Shown: piece by piece, positions 1-64,000 of the stretch | Layout of the letters: every line of letters begins with the position of its first letter | Numbering within the stretch: the stretch's first letter is position 1 | NCBI RefSeq assembly: GCF_963676685.1 | Contig: NC_092349.1 | Location: forward strand, 44,826,001 to 44,890,000 | Reading direction: 5' to 3' | Length of the DNA stretch: 64,000 nucleotides | Source of the DNA: Mytilus edulis | Taxonomy: Eukaryota | Made by a program: the position numbers and the translations under genes | The notes under the pieces: generated by a model | What the model saw: only the letters and a program-made list of their open reading frames with translations | Told to the model about the DNA's origin: nothing | The model's database searches: none

Positions 1-821
1 ACAAACAGCTAAATGGAGGTTGTCATCCAAACGAACAGTCACATTGATGCTATCTTAGCTTTAAACCTACTGCCGAACTTTAGAAATTTAGGTAACCAAC
101 AAATATGATACAAAAAAAAACCCGGATAAAGCAATTCCTTGGTTAAAACTGAAGTACACGTAGCTATCAAGATCAAAAAAATAATTTACGATTTAAGTGT
201 GGACCACTTGTGTAAACCAATCTCATATGTTTGATAAATGAATACCCAAATCTCATTTTCTTCATTTATTTTAGTTTAATGTAAGTTTTGCGAAGTATCC
301 AAAGACGTTTAAGGTAGCTCGGGTGTCTTCCTCCATCTTGTATTGTAAAATAGCAGAAAACAATCGGTCGAGATCTTCAATGTTATATGCATTTCACCAA
401 AATATAGAATATCTGTTGGTTGATTAAATTTTTTCAACTTTGCCATACGAGGGGAGATAACTCAGATAGCGTAACTTTTATAATGGAATGTGTTATGAAT
501 ATTTCTATTTTGTTTTCTTACAAGAAAACGAGTCCCGTAACCATAATTTTTTTCATTTTCTGAAAGCCCATTATAAGAGCTGCTGTCTCATATTTTATCT
601 TAAAGCTCTTTGGTTTAGTTGTCTTTCTATCACAAAAAATGGTGTTTTCCATTTACACATTTTGCACAACATGTAGCTTGTATAAAAGCGCCGTGACCCA
701 TACTTTTTATAGTATATTTGAGGATCGAAGCCATGATATTAATTACATTTGGTCAAATTATAAAAAAAATCTATGGATTTTGAATAAGACCACGCCCCCC
801 CCTTTTTTTCACCTTAAGCAG

Positions 822-957
822 AAGGGACGGATCCAGCCATATTTAAAAGGGGTTCCAACCCAGGATAAAGGGGAATGTCCCCATTCACAAAGCATTGATC
901 TTTAAAAAAAAAAAAGGGGTGGTTCCGACCCCCGGGCCCCCTTTTGGATCCACCATT
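822..957. mobile_element. Degenerate CAG-type MITE, imperfect TSD AGCAG/AACAG
   Basis: GGACGGATCCAGCC...TTGGATCCACCATTA. Reverse relative of 27079-27230. Confidence 0.65.
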
Positions 958-1582
958 AAACAGATTTCATTTGGTACGTGATCAACAACCGCGGATTGAA
1001 CAGTCCAGCGTTTTCTTAATATTAAACAAACTTCATTTGAACTTTGGTGGATAGGTGTCTTATTGGCAATCATACCACACCTCCTTATTTTTATATAAGG
1101 GTTTTAAACAAACACTATAAATAAATTTTGAAGCAATATTTTTTACATTAGAAATCATTCAGCTTCGTTCACGAGGAGAAAATTTACATAATGCAGGTAA
1201 ATATACATATTTCTAATAATTTTTGTGACAATATATCGTCTCTGACTTCTTATTTTAGTATTTTTAGAATAATATTTTAATTAAAAATAAAATAAGGTGC
1301 ATCATCTCAAGATAAAATTTGCCACGTAAATGTTCAATTTCAATTTTAGCGACAAACAATTTCAAATATGGAATATTCATGAGAACTGGGTTTTTAATTA
1401 GGCATTTATAATTTTGGAAGTTTATATAAACAAAACAATTATTGAAATACCTTGAATTAAATTTAAAAAAAAATATTTTAAAGATTCTTATTTATTTAGA
1501 TTTTAAATACAAACTGGAACAAAATACTAATTTTTGTAGTATCCTTCATTTGAAAAATATCACTGCCAGATGTAAAATTTAA

Positions 1583-1966
1583 GGATGTTCGCTTCCCGTG
1601 TTTTTGACTCTTTGTCAGATATTGGAAATCCTCTAGTGTTATCAATGTGCTGCCTAGAAACATTTTGTGAGGTAACCCCTACTTTTCTTTTAATATTCTT
1701 AAAACTATTGGTTAAAAGGCTACTTTTGAAAATCTGACAAAAATCCTTGTTATTTTTTCATAGTTTTTGAAAGAAAAAAGGTGCCAATGATAAATGTAGG
1801 AAAAATCTAGAGAGAATCATTTCCCGCCAAATTTTTAATGGCTTACATCTAAAAAAAAAACCATGGACACTTGCCTTGCATTTTGTTCTTGGCTTTTTGA
1901 GTTTTGTTATTGATGTACTATAAAAAAAAATAATGTTTTTATTTTGAAACAGAGCAGCGAAAATCC
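1583..1966. mobile_element. Kolobok-like MITE (degenerate)
   Basis: GGATGTTCGCT / AGCGAAAATCC with TTAA/TTTA flanks. Confidence 0.6.
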
Positions 1967-3742
1967 TTTAAATAAAGCCAATGTTGTATAAAGTACGTAT
2001 TTCATGCAAGGTACTTACACGTGCAATCAGCAACAGAGAAAACAGCGATAGGACAAGCATTGCGTTCGTCTTTCCTGCAATACCAGTAGTAACGAAGGCT
2101 GCCACATGTTTATTTTTATAAGGGATTGAATATAATTACAATTTTATTTATTGCAATTATTTTTATTATCAATTTGCTAAAGTTACATCATAAATACAAA
2201 AAAATATCGTTTGCTACATAGACAAAAATACTTAATATGCTTTATTGCTTCAATTTTTGTATTAACTTACATAGTTGACTTTAAAATCATACATTACAGG
2301 ATAGTTTTACATAATTTGCCAGAAAAGTGGTGTTGCTATCTGTTGGAAGAGAACCACCTTTTCAGATTAGTTATTATTTCCACTAATTAACAATTTTATC
2401 TTGTTAATGAATCATGCTTATTATCAAGGACAACAAATGGAAGTGTTTAACGACCTTGACTGGCTATACAGCCCTTGCACGGTCGGTTATCAAGGACGTA
2501 TATAACTAACATCTAATATACGTCCTTGTTATTATGTAAAAAAATCGTGACAAGTATTGATGTGTTTAAAATATATATGATATAGTAGTGTTTGTTACTA
2601 TATATATATACTATATATAAAAATATTAATTTTCGCGAACCATTTAGGTCACGGAAATTCCAAAATATGGCATCAGTAAGGAGAGTTGTGCAAATAATGT
2701 GAATACACAGAACCCCCATCCAAATTATCTTTAGCTAAAAGTATTCATGATCATTTTCTATTTTATATGTACTAACAACATTCCATTTTTCTATAATTTC
2801 GATTAAAATATTCCAAAATCTGAGTTAAAAAAAGTCAAATGCCCAAAATAAACATTGTCTGATTGGTTGAAGTACTGTGGCGTCAATGATAAGCATAGCA
2901 AGCCTCGATGTAAAGCACACGCTTCACATGAATAAGGAGAGTTTTACAAATAATGTGAATACACAGATCCTCCATCCTATTTATATTTTGCTGAAAATGT
3001 TGCAATGTTCATCATTTCTGTTTTGATTCTGCTAACAACATTCCATTTTTTCTTTAATTCCGATTTATATATGTGGAACCCGCAATAAAAATAGATGGCC
3101 TCAATGATTTAAACGCAACGCAAAAAATTCCGTTGACCCTGAATTCAACGGATCGATAATAGCATCATCACCATCAACAAAATGTTTACCGTTATCTTTG
3201 TGAAATTTCAGTCATATAGTTCTTTAATTAGAGAAATTTTGGTAAGTATTACTTATTAATGTTAAGGTTCTACTGATGTGCTCCTCTAGACCTTTTTGAC
3301 GGTCCGTTTTATCCCATTTATCTCAATATTATCTCCGATGACAGTAATGTCAACCCGACCTATTCGTGTCAAAAGTGAAAATCGCATCGATTTATTGAAC
3401 TAATTTCTTCTTAAACTGTGCATGCATTATTTCTGTATTATATGATAACCGTTCAATCACATTCACGTTGAATGTTTGCATGAAAATGGTCATGTATTAG
3501 TGAATTGTAAGGGCGATGCAACTTGAGGTCAGTGCGCGATCACGTGACATTATTATTTGTAAACAAATTTAAAACATGCTCCCCGCGTAACACGTGTCTG
3601 AATTATCCTTTCAAAGTGTTATGAATCTTTCAATCACTATTTTATGAAATATTTCTAGGTTTGCATATCAGTAGTCAAAGTGAATTAAACGTAGTTCTTA
3701 GTTGTGTTTTTTTTTATATAGAATTAGAAGGTAAATCTACAT

Positions 3743-4012
3743 AAGGGGGTCTCATTGGGGGGGGGGGGGGGGGGGGGGGTGGTGTTCTGATCCCAGATCC
3801 CACTTACTGTTTTGTCAGATTCCCATATCCCGCTTACACTATATACATGAGCAATTTTCATTTTTTTGTCATTTCCGGGGTCCAGAACCCCATTTCCCGT
3901 TTTCACGACAGACCTCATTTCCCGTTTTCATGACACAATAATTTGACTTTCACGTTTCACGCTTGCGAAAAATTGTCAATATTGGTCACGCTTAGACCCA
4001 ATGAGAACCACA
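3743..4012. mobile_element. Degenerate MITE of the GAG-type architecture
   Basis: GGGGGTCTCATTGGG / CCCAATGAGAACC inverted ends with internal TTTCACG/ATCCC repeats. No clear TSD. Confidence 0.5.
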
Positions 4013-4983
4013 CACTAGTCAGTATTTAACTTCACCCAAAAAGATGACTCAACTTCCCTCTATATTTAAAACCTGCATACTAATTTAAATAGCATTTGCT
4101 CCCCTTGAACACTATTTGGCCCCTTCCGTGTCATTTCCCTTTAAATTTGCTGAAAAGTCATACTTTAAGTCCATTTACAGTAACGGCTAATATTTGATTT
4201 TACCATCTTAATTTCAATTTTCATATTGAACACATTTGACCATTCAATATGAGTTCCCATGTATTTTTGTCATATATGAAGGAGGTTTTAGGTCATGTTT
4301 TCCTAAACACCTTATTGCTATTTGTCTGTCTGGATTGTTAAAACCACAAAATCAAATATTGATGAATATGCAAGTTTTCAACAATCCCGGAACATTAACA
4401 AAGATGTGTGTGAGAGGGTGAAAATTACATTTGATGAACTAATTTCTTCTATATTAACTGTACGTGCATAAATTCTGTATTATTTGATAACCAATCACAT
4501 TCACGTTGCATGTTTGCATGATAATGGGTTCTGTATGAGTGAACTGTAGTGTATTGCAAAATTAATGCAAATTGTGACGTCAGTGCGCCTTCACGTGACA
4601 TAATTATTTGTAACCAAACCGGCTTCTCATGTAATGTAACGGTTTATTTCGTCCTCTGTGATATTTTATCCTGAGGATAATTTGTCCCGGTAATTTTTTT
4701 CCAGGCATGGTATTTCATTTCACAGGTTGATTTTTCCCAGAGGAGTGAAAATCTATCAGATTTCTGTGTTATGCGGATAGTATGTACGGGTATATATTTG
4801 CCGTATTATATTTCACAGAACCGTGTGAAAAAGAGTCCCATTAACTACTATGTAAGTTACTCTCAATCAATATATACCTGACTATAATTATAAAATGTTT
4901 ACAAAGGTAAGCAACTGTCTAGGGCCAGGTAAGGGAGGGGAAAAATTAGTATTAGTACTATTTCGCAGAACAATAAACAGATG

Positions 4984-5121
4984 CATAGACAGACCAAGGG
5001 GGTGGGGGAAATTTAGCTTATGACATATATGTAAGAAATCATTGAAGCTTGATGGGAGTGGGCAACCCTCTGGTCCATCAGAGCCCCCACACCTTTTTGA
5101 AAAGTTCTGGATCTGCCACTG
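4984..5121. mobile_element. Degenerate CAG-type MITE, imperfect TSD AGATG/AGATT
   Basis: Ends CTGGATCTGCCACTG; the left terminus is decayed. Confidence 0.55.
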
Positions 5122-6508
5122 AGATTTGCAGGTTTTCTTAGTAAAGATACCTTAAAATATCACAAACTGTGTGCTTTCCAGACCATAGTTTACATTTTTT
5201 TTTCATATTTTGCCGTGTCAAAATGACCTAAATTTAAAGGACAGTATATAGACCCAAAAATGGTATATCACATTCTACACATCAAGATTTTAGCAGGAAA
5301 GACTGCCATTGGAGTTTTTAACCATTGTAACTTTTTAATTTTATCTACTCCACTAATTAAAGTCGTTGAAGTAGAATATTTAATGTAGGTTTGTCCACAT
5401 TTTGGTATATATTAATACATGTTTAGAAATAATGTTGAGCCTGTTCCTAGATGCCTGTTATAGACTTCAATATTTATTGTTTATTGAAAATAAATGGAAT
5501 CAATTCTTTCAGAAAAGTTTAATTCTATGGAAATGTATCCCCCCTTTTATAAGTTGAAAAGGCTACATAGAGGTCAATATACAGTCTCCAACAGAAAACC
5601 AAAAAAAGGAAAAATAAAGTGAATTTTGGAGAATTATTAAAAGTACATGCATTTGAAATATTTAAGATATATTGTTTCAATTTTTTTAGTTCTAGGTTCC
5701 ACATAACTACCATTTTAGAAAACGATTTCAATGCTAAGTCTATTAGAGGGATATTTGATTTTCATTGGTTGTAAATATGGAATCTTATTCAGTGGCAAAG
5801 GAAATAGACACTGACAAGTCTTAGATAACATTTTATATAGTTTTGAATTTTTCTTCGTCAGTTGACTAAAATTAGATGGAGGTGTGTTCTAATTTCCAAC
5901 AGAGGAGCAATCAACCTATATCAATATGTGCATGAAGCAAATTGATAGTTGCTAGATACTGAAGGATTATATCCACAATAAAGGTTTAACCTGTGCATAT
6001 ATACTTAAAACAAGATAAAAAAAAAGTCATGTCTTTTTCAGGACTTCTGAATCCAATCATGTAGTATGGAATGTTATTGAGATATGGTTTGGGTGGATGG
6101 ATGGTCATGAAGGACCTGTAGTACAAAGTATATCACTGGATTTAGCTCTTTGTCTAAGTGTATTATTAAAGTACTTTGCTTTGAGCTCAGTTCATTGTTA
6201 TGCAATTCATTCTTTGTGAAATTAAGATTTGACAGACAACTCTAATGGACAAGGATTTGTCAAAGTAGTATCATCTCTATGTACAATGTAAGTATTCAGG
6301 AGATAAAAGCATTCTATTTTGATTTGAACCATACATTTTATAAAAAAAAAAGTGGGAACAAATTTACCGGACAATGCTACTCCCACTACTAGCAATATGA
6401 TGCTAGGTTGTTTTAATACATCTGTATTGCCTGCTGATGACTCGGCCCTGAGTGTAAACGGTCCTTCAATTAGGTGGGGAAAAAAATTATAAGGCCTATC
6501 CAGTCTAA

Positions 6509-6809
6509 GGGAGCTACCATTTGATTTTTATGGGGGGAGCTAGGATGAAATTTGAAAAAAAAAGGCAGGACAGGATTTTGAGTAAAAAAAAAAGGCAGGA
6601 TGAGTAACTTGGCAAAAAAAAAAAAGGCAGGATGACAATTGTTGTAAAAAAGTCAGGATAAGCTAAGAAAAAAAGAGGCAGGACCGAATAGACTGAAAAA
6701 TAAAAAGGCAGGACAGAGATTACAACTAAAAAAAAAGGCAGGACAAAATTTTTCATCCTAGCCCCCCCCCCCCCCCCCCCCCCCCCATAAAAATCAAATG
6801 GTAGCTCCC
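6509..6809. mobile_element. PIF/Harbinger-like MITE, TSD TAA
   Basis: About 30-bp TIR GGGAGCTACCATTTGATTTTTATGGGGGG, TAA on both sides, internal AAAAAGGCAGGA repeats. Confidence 0.85.
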
Positions 6810-6852
6810 TAATCGATTTCTAAAACTATACTTCATTGCACATGTTCAACAT

Positions 6853-7796
6853 TTTTATTCAACCACAAAAAATTTGGGGTCGTAAATTGGTATCCTGTCC
6901 GAAAGATGGTTTCTGGATAATAACTTTATTATAAGTCAACACAAATCAACAAAATTATAACACAACGTTTATAACCACAAAAGGAAGCTTGGGATTGATT
7001 TTGGGGGTTATGGTCCCTAAGGTTTAGGAATAAGGGGTACAAAGGTGCCCAAAACAAGCTTTAATCTAGTGTCGGTTTAAAAAGTTGTGTATAAGTATTT
7101 CAATTGTTCTGAAATTGTACCACAATGTTTAATACCATAAGTAGAAGGTTCGGATATATTGTGTGGGTTATGGGACAAACAGTCTAATAATTACGGACCA
7201 AAAACAAACATTTTTGTAAATTCAAGACCCTTAATTGGAGTTTGTCCAGAATGGTTCTTGAATTACCTAATACCAATGCTTTATGAAATCTTCTTTGAAA
7301 ATTGGAGTTATCTTTCTTTGTTCAGTCAACTTAAATCAATTATACAATATACAATGCAATATTCACTTTATTACCAACTGATAAATTAAAGCAGTCATTA
7401 ATAACCATTCAGTGATTGCAAGCACTTTCTAGGGTATGCCCTTTTACAAATGGAAAAATTATACATTTTTTTAGTTTCTGATCTCTTAACTGAAGTTTGT
7501 CTCCTCTAAATGTTTCTCATTTCAGAAATTAAAAAGAAAATTTCTTTAGATATTTTTGTTTGAAAGGATTAATATTCAGCAGCATAGTGAATTGCTCCTA
7601 ACACAAAAGCAAAACAAATATTTAAGTTCATTAGACCACATTCATTCTGTGTCAGAAACCTAAGCTGTGTCATCTATTTAATCACAATTCAAACTCAGAG
7701 CTGTTTCCAGCTTGAATGTTGTGTCAATACTAGCCCCAACTGTTCAGGCTTCGACCTCTGCAGTCGTATAAAGCTGGGCTCTGCGGAGCATCTGGT
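6853..7796 (-). mobile_element. Older, internally deleted reverse-oriented copy of the 31367 HINE-like family
   Basis: 7500-7796 is the reverse complement of 31367-31660. 6950-7200 matches the 160-bp repeat. Confidence 0.65.
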
Positions 7797-8074
7797 CCAT
7801 TCATTTGTTTATTTTTCAATTTGTGTGAATTAACATAGTTACAGTAAATGCTAATTACTGCACTTTCATACCACAACAAATATTGTATTGGTACATGTAT
7901 CACTCAAATGTGTATCCATATAACAAAAAAAATGAAAAGGAATAATTTTGCATTACCTTTTGAATACTATGACTTTTTAGATATGTAGACATATTAAGAC
8001 TCATTAGTAGATGTTGATAATATTGGCTTAAAATGCTTGAAATTCTATCAGATTACTTTTGGAGCAGTTATGAG

Positions 8075-8425
8075 TTTTGAAATTAGAAAGATCATATCAT
8101 ATGCAACAAGTGTAGTAAGTTTCAAGTTGATTGGAATTCAGCTTCATCAAAAACTACTTTGACCAAAAACTTTAACCTGAAACTCCCACTTCCATTTTCT
8201 ATGTTCAATGGACCGTGAAATTGGGGTCAAAAGTCTAATTTGGCTTTAAAATTAGAAAGATCATATCATAATGAACATGTGTACTAAGTTTCGAGTTGAT
8301 TGGACTTCAGCTTCATCAAAAACTACCTTGACCAAAAACTTTAACCTAAAGCGGGACAAACGAACGAACGGACCCACAGACCAGAAAACATAATGCCTAT
8401 CTACTATTGTAGGTGGGGGCATAAA
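8075..8425 (+). mobile_element. 3' part of the HINE-like family seen at 27730-28165
   Basis: Two core repeats, GAAC/GGAC tract, ending GGGGCATAAAAAA. Confidence 0.65.
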
Positions 8426-10949
8426 AAATTTAATAAATAACACTCATAATGCTCAGATTGGTTGTCATCGTGCAACATAGTTAATAACACCATATAGAAA
8501 AAACATAGAACTCATTTTGTCATAAGACACTGTCAAACATCCATACATACTATCCACACTCATCTGTGTCCACACTTGTTTATCATAATAAAATATTTAT
8601 GATATTCCATTTCCTTTATTTTTAATTCACAAGATACAAAAATGTGATCTGCAATAAAAGAGTATAGGTCCTTACTAAGATACCAATATGACAGTCGAAA
8701 TTTATAAGTCGAAGCCAAACTGGTAGCACCATGACAAACAATGAAAAACGACGGAGACCAAAAAGCCAACAAAACACGACAAAGAAAACCAAAGAACGAG
8801 CAATTGGAACCCCGTCAAAAAAACGGGGTGATCTCGGATGCTCCGAAAGGGTAAGCATTACAACATCATTGTCTCAAAATACTGACTTCATGCGTTTCAC
8901 TCTACTGTGTTCTCTGTCCTTTATCTATTTGGCTCTGACAACAAGGGTGTCTCAGATACACATGCAGAGAACTTGACTAGATTTTCACTTGTAAACAAAA
9001 GAAATAATGTTTTCTAAATCCCTAACATTTTCCAAAGGTACTATAGAATTGAGGTCAAGGACTTCATTTGTAATGGAAATTATTGATCATAGTATGAAAG
9101 CAATGCAAGAAACAGCTCATGACAGTAAATAATGTAAGTAATAGTTTTTCTAAAAAGCTTGCCGTGTATTTGTATTTGAGAAATCTATGAAATCTATATA
9201 TGTCATATATGCATTTCAGTAAATGCATTTATAAATAAACTCGAAAATACCCTTAATCCCTATCGTTGCCATGGTTACCAGCAGTGTAAGGGCTTTAAAC
9301 TTGCATTACTTTCATATGAGGTCAACCTGAACATGTCAGCAAAGTTTCATCAAAATCAAACAACTTTGCATGGAGCACCATCTGCATGGTTTTCTCATAG
9401 ATGTCCATTTAAAGCTTTTTATGTTATTTTGCTTTGGAGTTTAATCCATTCAAAATATTGCTAGGGGGCTTGGGGAGAAGAGGAAATGCTAATAAAGTAT
9501 TTTAAAAATTACAATTTTATGTTTGTGCGTGATGATTTCAAAACCACTTGTTTCTGCCTGTACTTATTATGGTAAACTTATATTATAGTTCCTGCTGGAA
9601 AATGTCTAGAGAGAAAATCAGTTTCAAGTCGGTTCTGAAAAGTGTAGACACATTAGCATTTTATGAAGTAAAGTAAATACATGTGCGACTCTCTGGTCGT
9701 CACTTTCTGTCTTTATATTGGTCTTCTATTTAATTGTTTTAGCTGTGTATCAATCCTTATTCTACTGATCATAATTTTTGCTGCTAGTTCTTACATAATA
9801 GAAAAGAAAGGATATGGGTTATCCATCCAGGACACAACACCAGTACATGCACAGTAAAAACAAAAAAAAGGAAAGAAACAGCGCTTTTGTTGATGTATGT
9901 TGCGCTTTAACACCACTGTCCAAGGTTAGAGGTGGGTTGTGCACCCGCAAACATGGTTAACCCCGAAAATTTCGCCGTGTGTCTGTATCAAAATCACGAG
10001 CCTGAATTTCATTAATTATTGTTTTTGCTGTGTATTATATTTGCTTTTCGTTTATAATTGTTTTGTACATAAATGATGACATACTGTTGGTTTTCATCCA
10101 TTCAAAATATTGCTCTGCAGTTTTAATTGGTTGAAAAGATGTAGTCTTAGAATAGAGCAAAGGCCGATATAGTATTGTGGTTTGATTATTTTTTTACACT
10201 TGTCATGTCGGATCCTTTTATTGCTTTCAGTGCAGTAGGAGTATTTTTCATTGTTAAATGTCGTATGGTGACGTATATATTCTAACATCTGGTAGATAGT
10301 TATCTCATAAGGTTTTGTGATGATTGCATATGTTTCAAAGTCTTTGTAAAATTATCCACAATTTCTTTTTAACTAAGAGCTTGAAATACTGTAAAAACAT
10401 TTATCAATTGCAGAAACCCGAGTTTTGGCCTTCGCGTAAATTTGGTTGCTGTCTTATGTATGATACCCTACACAAATAAATCTGGCATCGATTATTTTTT
10501 TCTACATGTATACCTGTTTTCAAAACACCTTACAGGACTAAAACAAACCAAGCCAGTGGACCTGTAGCGACGAGAATGTTTATAAAAATCCCTTCCCGAA
10601 AACGTCACATGTATTAATCGTATTAAGTCTTTTTTATTTTCCACTTTGGAAATTGACTTTAGGAGCAGACCGTTTTGTCATCAGAACTTCACTGCACCGT
10701 GATTGGCGTTGGCATAATAATTAGGAATTCGTCGCATGTTTACATCAACTTCTATACTATCCCATTCACCCGGGGAAAATGAACATTATCATTATTCGAA
10801 AACAAGTCATTTGAAGATACCTGTTTCATATTTTTATTAGACTTTGAATTATATCAGTTTATAGATAATTATCTATAATTTAAGCATACACGGTTTATAG
10901 GAACGTAACATTTGCAATGGCTCAGCACAATCAGGAAAGTGTGTTTAGA

Positions 10950-11252
10950 TCTCATAAACATGTTTAACCCCGCCGCATTTTTGCGCCTGTCTCAAATCAG
11001 GAGCCTCTGGCCTTTGTTAGTCTTGTATTATTTTTAATTTTAGTTTCTTGTGTACAATTTGGAGTTTAGTATGGCGTTCATTATCACTGAACTAGTATAT
11101 ATATATTTGTTTAGGGGCCAGCCGAAGGACGCCTCCGGGTGCGGGAATTTCTCGCTGCATTGAAGACCTGTTGGTGACCTTCTGCTGTTGTCTTCTCTAT
11201 GGTCGGGTTGTTGTCTCTTTGACACATTCCCCATTTCCATTCTCAATTTTAT
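10950..11252 (+). repeat. SINE-like interspersed repeat (family 2: same core, different tail)
   Basis: Shares the AACATGTTTAACCCCGCC..CAGGAGCC core and ends GACACATTCCCCATTTCCATTCTCAATTTTA. A longer reverse copy lies at 23847-24446. Confidence 0.7.
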
Positions 11253-11337
11253 TATTGATATAGCGTTACTTAGTTGCATCTTTTGCTGTTTCGGTTATTT
11301 GTTGTAAATAAAATGCAAGATCATTATTCTGTATAAC

Positions 11338-11483
11338 CAGTGGCGGATCCAGAACTTTTCCTAAGGGGGCCCGCTGACTGACCTAAAAGGGGGGGGGGGT
11401 TCCAGTCATGCTTCAATGATTCCCTATATAATCAACCAAATTTTTCCCACGAAGGGGGGTCCCCCCCCCTGGATCCGCCTATG
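11338..11483. mobile_element. CAG-type MITE, 5-bp TSD ATAAC
   Basis: CAGTGGCGGATCCAG...CTGGATCCGCCTATG with ATAAC on both sides. Confidence 0.85.
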
Positions 11484-12009
11484 ATAACGATACGCATGAG
11501 TGATACATTCATTAGTGGGCGCCTTGTAACTCATGAACTGATATAAAATAGACTTACAAGTTGATTATGTATTCGAAAGTTAAAATTATAATATAATTTA
11601 TATCTGATGCAAACACAATTGAATAATAAAGACAGAACAAAACTCTATTTGAATTACTTTTACGTTTGACATTGCGTCATTAAAATATCAATTCAACACA
11701 TCATTGCCAACTTGATTGAACACTTCACGGTCATTTTTTTTTACCTACTATCATTGATTTCCCAGTCTCACTCACGGATACGCTCACATACCCAAATATG
11801 ATTTTCAATCAGATGTTATGTAAGCCTTTGCTTCACACGCAATAAGGTAAATTAAATATTTACCAATGAGAATCCCTTAACAGATTTACCTCATAATGAC
11901 ACGAAGCTTCTGACTATTTAGACCAAGTCTCGTGTGATTTTTATCGTTTATTTACAACATTTTTATCGTCACAACAACAAAGCGCGACAGTAACATGGAA
12001 GCCATTACA

Positions 12010-12233
12010 GAGGGCCCTCATGGGGTTTTTGATTATGTGATTACTTGGCCGTTTTTTTAATGATTATTTGATTATTAAGCCAAATATTTCATGATTATTT
12101 GATTACCTAGGACTGTATTTTTAGTTTATGATTATTTGATTACTAAAGATAAGCAAATATTTAATGATTATGTGATTTTATTGGCAAAAAAATGGTGATT
12201 ATGTGATTACTAGGACCCCCCATGAGGGGCCTC
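12010..12233. mobile_element. GAG...CTC MITE, 6-bp TSD ATTACA, internal TGATTA array
   Basis: GAGGGCCCTCATGGGG / CCCCATGAGGGGCCTC with ATTACA on both sides. Confidence 0.8.
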
Positions 12234-12265
12234 ATTACACTAAAGATTCACAAATTATACTCTTA

Positions 12266-12480
12266 TTATTTCTCCTCTCGTTTCCTCCTTCGAACTCTGA
12301 ATTCAATAATACATAGAAATATCAAGGAAATGATGACAGTTACTCCAAGAATGTATAATTTCATTTCTTCACAGAGGTAGATGTTATATATGTACGCTAT
12401 TGCTAGTCCCATAGCTTGGAACATCAGATAATTAGAAAATGCTATTTCTGGATTCTGGTGAAATACTGAGCCTAATAATG
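12266..12480 (-). CDS. UNC93A: UNC93-like paralogue 1, exon 3 (terminal)
   Basis: tttttcag acceptor; phase-1 join gives ALLGSVFHQNPEIAFSNYLMFQAMG...RRRKREEK*. Exon lengths sum to 1371 nt. Confidence 0.9.
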
Positions 12481-12545
12481 CTGAAAAATAAACAAACAAA
12501 ATATTTAATTCAAATAAAGCAGCAATTTGTCATATTCGTCAATAG

Positions 12546-12707
12546 CAGAGGCGGATTTAGAGGGGGGCCCAGGGGGCCCGCCCCCCCCCCCTTTTTTGGA
12601 AAAAATTTGGTTGCTTATATAGGGAATCACTGAAGCGTGACTGGAGCGGGCCCCCTCTTAGGTCAGTCAGAGGGACCCCACTTATTAAATTTCTGGATCC
12701 GCCACTG
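12546..12707. mobile_element. CAG-type MITE, 5-bp TSD AATAG
   Basis: CAGAGGCGGATTTAG...CTGGATCCGCCACTG with AATAG on both sides. Reverse-oriented relative of 11338-11483. Confidence 0.85.
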
Positions 12708-13097
12708 AATAGTTTAATTTATTCTTGATTAAATTTTGAAACGTTGGGATTTTTTTTCATTAAGCTCAAAGCGCATTCGGAATGTGTAACAGGTAATTGT
12801 AAGTATAAAACAACGATAAAAGAATTCCCATAGTTACCGAAAGCTAGGATCAAAGAAATTAGGTATTAAATTATAATGGTGTTTTTACTCTAATATCGGC
12901 GGATTACCTGCATGTGAGTGTACAACAATATTCTATACAGTGCAATCTTTTAAAACCTGTTTTGCCAAAGCCTTTCACTTACACTAAGGATACATTATAT
13001 TAGAGGACAATAAGTTTATTGATGTCAGATTTTGCCTACAACGACCATTCTAAGCACTCCATACTTTATAACATGCGACTGTACTATTTATGCATGT

Positions 13098-14509
13098 CAG
13101 GCGCGTAGCAACCCGTACGCAAAAACGCAGTTGCGTACACATCGAAAATCTCCAAAAAAATAAAAATATGGTAAATCTAGTAAGAATTTAACTAAAGTAA
13201 TGAAGTTAATAAAAAAAAATATACAAATATGTTAATGATCAGTTTGTAGCTATATTCCGTTCCGAAAACTAGTCTTCCCTTTTCATTTACGAAATCAGCA
13301 TCGTGATTCTGTTGCTGATACAAACAATTTAAAATGGCTGAGTCCTTCGGGTGTCAAAACACAATTGTCACGTCTTCTATGCCTCCTTATCCTGACATTT
13401 TTTTCTGAAGATTCCAAAATAACTGATGAAATAAAATATGACATTTTTAAGAGACAATGGACATCAATTCATTCTTATGAAACTGAACATGTATCTACCT
13501 TTCGTCGATCATTTGATAGCAGAGTTGAATACAAGACTTCTGACAGCAGAGCCACGTTATGTCGCACAAAAGTTAATTCCACAATCATTGACCAACTTAC
13601 TTTAGCTGTTGGGGACATAATCTTTAATGGAATGCAGATGATGCCCATGTTACAAAAGACGAATTTCAAGATCGAAATTCGGAGATGGTTAAAAAATGGA
13701 CTGGATATTTTGATAACATTCCTAACAAGCTGCAGGAAACATTAAATGTTATAAACCAAGGATACCCGGGAATCTTTCAGATACTTAATGTATTTGCCTG
13801 TATGCCGGTCTCGACGGCAACGCGGGCAGAACGGTTCTTTACTACCATGAGAAGAGTGAAGACCTAGTTGAGAAATACAATGAAAACGAATCGTTTATCT
13901 GGACTCGGTCTTTTGAACATATACTAAGAAAAAAAATTAAAACAGACACGGTTTTGGACATCTTTAGTAGAAAAAAAGAAAGGAAATGGGCATCGATTTT
14001 TCAGAATTAACTTTGAGAGAAAAAAAAAAGCTGAAAAACACTGCTTGTTCACTCCTAAAATAAAACATAAAGATATGTGTCTGATTCGAATTTTTATTTA
14101 TGTATTTTCTCAATAAGAAAAATACCATTTAAGTTGCACAGTGTTGGCTTAGAAATTAGTTTGTGTTTTCTAATGTAAAGTGGGTTCAGCATGATTAGGT
14201 AACAAATAAAATATACCTAATCAAGCCATTTTAACCCACTACACATAAGAAAAGAAAAAACAAATTGTTAAGCCCAACAGTACGGGTTTCTTTGTTTTTC
14301 TCTGATTATTTATTTCCAAAGTTGACTTTTTTCTCCTGAAAGTAAGATTTCTGTGAGGTCATTTTAAGTCCTCGGAAATTGCGAGAATGCAGGATTTTGC
14401 ACCATTTACCCCAGAGCTTCAGGGAGCCTTGATCGGCCCAAGACCCCCGGCCGTATGACTACCTTCTCCGGCATTGCGTACACATCAAAATTGCCTAGCT
14501 ACGCCCCTG
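13098..14509 (+). mobile_element. Internally deleted hAT transposon (P52rIPK/THAP12-like transposase remnant), 5-bp TSD CATGT
   Basis: Termini CAGGCGCGTAGC / GCTACGCCCCTG, with CATGT on both flanks. Repeated TTGCGTACACATC near both ends. Remnant peptide YPGIFQILNVFACMPVSTATRAERFFTTMRRVKT*LRNTM (hAT dimerisation domain). Lies in intron 2 of UNC93 paralogue 1. Confidence 0.85.
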
Positions 14510-14839
14510 CATGTTAATAGCTACAATTTCTACCACCTTATTTTAATTTTTTGTATATTTCAGCAATTAAGTACTGTAAGTAAGTATATAACACTTAAGA
14601 GAGTTAACTCTTTAAAAATTAGCTGAACGTTTTAATTACATACTATAAGCAGAGACATATAACGTCTCTGCAATTAGTAAAGAGAAGTCAAGCTTCTCAA
14701 TGATCAAAATTAGGGTTGGTCAAACTGCTATATATACATGTATGTCCATGAATTTATTCCTGTATATTATTGTGGGGTTTAAATTTCTTGAAATGTTTAT
14801 ATTTTTGTCAACAAGTCAAAGTAATTATAAATATTTTTG

Positions 14840-15168
14840 GGATCCCGCTAACATGTTTAACCCCGCCACATTATTTATGTATGTGCCTGACACAAGTCAG
14901 GAGCCTGTAATTCAGTGGTTGTCGTTTGTTTATGTGTTACATATTTGTTTTTCGTTCATTTTTTTTACATAAATAAGGCCGTTAGTTTTTTCGTTTGAAT
15001 TGTTTTACATTGTCTTATCGGGGCCTTTTATATAGCTGACAATGCGGTATGGGCTTTGCTCATTGTTGAAGGCCTTTCGGTGACCTATAGTTGTTAATGT
15101 CTGTGTCATTTTGGTCTTTTGTGGATAGTTGTCTCATTGGCAATCATACCACATCTTCTTTTTTATAT
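14840..15168 (+). repeat. Abundant SINE-like interspersed repeat (family 1)
   Basis: AACATGTTTAACCCCGCC...CAAGTCAGGAGCC...GTTGTCTCATTGGCAATCATACCACATCTTC. Further copies or fragments at about 1040, 9890-10310, 15615-15712, 15720-16332, 21893-21982, 22520-22665, 37590 and 57850(-). Confidence 0.7.
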
Positions 15169-15204
15169 AAACAATGTATATAGCTATCTCTTTCGTAAAC
15201 ATAC

Positions 15205-15475
15205 CATCGCTCTGAGCTTGCCACACCGCATCTGCTAGTCCCCACACAGCTGGTATAACAAAAAAAAGTTCAAATGGAACCTGGCCACTTAAAGACCATA
15301 CACGTAAAAAAACCAGGACACCTAAATTAAGGAAAGCGCTGAAAAAGAACAATACTAGTCTTCCGGTATATTTAGCTATTATTCCAACTAGTAGAGATCC
15401 AACTGTATCACAAACGCCAAAGCATATCATCGTGTAGCCAATCCATTCAATCCCAAGTTTACAGGCAACGAATGA
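15205..15475 (-). CDS. UNC93A: UNC93-like paralogue 1, exon 2 (271 nt)
   Basis: tttag acceptor, then SFVACKLGIEWIGYTMICFGVCDTVGS...WGLADAVWQAQSD, then GTATGT donor, phase 1. Confidence 0.92.
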
Positions 15476-16456
15476 CTAAAAAAATCAGGTCTAAATTATA
15501 TGCATAATTATCTATAAAGCACAGTATAAGTAGATATAGTAGATATTGAAGTAAAATGGATATGTCTGCAATCGACCTGTTTGCATTCATTTACAAATGA
15601 ACAGTTGTTGAAGTTTAAGGCCGTACATCGACCAATAGTTGTTAATTTCTGTGTCATATGATCTCTTGTGGAGAGTTGTCTCATTGGCAATCATACCACA
15701 TCTTATTTTTTATAGATGCACTTAAGCGATTAATTGATTGATATTTTAGTCTTAGATATATGATATTTTATTAGTTCATTGGCTTTGAACTAGCTGTCAG
15801 TAGCTGTGAGTACTCTCGGTACTGTACTTCGTTCTTTTTTGTTATGAGGGATCATGTATAAATTCTCTGACAACGTCCGGTCTGTGTTTTTGTTAGATGT
15901 GTTTTTCTGCATTGTATCGATCTGACGAGTTAAGCCCTTTTCAACATATTGTTTAGGTTTTTTTTAATGTTGTACTGTTAAACCACTGTACCAGTTTAGG
16001 GGAAGGGTTTGCGCCTTCAAACACGTCAACCCCGACACATTCTATATAAATGTGCCTGCCCCAAGCCAGGAGCTTGTAGTTGAGTGATTGTCGTTGGTTC
16101 GTGTCTGTCATATTTGTGTTTCGTAAATGTTTTTGTTATAAATTAGGCCATCAGTTTTTCTCAATTCAATTGTTTCATATTTTCCATGACAGGGCCTTTT
16201 ATAGCCGACTATAATTAAGGTATGGATTTTTCTCATTGGTGAAGGTAGTTCACATACAATTGCATACATCAACTTCTTTTGAATTTTGGTGGATAGTTGT
16301 CTCGTGGGCATTCATACCACATCTCCTTATTTAAAAAAAATATATTTCCGCAACTTTGGAAATTTCTGTCTATTTTTTTAAATCAAAATACATGTTACCA
16401 AGGATTTGTATCCTTGGTGTGTGTTACCAATTCTTTATTACTCAGTATATACTTAC

Positions 16457-17341
16457 TGTTGTAAACTGAGCAAACATCATAACCTGCTCCATGCCGGTAT
16501 AAAGGGCGAACGGAATTATCATGGCCATATTTAGATCGGTAAAAAGTAGTTTCAAATTGGCAGCTAATCGTTCCTTTAAAGTAGAATACTTGTCACTCAT
16601 GGATGATTTGATTGGTTTAAGAACAAACACCGTGAGGAGTAAACCAATGAATGTGATCCCTAAATATATACTTATTAGAGTAATTTCTAAATGTTGGTCC
16701 GGTCTAACGACAGCTTCAGAAGTCTCATTTCCGTTACTGATCGTTTGCTCAGAGGGGCAATACTGAGCACCACAAAAAGTGTTGTTAGTCTGTTCCGTCG
16801 ATGCACCGCCTAGCTGGAACACTGCTGACGAAATAAGATTGCCCCAAACTTGTGTGCTTTGAAAAGCCATGAAAAATATTCCGAACAATCTACTGAGTAT
16901 TGCTTCTAACGATTCTCCGGTTATTTTGTGATAGTCTAAGGCAATCATTGTCACATAACATGATTGCGCCGTCCACAATAGTCCTGAAGATAAACCAACA
17001 ATGGCGCCGCCTGTTATTAAAATATACGGTTTTGGATAGTAGTTAGCGGCTACAAAAATACACTGACAAATACATGCAACAATAAGAGCTCCTTTAGATC
17101 CAATATAACTTATAACTGTCGGAGCTACGAGACAGGAAATAACTCCGCCGGAAGTCACTGCTGCCAACGAATAAAGTCCAGTTACAGCATTTACTGCCGC
17201 CTCTAAGTTTTGCAATCCAGAATATGCCGTAAATATGAACAGCCATATAAAGCATATTGTCATAAAATTGAATAAGAGCTTCCTTTTTTGTTCCCTTACG
17301 TCTTCTTTGTGTGAATTTTGTTTTTCGGTGACAACTTCCAT
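16457..17341 (-). CDS. UNC93A: UNC93-like protein A paralogue 1, exon 1 of 3 (295 codons); full CDS join(17341..16457,15475..15205,12480..12266), 456 aa
   Basis: ORF carries UNC-93 motifs FIFTAYSGLQNLE, GLLWTAQSCYVT, FFMAFQSTQVWGNLISS, CGAQYCP and YTGMEQ. GTAAGT donor follows AQFTT, phase 0. Confidence 0.92.
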
Positions 17342-18404
17342 TATTAACTTTTATGGTTATAAGAGTCACAGTATCTAAAAGTACTTTTTACAAAATGCAC
17401 TTTTTTCGGACTGCACTTTCTGTTATCAATAGTTTTGTAAATCAATATTGAATTAAATTTTACATCTGTTGTACGTATTCATTTCATCGTAGATGTGTAA
17501 ACTAATGACCGGCCAGCTCCAGGACGCCTTCAAGATTACTGAAATCTTGTTATCTTTATAAAATTACCGGATAATTATGATATTGACATTATGTACTGGA
17601 CATGTCTTTTGCGTTGTTATTCAAGTCTTATAACTTCTTTTTACAAAATAAATAGCAACTTATAATTTATTTCTGTCATTGTTTTACTTTTTAAAAAGAA
17701 TAACCATATTTTGAAACGTACGCAATTCAAATACAAATTCAATTTCAAAATGAGAATGTCCATGTATCAATATTTTATAATGGTCAAACATGCTAATTAA
17801 GTAAATATCAATTCAAATGTTATCATGTTGTTCAAGGTAAAATACCAACGAATACTAGCAGAAAGGCCGACAAACCTTTTTGATCCTCCAAGGATTCCGT
17901 ATCAACAGAAAACCTCTACCTGTACGTACATTATATATACCAAGGTAAACAACAGTAACGATCGACCTACAAAATGTTTTTATTGCAAAAAAGGATGAGA
18001 AAATCGGCATTGACAATTTTAGAATGAGAATTCGGTATAAACTTATCTGCGATGGCATTCAAATTGTTTAATAATCAGACAATGTTTAACTTGGTGATAA
18101 CATTTGTAAAAGCTTCTTGTAGTTTTGATGTTATATTTAAAGTTTCATATGACTTAAAGTTAATTTCGAAAACAATTTTTTTTAAATGAATAAAATTACG
18201 AATAAAAACATTAATTTTATTTTCCAAAACATGTAGGAAATGATAATAATTAAAACTAAATAACTGATTTAAAGTACACCAAAAGTCTCCTTTTTGATCA
18301 TTTGCGGTTTTTTTTTAACCCCGGACCTCATTTTATTTATATAGATATTTAAATGAATATATAGATGAATCAACGCATTTTAAAGTGTTAATTGAAAATA
18401 AGAG

Positions 18405-18628
18405 TTAAATTAATCTTTCATCTGGTTTGTTCTTCAGGCGGATCCTAATTTCTACAATAGCCACAAATACCATGGATACAACTAACGTCCCTGCTGCTAT
18501 ATAAAGTTTGATGTATTCACATAGATGTACATTATATAGATAACCCACAGTGAACCCCAGAGCCTGGAACAGTCTTAGGTTGGCAAACGCTGGTTCCTGG
18601 TCTTCTGTAAAGGCAGAGCCTACCAAGG
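18405..18628 (-). CDS. UNC93A: UNC93-like paralogue 2, exon 3 (terminal)
   Basis: tttcag acceptor, ALVGSAFTEDQEPAFANLRLFQALGF...DERLI*. Exon lengths sum to 1440 nt. Confidence 0.9.
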
Positions 18629-19252
18629 CTGAAATAAACCAGATGATATCATAGTCAAATCGAAATCATATTACATGAACGCCTTTTGTATTTTATATTC
18701 TATATTTTTTACACTCTTTCCTTTGTCTCTGTTATGTATAATTGGCTTTAAAACCTTTTAGATGCATAGTTTCTGAATTACTTCTTCATCAATACACGTA
18801 CAATGTACGCATAGGGTCTTGCGTTTTAATGTAAACACTGCATGCTGGTGTCATTGATGGTGGACTAAAAGTCCTGCAATGTAATGAATTTTCCGCTATA
18901 TCGAAAAAAGGGAACAAACACATATCTGGGTATTTAAAATGATACGCTTTTACGTTCATTAATGTATATCTTATAGGGGCCGATCGATGCGTCCATTTAG
19001 CGTTTTCGACTTTGATTCCACAGAACGTTGAACTTCGCCTTTTCCTCTGATGATACAAAAATGTCATCAGAAGCGGATTTGTTCATTTTAAAAGGGGTTC
19101 CATCTATATGTTTTCATTCGAAAGAATTGATCGTCAAAACACGGAGACAAAATAATATTTGATCAACAGAGTTCTTTTTTTACTGCCGAAATTAACTTTG
19201 AAGTTTATATAGTACGATAGTGGTGTTTGCATGCATGTCATCAATAACTGTA

Positions 19253-21769
19253 CACTGTAAATCTAAGTGTTAATAAATAGAACACTGCTTGAACGCTTTT
19301 TTGTAACACTGTTTGAACGTGTAATGGTGTTCCAAATGTTTACACTAGTGTTCATCAATTGAATGTGTGGTGTTCAGATTTTAATGCCTTTGTGTTTCAT
19401 TTTTGAACACTTGATGTTAGAGACCTTAACATTAGTGTTCAATGATTTATCGTGTCCGAATGTATAAAATCTTAATACGTCGACGCGTTCAACAGCCATG
19501 TAACACTTTTTGAACGCACAGAACATGTTTAAAAATCAAAATGTTAAGAATCAGAACACCAGACGTTTACATTCAGAACAGTTGACATAAGTGTTCAAAG
19601 TGATGGTGTTCAAATGTGGAACATGTTCTATTTTCAAGCGTACATAATTTTCCATAAGTATTAAACTTAATTAAACTGTTATAAAAACTATATTGAATCA
19701 GGCAAAATATAACAATAAAACATATTTTAACAAGTAATTCTTTATATAATCAAATGAGCATATATGTAAGAAAAGTAAACAAGAATACCTTATTATATCA
19801 CAAGTAACAGTCAGTGAAATCACATACACAATGTTCTTAAACTGATCACAAATAATGATTTACCCCTAATGACAAGATAGTTGCTACATCATGTGTATCC
19901 TAACCAAAAAACATGTCAATGTGATAAGTAGATAGTTTATGATAAAGATATTTGTCACAATGAAAGTTTAAAAGTTTGCAAATTCCAACAGTTCTTATAC
20001 GATCACATACAATGTACGCTCCACTTTTCAGTGCATCTTCACATAAATCTATCAACTGGGTGGCATTTTATGTGTTGTTATCAACTTCCAATGTCAAATC
20101 CTCTACAACAAGCAATGTCTATATATCCTGCAAAATAAAATTTTAAATTAATAAAAGAGAGTTTTTCATAAAGCATAAAAAAAATGCAATGGTTGTTATG
20201 CTTTAATTTCGATATATACTAGAGTACAAATTGATATTCTATGGCAGTGAAATGCAAGTTTTGACATTATTTATTACAAAAGTCGATTTCTTAACCTAAG
20301 GTATACAGATATAGAAATGATACACCGACATAAGCTATTAATATGCATATATTGTCATACCTTTTTTTACATCTTTCTTTTTTCCAACACTTTATAGCAT
20401 GCAGAAATGACCTTTGTGTGATTATTGGCTACCGGTTCCTAATTAAAACATTTCAATCTAACGATTCCTGCAAATAATAAAAAAAAACTAATGCATTTTC
20501 TAAGTCAAAAATGGTGTTCCATATGTTTACACTAGTGTTCATCAATTGAATACGTGGTGTTCAGTTTTTAATGCCTGTGTTTTTCACTTTTGAACACTTA
20601 ATGTTACAGTTCATAACACTTAGTGTTCATCAATTGAATATGTGGTATTCAGTTTTTAATGCCTTTGTGTTTCATATTTGAACACTTGATGTTAGAGTTC
20701 GTAACACTTAGTGTTCGTCAATTGAATGTGTAGTGTTCAGTTTTGAATGCCTTAGTGTTTCATTTTTGAACACTTGATGTTAGAGTTCTTAACACTTAAT
20801 GTTCAGCTAATATACGTGGATGTCAAAAATCATCATTTATTCTGAAAAACAGACACACGATCACAGATTGGTTATTCATCAGTTTAGCAAATCACCAGAA
20901 CAAAGCTGACAGTTATTTACGTTTAATCTAAATCCTGTTCTTTAATTCGTCTTTTATGTTGAATATTGAAAATTTGGATATTACAGTTATGAATATTTGA
21001 CAAAAATATATCTGACATGAGAAAATAACAAGGAAGCCATCGAGCTACCTATGGAGATTATCCTACTGACTTGTTACTCACTTCTTTAACTTTCGTGTTC
21101 ATGTGGGATAGAAGTCCCTTCTCCAGTTCTCTTCCTTGTGTGTATCCATTCTTCGTTTAACCGCCTAAATCATTAGCCGATATCTGTTTCCGGTATTTGA
21201 TTCCTGGTATATTTTTTTTAACGCGAGGTGTTCAAAGTTTCGAGCGATTTGAACACTGATTGAACATGTAATGTTAATAAACTGAACGGATCGTGAAATA
21301 AGATAAACATCGACATATTTTTATTACGATATTATCATAACAGGCCTCATAGATATGCATAAGTATGTCACTTATAAGTAAAACTAGTAATAAAAATAAA
21401 ATAAGTTCATAAACTATACATATATGCCAGAAGTTTGAAGTTTAATATTTCACAATTACTAAAATATTAGTCAAAAATTCACATGATCATCATCCTGCGT
21501 TTACATTCATATTTTTAAATTAATTTCTATGTAAATTTGCCAATAATTAAAAGGATAGAAAATCGGACAAACAGCTATCTTCTTTTTTAGATCAGAATTT
21601 GAACACCGGTGTTCACTGTGTCTGAACACACATGTTGATATTTTTAACACAAACGTTAAAACTTTGAACACGTCTCTAAGCATGAGCATATGCCGTTTAA
21701 ATATTGTACATTCGGTATACAAATTTTGAACGCGTCCGGACGCGTCAGGCGTCAGGTATATTTACAGTG
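19253..21769. mobile_element. Non-autonomous CACTA/EnSpm-like element in intron 2 of UNC93 paralogue 2
   Basis: CACTGTAAAT / ATTTACAGTG termini flanked by TA. Dozens of GTGTTCA/TGAACAC repeats in both orientations. About 95-bp internal tandem repeats at 20510-20805. Confidence 0.75.
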
Positions 21770-22228
21770 TAGGAAACTACTTTTATATGTTTCAATTACT
21801 ATTCAATGTTTCAATTGCTATTCAATGTTTCATTAAGGGTCGAACACCTTCCTCTAATAAACACAAATACATAGAAGTAACATGTATGAATTACGGTGAC
21901 CTATAGTTTTTAATATCTGTGTCATTTTGGTCTCTTGTGGACAGTTGTCTCATTGGCAATATACCACATCTTCTTTTTTATATGAAGTTTTAAATGAGGG
22001 ACCTTTTAGGTCTGAATTCTTTATTTTTTCATACAATTTGTCACATTAACTATCTTGAACATTATTCTCTATCTTTTATAATTTATTACTCAATTGTTCT
22101 CTGTTTTTTCTCCATTCTCTATATTTTATCGGCACTTTTTAACCATAATTCTCTATTCTGTAATCCCGATCCAAACCCTCCGAGGCTCGTGTAGGTTTTA
22201 TATGAAATACATGTAATATTAAACATAC

Positions 22229-22499
22229 CTCCACTTTGTGTTTGCCAGATTCCATCTGCTAATCCCCATACACCTGGTATAACGAAGAATAGATAAAAAG
22301 GTACTTCTTCTTTAAAGGACCAGAATCTCATAATACCAAGAACTCCAAGGTTCAAAATCGTAGCAATGATAAATAATGGCGGCCGTCCAGTAAATTTTCC
22401 GATGAATCCTACTAGTAGTGAGCCAACGGTATCACATACTCCAAAGCAGATCATTGTATAGCCAATCCATTCTATACCAAGCTTACAGGCAACGAATGA
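22229..22499 (-). CDS. UNC93A: UNC93-like paralogue 2, exon 2 (271 nt)
   Basis: tttcag acceptor, SFVACKLGIEWIGYTMICFG...WGLADGIWQTQSG, GTATGT donor. Same length and phase as in paralogue 1. Confidence 0.92.
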
Positions 22500-22729
22500 C
22501 TGAAAATATTCATATGAATTAGGCCGTTAGTTTTCTCGTTTGAATTGTTTTACATTGTCATTTTGGGCCTTATATAGCCGACTATGCGGTATGGGCTCTG
22601 TTCATTGTTGAAGGCCGTACGGTGACCTATAGTTGTTAATTTCTGGGTCATTTTGGTCTCTTGTTAAACAATGTTAAATGTTTTGATAAACATTGAAATA
22701 GAGAGACAGAAGTTACCTACGGGATATTC

Positions 22730-23050
22730 TTAATTATAAGTCGAAAATGAACTGCAAATGCCATGGCAACAACAATAACTCGAAAAGACAAATAACAGCA
22801 CACACAGCACTACATAGCAAACTAAAGACCGTCCGAGCAACATGAACCCCACAAAAAAAACCGGGAGTGAACTCAGTAACCCCCGAAGTGTCGGCAGATC
22901 CTGTTCCACATGTAGCACCCGTCTAGCTGTAAGTTCAGGCCCAGGGATACATTTAATTCGGTAGGTCACATTCGAAGAAAAGAGGACGATAGTGTGGTTA
23001 CGACAATTGGAACATATCCGTCGTCGTTTGTGAATAAAACATTCCATACC
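22730..23050 (-). repeat. Penelope-associated 3' repeat fragment
   Basis: Matches 30085-30430. Another fragment lies at 8680-8860. Confidence 0.6.
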
Positions 23051-23846
23051 GGACATTTAGTCAAAACTTGTATATATAGACTCAGGACGATTTATTACCA
23101 GACATATTGTATACACAGACTTATGTTGGCATGCTCTCTAAATGTCTCAAGGGTTAAATTTCAACGTTCAAACTTTTGTTTTCTGTCTTATTGACGTGTA
23201 AACAGTATCTCTTATAATTGGGAAATAGATATATCTATTTTGAAAAAGGAGAAGGAATTCTGTCATACTTTAATGCATTGTGTGCGTTGTCACATTGAAT
23301 ATATTGGTGTTTTGTAATCAAACAACTTGAATTTGTGATTTTTTTTTTAATTTAATATGTGTTTCTCCTTAGACTATCATTTACACTGTGATAATAAAAG
23401 AAGACTAAGCAGAAAGGACACCATTGGTCAGGAGCGAAAATCAAACGGTCAAATCAAACGACCAAGCATGTACTAGGAAAAAAATCTTATATTAAGAAAT
23501 ACCAATTTAGGTGTTGTTCCTTACTCCATAAGGTATATTAATTAATGAAAGGTTTTCAGTAACTATAGGTTAAACTACAGTATACAAGATTAAGACGATC
23601 CCTAGGGTTAGTTTAGTGTTAATTTTGATATTTATTGATAATCGATGAAATTGTCTTGACAGGATATGTGCTGTTACATGCAGTGGACGAATGTACAAAT
23701 TAAAACGGGGGAAATTTGAAAGTTTTTGATTGGCTACCAAGTTTTTTTCTTAATTTATTTATTCTCTATTCTTTTAACACTATCTAGATCATTTGATACC
23801 AATAAATAAAAGACGAAAGCGAGAAAATAATCAGAAAAATACACTG

Positions 23847-24446
23847 TAAAATTGAGAATGGAAATGAGGAATGTGTCAAAGAGACAACAACCCGACCATA
23901 GAGCAGACAACAACAGAAGGTCACAAACAGGTCTTCAATGCAGCGAGAAATTCTCGCACCCAGAGTCGTCCTTCAGTTGGCCCCTAAACGAATATATATA
24001 CTAGTTCAGTGATTATGAACGTCATACTTAACTCCATATTGTACACAAGAAACTAAAAGTTAAAATAATACAAGACATACAAAGGCCAGAGGCTCCTGAC
24101 TTGGGACAGGCGCAAAAATGCGGCGGGGTTAAACATGTTTGTGATATCTCAACCCTCCCCTATACCTCTAGCCAATGCAAAAAGTAAACGCATAAAAATA
24201 CGCACATTAAAATTCAGTTCAAGAGAAGTCCGAGTCTGATATCAGAAGATGTAACCAAAGAAAATAAACAATAATACATAAATAACATCAGACTACTAGC
24301 AGTTAACTGACATGCCAGCTCCAGACTTCAATTAAACTGATTGAAAAATTATATCTTCATCATATATGAATATCAGGCACAATTCTCCCCGTGAGAGGTT
24401 TAGTATCATACCATCATAACATATGAGAAGAACATAACCCGTGTCA
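23847..24446 (-). repeat. Longer copy of SINE-like family 2
   Basis: Reverse complement of 10950-11252 plus about 300 bp of extra 5' sequence. Confidence 0.7.
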
Positions 24447-24638
24447 TATATTATTACGTGTATATTTGGAGCAACTACAGACTTACGGACAACCTCTGGT
24501 AATCACCAACGCCTACTGAGTATATTTGTGTGTATTTGGTGCATGAGCAAACTGCATGTGTTTTTTTTTTATATTCAAATGATAATAATCTAACAAACTT
24601 CTTCTTAAATTAAGAAAATTGATACTGCTAATGCTTAC

Positions 24639-25583
24639 ATTTGTAAATTCTGCATACATTACAACTTGTTCCATGCCAGTATACAAACTGAATGGTACCA
24701 GCATAAACATGTTCAGATTGGTAAACAGTAGACGGACAGTAGAAAGGAGGCGGACTTTAAGTGTCACTCCACTGTCGCTCATTGAAGATTTCACTGGTTT
24801 TAAGAAGGCTATAGTTATGAGCAGCCCGACAGCAGTAGAACCTAAGTATATTCCTGTCAATATGTTTATGAGTCGAGGTTCTGGCAAACTTGACGGCCCA
24901 CCAGTGCTATTTCCGTGTTTGCCTCCTCGCAACACTGCAACATCTGATGGACAGAAATCTGCACCACAGAATGTGAAATTGGATTCGTGTTTTGTAATTT
25001 GGGATGTTTGTTGCAAAACAAGAGAAGATATTAAATTACCCCACACTTGGGTACTTTGAAAGAACATACAAAATATTCCAAACATAGTACTTAGAGTCTT
25101 CTCCATGGGTTCCCCTATTATTTCATGATACTCCATGGCTATTGTCGTGGTTATAGATCCTTGTGCGGTCCACATTAATCCCGTAGATAGACCTTCAACA
25201 CCGCCAGCAACCACAAGCAAATATTTAAAGCCACTTCCTATGAAACCAAAGAAATTAGCGGCTACAAAAAATGAAAGACAAATCCAGGATACTATAAGAG
25301 CTCCTTTGGATCCAATGTAACTTATAGCTGTCGGTGCTAAAAGACATGCGATGACACCGCCACCTGTTAAAGCCGCTAAGGTGTATAAACCTACATCCTG
25401 ATACAGCGCGGTTTCTAGATTTTGCAAACCAGAATATGCTGTAAATGTGAATAGCCAGATGACACACAGAGCCCCGAAGTTCATTTGCAATTTTCTTTTT
25501 CTTCCTTTAACGTCTCCTTCGTCCATGTCAACCAATCCGGTTTCGTCTTCAAGGGGAGACATGCGACGCATTTTGGTATCCAT
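24639..25583 (-). CDS. UNC93A: UNC93-like protein A paralogue 2, exon 1 of 3 (315 codons); full CDS join(25583..24639,22499..22229,18628..18405), 479 aa
   Basis: Motifs FTFTAYSGLQNLE, FFQSTQVWGNLISS, CGADFCP and YTGMEQ. GTAAGC donor follows AEFTN. Confidence 0.92.
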
Positions 25584-26727
25584 AATTTGTTTGCTATTTT
25601 AGGTATGATGATACAAACTTGTAGTAATCCAACAGAAGACAAATCCAGGAATAAAACTAATGAAAACAAAATTTCAGAATAAGAAATGCATGTCAATCTG
25701 ACGGTAAGGGAATGCCAGAGATATCGTGGCAATAATGTTAAATAATCTACGGCAACACAACATCAAAAGAAACGGAACATCACAGAATACGGAAAATGAC
25801 AGAAAAATTGAAAACACATTGGCACAAATCAAGAAAAACGATAAAAAAAGAAGACGGCAATACTAAGTCAGAAAGATAGCATCACTATATAGGTCCTGAA
25901 ATCACTGTCAAATTCACGGTACTATCATAAACTCCGAAAATTGGATAGTATCGGTAAAATATACGGCAAACAATTTTAAGTTGAAATTTTCGGTGTCACC
26001 TTGTTTTAAAAATTCACATTATAGCTGAGCTTACTTCGGTTAATTTTCCCGGTATATCAGCAGACGTTACCATAAGTCTGTAAGTAAAAACGATGTCGTA
26101 AGGTCAGATGCTAAGATAAAATATGAATATCCAAATGTGTAGAGGTCAACTTTAGCATTGTCATCGTGTTTACTGAGGTCACATTTTTAGCTACTCGTAA
26201 TCCATATTAGAAGTGCATGACTTTCACACGTTGTGTATTAGATAAGTACCCAAATTCATAATTTTGATATCACTATAATATAACCCCTTATCAATAATGA
26301 TAATCAGCGAGTTATCTGACCGTTGTACACCATTATCTACCCTATATTTATGCAGTGTAAATACTTATTTAAATGTGATATGAAAAAATGTAAACATACC
26401 ATATATTGTATTCGAAAACAAATTATTCTCCGCCTGATTCTCTTGAATAAGAACCAATCAAAATTTAAAAAAAAGGGAATTTTGATATTTTAGAACTTTT
26501 ATCAAAAATCCCAAATAAAATGAAAAACTTTTTGAAATTTTGAATTGCTTAGTGTTACACGGACCCAAACAGTCATATCATGCAAAAGGATACATTTTAC
26601 AGTGCTTGATAAAGTTTTAAAAGCGTTATGAAAGTTATAAAAGTTCAAAAAATGTATATTAATTACTCTTCTCGTATTTTAACTTGATTCAGTAAGTCGG
26701 GAACACAAAACATAAGTAATAAAAAAT

Positions 26728-26885
26728 CTGGGGCAGATCCAGGATTTTTGACAATGAGCGTAATGCTCGATAATTGAATATTTTTTTTTGGACGATTCGA
26801 CACTCATATTGTGTAAACATATCGTGGAACACATGAATTTTTAACTAACAGCCTCTACGCCCGACCCCTGGGTTTGCCGCCACTG
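26728..26885. mobile_element. Degenerate CAG-type MITE, imperfect TSD AAAAT/AACAT
   Basis: CTGGGGCAGATCCAGG...GCCGCCACTG. Confidence 0.55.
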
Positions 26886-27078
26886 AACATGATGTAAAAG
26901 TTCCTTAATATGCTTAAAAGGGTGACAAAATAATGGAAACATGCATTATCGCCTAAAATTTCTCCTCACGCAGCTGTTATCTGTCCTGTTAGCGGAGCAT
27001 TGAGTTGTCCTGTGGTCTAATACAAAGTTTTTGTTCTTTTTAAAAGGGTACCTTATTTTCCAACTGTCAATTCATATC

Positions 27079-27230
27079 CATTGGCGGATCTCAAGGGGGG
27101 GGGGGGGTCCGGGGGTTGGAACCTCCCTTTTTTGGCCGATCAATGCATTTGAATGGGAGTATATAGTTGGAGCCCCTTTACTCTGGGTTGGGAACCCGCC
27201 ACTTTTTTCAAATGGCTGGATCCGCCTCTA
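27079..27230. mobile_element. CAG-type MITE, 5-bp TSD ATATC
   Basis: CATTGGCGGATC...GGATCCGCCTCTA with ATATC on both sides. Confidence 0.8.
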
Positions 27231-27339
27231 ATATCTCGCGTTCAACAAATTAACAAAAACATATTGTTCATTGTTTTAGTAATATTAGTCCAGGAATTAC
27301 GGAAGCTTCTGTCCATGAACAACCATATAACGGTATATA

Positions 27340-27464
27340 CAATTTGTATATATATATATATTGAGTTACTTAGTTATTTTCTTTATTTGTTTTTGTTGTT
27401 GTTATATGTCACAAACTGTAAAGTTAATATGGCAATAAAACTTTGAATTGAAAAATTGAATTGA
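27340..27464 (+). mobile_element. LINE 3' UTR/tail remnant
   Basis: TTGTTGTT..TATGTCACA..GCAATAAA followed by (TTGAA)n, resembling the 30466 and 42800 tails. Confidence 0.5.
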
Positions 27465-27729
27465 TAATAAAGATAGCTATAAACAAAACAAGAATATGTG
27501 GTATGATTGCGTACCACTATAAATACTAAGGCATACAGCTTCAGGTCACCACAGGTCAACAATGAGCTTAACCCACACTGTAAAGTACAGGCGCGGATCC
27601 AGCCATTTTGAAAAAGGGGTTAAAAACCCCAGAGTCATCATGAAGAATACAAATATGAAGAAGAGTATAAAACGGTCTGACTTATGCTTGTACCATTATT
27701 ACAGTGTGGGAACGGAACTGAGCAGGTTT

Positions 27730-28165
27730 TTTTTATGCCCCACCTACGATAGTAGAAAGGCGTTATGTTTTCTGGTCTGTGCCTCCGTTCGTCCGTCCGG
27801 TTAAAGTTTTTGGTCGAGGTAGTTTTTGATGAAGCTGAAGTCCAATCAACTTGAAACTTAATACACATGTTCCCCATGATATGATCTTTCTAATTTTAAT
27901 GCCAAATTATAGTTTTGACCCCAATTTCATGGTCCACTGAACATAGAAAATGATAGTGCAAAGTTCAGGTTAAAGTTTTTGGTCAAGGTAGTTTTTGATG
28001 AAGTTAAAGTTACATCAACTTGAAACTTAGTACACATGTTCCCTATGATATGATCTTTCTAATTTTAATTCCAAATTAAAGTTTTGACCCCAATTTCACG
28101 GTCCACTGAACATAGAAAATGATAGTGGGAGTGGGGCATCCGTGTACTATGGACACATTCTTGTT
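27730..28165 (-). mobile_element. HINE-like element with about 170-bp core repeats
   Basis: ATGCCCCAC/GTGGGGCAT subterminal inverted motif, (CGTC)n tract, T-rich flanks. A related copy lies at about 8075-8425 (+). Confidence 0.7.
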
Positions 28166-28492
28166 TTATATTTTTTTATTTTTTGGTAATTCGACATTCC
28201 AATGATTTCGTTATTAAATCTTGAAGCAGAAATATTATATATTCATTTAAGTTCATCAAACTTTTCAACTTTTTTTTAAAATCTATACTAGTCTTTCTAT
28301 TCCAACAGTTCTGTGATTCCCTCGAATGCAGAGACCTGGTCGAAGATTCGAAACCAGATGTGTAAAGTGAAAGACTTTTAAATTTGATATTGGTTGCGTC
28401 TTCACTCAGCCTTTGAGAAGATATGTCTGTCTGTTATCACTAGTACACTTGACACTATCGCGGTAAGAAACTGACTGCATGTGTCAGATTAA

Positions 28493-28805
28493 GGGAGCTA
28501 CCATTTGATTTTTATGGGGGGGGGGGGGGGGGGGGGGGGCTAGGATAAAATTTGAAAAAAATAGGCAGGACAGGAATTTTGAGTAAAAAAAAAAGGCAGG
28601 ATGAGACACTTACAAAAAAAAAAGTCAGGATGACAATTTAGGTAAATAAAAGTCAGGATAAACTAAAAAAAAAAAGGCAGGACCGAATAGAGTGAAAAAT
28701 AAAAATGCAGGACAGAGATTACAACTAAAAAAAATGCAGGACAAAATTTTTCATCCTAGGACCCCCCCCCCCCCCCCCCCCCATAAAAATCAAATGGTAG
28801 CTCCC
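28493..28805. mobile_element. PIF/Harbinger-like MITE, TSD TAA (second copy)
   Basis: Same TIRs and internal repeats as 6509-6809. Confidence 0.85.
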
Positions 28806-30084
28806 TAAAAAAAACAAGAAGAGTTCATAATTAAGCCGTTGACATGTTCTCGTCCTCAACAAATGCAATGCGAATTCATTATTTGCTCACTCAATATTAT
28901 TTTGAAGTTCTAAAAAAACCATAAATTTGCAACCAAACACGAAGCTGGTTAACTGTTGAAGATAACCTTTTATTACTTGACAAAAGTACAGTAGTGTCGA
29001 AACAATGACTTGCACCAAATGTCTGTCCAAATTATCATGTATAATTAGTACTAAATTACAACATGTTCAAAACATTATGTTATTATATTGTTATGTATAA
29101 ATATCAAGTGGTTTGAAAACTTGTTGTACTGAATTGATCAACAATCTCAAAATTACTCTATTAATCAGTAAATATTTTTGTCCATATGTTTTGATCATTC
29201 TAGTTTATATTACTGTACGTGTAGGTCCAGAGCACTGCCATACTGTATAGAGACCAGTTCATTTGTTGAAGACTGTATGCTGCCCTCTTAAATGTTTTTG
29301 GTTTGTTAGTGTTGTCTTTTGAGTTGGTGTCTAATTGGTGTGTTTCTAACATCTTCTACAAGAATCACATAAATAAATATCGAATAATTGTGCAATGTTC
29401 TGAGACTTAAAGCTTCCCCCTCCTGCATGCACATCACCCCAAATTTTTGCTGGGGTTTGTTGCTATTCCTTAGATTCCTAAGTAGTATTTTATTTTGAAT
29501 GTCCACTTCCACTTCTTTTTTTTGCACTTACAATGCCTATATGATATTACAGTATTAGCGAAATTATCTGTGACAAGTATCAGTATTCAATATACATAAT
29601 TTTTGAAAAGTAAACAAACTAGATGAACAAATCACGATTATTTTTTTTTCTAGGGCAAATACTCCTTAAGGTTCTTGTAGATCATTCTTGAACTTTTTTT
29701 TGCTGTTTACAGTTTATCGACTTTAATTTCAATAATATTCAAGATACTACCCAAAAACTGAAAAATGTCCATAAAATAACTAATCAAGTGGCAGCCAATG
29801 TCAGATTTGCTCTAAATGCTTTAGTGGTTAGTTTTTGAGATATTATCCAAAAAATGCATTTGACCCCTCATGATGTTTTATTTTCAGCCATGGTGGCCAT
29901 GTTTGTCGATGGATTAAAACTTCGGATACAATTAATAAACTAGATATATAGCCTTAGGAACATTCAGTTACAGTATGAAGGTATTAGTTTCAGAGGAGAA
30001 GATTCTTGAAATAGTTAACAACGACGACAGACGTCGGACGGACACCAACTAATGGCACATAAGGCCCATGTGAGCTACAGAGAG

Positions 30085-31360
30085 AGGCAAAAGATACCAA
30101 AGGGCCATACAAATTCAAAAGTCGAAAATAAACTGACAACACCATGAAAAAGAAAGAAAAAGACCGAAAGATAAAAAAAAAAAACAAAAAAAACTAGTAC
30201 ACCAAAAAACAACATAGAAAATTAAAGAATGAGCAACGCGATTCCCACCAAAAACCGGGGTGATCTCATGTGCTCTAGAAGGGTAAGCAGATCTTACTTA
30301 CCTTGTAACATCCATTGTGTTGCTTATGTTAATAGTACAAACCGGAAAAATAATAATTCGGTAGCTCACATTTGAAGAAGAGGAGACGAGATTGAAGTTA
30401 GGACAAATGGAACATATCCTTCGTCATCTGTATAACAGATATTTCATATATTAAACGGTCGGTATTGAACTGAGGACAGGGGACTCTTAAAATAATTACT
30501 TTTATTGTGTATATTAATGATCTTGTTGTTATTTTTTATTTTCATTTTGTTATGTTGTGTCACAACTATAAATATGTAGTTTTATGACAATAAAGATTTG
30601 AATTTGAATTTGGTAAACCAACTATTGATTGCGTCTGTAAAATATACGAAGGGGTATTACTTTATCTAGCTTCCTTGTAATTAGCAGCCCACTGTCAAGA
30701 AAATCATGATGGAAATTCAAGTCCATTAATATCGTGTCAAGTGGGAACTATATACCACATGCATTGTTTTCAATCAACATCATGGTCAATTTTTAGATGA
30801 AAGTCAAGCATCTTGATAATGTCAGTTTCGAGATATTAGGCAGACTGAACTGTATCTGGTGTGTCTTTTAAGTTCGATGGGATAGATATGTTCATCCTAG
30901 TCACCTAACTTTGAATTATTTGAACAAGGTGAACCAACACCAGATGTAGTAATCGTGTGGTTGCGTAATAGTTATACACTCTCACCATGCAGTAATTGAT
31001 GGGTGTTGCTGTCTTTGTTATTGTTTTATTTGAATTATTTAGTGAAAGCATCCATAAAGAGAAAATTGCAGCTAAAGGATAATGCTACCATCTTTCTCCC
31101 AAAAGTTCATGTGTATGGAGTCATTTCATGTTAATAAAGGAACAAGCCAACAAGATGAGGAGCACTGTTGGTTTCCATGGGAATGTCGATTATTTGTTGA
31201 AAAACATGTCAATAATGTCCTACAAATATGTCGGCAATCAAGAAATAAAGCATCTTGATAATGTCAGTTTCAGAGAATATTATGTTTGAATCAGAGTGAT
31301 ATTTTACAAAATACCTATTTATCCCTTCTTAAGACAAGATACTTGTATCTATATTGGCCA
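30085..31360 (-). mobile_element. Decayed Penelope-like retroelement (RT remnant plus abundant 3' repeat)
   Basis: Minus-strand translation gives IIKMLYFLIADIFV, VFQQIIDIPMETNSAPHLVGLFLY (compare PLE GIPMGTNCAPLLADLFLY) and HIYPIELK..DTVQSA*YL. Confidence 0.7.
30466..30611 (+). mobile_element. Very short 3' end of the same LINE family as 42790-47835
   Basis: GAACTGAGGACAGGGGACTCTTAA (ELRTGDS*), AATAAA and a (TTTGAA)n tail. Inserted inside the Penelope remnant. Confidence 0.75.
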
Positions 31361-31366
31361 TTTAAA

Positions 31367-33262
31367 AACCAGATGCTCCGCAGGGCGCAGCTATATACGA
31401 CCGCAGAGGTTGAACCCTGAACAGTTGGGGCAAGTATGGACACAACATTTAAGCTGGATTCAGCTCTAAATTTGGATTGTGATTAAATAGTTGACACAGC
31501 ATAGGTTTCTGACACAGAATGAATGTGGTCTAATGAACTTAAAATATTTTTTTTGCCTTTGAGCAATTCACTATGCTGTTGAATATTAATCCTCTCAAAA
31601 AAATGTTTGAAGAAATTTTCTTTTTATTTATGAAATCTGAAATGAGAAAAATTTAACCCCCCCCCATTTTTTTTTCACATCCCCCTTTCCCTTTTTCCAA
31701 AACTGATCTCAATTCAAATTCCTAATGGAGTTTGCAACAATAACTACTCATTTAAATACATCATAAAGTATTAAAATGTAAAATAAAGTGCTTGTTATCA
31801 CTGAATGGTAAAGATTGTTTTAATTTATCATTTGGTAGTAAAAGTGAATATACATTGTATATTGTATAAAACAATGATTTAAGTTGATTCAACTACTATT
31901 CTGGACAAAGAAAGATAACTCCAATCAATTGAAAATTTCTTGCTATTGCACAATATTGTGCAATTAGATATTTCTTGCTATTGTGCAATACTGTGCAATT
32001 GAAAATATTTGCTATTGCACAATACTATGCAATTGAAGATTTCTTGCTATTGTGCAATACTGTGCAATTGAAAATTGCTAGCTATTGCACAATACTGTGC
32101 AATTGAAGATTTCTTGCTTTTGCTGAATACTGTGCAATTGAAAATTTCTTGCTATTGCACAATACTTAATATAATAATTTTGGATCCTGATTTGAACCAA
32201 CTTGAAAACTGGGCCCATAATCAAAAATCTAAGTATATGTTTAGATTCAGCATATCAAAAAAGCCCAAGAATTTAATTTTTGTTAAAATCAAACTTAGTT
32301 TAATTTTGGACCCTTTGGACTTTAATGTAGACCAATTTGAAAACGGGACCAAGAATTAAGAATCTACATACACAGTTAGATTTGGCATATCAAAGAACCC
32401 CAATTATTCAATTTTTGATGAAATCAAACAAAGTTTAATTTTGGACCCTGATTTGGACCAACTTGAAAACTGGGCCAATAATCAAAAATCTAAGTACATT
32501 TTTAGATTCAGCATATCAAAGAAGCCCAAGGATTCAATTTTTTTAAAATCAAACTAAGTTTAATTTTGGACATTTGGCCCTTAATGTAGACCAATTTGAA
32601 AACGGGACCAAAAATTAAGAATCTACATACACAGTTAGATTCGGCATATCAAAGAACCCCAATTATTCAATTTTTGATGAAATCAAACAAATTTCAATTT
32701 TGGACCCTTTGGGCCCCTTATTCCTAAACTGTTAGGACCAAACCTCTAAAAATGAAACCCAACCTTCCTTTTATGGTCATAAACCTTGTGTTTAAATTTC
32801 ATTGATTTCTATTTACTTATACTAAAGTTATTGTACGAAAACCAAGAATAATGCTTATTTGGGCCCTTTTTTGGCCCCTAATTCCTAAACTGTTGGAACC
32901 AAAACTCCCAAAATCAATCCCAACCTTCATTTTGTGGTCATAAACCTTGTGTCAAAATTTCATAGATTTCAATTTACTTAAACTAAAGTTATAGTGCGAA
33001 AACCAAGAAAATGCTTATTTGGGCCCTTTTTGGCCCCTAATTCCTAAAATGTTGGGACCAAAACTCCCAAAATCAATCCCAACCTTCCTTTTGTGGTAAT
33101 AAACCTTGTGTTAAAATTCCATAGATTTCTATTCACTTTTACAAAAGTTAGAGTGCGAAAACTAAAAGTATTCGGACGACGACAACGACGAAGACGACGA
33201 CGACGACGACGCCAACGTGATAGCAATATACGACGAAAAATTAAAATTTTTGCGGTCATATA
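31367..33262 (+). mobile_element. Helentron-associated (HINE/DINE-like) composite element with internal tandem arrays
   Basis: Subterminal inverted motif TATACGACCGCA / TGCGGTCATATA; arrays of about 32, 130/260 and 160 bp; (GAC)n microsatellite; 3' hairpin; A-rich flanks without a TSD. Confidence 0.7.
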
Positions 33263-34508
33263 AAAAAAAGTATATAAAAAGACTTATATTAGTTATCATC
33301 ATTAGCTTTGCAAATTGATTTCAGTTTATTTGAGAAATGAATGATTTACAACATTGGCTTCCAGGTATTTCAGAAAATCCAGAAATAACTAGATTAGATC
33401 AATGAAGCAAGCACCTGCCAGAGAAAAATTTAATTAACTTACCAATCATTTCCATTGTGTAATATTAACCCCCTATGCACTATATTGAGGTACTAAAATC
33501 ACATCCATGTTTTTTTCCTCCTCATCAAACCCCCATCATGACAGAGATAACACATTCATCGCAAAGTTATAAATAGCTGCACATTAATTCCCACTGCATA
33601 CCATTTCATCTCTTACTACATATGATTTATCTATATAGATATCAAACCAACTTATGCTTCTTTTATTTTTATTTTTTGTAGATAATTAATTATACCACCT
33701 ACTATAAAACAGTTGTTAAAGGACAGGTGAACTTTGATTTCTGAAGAAAACTGTTTATTTTGTTCATTTTGAAATTTAATGCTTTCTATGAGTATATTAA
33801 CTTGTTACTGCAACCTTCTGATAGGATTTAATATCATGAAATCAACTGCTGATCGATTTACAACATCTCCATAAAATGTACATCACGATTAGAAAAAAAA
33901 AATGTAAATTATGTTGGTTAAATATTCAGTTAAGCATTTCTTATCAATTTCATTAAAGCATTAAGGGTGGGTCATACAAATTAAGACAGTGTTTTTACTA
34001 TGCATTACTATGATTGAAGTATCTGTTAAACATGATAATATTTAAGCTTGATAAATAAGTATGCTAAATCCAATTGTTTATTGTTAACAACCATTTATAG
34101 ACCTCTAAATGTTGTGAATGCTTTATGATGTAATGTAGAAGTGTCATTTATGCGTAACCAATATCTTCTTCTATTTTATTACTAAAGAATACAAAAATAT
34201 GGTCATCTCTAGACCTGTTCAATAGTTAAACCCTAATTCTCTGTCATACACAGTTAGATTAGTCAGATTGGGGACTCTAAATCAGATGTCTCATGTACTC
34301 TCAGCATGTAAAAGAACACTTGCAACAACTCCCTGAGAGGTCAATGGGTAAAATGTGTATAATAGGACAGACGCCGGACAGACAGAAGGAGACACAGACC
34401 AGAAAAAATATCGATCATCTACATAGGGAGGGCATAAAAATATAAAAGACCATAAAAATTTGTTTAATAGCCCTTATGTAAAACAAGCTTGTCATAGTTG
34501 CAAGATAC

Positions 34509-37500
34509 AACCAGGTGCTCCGCAGGGCGCAGCTTTATACGACCGCAGAGGTCGAACCCTGAACAGTTGGGGCAAGTATGGACAAAACATTCTAGCGTGA
34601 TACAGCTCTGAATTTGGATTGTGATCAAATTTTTGACATTACATGGTTTTTTTTTTACACAAAACAAATGTCAAGATTTTACAAATTTTACAATTAAAGA
34701 TTTCTTCTTCAAACTTTTTAAATCTAAAATTAAATAGTTGACACAGCATAGGTTTCTGACACAGAATGAATGTGGTCTAATGAACTTAAAAGTTTGTTTT
34801 TGCCTTTTAGCAATTCACTATGCTGTTGAATATTAATCCTCTCAAAAAAATGTTTGAAGACATTTTCTTTTTATTTATGAAATCTGAAATGAGAAAAATT
34901 TAACCCCCCCCCCCCCTTTTTTCACATCCCCGTTTCCCTTTTTCCAAAACTGATATCAATTCAAATTTCTAATGGAGTTTGCAACAATAACTACTCTTTT
35001 AAATACATCATAAAATATTAAAATGTAAAATAAAATGCTTGTTATCACTGAATGGTAAAGATTGGTTGGAAGTAAAAGTGAATATACATTGTTTATTGTA
35101 TAAAACAATAAAAAAAACTTCATCAGCAACATTTTATATTGGCAAATTTCCAATGAAGTTATTTACATAAAGTTATTGGCAAATAAAAATAGAAAATGAC
35201 ATCATAGTCATGTCTGGCAAATGTCCAACATACATTATCTAAAAACATTTTAGATAAGATAAGGAAATAAGATGTAAAAAAAATGCTTGTTATCACTGAA
35301 TGGTAAAGATTATTTTAATTTATCAGTTGGTAGTAAAAAGTGAATATACATTGTATATTGTATATAACAAAGATTTAAGTTGATTCTGGACAAAGAAAGA
35401 TAACTCAAATTAAAAAAAAATCTTGCTATTGCACAATATTTTGCAATTAGATATTTCTTGCTTACTATTCTGGACAAAGAAAGATAACTCTAATTAAAAA
35501 AAATTTGCTATTTCACAATATTGTGCAATTAGATATTTCTTGCCATTGCGCAATACTGTGCAATTGAAAAGACTTGCTATTGCACAATACTTAATATAAT
35601 AATTTTAGATCCTGATTTGGACCAACTTGAAAACTGGGCCCATAATAAAAAATCTAAGTACATTTTTGGATTCAGCATATCAAAGAACCCCAAGATTTTA
35701 ATTTTTGTTAAAATCAGACTAAGTTTAATTTTGGACCCTTTGGACTTTAGTGTAGACCAATTTGAAAACAGGACCAAAAATGAAGAATCTACATACACAG
35801 TTAGATTTGATATATCAAAGAACCCCATTTATTCAATTTTTGATGAAATCAAACAAAGTTTAATTTTGGACCCCGATTTGGACCAACTTGAAAACTAGGC
35901 CAATAATCAAGAATCTAAGTACATTTTTAGATTCAGCATATCAAAGAACCTAACTGATTCATTTTTTGTCAAAATCAAACTAAGTTTAATTTTGGACCCT
36001 TTGGACCTTAATGTAGACCAATTTGAAAACGGGACCAAAAGTTAAGAATCTACATACACAGTCATGACAGTTAGATTCGGCATATCAAAGAACCCCAATT
36101 ATTCAATTTTGATGAAATCAAACAAAGTTTAATTTTGGACCCTTTGGGCCCCTTATTCTGTTGGGACCAAAACTCCCAAAATCAATACCAACCTTCCTTT
36201 TATGGTCATAAACCTTGTGTTTAAATTTCATAGATTTCTATTTACTTATACTAACGTTATGGTGCGAAAACCAAGAAAAATTTGTAAGGGTTCCGCGGAA
36301 CCCAGTGTCTCGCCTATTTTTGCTGTAAATCGCAGACTCAACAACAATGAGGAAAAAAATCAATAAAATATTCCTCTTGTTACTATTTTATGATTGTAAG
36401 AAAATCTAAGTCCATTTAAAAGTAAATTACAGAAAAAACGGAGTAATCTTTTTACAAACTTTACTTCTGGATACAATCTTATGATCATAAATAAGCTTCT
36501 GTCCAAGTTTGGTACAAATCCAGGATAGTTTAAGAAAGTTATTAAAATTTTAAAAACTTTAAACACAGAGTGAATGTAATGGTTCCCCGCAGAAAATCTA
36601 AGTCCATTTAAAAGTAAAATATGGAAAAAATGGATTTATTTATTTACAAAATTTACTTCTGGATACTATCTTATGATCATAAACAAGCTTCTGTCCAACT
36701 TTGGTACAAACCCAGGAGAGTTTAAGAAAGTTATTAAAATTCTAAAAACTTTAACCACAGAGTGAATGTAATGTTTCCCCGCAGAAAAAACTAAGTCCAT
36801 TTATAGTAAAATACGGAAAAAATGGAATTTTATTTTTACAAAATTTACTTCTGGATACTATCTTATGATCATAAACAAGCTTCTGTCAAAGTTTGGTAGA
36901 AATCCAGTATAGTTTAAGAAAGTTATTAAAATTTCAAAAACTTTAACCACAGAGTGAATATTTGTTGACGCCGCCGACGACGCCGATGACGACGGAATGT
37001 AGGATCGCTTAGTCTCGCTTTTTCGACTAAAGTCGAAGGCTCGACAAAAATGCTCATTTGGGTCCCTTTTTGGCCCCTAATTCCTAAACTGTTGGGACCT
37101 AAACTCCCAAAATCAATACCAACCTTCCTTTTGTAGTCATTAACATTGTGTTTAAATTTCATTGATTTCTATTTACTTAAACTAAAGTTATTGTGCGAAA
37201 ACCAAGAATAATGCTTATTTGGGCCCTTTTTTGGCCCCTAATTCCTAAACTGTTGAAACCAAAACTCCCAAAATCGATCCCAACCGTTCTTTTGTGGTCA
37301 TAAACCTTGTGTCAAAATTTCATAGATTTCTATTCACTTAAACTAAAGTTATAGTGCGAAAACCAAGAAAATGCTTATTTGGGCCCTTTTTGGCCCCTAA
37401 TTCCTAAAATGTTGGGACCAAAACTCCCAAAATCTTTACCAACCTTCCTTTTGTGGTCATAAACCTTGTGTTAAAATTTCATAGATTTCCATTCACTTTT

Positions 37501-37583
37501 ACTAAAGTTAGAGTGCGAAAACTAAAAGTATTCGGACGACGACAACGACGAAGACGACGACGACGACGCCAACGTGATAGCAA
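34509..37583 (+). mobile_element. Second copy of the same HINE-like element, 3'-truncated, with a nested element
   Basis: Collinear with 31367-33262 from CCAGGTGCTCCGCAGGGCGCAGC to GACGCCAACGTGATAGCAA. Confidence 0.7.
36281..37047 (+). mobile_element. Nested HINE-like element with about 192-bp core repeats
   Basis: Interrupts the host motif AACCAAGAAAA|TGCTTATTTGGG. GTCTCGCCT/AGGCTCGAC subterminal inverted motif, (GAC/GCC)n tract, 3' hairpin TTCGACT AA AGTCGAA. Confidence 0.7.
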
Positions 37584-38157
37584 ATTGTGACTTGGATGGG
37601 GAGTTGTCTCATTGGCACTCATACCACATCTTCTTATATCCATATATAGGGTTTATACTTTCAATAAACCAGAGAATGCTAGTTATACCAGTTTGTTCTT
37701 TGTGGAGAGCCATACATGGAACTATATAAATGAAGGATGAACACTACAGCAATTGTATAATGGAGAATCGTAACACTAAAGACAGGTCTTGTTTGAACAA
37801 AATGACCACAGTTTGAACATTTATTATTTTCTTTTTGTACCATAATGTTGAAAAATGAGACAAAGTTCAGAAAAGCATTGTTTGATGGCAAAGCACTGTT
37901 GATAAATATCTGAAAATTATTCCCCACAGAAAATGTGAGTTAAAAAAGAACTTTCTATTAATTTAATACAAAATATTTAGCAAAATAAAACAAAGCAAGG
38001 GATCGTCAATTCATTAAAAAAAAATATCAGATGAGACATTTTAGAACACACTTAATCTTAGGACTAGTTTTAACATAATCTGTGTCATCAATTATGTGTT
38101 TAAAGTATTTTCCTGAAAAACCAGTAGACAGCTATAAAATAGCCTGCTACTTCATTG

Positions 38158-38321
38158 CATACCCGTAGCCAAAGGTGGGGGGGGGGGGTTCATCCGAACC
38201 CCCCCTTAAAATCAAATAAGCACCGTTAAAGGCAACGTTTTGTTCAAATTGTGACTGTTAAAGTCAAGTTCATGAGTCAAACGAACCCCCACCCCCTTGG
38301 AAATTCCTGGCTACGGGCCTG
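38158..38321. mobile_element. CAG-type MITE (CCCGTAGCC subfamily), 5-bp TSD CATTG
   Basis: CATACCCGTAGCCA...TGGCTACGGGCCTG with CATTG on both sides. Confidence 0.8.
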
Positions 38322-38737
38322 CATTGTTTTATTAATTAACTGGCATTTGTTCAAATTCAAAATATTACTTAATCAAAACTTTGCCAATTGTGTACACAAG
38401 GGCTCTGCCTTCAACTTCTTATTATTTCTGTAGCCATCAATAATTTTAACTCTCAATTTTTTGACACCATTGAAACAGAACATATTATAACAATATAAAC
38501 ATTTTATTGAAGTAGCACTAATTTTAACAACATTGTAGTACAACAAGGAGAAAAGTGTAAGTATATCTATAACAAAACTATTTTCTAGATAGTATAAATG
38601 TATGAATAAATATGCTGTACAAAGTTCTATGCAGTTGATTCAGTAACCATTTGAAAATACTAAATAATGTGACCATTTGAATGTACTAGATAAAGTAGCC
38701 ATTTTAATGTACATGATATTTAATGTACTAGATAGAG

Positions 38738-38958
38738 TACTATGGATTCATAATTATTCGTTAGATACCAATTTTCATGGGTTTTGTGGGTAAAGGTAAA
38801 CCATGAATTCAAAGGTTCAACGAATTGTAATTTTTATATAGGCTTTGTATGCATAACCAGGCTAATACAAGGAATTAAATACATGTAGTCACGAAAAAGT
38901 AATTTTTCCTCAATTCAGGAAAATTGATACCCACGAAAATATTAAAATGAATCCACTT
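38738..38958. mobile_element. TA-flanked Tc1/mariner-like MITE (degenerate)
   Basis: TACTATGGATTCAT...ATGAATCCAC inverted ends with CACGAA/CATGAA subrepeats. Confidence 0.55.
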
Positions 38959-40543
38959 TAATTTTAATGTACTTTTTACTATAAATGTGTTACTATAATC
39001 ATTGGTGCTTATTTTATTAATTTAGAAGTAGCTTGTATCTCTGACATGTGAACTACATTTAGATACATATACATTCATATTTATACTAGTGGTAAATAAT
39101 AGACAATGAACATGTGGTTTTGAATACAACTCATATCAGAGAAATATAAGTTCTTTTCTTGACCTATATGCACATGGTTGAGGTATAGTAAGATAGTACC
39201 AGGTGGGAATGAAAACAGATTGAAATTTTACAAAAAAATTTATATTCTCAGAAAAATAAATCAGATTTGAAGTTATGAAAAGCCCAGCTTCATTGCACTT
39301 TGTGTGCACTCATCAGATACTTCCAAAATATATGATCTGAATGAATTCTGGTGTTTAATGCCACTTTCAGCCCACTTGGTTACTGTAAATGTAGAAATTA
39401 ATGCAAGGTTTTTATTATTGCGAAAAATGCGACAGAGTTGTATACACAATAATTTAAACTGGCATTTTGAAATATTTTATATGAATTAAACAGGATTCTT
39501 CTCAAACTGGGCTGGTGATCAAGTGTTCACAAATAGTGCTTCAAACAAGGATATATGGATCTGGATGTTCATGCAACTTGTTATACCAAATATTTAAAAT
39601 ATTCTGTTTCTGAGATAAAGATAATTTAAATTCAGCTTTAAGCAATAAAAGTAAGAAAAATGCCCCCCTCCCCTTTTCTGCTAAGATTGTTGTATGTGAG
39701 GCTTATTTGATATAATTTCATGTTACGAGCTAAAATGCATAAAAAAAAAATACCTGACGCTAAAGAATAGAAAACAAAGAAATATTAATTTATAAAATAA
39801 ATACATTGTAAAATTAAGAGCATTTAGACACATATTGCATCTGGCCTAAAAAATGTGAATTTTTGAGAACTGCTTTTATTTTACATCGTATAAACAATAT
39901 TGGGAAATATTGCTTAAGCAAAATAAATAAATAAGACCAGATTCACAATTTTTGTTTATACATAATTTGCAGAAAATTCACAAAAAGGAAGCAATGTCAA
40001 TTTTATTCAGTTATCTATTTAGAATTCCTTATTGGTAACATTGGCTGCATTAACATTAATTTATAAAATTTTCTTTTATCATTGTTTATTAGTGTTTTTA
40101 ATAGCTATTTACATCATTTCAACAAATTTCACCAATTATTAATTGTGATTCTGATGAATTTGTACTATTTCAGTCCAAAATTTGATTCAAAACAAGCAAA
40201 ATAAAATAATTTTACAAAATCAACTAATGTTTTAATGATGTGTTGCAATGGAATATATTCAAATTGGAAATTTGGTTTTTATTTCATGAACACCTATTGT
40301 CTAATTCATGTGAAGGCAAGTTTAAAACTGAGAACAAATTTTGGGCCTTAATATTAATCCATTACAGAATTTTCAATGCTTTTATATGATACATTTATAA
40401 TCATAATCCAAATATCTTTTTAACCGAAAATTCCAATTTATGTAATTTAAAAAAAAATCAATTTGTACTAATTAAATATTCATAAGAAAACAAATTTCAC
40501 CATTCTTTTCAGTAAGTCATAGTTTCTTATAATTTTAATAGCT

Positions 40544-40855
40544 TCATTTGTTTCTTATGATTTTGATAGCTTCATTTGGTAAATCAGCCCTCGATGGGTA
40601 AACAGCTTTCATATTCCCTTCAGTATCTAAAATTTGCACTTGCTCCACAATCAATGTCTTCTGAACTCTTTTTGAAGCCTCATTTTGAGTTTCAGTGTCA
40701 ACAGCGCCCCCTTCAGCACCTTCCTCTTCTGGTTTAGGTGTACCAAGTCCCATATCTAACATCCTGTACAACAATTCATCCATGACCTTCTTACATGTGT
40801 CAAGGTTCAAATGGCTGGTCACCTCTATAAACAAATCTGTTGTATCTTTGGTTAT
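40544..40855 (-). CDS. LRRC47: LRRC47 exon 5 (terminal)
   Basis: ITKDTTDLFIEVTSHLNLDTCKKVMDELL...LIVEQVQILDTEGNMKAVYPSRADL...*. tttcag acceptor. Confidence 0.92.
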   Translation of the reverse strand: MTKDTTDLFIEVTSHLNLDTCKKVMDELLYRMLDMGLGTPKPEEEGAEGGAVDTETQNEASKRVQKTLIVEQVQILDTEGNMKAVYPSRADLPNEAIKIIRNK

Positions 40856-41168
40856 CTGAAATGATTGAAAAAAGTATGATTGTTGTTTCATTTGATTTTT
40901 TTCCCCCCATTAACATGCAGTTATGAAGTGCATTTAAATCACAACTTCATAATCAATATAAAAATATGGAGAATCAGATGAATTCTTTTAGAAAGTCAGA
41001 TGTTTCCAAATATTTTACTCCTCTATGAGTTACATATGTTTTATAAACATGATCTAATTAACATACTAATTTTGATGACTTTCAATATGTAAAAAGATCT
41101 CTTCAAGTAGGGGACTTATAATCTATTATGAATGTTAATTGTTTCAGATTTGAATTCATTGCCATTAA

Positions 41169-41406
41169 GGTGGTACCTAATACTACAGGGAGATAACTCT
41201 GTAAAGTTAGCTCTAAACGTTTTAATTATGTTGTGTTGGAAAAGGAATATTAAGCTTCTCAATGATCAAAATTGGTGTTTGTCAAACTGCTATAAAATTT
41301 TTGAAATTTTTATATTTTTGTTAAAGGATCAAAGTAAATAATTTTACAAAATTTTATGAAAATTAAACGAGCCAAATTAATTTTAGTGGAAGTGTTGGGT
41401 ACCACC
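41169..41406. mobile_element. Kolobok-like MITE, TSD TTAA
   Basis: GGTGGTACC / GGTACCACC with TTAA on both sides. A related internal fragment lies at about 14690-14835. Confidence 0.8.
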
Positions 41407-42204
41407 TTAATATCTAAATATATAGTGAAACTCATTCAAAGCATTAAGGTAAGTGTTATAACTATTATTATAAATCATGTAAATACGTAAAGAGATTTTC
41501 TATACACATGATACATGCAGTTTCCTAAGATGCTAAGGGAGATAATTCTTCAATGCACATAAATCTTTGTATAATTAATTAAACATATGGATTGATATTT
41601 CCTTCATGCATCATTTTTTATAGTATTACGTAAACATGTAAAACAGGCAAATAAAATAATGCATATTTTAAAAACTGGCAAATAAAATAATGCATATTTT
41701 AAAACGGGCAAATATAATAAATATCAGTCAAATAAAATACATTTTTTTTTTAAATTTTCTAACACCATTCACTTTTATGACTTCAGAAATTTAGAACTTT
41801 TAAAACTCTGAATTAAAAATCCTTTTGGGTTTAGGTAGTTATGTAATGATAGCTTTCACCATTGAAACTTGTGTTTTCAAACGAGTAATGGTTTTCCTCC
41901 AGCTTTAAAGTAACTGTTAACTGATAATGGACAGCAACACTTGGATTATCATGGAAATTTATAGTTAATTGATGTTCAAATCTTATAAATCAACTTGAAA
42001 TAAATAATTACAAATGAATTAAGGAAACAACTAAGGGAGTCATAACTCTAAATGGAGCTTGTCTTGTCTCCGTATGAACCTCATTTAAATAGGAGCACCA
42101 CCATGAGTTATGGTGCAAGGCAGCCGTGGTTGGAAAGGTTAATTCATACACATTTGTAAAATTGTTGTCAGATGAATGCTTAGATTAAAATAATAAAATT
42201 AAAG

Positions 42205-42342
42205 TAGTGGCTGATCCAGAACATTTTGTAAGGGGAGCCACTGACTAATCTGGGGGTGGGGTGGGGGGTCCAGTCATGCTTCAAAGATTCCCTACATAAT
42301 CAATTTTTTTTCAAAAAAGGGGCCCCCCAGGATCCGCCTATG
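42205..42342. mobile_element. CAG-type MITE in LRRC47 intron 4, imperfect 5-bp TSD TAAAG/TTAAG
   Basis: TAGTGGCTGATCCAG...GGATCCGCCTATG. Internal sequence matches 11338-11483. Confidence 0.75.
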
Positions 42343-42345
42343 TTA

Positions 42346-42597
<252 letters not shown>

Positions 42598-42789
42598 TTA
42601 GAATTTAGATTCTTGAAAATCTTCTACATGTTCTACAGCATCTTAAATCATCCTGGATAAAAGAAAGATTAATTTCTGGTATCTTTATGCTATATTGAGG
42701 TAAATATCAAAAATAACATTAGTCTTTTTTTTATAGAAAAATGTGTAAATAATATTGCCATACCATTTTAAGGTTTACTTTTGCAGAAT

Positions 42790-43163
42790 ATATAATAATC
42801 CTTATTTGTCATATAAGTAACATTATACGTGTGACATAAACAAAAGTAACAACAACAATAAAATAACTGAGTTAAACACACACATATCTATATATATATA
42901 TACAAGTAAAACTAACTAAGAGTCCCCTGTCCTCAGCTCTAAAGACTGTTTTATAAAGGAACCTGTTTTTTTTTTCACTTGGTTTATATTAGAAGGATTT
43001 AGTAGGACTACTAGTTTTTCAGTATCAGATAGATTTGGAAACATAGGATTATCTATTGCCATGTCATTAAAAAGTTTTATTCGTAAAACATTATTAATTT
43101 GACAGTGGAGGAGAAAGTGATTTTCATCTTCTAAGGTTTTACAAGTTGGACATGTTCTATTGT
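42790..43163 (-). mobile_element. 3' end of the same LINE: CCHC zinc-knuckle C-terminus, stop codon, 3' UTR and (ATT)n-like tail
   Basis: Hand translation RTCPTCKTLEDENHFLLHC...GSFIKQSLELRTGDS* (TAG at 42916-42918), in frame with the upstream part once the hAT and one TSD are removed. Confidence 0.88.
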
Positions 43164-46100
43164 CAGGGGTGTGGAAATATTTGTTGGGAGCGCTTGTCCC
43201 AGGGCAAGTAAAACTGTAAATTCTACTTGTCCGGAAAAAAAGTTACTTGCCCTGAAAGTTCTTATAAAAATTGAAGTATTTTCCTGTTTAAAGCTTGCAC
43301 GTTTCTTAGCACTGTTTTGCATCAAAAAATAAATTTGAGGGCAGTGAGTGAAGAAGAGAAAACTAAATTATAGATTAACTACTGAATTTTAATCTATCAT
43401 GTTAATTGTTATTATCATACAATTGATAAAAAAAATATTTTTGATAAAACAACCTGTTTTATTGAATAAAATAAAATGTCAAAGAAGTTTCTAGTTTGTT
43501 TTTCAAAGAGTTCAAGCATTTTTACATCAAGCTGCATTGATCTGATCCAGATGGTTCACTACTAGCCATTTCTTTAAGTTTGGCTCGTGCAGCTTCTTCC
43601 CCACCAAGTGACTTAACTAAGTCCTGCAAAAGAGGTCTGACATTTGTTACATCTCTATCTTGAGAATGACTTGCAACAGCTTCAGAAGTTGCTTTAACTG
43701 GCAGTTTGTGAGTTAAATGTCTGTTGCCTGATTTTAACCAATATACAACTGATGGTCTAGGATCAAATTCCTTTATACTGACACCATTTACAACAATTTG
43801 CATTTGATTTTGTAGATTTTCCTGTGTTAATTTGCTTCTCAGAGGACTTTTTATTATGTTCATTTGTGAAAAAACTCTTTCACATGCTGCTGATGAGGAA
43901 GATATGGTCAGCATTATTTCAATGAGAACATTAATATTTCTAAAGGAGTCATCTTGCTGCCTTTTTAAAAGGTCACAATATACAATTAGTGGGTAGTTAT
44001 CTTTCTGAAACGAAACTTGAACTTTTAATGTCTGCCATTCTTCATGTGCATTTTTAGATTCCTCATCAGAAATAACACCACTGAAAAGTTAATTGACAAA
44101 GTGATTTAATGTCTGAGTTACCAAATAAACTGAGTTCTGTCAATCTGTGTGGCCATGCCCAAAAATCAAAAACTTTGAAATGGGATAGTGGGGGGATATC
44201 AAAATCAGAAAACCTTTTCAAAACATAATTTCCAATTTTTTCCAAAAGTGTGGAAACATCTTTGTCATCTTTGAAAGGAATCAGGTTCCCTTTAAGTGCA
44301 AGTCTACCGTCAAACATTTTAGTTTCAACATCATATTTCTCATAGAATACAGAGAGATTTTCACTAGGTTCCTGTCTCATAGCATGGATCTTGGAAAATA
44401 GAGTATCCATAGCTGCCTTTACTTCAAAAATCATTAAATCCTTGACCTGAAACAACTTTGAAGTTGCAGATATTGCACCCAAAACATCAAGCATGTCATT
44501 GAGATGGATATATTTTACAAATTTGACCTGTGTTAGGTCACCAAGAATAGCCTTGGCCTGCCCAATTTCATCACAACGTTTGGATTTATTTAAAATTTCT
44601 TCCATGTGTGAGGCTGTAATATGTAAATCTTGACAAACAGCTGTAAGAGCCCTGCTTTTTGAGCTTACCCATCTGACAGCTTTTATTTCTGTATGCATCA
44701 ACAAGTCTTCATCAAATTTTGGCTAAGTTTTTAAGCTCACTCTTCGTTTTGGACTAAAGGAATAAAACTTACAGATACGTTTCAATTCAACTTCAATTTT
44801 TTTCAAATATACAACATCCTTAACAGCATCCAAAATTCCAAGTTCCAGTTTATGGGCAACACAGTGCATAACAATTACTTTGTTGTTAACCTGGTCATTT
44901 ATCTGTTTGGCAACACCATTTTTAGCCCCCATATTGACAGCTGCACCATCCATGTTAACACAGACAATTTTTGGTTGACCTTCAACCTCATTATTACCTA
45001 AATTTATGCCACACTTTGACACACCTGACTTTATTGCAGCATATACACCATCTGCAGTTGCACTTTCTAGATTTTCAATCCTAGCAAGTATAGTTACTGG
45101 TTCGTGTGTCTCAGGGTGGACATATCTGATAAGAACACTTTCTTGTTCCGTCACTGCATGACGAGTCGGTGCTACCGTCTGACATAATAGATATGAACCT
45201 TACCAACTTCATATGTTCTTTTGTTTTGTCAGAAAGAACTCCAGATATGGCTGTCAAGAAATTAACACAGGCATCCCGTCCAAGGTGGTCATTGCCTAGT
45301 TGCATACCATTTTTTATTTGAATGTCACACATAAAACTATAGTCAGAAAATGGTCGATTGTTTTTGACAACTGCATATGCTGTGTTGAAAAGTTTTTCAT
45401 ACATATCAACCTCAGACTGATTGACTTTAGCCAAAGCCCTGTCCATTTCTCCAGAAACCTGTTTTGTTTTATTTGTTTCTCTTAACTGACAAGCTTGGTG
45501 CTTTGCTGAAAAATGATGGGCAGTTAATGTGTCCCTTCTATCTACTACTTTCCCAACAAATAAAGTTGACTTTTGATCGGCAAGTGTTGGATGTTTTCTA
45601 CATATTATACAAAAATTTAATTTATTTTCCGTATTTTCTTCCGTAGAGAGCCAGGGGAACTCTGCTAACCAAGATGGTTGAAAATTCTCGCTTACGTTTT
45701 TTTTTTTCATACTCTTTGTCCTTCTCCGCCTGCGTTTTACGTTTTTTATTCGACTCTGCGACTTTGTCTGCATAATTTGCCCAGTAGTTTAATTAAGTAT
45801 TTGTCCATCGTATTACTGGCCACAGACCACAATTAAATTCTCTATTAGTTCTTTATAACGTTTTGTTTCATTAAAAAAATTGCACCTAATCTTTTTGTCA
45901 AATTTTTTGTGTGTGTAAAGTACAGTTTTAGTCCAAAACTATATCCAAAATTCAGAAAGATTGCTCCTCTGTATTTTACAAATTCAGCTAATACACATCT
46001 ATACCCCTATGGACAAGTCAAAAGATGTTCCGAAAACTGTAAATATCACCTTTTTGCACCTGGCCTAATCACTCTTTCCATATCAAAATCAGTTAAAATA

Positions 46101-46674
46101 AAACATCCAACAGTTTATTTTACCTCTCTTCTTTCATTTCCACCCCAGAAAAGCTAAGAAATGTATGAGAAAGGGAAAGAAAAAAAATTAAGAAAAAATA
46201 CACTATAATTAAAGGGAACTTAAAGACAACGAAAAGTGGGATCATTAATTGTGGGCCTACTAGGATATGGACTAAAGGTAAATGACACTTCCGTTTTAGA
46301 ATGGATAAAACCTAGTCGACGATCCCGGGTCAATGGACAAAGACAACGCAGTATTTACGAGACCTGGGTTCGCATACTTATTTTATTTTAATTTGTTTAT
46401 CGATCTTTTACCGGTGTTTTTTTTTAATATTTATCGTCATGAACATTGATGTTTAAACTTAAATATATGTGTTTTAATTTTTACCATTGGTTTCCTTTAC
46501 ATAAAATTAAACTGCTTTATAAGTTTGAAAAATAATTATATATTTTTGTATGAATTCAACTTTGTCTAATATTATTTTTTACTTGTCCACGGGCAACCCA
46601 GACAAAAAAGTCACTTGTCCGGATGATCAAATGTACGAGTCGGGCGAGTCGGGCATAGCATTTCCACACCCCTG
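43164..46674 (-). mobile_element. hAT DNA transposon (ZNF862-like transposase, frameshifted), 15-bp TIRs, 5-bp TSD ATTGT
   Basis: TIRs CAGGGGTGTGGAAAT / ATTTCCACACCCCTG. ATTGT at 43159-43163 and 46675-46679. Subterminal CTTGTCC/GGGCAAG repeats at both ends. Confidence 0.92.
43522..45773 (-). pseudogene. Frameshifted hAT transposase (TTF-type zinc finger, DDE core, C-terminal dimerisation domain)
   Basis: Consecutive ORFs carry FQPSWLAEFPWL..FCIICRKH, ISIMSDGSTD, MDGAAVNMG, HCVAHKLEL (CxxH), VRWVS and SSSAACERVFSQMNIIKS. At least 3 frame breaks. Confidence 0.9.
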
Positions 46675-46679
46675 ATTGT

Positions 46680-47835
46680 CTCGAGGTATTTTTAGATATC
46701 TGCCCTTCTCAATAAGCAAATTATGGTCATTAATTCTAATTTTTGTAAATAAACGTCTAGTTTCAAAATTGTGATATTTTAGATAAAATTCTTGGTCTTG
46801 TTTGACTTTAATATTTTTGTAAAGAAAAAGTTTGTTATTTTCATTCAAACTATTAATTTTATTTTCCAGTAGTTCTGAATAAAATCTACTTGTAATATTC
46901 TTAATCCAAGTCTTTAGTTTGTTAACTTGTTCCATATTTTGACAGGACATTACTTTTTGTATATCAATATTCATTTCTTGTGTTGAATCTTTTATAAAAG
47001 TGGACCAAGTATAAACTCCTTGTGAATCAAGGTGTTTACTTAATGTATAACTTTCTTTTAGCAATGGGTTTATGTTTTCAGTATTTAATCTAGCCCAATA
47101 AAGAATTGCTTGTGTTTTTATATATTTTTCTATTGGTTGTCTACCAAGTTCAGCTTTAACACCTAAATTAGCAGATGTTTTTTTAGTACCTAAAATATAT
47201 CTACAGAAATTATTATGAACCTTTTCGAAGGGAGTCTTATCCAAATATTGGAAATTATCTATATCTTTGTTTTGGGTTTTTAATCTGCCTTTTGCTCTAT
47301 AATAAGATTGATATGTATCCATGTATGATATTTCAGCATTATATGTTAAAATTGGTTTTATAAGAGAATCAAAAAGATTACAGGATACATTAACAGGAAA
47401 ATTTCCCAAAAAGGCTGCATGTGTTTTTAATGAAAACAGTGCTTTCCTAGCTTTTTTGGTTAAATCTGTTAAACTTGCATTTAGATTTTCATTATTTTTT
47501 ATCAGAGTGCCCAGAAATTTATACTCAGTAACGTTATCAATTTTTTCATTATTGAACCTTACAATGTATGGTTCCAGTTTTGTAGTTCTTTGTTCAATGA
47601 TCATTGTTTTTGTTTTTTTAGTATTTAGACATAACTGCCATTTTTCACAGTAATTTGATAAGTTATTTAAGCTATTTTGAAGACCTTCTTTACTTTCGGA
47701 TAAAATTATAAGGTCATCGGCAAACAAAAGACTTCCTATATCAGAATTTAATATTCTCAAGAGTTTTGAACCTTTATGGTCAAAATTTTCAACTATATCA
47801 TTAATAAATAAATTGAAGAGTGTGGGACTAATACT
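46680..47835 (-). mobile_element. 5'-truncated LINE ORF2 (RT and downstream region, RTE-X-like by inference), part upstream of the hAT insertion
   Basis: Motifs SPTLFNLFIND, LLFADDLII, YKFLG, ELGRQP and RINDHNLLIEKGRYLKIPRDN. Confidence 0.88.
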
Positions 47836-48171
47836 GTAGCTGTATAGTGTCATGTTGATTACTTTGTGAATTCAAAATGGTTTTGTCCAGTTTGTTACAT
47901 TTTGATACACCACATGTTGAATAACCCTGCTGACTACCATATTTAATCTTCTCTTGTTAGTTAAATTTTAAATGTTTAATTGCTCAAGTAACTTGGCATT
48001 TTTAAGCCTGAGAATTTAGCTATCTTAAGAGAGAATTTCCTATATAACCATTGATAACCTTCTTGTTGATGTGGCAGAGTTTATAATTACATGTAGCACT
48101 ATGATATATATGTTTTATAACCTGCTAATACAAAAGACAAAATTATGGCATGTAAATGTTATATTTAAGAA

Positions 48172-48310
48172 TTGAATGCTTCTTTTTGTAACTTTATTGG
48201 GGTGTAAAAGCGTTGACCGAAGTATATTTTGTATGAAGCGCTTCATTCTAAAAAAGTGTGCACCGTCAACGCTTTTACAACCCTATGAAGTTACAAAAAG
48301 AAGCATTCAA
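48172..48310. repeat. Long imperfect inverted repeat (fold-back), part of an interspersed element extending to about 48525
   Basis: TTGAATGCTTCTTTTTGTAACTT..GTAAAAGCGTTGAC pairs with GTCAACGCTTTTAC..AAGTTACAAAAAGAAGCATTCAA. Confidence 0.8.
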
Positions 48311-48629
48311 CACTTATAATTACATTATTTAGCTAGGATCATGAAAACACGATTTACATCAAGTTTCTTTTTAATTTACCTGTGCACTTTATTATGGGAC
48401 TTCCTGTCATCATGAATTATAAGTTTTATTGTGTAATGCAATTGCTTAAGGAATAACATGTGATGTGCAGTTAGCCAATCAGAATAATTTACGTATTATA
48501 ATGAAACATACATCTAATGTAATTATCACAAAGTCACATCTTATAGGTGTGCACTTTGAATTTATCTTACTCATTCTATTAATGGTCATAATTTTCAATC
48601 ATCATTCATAACAATAAACAAGCCCTTAC

Positions 48630-48748
48630 TTATGTATGCCTGACACTGTGTTTCTCTTCTTTTCTTTCCGCTGCTCTTCTGCTTCTCTGTTCAAATCTGT
48701 CACTAGCTTTTCACCAGACACTTCTTTTTGTTTAAATAATGGAGTAAT
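48630..48748 (-). CDS. LRRC47: LRRC47 exon 3 (119 nt)
   Basis: ITPLFKQKEVSGEKLVTDLNREAEEQRKEKKRNTVSGIH(K). ag/GTAAG boundaries, phase 0 to 2. Confidence 0.9.
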
Positions 48749-49494
48749 CTATAAAAGAAAAATCCATCAAAAACAGAATACTATGGTAATGGACCATTTT
48801 CATATTACAGACTTTTGACTGCAGGTTCTACAATTATTATACTGGTTACATACTTTAGAGGGGGGGCAAGGGGTTTAACTGTTTTGCTGTTATGGGGCAA
48901 TTTAATTCTTTGTTATCTGTTATTCTGAAAATATATTTGCTGTTAGCTGTTATTGTCTTATTCATTGTTAGCTGTTATTGGGCTTTTAGTTTTTTTGTTA
49001 TCTGTTATTGTGATAATGTATTTGCTGTTAACTGTTATTGAAAATTGGAATGTTAGCATTTTTTTGACAGTCAATATTCGGTAGAAATTGAAGATCATTG
49101 GACATTAGGGTCTACCAATAGTAATATGTTGGTCCAGTATTCGGAGAGGGATTCCATTAACATATACCCATTACAGAAGTGAGGTCCAGGACAATTCCAG
49201 TATATCTTATGATTATCCTTTGTAATAAATTCCATTTTTTTTTTGGAATATGTATTTAGAATTATCTTGTTTTTTTGTATGAGGATAATGTTCCTTGTTT
49301 CCCGTACCAACATATTAAATCAGAACGATTATTAATATGACAAAAAGGAAAACATATGGCCAGGATTATCTGACAAGAATCTCAATTAAGGACTAGGTCC
49401 TTACAACCAGTTAACCTTTTAGATAATATGGTACATTGACTCAGCTCTGTGATTCTCTTCAAAACAGAACCAAACACATTGTACAATGAAAGTT

Positions 49495-49860
49495 CCAACC
49501 ATGTACTGGGTCCCGAAGCAGCACATAGCTGATTACAAACAAAGATTTATTTCGTCTTCAAGCCATTGCTCCCCTATTAAACTATGTATTCTACTTACTA
49601 GTACACTTGGTCCAATCAATAGCCTGATAAAAAATTGTTCAAATTGAGCCTTTGAAAATAATGGAATAAATTACTTTTGGAGTGTCAAAATTGGTTTGAG
49701 GTACTTGAAAAGTTGCATGCTTATAATTGGTGCTTTTGATTTTTCTACCCTATAAACTGACCACTTTGCCTCATAGTTTTATTAAGAAAAATTCACACAC
49801 CTCATTAGATGGGCATTTAAAAAAGTCAGAATGCGAATATATATATTCAAACTATCTTAG
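49495..49860 (+). mobile_element. Decayed Penelope-like RT fragment
   Basis: PTMYWVPKQHIADYKQRFISSSSHCS (compare YWxPKxHK..RFI), FWSVK and FDFSTL. Confidence 0.7.
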
Positions 49861-50061
49861 GTAATTTTAGTAGCAACAAACACAAGAACTATGTGAATTG
49901 AATACCATAATAGCCCTTGAATTTTTACTAGATATCATTTTTGTCTCTTTGACATATTCCTCATTTCCATTCTCAATTTTATTACACACTATTTAAATTA
50001 CAAGCATGTGTGAGTTTCTATAACTGTATAAAAATAGATGCTGAAAAAAAGTATTCTATAA

Positions 50062-51302
50062 CAAATAAACAGCTACGCCATGAGCGCATGATACGTCCAT
50101 CGCCCTTTTTGAAAGATTCGATTACTTCTTTATGTCATATCAGATATTTATAAAAATTGAAAGGGAGCTTCAGTCAATATAAATAAACAATACACCAAAG
50201 TTTCATGAGAACTGCTGAAAAAAAAATTCAGTTATTGACCGAAAACTTGAAATACCACCTTTTTTAATGAATAAAACCCCTTAACTCAATAACATAAAAT
50301 CTAAAATTAATCAAAATAGAAAGGGCGCTTATGCAACAGAAAAGTTTAATGAGAACTGCTGAAAACGTTTTTGTGTTATTATGTCCGAAAACTGGAAAAT
50401 CACCCCTTTTTAATTAACAAAACCCCTTAAGGGCATACGATACAGTTTTGATTCTGTATTTACAGTTTGATGAAAATTTCATATAGGCTAGTTTTTGCCT
50501 GCTTAAATCAAATATGTAATAAAAAATATACCTTCATGTGCTACTTTTTGAGTTTATAAATGAGGTCGAAATTTTGTATATTTGCTCAAAATTCGGATTT
50601 GTGGCCGTATTTTCCCTTTCGAAAGAAAGCCATAACTTTTTTGTTTTAAAAGATAAACACAAATTGTTTTTTGTTAGATAATTTGTAATTTTCGTATTTT
50701 ATAAGTATCCTAAAAAAATATGCATTTTTTATTCAGAAATAACTCGTATTTATCAAATGGTCATGAATTAAGAAGAAATCATATTTTTTTGCTGTATATT
50801 TATCAAAATTGAAAAAATTCCTCTATCTACAGTTTTATAAAATTTGGTCCACATAATCTCCCTGCAAAATGAAACAAAATGACGTTTTAAAAAATAGGGG
50901 TCCATGCACTTGTTTTCAAATTAAATCAGTTTGAATGATAAAAAATATCGTATGCCCTTAACTCGGAAACGTAAAATCTGAAATTTATAAAAATTGAAAG
51001 GGAGCTCATGACAATAGATAGTAACAATTCACCAAAATTCCTTGCAAATTTGTGAAAGGATTTTTGAGATATTATCAGAAAACTGAAAAAAACCCACCAT
51101 TTTTATTGAATAAAACCCCATTACTCAGAAACTTAAAATCTGAAAATTATGAAATACGAAGGCCGGAGCTCACGTCAATAGATATAAACAATTTCCAAAA
51201 GTTTTATGCAAATTGGTTAAAGAGTGTTGGAGTTAATATTCGACATGTTGACGACAGACGGACAACAGTATTCCATAATACGTCCTGTAAACGAGCGTAT
51301 AA
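50062..51302 (+). mobile_element. HINE-like element interrupted by the Kolobok-like element
   Basis: ATACGTCC motif near both ends, repeated AAGGGAGCT cores, GACAGACGGAC tract, ending ACGAGCGTATAAAAA. Confidence 0.6.
50431..50957. mobile_element. Kolobok-like non-autonomous element, TSD TTAA
   Basis: GGGCATACGATA / TATCGTATGCCC with TTAA on both sides. Confidence 0.8.
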
Positions 51303-52562
51303 AAATATATTGAGTAGTAAACACATTCCAGAAACATAATTTTAAAAAACATGTTCATAGAAAATGGAATTCATTACTAAGGATTATACCCGTAATAAGA
51401 AATACTGAATTTGTCAAGGTCCCGACTTATTTTAATTTTTCATTTACTGTTATCTGTTTTTGTACATTTTAATTCCTTGTTATCTGTTATGAGCCAAATC
51501 AATTTGCTGTTTTGCTGTTATTGGGACCCCCCTTGCCCCCCCTCACTTTAGGTACAATGTAGAACATCCTGGTACTCAGTTAATTACGAGCAGCCCAAAA
51601 AAAAATCAAATATATGACTGGTGCAATTTAGGGGGAAATTTACTATTTTCCGATGATTTATTCATGCATAGAAAGCATTTAAACAATTAACTTTCCCTCA
51701 GAATTGTACTGATTAAACTTCAATTTACTTATTCATGTTGCTCTTGCTTATCTCAGTACCAGAATGTCCTACCACAGAGATCGAAGGTAACCTGCTTAAA
51801 TATCAATTCCAGAGTCAAAAGTCGATTATATGAAAATGGACTATTGTGATCATGTAAATTCCTTTTTGGAATAAATATAATTATGCCATATCATTTAGAC
51901 ATTTTTAAGGATTTTCATGATTATTTCGGGTAAAAAATTAGCTTCCAATACATTTTGAAATAAAAGATTGCAGTATTTTTTTATAAACAGATACTTTATC
52001 ATGCTAATTACAGTGCACACAAGGAGCAAATTAATTTCAATGAATCATACATTAAGTATTACATATTGAATAAAGATATGAAAGAAATTGCAATGATTTA
52101 AAACAGATTTCAATTTGAAAACAAACAAAAAATCTTAAGTTATGCTAGTCATGCTTGTGGTTTTTAATCAACTGGTCTTCTCTAAAATTACAAAACATGT
52201 ATTGCCAAATATCAAAATTGTGTTGGTTCTTTGTAAATTTCTGTGGCCACGACCTACAGACTATCACTTTTAAAGAACTTTGCATTCCCCCCCCCCCCAA
52301 ACCCCCTGTCTCAATGAGTACCATCATGAGTCGACCATGATTACAATAACAATGGTACTCATGGTACTATTCATTTCATCTAATAAAAAAATATGGAAAG
52401 AAATAGTAAATGAACTTTTATTAATCCAGTGATCTCCAGATATACATCTCCAATCATGCATTGTTGGTTTTAATCTAGCTTAAGCGTGCATGCTTTTCAT
52501 AAAATAAAGCTTCTATTTTAGATAACATATCTTTGGTTTACTAAAAAATTTCTATTTCTTAC

Positions 52563-52679
52563 CATTAGAGCATGTGGAAATTTGGCATCATAAACTATTG
52601 GTTTCTTGATGGACTTCAAATCATGTGTAGCAATGGTTGCTGCTTGTCTCTTCTGACATATCTCATCATGCAGTTTTGT
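52563..52679 (-). CDS. LRRC47: LRRC47 exon 2 (117 nt)
   Basis: Hand translation TKLHDEICQKRQAATIATHDLKSIKKPIVYDAKFPHALM, the B3/4 PheRS-beta-like motif. ttttacag acceptor and GTAAG donor. Confidence 0.9.
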
Positions 52680-53133
52680 CTGTAAAAAAAAAAGAATATA
52701 ATATATATTATTCCATCTTTATGTCTTAATGTATTTTATTTTACATGTGTCAGATTATTTCTGAACTTGGTGAAGTTGAAATTTTTGTACTATCAATGAT
52801 TTTGTCAGTTTGTGTGCTTTGCTAAAAGTAAAATTAAGATTGGAAATCATGAATATGGGGGAATGTGTCAGAGAGACAACAACATGACCATAGAGCATGC
52901 ATATACCACAAAGGTGTATATTAATCATGTTTTATCATGTTTATTCTGTATTTCTTTTTAATTTATTTTACAGATTTTTGGCTGTATCTGTGCAGTGTTT
53001 TCTGGTTGATTCATGGAAAAAAAATCACTATTTTCTGTGTTCAGTAGCTAGTGGTCACTTTGAAACAAGATGATAATTTATGATTGAGGGTCAAACCACC
53101 ATGGCTTTTTTTTTTTTAACTTTTTTGGATTCG

Positions 53134-53178
53134 AGCGTCACTGATGAGTCTTTTGTAGACGAAACGAGCGTCTGGCTT
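53134..53178 (+). ncRNA. Minimal type I hammerhead ribozyme (Penelope pLTR-type)
   Basis: GCGTCA-CTGATGA-GTCT tttgt AGAC-GAAA-CGAGCG-TC-TGGC. Intact core boxes, stem II, and GUC cleavage triplet (after 53172). Confidence 0.8.
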
Positions 53179-53525
53179 ATATACAAAATTTAGTCCTGGT
53201 ATCTATGATGAGTTTTTTTTGTAGGACACTGTTATATCATGTAGTATACATGATATATGTAGAATAAAGACATGATGGAAAAAGATATTTCAGAATTAAC
53301 CCTCTGAATTAAAATCACCACAGTTCTTAATAATTTGCTAATGAAGGAGTGATTTTAAACTGAGTCAACTTGAGCATGTTGAGAGTATGGTACTTTGAGT
53401 TTTCTAATATGATTACTCTAGATATTGTATTTTTTAAATACATGTATATATATACATACATATAAATGTATTTTTTCTTTCAAATTATCACTCATGCATG
53501 CATGACAATGTAAATATACATGTAC

Positions 53526-54509
53526 CTGAAGTGTAATGAAATGTTTGTAGATCATATTAGACTTCTTGAGGTACAACTGCCTTACTATACAACATAATAC
53601 ATATTGACGGACTGACAGGACTGCTGGCGTCACTTGTACAGTGTAACCTTCATCTTCTTGGAAATGCAAGATATTTATCATATCTTTGACAACTTCTTCT
53701 ACATCTTTATTAGCTTTCTTCCCTTTCTTCTTTTTGTCTTTTTGCTTTTTATCTTTTTTGCCAGATGCTTCCTGCTCTTTCTTCAGAACATTTGCCAGAT
53801 AATCTATAACAGATTTTGTCGGACACTGTTCGACCAATTTGCCAAATCGTCTGTCTTTAAATTTATTTCCTTTCAAATTCAATTCTTTCAACTTTGGACA
53901 GGCACTTAATTCAGCAGGTACTGAGGATAACTTATTGTTAGACAAATCCAACAAGTTCAGGTGAGGCAAGTCTGAAATTTCGGACTGAATTTCTTCAATC
54001 TGGTTGTCGCTTGCCTGAATTTGACTAAGATGAGACAACTCTTCACTATATATTCCCTCAGGTAGTGATGTTAAACTATTGTTTGAAATGATAAGAATAT
54101 GGACTGATGTCATCTTCTCAATTGATGGAAATATCTCTATTTTATTCATGCTACAATTCAAAGTGTGAATCGCAGTTAATCCAGAGATACTTTCTGGAAT
54201 CGATTCCAACTGGTTATTTGAAACATCGAAACATTTCAATTTCTTCAAGTTTGAAATGGTTTCTGGAAGTCGAGTTAGCTTGTTGTGGTCTAAAACTAAA
54301 TTGGTCAAATTAACAAGAGAACCTATGTCATCAGAAAGTTCTGTTAGGCATGTATTTGAAAAATCAAGGTAGTTTAGGTTTGTTAATTGGTACAGCCTTG
54401 AGTCTACACCATTTGCCTTAAGATAACCTGATATGGTGGGCCCTTGTAATTTAAGTTCATGTCTATTTTCTTTGATTGCAACACTAATTTCGTTCCATGT
54501 GGAAGTCAT
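53526..54509 (-). CDS. LRRC47: Leucine-rich repeat-containing protein 47, exon 1 of 5; full CDS join(54509..53526,52679..52563,48748..48630,42457..42355,40855..40544), 544 aa
   Basis: First ATG gives MTSTWNEI. Tandem LxxLxLxxN repeats, LKGNKFKDRRFGKLVEQC, a Lys-rich linker and the start of the B3/4 domain (VRQYVLCCIVR...FITLQ). GTACA donor. Confidence 0.92.
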
Positions 54510-55880
54510 GATTGCATGTACGACCGGAATCAAAATCCGACTTGTCTTTTCCTTTTACAAATATTTTAAGATATGGCCAGATTGTTTCACATCAAAACTA
54601 AAATTGGGGCAACCAATTCCACAACTAAAACTGATGCAATAACAAACGACTACGATCACGTGCTAATTAACAGAATTAAACAAATACCGGTATCATTAAA
54701 TTTTATTAAGTATGTGTATGTTTTATCTCTCAACACTGTACAATAAAACTAAGTAAAAATATAATAAGATAAGCTTGACCGTTTCATTTATAAAATGGTG
54801 CTGCGTTGTTGTTTATAATTGTTTTGTGAGGATTTGGCTTCTTTCAAAATAATCCTTTGAAGTAACAAACTGATCGAAGACTCATAATTCTTGGTCACAA
54901 CAATGTTTACAGGAAACAAAATAATCGAAACGTTTGTCAACATGTAACGTCATTTACATGTATAAATGTAGCTGATTATAGCCCGGTACATCATAACTGA
55001 TAGATTATGGGCGACAATAGGTACTTATTCTCCCTAAAAAATGTAAACTTATGAAAAATTCTAATGTTTAAATAGGTCAACATCTTGAACATGGTCAAAA
55101 CCACAGGTGATTTTTTGGGAAATTTTATCAATATTATAACAATAAAATATTGTAAATAATAAAGTCTACTAACCGTACGATTTCTTGTTGAGAAGTTATT
55201 TCGGCACACATATGCATTATATGTTGAACAGGTTGGAAACAAATAATATGAGGCAGGCATTACCTGTAAATGGGGACGAAGTCTGTATTCATGAATTATT
55301 TTTTTGTAACTTAAATATTTATTAAAAAAAAGAAACGGAACTGCCGTTACGTTTTCGATTTTGGTTCTGTTGTTAGGGATTTTAGTTGTGACGTTATTTA
55401 ATTCATGACGTCATATGCAATGTAAACAAAGAACATGAAGAAAGGCTATCATCAGATAATCAAGGAATTATTAAAATTGAAATTGGTATTGCGTTCCTTG
55501 CTATTTTATACTAGACTGATAAATATGTATTTTACTCAAAGTTTCATACAAACGAGATGGAAAAAGGAAGTACATTGTAGAGCTATATGGTGAATGAGTG
55601 TATAGCTTTCATGTCGATCCAGCCCCATATTCAGTCAGAGCTCAGACACATACAAGTCTAAACATGTTTTGACTCAAACAAGTCAAAAAGTGTAAAAATC
55701 GTAAAGTCAAGTTTTGACTTGTTCACGTCGTTTTCCGTTTTGTGGTATATTTTCATCAACCGTGGTTTTTTTGAATTTACCGCCTTATGACGAGACCTAC
55801 GATCACGCGGTTTTTTACGGGACTTCATGCTACCTGACGCCATTGTTAGAAAAGAACTGAAACGTGAAAGTCAGTGAGTA
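54510..55880. promoter_or_regulatory. LRRC47 promoter, possibly bidirectional
   Basis: Lies immediately upstream of the LRRC47 ATG. CACGTG at about 54657, locally CpG-rich 55720-55840, + strand donor-like GTGAGT at 55874. Confidence 0.4.
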
Positions 55881-56429
55881 CAGTATTGATTTTTATCATT
55901 TTAGGGGCAAAAGTAGGGTTATTTAGGCACGTTTTTGAAATGATCCACAGTTGTTCCCCGATTTTTTAGGTTTCTAAACACATTTTTTACAGATGAAGGG
56001 ATATCAAGTAAACAATATTTTGTCAGTGCCATCAAGGCGCGTGACTTCTAAATTGGTACGCGTGCCTTTTGAAGTGACCTACCCGAAAACAACATTCGAC
56101 TTCTATAGGTCAATAAGTGTTGTCTCTGTTATTTATTTGTAATTTCGGGAGACAACTCGTGATGTCTTCGGCAATTATATTGTTATTACCCGTATTACCG
56201 TATATTTTCTGAAACAAATTCCAAACGATACTGTGTGTTATCATGGTTATGATAAACATTAAATAATGCAATGTTTGAGAATTATGATTTTTTTCTTCTT
56301 GATAGAAAGAAGGGAGGGAGTTTATTTTCTAAAATTGTCAAATGAATATAACTTGAAAACTAAAAGTGATAAACACACACAATCTTCAGAAATTATCACA
56401 TAACAATAACACAAATCAATTGAGAGTGA

Positions 56430-56960
56430 GTCCATGGGAGTCATCCCCACCCCCTTGAATTTGATAATATATGCTTTTATCTTGTAAAGGTCCAGATCCC
56501 CACCCCTTAACTATATATTTTCTTGAATGGGACGACAAATCAAATTCAAAGAAATTAAAGGGAAATCCCTGGGGGGTCACCACAACCTGTTTTCGATTTG
56601 AGAATATGATATTATCCTATAAACGGACCAGATCCCCACCCCTAAACCATATATTTTCTTGAATGGGATGATTAGACAAGTCAAATGAAATTAAAGAGAA
56701 GTCCCTGGGGGTGTCAACCCACCCCGATCAATTCGAGAATGTGCTATTATCTTTTTAACGGTCAAGATCCCCACCCTTAAACCATATATATTCTTGTTAG
56801 GAAGAATAAAACACATCAAATGTAATATACATGTAGGGAGTTCATGGGAGCTACCCCACCCCATACATGCCATATGTATGAAAAACTTTTAAATGGTTGA
56901 GATCCCCACCCCTAAACCATATATAATCTTGTATGGGACAATAAAACAAATCAAAGTCCC
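56430..56960. repeat. Diverged tandem repeat, about 136-bp period, about 4 copies
   Basis: AGATCCCCACCC(C)TAAACCATATAT recurs at about 56494, 56630, 56766 and 56900. Confidence 0.75.
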
Positions 56961-59095
56961 TGGTGGTCACAGCATCCTGTTACAATTACTTCTTGTTATG
57001 TAACATCATTCTGTCACTAAAAAAAAATCATTTTGCATGTTTTGTATTTATTTATAATTTTTTTTTCTTTCGTATCATGTACAATGTATTGATGGGCTTG
57101 CATGGTTGATTGATCATCAACCAAGACAATAGCCAGGGTTAAAATTAACAGTCTTTAAGAAATTTTGGAAAAGTTCATGCTAGTCCTATTTAGACTTGAA
57201 TAAGTCTAAACTGAATTTTGTAAATGTTGGATTGAAGGTAGCTTGTGCTACATTTGACAGGTTTGACTATAGACCGAGAAAATTAGTCAGATTTCATGTG
57301 ATAATTCAAGAAGCTTTTTTTTAAATTGTTTTATTTTATCTTCTTTGTTCATATACATGATATATTCACTTCTATCTGAATAAATCAGAAATCAATTAAG
57401 TTCTTGTTTTTACTCTGCTTGGTTCAATGATTCATGTACATGTACATTGATGTATAATTTTAATAAATTTATATAAAACATATCTTCTGGTATTTCTGAA
57501 AGGTTCTGTTTTTTAAAGATAAACTAGAAATGGCTTATGTCTCTGCGAGTCCAATTTGGACTCGAATAGGTCTGAAAGTGAAATTGTTAGAACTTTGATT
57601 GCAGCTAAGCTCATTGGTGATTTATGTTATGTAATGATACTAAAAGCTATCTCTTATCGGTTTTTTGCTATCTTTGTTCATTTCACACTGAGAGAGAGTA
57701 TACCAAGAGACTGAAAATGTCTGTGTTTATTTGGACTTAAATAAGTCTAAAATTTAATTTATTTATTTTGGGGTAAGATTGTGTACAAAACTTTCCTGTT
57801 GATTCCTAAAATTTTCATTCTAATGATTTATTTAGTCGCCTTAGACTCACATATAGATATATGAAGATGTGGTATGAGTGCCAATGAGAAAACTTTTCAT
57901 CCAGATAACAATTAATAAAAGTAAACCATTATATGTTGTTGTATGGCCTTCAACACAAAGCAATGCTATTAATGGCAGTGAAAGTGTGTTGCATTTATCA
58001 AAATCCATCAGACTGTGTGCTGTTATATGACAGGGGGGGGGGGGGGGGCTCTTAACCCCAATTAAAGTTAAAATATAGTTAATATAAGTTATTTGAAACA
58101 TAATGAACATAAAAGGAGTTTGATTGTTATCGAGAATTCCTTACAGCATTCTTTTAAAACGTTTTACAATATTTCTTGTTCCAGATGTGTTTTATTATTT
58201 ATAATTGAACAAGTGACACTAAATCTTATAATCCTGTTATCGTTGATAACTAATAACATTATTCAGTCTTAAGAAGAAAAGAAGAAAGTGTCTTTGTAAG
58301 TTTTATTATTGAAGTAGGTTTTTTTCCAAATAAATTTTCATTATAATTTGAATTTATTCATCAAGTATTGTCAGAAAAAAAAAAAAGGCCCATTGGGGAA
58401 ATATAAAAAAGTTGGTTATGTCTGTCAGTCATGTTTTTGGACTGGAATATGCCTGGAAATGAATTTGAAATTATGTAGTTTGATTTGTGGTCACATCAAG
58501 CAGATAATTGATTTTTCCAACAGATTTTTTGTATTAGGAAGAAAAACATTGATTTTAATTGATCAAAGGTCTAATTTTAAAGTTTTCATCTGTTCTTAGC
58601 AGGAGGTTTAATTGCATAATTTTAATACAAATATATACTATGTATACTAGTCTTCTTGATTAGTGACCAGATGTCTGCATTTGGATTTCCTTGTCCATTG
58701 TTCTTTGTTATATGAACACTTATTAACTTTATCATCTCTATCATGTTCATTAAGAAATATTCCATTAAGAAGTAGTGTATTAAAAACCAGGACAGGCTGC
58801 CCAAAGTAAGTAAATTTTTTTCAATGCAGGTTTAGTAGTCAAGACAGTTTTAAAAACATGAATTTCTCAAACTGGGTTACAATGTACATGTAGTAAAAAA
58901 AATAACTTAAGTTATTTCAAAAAAATATAATTGTTTCAAGTAAGTTATTTGATGAGTCTTAGCATTGCTTAATAGCAAAAACAAAATAGTTTTATTTTTA
59001 TCATTAACTGTATACAGCTGTGTTAACTTATTTGTCTGATGTACAAATGAACATGATGAAGAATGTTGACCAATATGACTTATTTATGCTTTCAG

Positions 59096-59167
59096 CCAAC
59101 AAACTAACTGAAAATCTCAAAATGAATACAGATGAAAATCAAGGAACTACAAGTCATGATAGTGAAA
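59096..59167 (+). other. Candidate exon of an unidentified + strand gene
   Basis: tttcag acceptor and GTAAGT donor, 72 nt, open frame NKLTENLKMNTDENQGTTSHDSE. Confidence 0.45.
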
Positions 59168-59779
59168 GTAAGTAGATGCTATTTTATACGCCCATATTTA
59201 GTCTGGTATGAATTAAAATCACTAACAGTAACTGTACCATTGCAATGGTTTTATGATATCCAATACACTGCATGCTAGATTTTGCACATTTGTTCTTCAT
59301 CTGATTTCATATAAATTTTAAAAAAAAAATGAAAAAGAGAGATGTTTCTGAAAAAAGTGAACATCTTCTGTCCAAAATAATTCCTCCATTTACTCAATAA
59401 GTAAAAGTAGTGACAAGCAAAGAGCAAGTGTACATGGGTGTCTTATTTTGACTTGAATAAGTCTGAAAAAGTATTCAGTTTATTTTTAACCTTTGTTTGG
59501 AAATGAAGAACTTTGAAAATGTTTTTTTCTTAATTACTGTGAATGGAACAAGGTTAAATTGAAGTGCAGTTTTTTTTATATAAGGCATAATATATTTTCT
59601 GTGATAATTCCAAAAGCTTTCACTTCTATTTTTTCTTTGAATATAAATTAAAGCATTCATTCAAATTTTCTATTTTTTTGTCTGCATATACAATGTATAT
59701 ATGCTCCTTTTGGAACTGAATATATACTACATGTTTAAGTCCGACTGAACCTGAATTTGTTTTATTTAGGATCTTAGTT

Positions 59780-62700
59780 TGGACCTGAATAAGTCTGAAA
59801 ATGTTTTTCCTTTATTACTGTGATTGGAACAAGGTTACATAATGTCTTACAATATCTCTTGGACAATATTAAAAGATTTCATTCCTATTCTTCTTTTTAA
59901 ATGTATTTGAATTTTTCCAATCAAGATTAATCAGATGTTAAAAAAAGGGGGGGGGTGTAAATTTATGATAAGCCAAGAAACAGAGAATCCTAACATTCAT
60001 CCAGAATTTGATTTTCATTAATATTTTTGATTTTATATATAATCTTAATTCAGAGGGAGGTTGCATATGAGTATAAAATTTGTCAGATTTCCTGAGTTAA
60101 TTCAAAAAACTTCTATTTTGTCGTCATTGCATATACAGTGTATAATGCTCCTTTTGGACTTGAATAAGTCTGAAAATGTATTTCATTTTGTACTCTGCTG
60201 GGAACAAGGTTTCATTGAATTGCACTATTTTATATAAGTAAAGACATAATTTATTTCATGAGGTAATTCCAAAAGCTTTCAATCAATTAAGTGTTCTATT
60301 TTGTCGTTTTGGACTTGAATAAGTCTGAAAATGTTTCATTTAGTACTATGCTTGGAACAAGGTTAAATTATTTAGAATTACAACATTGTATATAAGACAT
60401 AATATCTTACAATATCTCCGACAATATTAAAAGATTTCATTCCTATTCTTCTTTTTAAATGTATTTGAATTTTTCCAATCAAGTTTAATCAGATGTTAAA
60501 AAAAGGGGAGTGTAGATTTATGATAAGACAAGAGACAGAGAATCCTAACATTCATCCAGAATTTAATTTTCATTAATATTTTTGATTTTATATATAATCT
60601 GAAAATGAATTTATTCACGAAGATCTTAATTCAGAGGGAGGTTGCATATGAGTATAATGAGTTAATTCAAAAAGCTTCTATTTTGTCGTCATTGCATATA
60701 CAGTGTATAATGCTCCTTTTGGACTTGAATAAGTCTGAAAATGTATTTCATTTAGTACTCTGCTGGGAACAAGGTTTTATTGAATTGCAAAATTTTATAT
60801 AAGTAAAGACATAATTTATTTCATGAGGTAATTCCAAAAGCTTTCAATCAATTAATGTGTTCTACTTTGTCGTTTATGACTTGAATAAGTCTGAAAATGT
60901 TTAATTTAGTACTTTGCTTGGAACAAGGTTACATTGAATTACAATATTTTATATAAGACATAATATCTTACAATATCTCTTGGACAATATTAAAAGATTT
61001 CATACCTATTCTTCTTTTTAAATGTATTTGAATTTTTCCAATCAAGTTTAATCAGATGTTAAAAAAAGGGGGGATGTAGATTTATGATAAGCCAAGAAAC
61101 AGAGAATCCTAACATTCATCCAGAATTTGATTTTCATTAATATATTTTATTTTATATATAATCTGAAAATGAATTTATTCACAAAGATCTTAATTCAGAG
61201 GGAGGTTGCATATGAGTATAAAATTTGTCAGATTTCCTGAGTTAATTAAAAAAACTTCTATTTTGTCGTCATTGCATATACAGTGTATAATGCTCCTTTT
61301 GGACTTGAATAAGTCTGAAAATGTATTTCGTTTAGTACTCTGCTGGGAACAAGGTTTCATTGAATTGCACTATTTTATATAAGTAAAGACATAATTTATT
61401 TCATGAGGTAATTCCAAAAGCTTTCAATCAATTAAGTGTTCTATTTTGTCGTTTTGGACTTGAATAAGTCTGAAAATGTTTCATTTAGTACTATGCTTGG
61501 AACAAGGTTTAATTATTTAGAATTACAACATTGTATATAAGACATAATATCTTACAATATCTCTTGGACAATATAAAAAGATTTCATTCCTATTCTTCTT
61601 TTTAAATGTATTTGAATTTTTCCAATCAAGTTTAATCAGATGTTAAAAAAAGGGGGGATGTAGATTTATGATAAGCCAAGAAACAGAGAATCCTAACATT
61701 CATCCAGAATTTGATTTTCATTAATATATTTTATTTTATATATAATCTGAAAATGAATTTATTCACAAAGATCTTAATTCAGAGGGAGGTTGCATATGAG
61801 TATAAAATTTGTCAGATTTCCTGAGTTAATTAAAAAAACTTCTATTTTGTCGTCATTGCATATACAGTGTATAATGCTCCTTTTGGACTTGAATAAGTCT
61901 GAAAATGTATTTCGTTTAGTACTCTGCTGGGAACAAGGTTTCATTGAATTGCACTATTTTATATAAGTAAAGACATAATTTATTTCATGAGGTAATTCCA
62001 AAAGCTTTCAATCAATTAAGTGTTCTATTTTGTCGTTTTGGACTTGAATAAGTCTGAAAATGTTTCATTTAGTACTATGCTTGGAACAAGGTTAAATTAT
62101 TTAGAATTACAACATTGTATATAAGACATTATATCTTACAATATGTCTTGGACAATATAAAAAGATTTCATTCCTATTCTTCTTTTTAAATGTATTTGAA
62201 TTTTTCCAATCAAGTTTAATCAGATGTTAAAAAAAGGGGGGATGTAGATTTATGATAAGCCAAGAGACAGAGAATCCTAACATTCATCCAGAATTTGATT
62301 TTCATTAATATATTTGATTTTATATATAATCTGAAAATGAATTTATTCACGAAGATCTTAATTCAGAGGGAGGTTGCATATGAGTATAAAATTTGTCAGA
62401 TTTCCTGAGTTAATTCAAAAAACTTCTATTTTGTCGTCATTGCATATACAGTGTATAATGCTCCTTTTGGACTTGAATAAGTCTGAAAATGTATTTCGTT
62501 TAGTACTCTGCTGGGAACAAGGTTTCATTGAATTGCACTATTTTATATAAGTAAAGACATAATTTATTTCATGAGGTAATTCCAAAACTTTCAATCAATT
62601 AAGTGTTCTATTTTGTCGTTTTGGACTTGAATAAGTCTGAAAATGTTTCATTTAGTACTATGCTTGGAACAAGGTTTAATTATTTAGAATTACAACATTG

Positions 62701-64000
62701 TATATAAGACATAATATCTTACAATATCTCTTGGACAATATAAAAAGATTTCATTCCTATTCTTCTTTTTAAATGTATTTGAATTTTTCCAATCAATTTT
62801 AATCAGATGTTAAAAAAAGGGGGGATGTAGATTTATGATAAGCCAAGAAACAGAGAATCCTAACATTCATCCAGAATTTGATTTTCATTAATATATTTTA
62901 TTTTATATATAATCTGAAAATGAATTTATTCACAAAGATCTTAATTCAGAGGGAGGTTGCATATGAGTATAAAATTTGTCAGATTTCCTGAGTTAATTAA
63001 AAAAACTTCTATTTTGTCGTCATTGCATATACAGTGTATAATGCTCCTTTTGGACTTGAATAAGTCTGAAAATGTATTTCGTTTAGTACTCTGCTGGGAA
63101 CAAGGTTTCATTGAATTGCACTATTTTATATAAGTAAAGACATAATTTATTTCATGAGGTAATTCCAAAAGCTTTCAATCAATTAAGTGTTCTATTTTGT
63201 CGTTTTGGACTTGAATAAGTCTGAAAATGTTTCATTTAGTACTATGCTTGGAACAAGGTTTAATTATTTAGAATTACAACATTGTATATAAGACATAATA
63301 TCTTACAATATCTCTTGGACAATATAAAAAGATTTCATTCCTATTCTTCTTTTTAAATGTATTTGAATTTTTCCAATCAAGTTTAATCAGATGTTAAAAA
63401 AAGGGGGGATGTAGATTTATGATAAGCCAAGAAACAGAGAATCCTAACATTCATCCAGAATTTGATTTTCATTAATATATTTTATTTTATATATAATCTG
63501 AAAATGAATTTATTCACAAAGATCTTAATTCAGAGGGAGGTTGCATATGAGTATAAAATTTGTCAGATTTCCTGAGTTAATTAAAAAAACTTCTATTTTG
63601 TCGTCATTGCATATACAGTGTATAATGCTCCTTTTGGACTTGAATAAGTCTGAAAATGTATTTCGTTTAGTACTCTGCTGGGAACAAGGTTTCATTGAAT
63701 TGCACTATTTTATATAAGTAAAGACATAATTTATTTCATGAGGTAATTCCAAAAGCTTTCAATCAATTAAGTGTTCTATTTTGTCGTTTTGGACTTGAAT
63801 AAGTCTGAAAATGTTTCATTTAGTACTATGCTTGGAACAAGGTTAAATTATTTAGAATTACAACATTGTATATAAGACATTATATCTTACAATATGTCTT
63901 GGACAATATAAAAAGATTTCATTCCTATTCTTCTTTTTAAATGTATTTGAATTTTTCCAATCAAGTTTAATCAGATGTTAAAAAAAGGGGGGATGTAGAT
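59780..64000. repeat. Tandem array (satellite) with 584-bp unit, more than 7 copies, running off the window end
   Basis: CAGAGGGAGG anchor at 60051, 60632, 61196, 61780, 62364, 62947 and 63531. Each unit has two GGACTTGAATAAGTCTGAAAATGT...GGAACAAGGTT subrepeats. Confidence 0.95.

Follow-up and report, generated by a model that had tools for sequence, protein, structure and literature searches.

Ten transposons with 5-bp duplications in a Mytilus edulis window, likely moved by hAT5-kind transposases encoded elsewhere in the genome

The window, a stretch of 64,000 nt of the Mytilus edulis genome (contig NC_092349.1), carries ten end-repeat DNA transposons with 5-bp target-site duplications (TSDs), which were likely moved by hAT5-kind transposases encoded elsewhere in the genome. 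hAT genes lie inside two of the ten, 43164 and 13098 (elements are named by their first position in the window). As judged from matching ends, the seven MITEs with GGCGGAT ends were likely mobilised in trans by one subclade of transposases (L200, L208 and L290), the elements with CGTAGC ends, 13098 and, probably, 38158, would come from subclades sister to it, and the 43164 element from a distant clade of the C17orf113/ZNF862 type. Since the clades are separate and the 43164 ends do not match those of the MITEs, we read the window as three systems with a common TSD length.

The earlier note, made from the letters of this DNA, had placed exact 5-bp flanks at 11338, 12546, 13098, 27079, 38158 and 43164 and one-mismatch 5-mers at 822, 4984, 26728 and 42205, and all ten lie at those starts (Table 1). 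It had also seen no 8-bp TSD, in agreement with the absence of an exact one from the five elements scored for lengths of 2-10 and from the other five flanks, judged by eye. Between unrelated flanks, an exact 5-mer arises as the longest match with a chance of 0.15% (20,000 random pairings). The termini, described as CAG...CTG-like, read CAG or CAT...CTG or ATG/TTG and are not always CAG...CTG. Likewise, the start given for the 43164 element is correct, but its true end is 46674, as the proposed 46679 takes in the duplication; and eight MITEs are indeed present, but split unevenly, with seven of the GGCGGAT type and only 38158 of the CGTAGC type. The TIRs are short, 12-15 of 15 bases matching at the ends of 11338, 12546, 13098, 38158 and 43164. 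Exact matches genome-wide number 1,715 for a 22-nt end of the 11338 MITE and 445 for a 17-nt end of the 38158 MITE. Independent support for a 5-bp duplication comes from the empty site of the 43164 element: the LINE frame is restored on deleting the element plus 2, 5 or 8 bases, and of these only 5 corresponds to an exact repeat. UNC-93 paralogues and one leucine-rich-repeat gene are also present in the window, which has 32% GC in a host genome of 1.37 Gb.

Table 1 Transposable elements and related features, in window positions.
Feature	Positions	Strand	Details
MITE, GGCGGAT type, family B, decayed	822..958	.	flanks AGCAG/AACAG; 69% over 129 nt with 27079
MITE, GGCGGAT type, family A relative, decayed	4984..5121	.	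flanks AGATG/AGATT
MITE, GGCGGAT type, family A	11338..11483	.	exact TSD ATAAC
MITE, GGCGGAT type	12546..12707	.	exact TSD AATAG; one arm is family A (82%, 124 nt)
DUF4371-type hAT deletion derivative, non-autonomous, CGTAGC ends	13098..14509	+	exact TSD CATGT
MITE, GGCGGAT type, family C, decayed	26728..26885	.	flanks AAAAT/AACAT
MITE, GGCGGAT type, family B	27079..27230	.	exact TSD ATATC
Lone GGCGGAT-type end, truncated copy without partner end	27588..27625 (end approximate)	+	absent from the earlier note
MITE, CGTAGC type	38158..38321	.	exact TSD CATTG
MITE, GGCGGAT type, family A, decayed	42205..42342	.	flanks TAAAG/TTAAG
LINE frame (RT, zinc knuckle at the C-terminus), interrupted by the 43164 element	42916..47871	-	empty-site control
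hAT element, full-length, defective	43164..46674	-	15-bp perfect TIR, exact TSD ATTGT, inside LINE
Broken transposase gene, four frames	43522..45788	-	C17orf113-type zinc finger, D-D-E, CxxH, RW, hAT dimerisation region
Unrelated high-copy MITE, GGCC ends, nested in the 43164 element	45818..46257	.	4-bp flanking repeat TACT

We examined duplication length genome-wide in four window families. For each, 30 loci were taken, the pattern loci being the first in contig order and not a random draw, and only copies with both ends found were scored (n = 101 in total); the counts retain the doubtful partner ends of L097, L102, L213 and L307, as well as L096, L109 and L112 of the 11338 family, which share one flank. 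Exact 5-bp TSDs were borne by 18/21 two-ended copies of the 13098 family, 22/26 of the 11338 family, 18/24 of the 43164 family and 20/30 of the 38158 family. Pooled, this gives 78/101 copies with exactly 5 bp and four with 6 or 7 bp, and the classical hAT hallmark, an 8-bp TSD (Ac, Buster and Tip as published), was found exactly in 0/101. The genome-wide mode is 5, in line with the 5-nt stagger that the earlier note had proposed. In 1.65 Mb that had not been picked by the MITE pattern (window included), 32 GGCGGAT elements gave exact 5 bp in 18/32, 6 bp in 3/32 and 8 bp in 0/32. Additionally, among transposase copies of the DUF4371 clade with both ends (n = 27), 21 had exact 5-bp and 2 one-mismatch 5-bp duplications, 4 had none, and 8 bp was seen in 0. 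No strong target-site consensus emerged from 17-20 sites per family, a sample of low power. A strict end scan was set aside, since decayed copies escaped it and the Ac pattern that served as its control matched nothing.

About one-fifth of the copies carry no exact 5-bp repeat, as would be expected if the 5-bp repeats were decayed or mis-bounded 8-bp duplications. That reading is refuted, and we give it practically no weight: exact 8 bp, found in 0 of the 101 copies, was recovered by the same method in the same genome, in 7/9 Ac-type copies with ends found and in three copies of the L180 family. Moreover, the LINE empty site fits 5, and copies more than 99% identical to each other bear differing exact 5-mers.

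Both hAT genes of the window are dead, and neither relic can make an enzyme. The 43164 transposase gene is a hAT, as indicated by Pfam Dimer_Tnp_hAT (E 2.8e-6) together with the D-D-E, CxxH and RW motifs, but it is split over four frames, and the unrelated nested MITE lies upstream of it; the family has its own derivatives of 0.8-1.4 kb. The 13098 element, 1.4 kb long, retains about 140 decayed C-terminal codons. Its longer relatives are L152 and L153, and it agrees at 91-93% identity with the ends of L153 (3.6 kb) over 390 and 1,041 nt, the extended internal homology to autonomous ends that marks a deletion derivative. In the tree, the 43164 and 13098 transposases sit in different, deeply separated clades.

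We searched for partner transposases with both transposase types and Pfam families as queries, scanned the resulting 100 stretches of 10 kb for ends, and compared the MITE ends with 35 transposase-bearing families over 30 terminal bases. Three hAT families combine GGCGGAT ends with exact 5-bp duplications, namely L200 (5.7 kb, a 942-codon frame), L208 (5.0 kb, 1,023 codons) and L290 (3.5 kb, a broken frame); they sit on contigs other than that of the window or far off, and form one subclade with support of 99/95. For all seven GGCGGAT MITEs, L200, L290 and L208 are the top three of the 35 families, with 21-29 of 30 terminal bases matching (medians 14-18). Over its first 62 nt, the 27079 MITE shows 78% similarity to autonomous L200 at the latter's left end (E 1.4e-7). 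CGTAGC ends together with 5-bp duplications recur in many other families; for the 38158 MITE the best match is 23/30, with five CGTAGC-clade families within 2 bases and no single best partner. Dimer_Tnp_hAT scored above the Pfam cut-off in L189, L198, L203 and L290, and L200 and L208 were assigned via DUF4371 plus motifs. Every transposase-bearing element found with these ends, all retrieved by hAT queries, encodes a hAT. The assignment of the MITEs to hAT transposases, made in the earlier note, is thereby upheld by ends that match hAT-encoding elements with 5-bp duplications of their own, most weakly for 38158.

In the eight short MITEs, the search for extended internal homology of the kind seen in 13098 found none, the longest match being 64 nt at 78%. 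With only their ends in common with autonomous elements, the GGCGGAT MITEs are not established as deletion derivatives, and all three families stand as candidate partners. By sequence, L200, L208 and L290 are end-sharing partners of these MITEs, not proven parents.

These comparisons bear on the proposal that the window holds a whole system, its two transposases mobilising all eight MITEs together. The 5-bp duplications and CA...TG-like tips common to all elements, and the 22 of 30 bases shared between the 38158 MITE and 13098-family ends, are what such a single 5-bp system would leave. Yet the two transposases belong to deeply separated clades, both genes are dead, better-matching partners were found elsewhere, and for none of the eight MITEs do the 43164 ends rank in the top six of the 35 families. 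As the two relics are not partners of the GGCGGAT MITEs, the claim of a whole system in one window does not hold; for those MITEs a single system is largely refuted, and overall we consider it very improbable.

Convergence would offer another account, in which the MITEs belong to a different superfamily with 5-bp duplications, such as Transib, and acquired hAT-like ends independently. Their lack of internal homology to any hAT gene is consistent with this, but as many as 29 of 30 terminal bases match hAT-encoding elements of equal TSD length, about 60 subterminal bases match too for 27079, and Transib tips are CAC...GTG, which counts against it. Transib does yield 5-bp duplications, according to PMC12730594, but a mollusc survey gives one Transib element across all genomes studied. 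We therefore hold convergence to be highly unlikely, and retain mobilisation by hAT5-kind transposases encoded elsewhere as the preferred reading.

The insertion step may be pictured by analogy with Hermes, in which, as described, the 8-bp duplication results from joining the ends at a stagger over an 8-bp site, and repeats in the subterminal region are important as well as the TIR (PMC10368747, PMC6941560). Here, the transposase would bind at the short terminal repeat and the subterminal region, excise the element, and join both ends to target strands about 5 nt apart, as the footprints suggest; repair would copy 5 bases because the ends are joined about 5 nt apart. The stagger is not strictly constant, as 6 or 7 bases are duplicated in a few percent of the insertions.

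How constant this stagger is was examined in trees rooted on Ac-type transposases of the same genome, from which we removed the fragments W13098, L161 and L163, copies nearly identical to one another, the LINE protein L271 and, in some trees, single-copy labels. The non-Ac remainder forms two clades. In the DUF4371-strong clade, which may be Tip-like, every resolved TSD is 5 bp. In the second clade, the 43164 group, with 5 bp, stands alongside families of 6 bp and of 8 bp (support between 85/94 and 97/96). Both clades holding 5-bp families fall outside the Ac-type outgroup, and the best trees keep the 5-bp families apart, with 5-, 6- and 8-bp families interleaved. Strong polyphyly of 5-bp hATs (AU p 0.003, p 0.017) had appeared at one stage and was dropped, as it rested on single-copy TSD labels. 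After multi-copy scoring corrected the labels of L164 and L171, one 5-bp origin is no longer rejected: with corrected labels, the AU test of a single origin gave p 0.074 without outgroup and p 0.068 when an outgroup was included and the families were restricted to multi-copy ones. Repeated origin of 5 bp is thus only suggested.

By comparison, it is a robust observation that TSD length is a spread rather than a constant, varying within and between close families. In L164 the long copy has 6 bp and two derivatives have 5 bp (2/3 copies); L173 has 5 bp and its sister L174 has 6 bp; the L171 family is mixed: of its 13 pairs, five show 6 bp, three 5 bp and one 7 bp, and the other four show none of these lengths. 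The 5-bp families likewise show a 6-7 bp tail. In the alignment near the catalytic motifs, inspected by eye with the first-aspartate column excluded, no indel tracks TSD length. We tentatively entertain, with some doubt, the possibility that the stagger of non-Ac hATs is labile and quantitative, and that on at least two occasions it shifted among 8, 6 and 5 bp with the end motif unchanged, via mixed families such as L171. If so, 'hAT5' and 'hAT6' would be grades and not clades, and one genome would offer young, apparently intact 5-, 6- and 8-bp transposases for mapping what sets the stagger.

Outside the window, two of the partner transposases likely carry deubiquitinase domains, as predicted by domain models. 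At its N-terminus, L208 has a predicted protease domain of the herpes-tegument type (Pfam E 4e-5, not reaching the cut-off; Atlas 0.96). The N-terminus of L200 has a likely OTU domain, also predicted and intron-split (Pfam E 0.21; Atlas 0.90), with a GNGNC motif in exon one and NHF in exon two of the candidate.

With these assignments, short repeats numbering in the thousands can be classed as hAT in this genome and linked to a transposase subclade; rules that require 8 bp for a hAT would presumably misfile them. How TSD length is set in DDE enzymes has been studied in few structures. Near-identical copies (at least 99% alike) with long open frames occur in 5-bp (L189, L198, L208), 6-bp (L166, L170) and 8-bp (L180) families, and these apparently recent copies, together with a mixed family, provide material on what sets TSD length. 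The variable stagger is the part most worth following; the window finding itself is not a new kind of system.

Much of this is in fact known. According to PMC12730594, the names hAT5 and hAT6 denote hAT families whose TSDs measure 5 and 6 bp, and they go back to Kapitonov and Jurka in Repbase Reports in 2007, and to Putnam et al. 2007, as cited in PMC12730594 and PMC9004415; hAT5 hosts are given as invertebrates and fish (PMC9004415), and a 2026 preprint uses both labels routinely. The large, under-described hAT radiation suggested in the earlier note is therefore large in this genome, but 5-bp hATs were already named hAT5 in 2007. The present elements are hAT5 by a working definition, a 5-bp TSD plus a hAT transposase encoded by the element itself or by an end-matched partner, and represent mostly further families of that kind; what is added is the assignment of MITEs to a transposase subclade and the view of TSD length as a spread. 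A curated bivalve library with 133 hAT consensus sequences may already include these families (PMC10294476, as described there). In a mostly open-access body of literature, we found no paper describing the present TIRs from molluscs or hAT-OTU fusions.

Among better-characterised systems, Hermes shares the DDE enzyme, the motifs CxxH and RW, recognition of both the TIR and subterminal sequence, and staggered joining, as presented in PMC10368747 and PMC6941560, although our PDB match to Hermes was weak (E 0.055). Its reported stagger is 8 bp with an nTnnnnAn preference, in contrast to 5 bp and no strong target consensus here. The non-autonomous hAT MPF of Arabidopsis offers a likeness at the ends: the probe for small RNAs that derive from its end, a probe which probably covers the TIR, holds the 14-nt motif of the family A tip (PMC2289841). 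MPF is a plant element with an 8-bp TSD by that account, and family A has 5 bp, so that the end motif is the same and the stagger different. The Tip family (Tip100, BuT2), a third hAT group beside Ac and Buster according to PMC3942097, resembles the present elements in having MITE derivatives, and its published tree took in a hAT6 protein, but its TSD is given as 8 bp (PMC3942097). The closest match is hAT5 itself, with a hAT transposase, short TIRs, a 5-bp TSD and an invertebrate host. Its published placement, with hAT6, in a lineage that also includes Blackjack and further hATs of animals, in a paper that adds hAT7 (PMC12730594), fits the mix of 5-, 6- and 8-bp families found here outside the Ac-type clade. 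In contrast to hAT5 as named, however, 5 bp occurs here in two distant clades, and as a mode with a tail of 6-7 bp.

Besides the hAT-related elements, the window carries tandem and duplicated sequence as well as further MITE-like elements. The block with nested tandem repeats has inverted relatives at window 6900-7800. Judged by eye, seven of ten other copies of the GGCC-ended MITE, which lies within the defective hAT at 43164, are likewise flanked by a 4-bp repeat. Another end of the GGGAGCTACC type was observed near window 6763-6810.

Features in the window and in two hAT loci outside it
Feature	Location	Strand	Remarks
UNC-93-like paralogues, two in tandem	window 15134-25598	-	
584-bp unit in tandem array	window 59500-64000		copies up to 99% alike; array continues past window edge
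Duplicated block	window 31400-37600		nested tandem repeats of 35, 160 and 192 bp
GGCC-ended high-copy MITE	window 45818-46257		nested in 43164 element; 4-bp flanking repeat
MITE-like element, GAG...CTC tips	window 12010-12233		GATTAT repeats inside; exact 6-bp flanking repeat ATTACA
MITE-like element, long inverted ends GGGAGCTACC	window ~28493-28805		flanks TTAA and TAAA
Predicted herpes-tegument-type (deubiquitinase-like) domain, N-terminal on hAT transposase	L208, G000:C3:104378001-104388000, first 200 codons of transposase frame	-	
Likely OTU domain, 5' of transposase	L200:1737-3470, G000:C6:36396001-36406000	+	two exons

Elsewhere in the genome, the hAT family L171, with approximately 225 copies, shows a mixture of 5-, 6- and 7-bp duplications (loci L327-L356). 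An identical hAT dimerisation-domain fragment was also found at G000:C13:3.2-3.75 Mb and on many small contigs, and its return at roughly regular spacing suggests a large tandem repeat unit bearing a hAT relic.

The hAT family L208 is a likely partner of the GGCGGAT MITEs, short elements of the window, and its transposase carries a predicted herpes-tegument-type domain at the N-terminus. The same type of N-terminal domain is predicted on the hAT transposases of L206 and L281. In the translated 5' part of a third family, L290, we found neither this domain nor an OTU domain. The family L200 is sister to L208, and its likely OTU domain, together with the herpes-tegument-type domain of L208, would thus place two unrelated predicted protease domains in two sister families.

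Follow-up and report, generated by a model that had tools for sequence, protein, structure and literature searches.

A hAT transposon with a 5-bp target-site duplication in a young LINE of Mytilus edulis, and the duplication lengths of its relatives

The window analyzed here, a stretch of 64,000 nucleotides from the Mytilus edulis genome, contains a hAT DNA transposon flanked by a 5-bp target-site duplication (TSD). Our best explanation, which we hold with good confidence, is that of a full-length hAT element in a young LINE, with a 5-bp TSD and a transposase gene carrying six frameshifts, and likely a member of a hAT5-kind family. The element itself is dead, and its family was active recently. 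Its 5-bp TSD, which had been proposed in an original prediction made from the letters of the window, is real. The mixed TSD lengths found among relatives of the element in the same genome are more worth following than the locus itself.

Ends of the element and length of its duplication

The element spans 43164..46674 on the minus strand and measures 3,511 bp, or 3,067 bp after subtraction of a nested MITE and one copy of its 4-bp duplication. As predicted, its 15-bp terminal inverted repeats (TIRs) are perfect: CAGGGGTGTGGAAAT at the 3′ end of the gene (43164..43178, plus strand) agrees at 15/15 positions with its inverse at the 5′ end of the gene (46660..46674, minus strand). ATTGT stands on both sides, at 43159..43163 on the left and 46675..46679 on the right (5/5 positions), and the flanking 8-mers differ, with 2/8 positions in agreement (6-mers, 1; 7-mers, 3). 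The 15-bp TIR and 3.5-kb length fit the ranges given for hATs in the excerpted text of PMC3942097 (10–25 bp and 2.5–5 kb, respectively). Near both ends lie short subterminal motifs, ACTTG(T/C)CC at 43225 and 43245 with an inverse copy at 43202 (region 43202..43252), and ACTTGTCC at 46581 and 46613 (region 46581..46620) in the orientation seen at the opposite element end. These are likely repeats to which the transposase would bind.

The surrounding LINE was put forward originally as independent proof of the TSD length, in that removal of the element plus 5 bp restores its reading frame. Excision does yield the frame ..KIPRDNRTCPTCKTLEDENHFLLHC..ELRTGDS*, as quoted, but the proof is not independent. 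The frame is likewise open after removal of k = 2, 8 or 11 bases, so that the test gives only k = 2 mod 3, with which 8 bp is compatible. Moreover, a 16-bp TIR with a 3-bp TSD yields an identical empty site at this locus. Both ambiguities are resolved by sister copies of the LINE and by other copies of the TIR.

The host LINE has 40 scored sister matches at 94–100% identity, and 24 sister copies were fetched and compared as empty sites. In 23/24, a single ATTGT is present (..CTATTGT|CTCGAG); 19 of these 23 are identical to the reconstruction over 40 nt, and four have one mismatch. The 24th is offset by a 1-bp indel and has the same junction. Thus the uninterrupted copies agree with the 5-bp reconstruction. 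In addition, the base outside the terminal CAG varies freely among copies of the element's ends, and the TIR is therefore not 16 bp long.

The exact TIR has 360 matches in the genome, mostly in pairs ∼1.1 kb apart, versus 1 match for a reversed control, and the expected chance match of 5-mer flanks is ∼0.002 per site; the ends and the duplication are therefore not products of chance. From the first 100 listed matches, 38 paired TIR loci were taken. An exact 5-bp TSD was present in 30/39 TIR pairs with one duplicated locus still included, and tabulation over 37 independent sites gave 29 with 5 bp, one with 7 bp and seven with no duplication. The duplicated target bases have no strict consensus. 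Another 20 TIR matches that were unpaired led to nine degenerate partners, three of them with exact 5-bp duplications and none with another length. Two of the loci, L031 and L061, have flanks in common.

No site with the element's TIR showed a 6- or 8-bp TSD (0/37), so that by TSD length the element fits neither hAT6 nor the canonical 8-bp hATs (Ac, Buster, Tip). It also bears on the reading of the element as a canonical 8-bp hAT with a trimmed duplication, or as one with a 16-bp TIR and a 3-bp duplication. Taken singly, the present locus is compatible with both versions, in its frame or its sequence, but the absence of 8-bp sites, the variable base outside CAG and the gain of exactly 5 bp relative to the empty sites leave both with a negligible probability.

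The ∼1.1-kb MITEs behind most of these counts are 70–85% identical to the element, which speaks against their being deletion derivatives of this very copy; they belong to related families that share its TIR but may have been mobilized by a sister transposase. A second coding copy, L002, is 89% identical to the element and internally deleted, and the two copies of its own TSD agree at four of five positions.

A broken transposase gene and the history of the copy

The transposase gene is an intronless pseudogene at 43522..45808 on the minus strand. Its 755 codons, in seven pieces, begin with the ATG at 45808 and end with the stop at 43522–43524. The pieces are separated by frameshifts near 45773 (+4), 45681 (+1), 45155 (+4), 44738 (−1), 44713 (−2) and 44089 (+4), and no in-frame stop lies inside the true frames over the 755 codons. 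The proposal of a near-complete transposase is thus correct for its length, which is full relative to intact homologues, but the six frameshifts leave it without an intact ORF.

The encoded protein retains several landmarks of a hAT transposase. A putative N-terminal zinc finger in a BED-like position (Pfam zf-C17orf113, 45468..45659, minus strand) scores E 2e-5, under the curated cut-off. By motif and fold, the first catalytic Asp is placed in SDGSTD (45177..45179, minus strand), where a predicted strand ends, and the second in MDGA (44948..44950, minus strand), with the CxxH motif next at 44863–44852. The C-terminal domain PF05699 (43801..43965, minus strand) scores 27.5 bits versus a cut-off of 21.4 and includes the catalytic Glu in CERVFS (43881–43879, minus strand). 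The motifs SDGSTD, MDGA, CxxH, RW and CERVFS are all kept, and we take their roles to be those they have in hAT enzymes. A structural model of P0002, a relative with 64% identity, has a pLDDT of 76; its top fold match is Hermes (E 5e-10), with ISCth4 and the P element next, neither better than E 1e-3. By sequence alone, searches of the PDB matched no transposase. Judged from this model, the core is predicted to be an RNase H DDE domain with a helical insertion, of Hermes-like fold.

Homologues at 52–64% identity include proteins of Haliotis, and more distant ones occur in Dreissena and Saccostrea. Where named, all are “ZNF862-like” (Haliotis, Dreissena, Saccostrea, Mytilus), which, together with the PF05699 score, bears out the predicted ZNF862-like type of hAT transposase. 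ZNF862 is probably linked to Tip100-type hATs. Another homologue, P0019, is 96% identical and open across the last frameshift. P0012, an annotated Mytilus “zinc finger protein 862-like” of 379 amino acids, matches the locus at 98–99%, as would be expected for a domesticated ZNF862-like host gene. We give domestication almost no credence: the P0012 model bridges frameshifts by gaps, and the gene has six of them; the TIRs and TSD are intact within a LINE that is 1% old; and the signal at the element in a raw RNA run (X24) amounts to 2 reads. P0012 is a gene model laid over a broken transposon locus, and an annotated “ZNF862-like gene” is thereby shown to be a dead transposon.

A high-copy 440-bp MITE with GGCC..GGCC ends is nested in the element at 45818..46257, 5 bp upstream of the transposase ATG, between 4-bp TSDs of sequence TACT (45814–45817 and 46258–46261). 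An exact 4-bp TSD is also found in 10/17 sister MITEs that have both ends; L002 provides the empty site, and contigs of runs X1, X4, X7 and X15 skip the insertion. The nested MITE had not appeared in the original prediction, which mentioned frameshifts but not that there are six.

Part of the stretch is contained in 20 sequencing runs. At two of the frameshifts, X1 contigs match the window exactly, and assembly error is thus an unlikely source of the lesions. Contigs of X15 and X16 are ∼98% identical to the transposase and differ by indels at the frameshift sites (6/6 in X15; 4/4 of those covered in X16); X16 has lesions of its own at the sites covered. The X15 contig covers the gene outside 43838–43991, and none of its 38 listed substitutions, of 39, could produce a stop. 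This copy lacks the nested MITE, and its flank differs from that of the present locus. Absence of the frameshifts together with a different flank indicates that related animals have a frameshift-free member of the family and that the family moved recently. That relative is a candidate for functional testing. That the X15 and X16 runs are RNA is a guess, and the X15 contig nearly reaches the TIR, so these contigs record presence rather than transcription.

The surroundings of the element help to date it. The 3′ part of the LINE (42790..43163, minus strand) comprises the end of ORF2, with a CxxC..HxxxxC finger and a stop at 42916, and the 3′ tail. The 5′ part (46675..47837, minus strand) is a 5′-truncated reverse transcriptase (Pfam RVT_1, E 3e-14), ∼1% from its sisters. 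An exon of an LRRC47-like host gene lies at 42346..42480 on the minus strand, with more exon-like matches near 52650, 48670, 40830 and 40600. These matches place the LINE and the transposon within a single intron of the LRRC47-like gene. Relative to the majority of the 24 sisters, the 5′ and 3′ parts of the LINE diverge by 1.0 and 1.3%, and the nested MITE differs by 1.6% from the copy most similar to it. The transposase differs from the X15 copy by 39 substitutions in ∼2,150 bp; by our reading 18/38 are synonymous, which implies that some of this distance accrued under selection.

These values fit a history in which the element was intact when it inserted, shortly after the LINE, and then decayed in place. 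A different order of events, in which breakage and MITE insertion came first and a related transposase then carried the copy in trans to the LINE, gains some weight from the higher number of indels in the transposon (nine versus X15 in ∼1.8 kb, compared with one or two in 1.5 kb of LINE). It is also in keeping with the perfect TIRs and TSD and with the finding that no copy among the scored candidates in this genome (G000) is intact. Still, the substitution loads are alike (∼1.1% in the LINE and ∼1.3–1.9%, partly synonymous, in the transposon), the best 40 of 2,147 candidates included no other site with these lesions or the nested MITE, and the near-identical X15 copy has a different flank and none of the lesions. 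Thus, we judge movement in trans unlikely. With decay in place as the preferred account, a 5′-truncated LINE would have landed in the LRRC47-like intron and likely been entered soon afterward by an intact element, whose decay there would have produced the indels and admitted the 4-bp-TSD MITE just upstream of the ATG. By itself, the locus illustrates a little-studied type of hAT in clean and dated form.

Place among known hAT groups and a possible mechanism

According to the excerpts of the literature used here, hAT5 and hAT6 were set up in 2007 by their 5- and 6-bp TSDs, and hAT7 followed in 2025 (PMC12730594). The hAT5 group is credited to Kapitonov and Jurka 2007 (via PMC12730594 and PMC9004415), is placed with hAT6 in a lineage that includes Blackjack and other animal hATs (PMC12730594), and has invertebrate and fish hosts (PMC9004415). 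The family of the present element is most likely of this kind, a group known since 2007, and hAT5 is the nearest named group by the 5-bp TSD, as had been proposed. The likeness consists of a hAT transposase, a 5-bp TSD and an invertebrate host; the comparison was made by TSD length and description, and the name hAT5 stands here for a 5-bp TSD combined with a hAT transposase. The idea of a mollusc lineage with 5-bp TSDs holds for the 5 bp but is not new as such, since hAT5 was already named in piRNA clusters of a pond snail in the part of PMC6128900 consulted.

Other groups differ more clearly. Like the present family, hAT6 and hAT7 are hATs named for a TSD other than 8 bp (PMC12730594), but the element's family gave no 6-bp site, and the mixing of 5 and 6 bp within single families seen among its in-genome relatives is absent from the group descriptions in the excerpts of PMC12730594. 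Elements of the Tip family have an 8-bp TSD in the excerpted text of PMC3942097, in contrast to 5 bp here; it is the homologues named “ZNF862-like” that suggest the comparison. Hermes, the hAT of Musca domestica (PDB 4D1Q), is the best fold match and compares in a putative zinc finger, a DDE core with a helical insertion, short TIRs and subterminal repeats, but identity is 16%, and Hermes makes 8-bp nTnnnnAn duplications (PMC10368747, in part) as opposed to 5 bp without strict consensus. Some variation within a group is already on record: the excerpts of PMC6004678 give hATm TSDs as 8 or 9 bp.

The literature searched, which excluded Repbase Reports and most subscription journals, contained no description of the element's family, TIR or MITEs, which is weak evidence of novelty, and a curated bivalve library with 133 hAT consensus sequences (PMC10294476, in part) could include the family. 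Nor did the papers searched give termini for any hAT5 family or, again outside most subscription journals, report mixed 5/6-bp TSDs in hATs. A metagenome scan for relatives with flanks returned 61 pattern matches, none of which was confirmed.

By analogy to Hermes, the putative N-terminal zinc finger of an intact family transposase would contact the subterminal repeats and the CAG-ended TIRs. A Hermes-like DDE core would then excise the element and join its ends to target strands at positions 5 bases apart, and repair of the 5-base stagger by the host could leave ATTGT twice. The 5-base spacing is shown for these ends. A sharper bend in the target or more closely spaced active sites would likely account for the shorter stagger.

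Duplication lengths among relatives in the same genome

When the genome was searched with one piece of the transposase, 63 matches were returned; 40 were fetched and their ends sought. For each family, TSDs were counted in MITEs that share its TIR, at 3–37 sites per family on chromosomes C1–C5, plus the coding copies. Several families have a TSD as strict as that of the element: L143 (exact 5 bp, 5/7), L146 (5 bp in 3/3 copies, read by eye), L156 (14 with 5 bp and one with 6 bp, n = 16) and L167 (11 with 5 bp, n = 15, two ambiguous). Others are mixed. L158 has 13 duplications of 6 bp, seven of 5 bp and three of 7 bp (n = 30); L153 has four of 6 bp and four of 5 bp (n = 8), counted from exact pairs only because the loose pattern was noisy (68 control matches); L151 has one of each of these two lengths; and L165 has 14 of 8 bp, four of 7 bp and three of 6 bp (n = 23). 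In L162, all three sites have 8 bp. The TSD labels of L157, L161 and L176 come from one copy each. Likeness to ZNF862 is no predictor of a 5-bp duplication among these relatives, which give 5, 6, 7 and 8 bp.

In two of the mixed families, length does not track subfamily: in L153, 5- and 6-bp copies are 0.6% apart (permutation p = 0.32), and L165 gave p values of 0.40 and 0.48. Some subfamily structure exists in L158 (p = 0.026), due to two divergent 7-bp copies, and this family also includes 5- and 6-bp copies only 2.6–2.8% apart. Small deletions beside the TIR would mimic mixed TSD lengths.

Trees were built twice, the first without eleven near-duplicate or partial rows and the second from 18 chosen rows. 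The element's family forms one clade with L143, L146 and L151 (support 100/98) over an unresolved backbone; L143 and L146, both 5 bp, are its nearest families in the genome. Topology tests reject a tree that unites all 5/6-bp families (p-AU 0.003) and do not reject one that unites the two strict 5-bp groups (p-AU 0.22); these tests involve long branches and rows without a TSD label (L154 and L173). An earlier rejection of one clade (p = 4.5e-7) is void, as the 5-bp families L146 and L151 had been left outside.

These results bear on a rival placement of the element outside the hAT5 clade, in which short staggers arose repeatedly among ZNF862/Tip100-like hATs and drifted between 5 and 8 bp. The rejection at p-AU 0.003, the position of 5-bp families in separate, strongly supported clades (on the same unresolved backbone) and the mixed lengths within single TIR families all favor it. 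Against it, the two strict 5-bp clades can be joined without rejection, and the tests of separate origin share the long branches, unlabeled rows and single-copy labels already mentioned. Repeated origin is thus conceivable but doubtful, and a hAT5-kind family remains our preferred reading of the element. A broader proposal, on which we are evenly divided, is that the stagger is labile in ZNF862-like hATs, such that one transposase makes several TSD lengths and hAT5 and hAT6 mark points on a continuum.

TSD length serves the classification of DNA transposons and the filters of pipelines that expect 8 bp for hATs. Mixed lengths in several related families make 5 bp less diagnostic of a family than the name hAT5 implies, and if related families do give 5–8 bp, some of them mixed, many elements would have been missed or misfiled. 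If this is true, the related enzymes could also be compared for what fixes the spacing of strand transfer, and the families would be a natural series for the stagger length of DDE enzymes, with the element's family at the strict 5-bp end. Within one mussel genome, the observed series runs from strict 5 bp (the element's family, L143, L146, L156 and L167) through 5/6 bp (L153 and L151), 5/6/7 bp (L158) and 6/7/8 bp (L165) to strict 8 bp (L162).

Target-site duplication lengths in related hAT families

Target-site duplications (TSDs) of more than one length were found in three ZNF862-like hAT families of the M. edulis genome. The family of L153 (members L153 and L369-L375; TIR CAGGGCTTTCAATA), whose coding copy L153 carries an open frame of 914 codons, has 6-bp TSDs at four sites and 5-bp TSDs at four others, and copies that differ in TSD length diverge by 0.6%. 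For the L165 family (members L165, L262-L285 and L356-L368), the TIR of which, CAGGGTTTCC, has ~990 matches, duplications of 8 bp were found at 14 of 23 sites, of 7 bp at four and of 6 bp at three, and TSD length does not sort by subfamily. Duplications of 6, 5 and 7 bp occur in the L158 family (members L158, L203-L226 and L316-L335; TIR CAGAGCTCCAGATAAG). Several sites of this last family, scored as having none, resemble a 6-bp repeat displaced by one or two bases.

The window family and its close relatives

In the window family, L067 and L068 stand out from sites that are otherwise strictly 5 bp: one of the two duplications is 7 bp long and exact, while the other may be 9 bp long and includes a mismatch. 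The MITE insertions in each of the pairs L083/L084 and L031/L061 lie at different places and have identical flanks and TSD, so these MITEs were copied within a larger repeat or duplication.

A sister 5-bp family, with TIR CAGGGGTTAAAAAA, is represented by two near-identical 3.45-kb copies, L143 (C2, 26.28 Mb) and L144 (C1, 110.06 Mb). Their transposase is split into two open pieces, likely two exons. One end of this family has 220 matches, and it is possible that the family is an active hAT5-like element in this genome. At L148 (C6, 76.92-76.93 Mb), two transposases of the related L146 family lie in the same orientation, ~4.3 kb apart.

The window transposase and its surroundings

The window transposase contains insertions at 44089, 44494, 45155 and 45773, three of 4 bp and one of 6 bp, each lying within or creating a short palindrome (contexts TTAA, TGCA and TAAT/AATT); these might be repair or excision footprints. 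A nested, high-copy MITE of 440-450 bp with GGCC ends occupies 45818-46257; TSDs in its family are mostly 4 bp, and some copies are arranged in tandem. The transposon and its host LINE lie within an intron of an LRRC47-like gene on the minus strand (40570-52690), with exon-like matches near 52650, 48670, 42400, 40830 and 40600.
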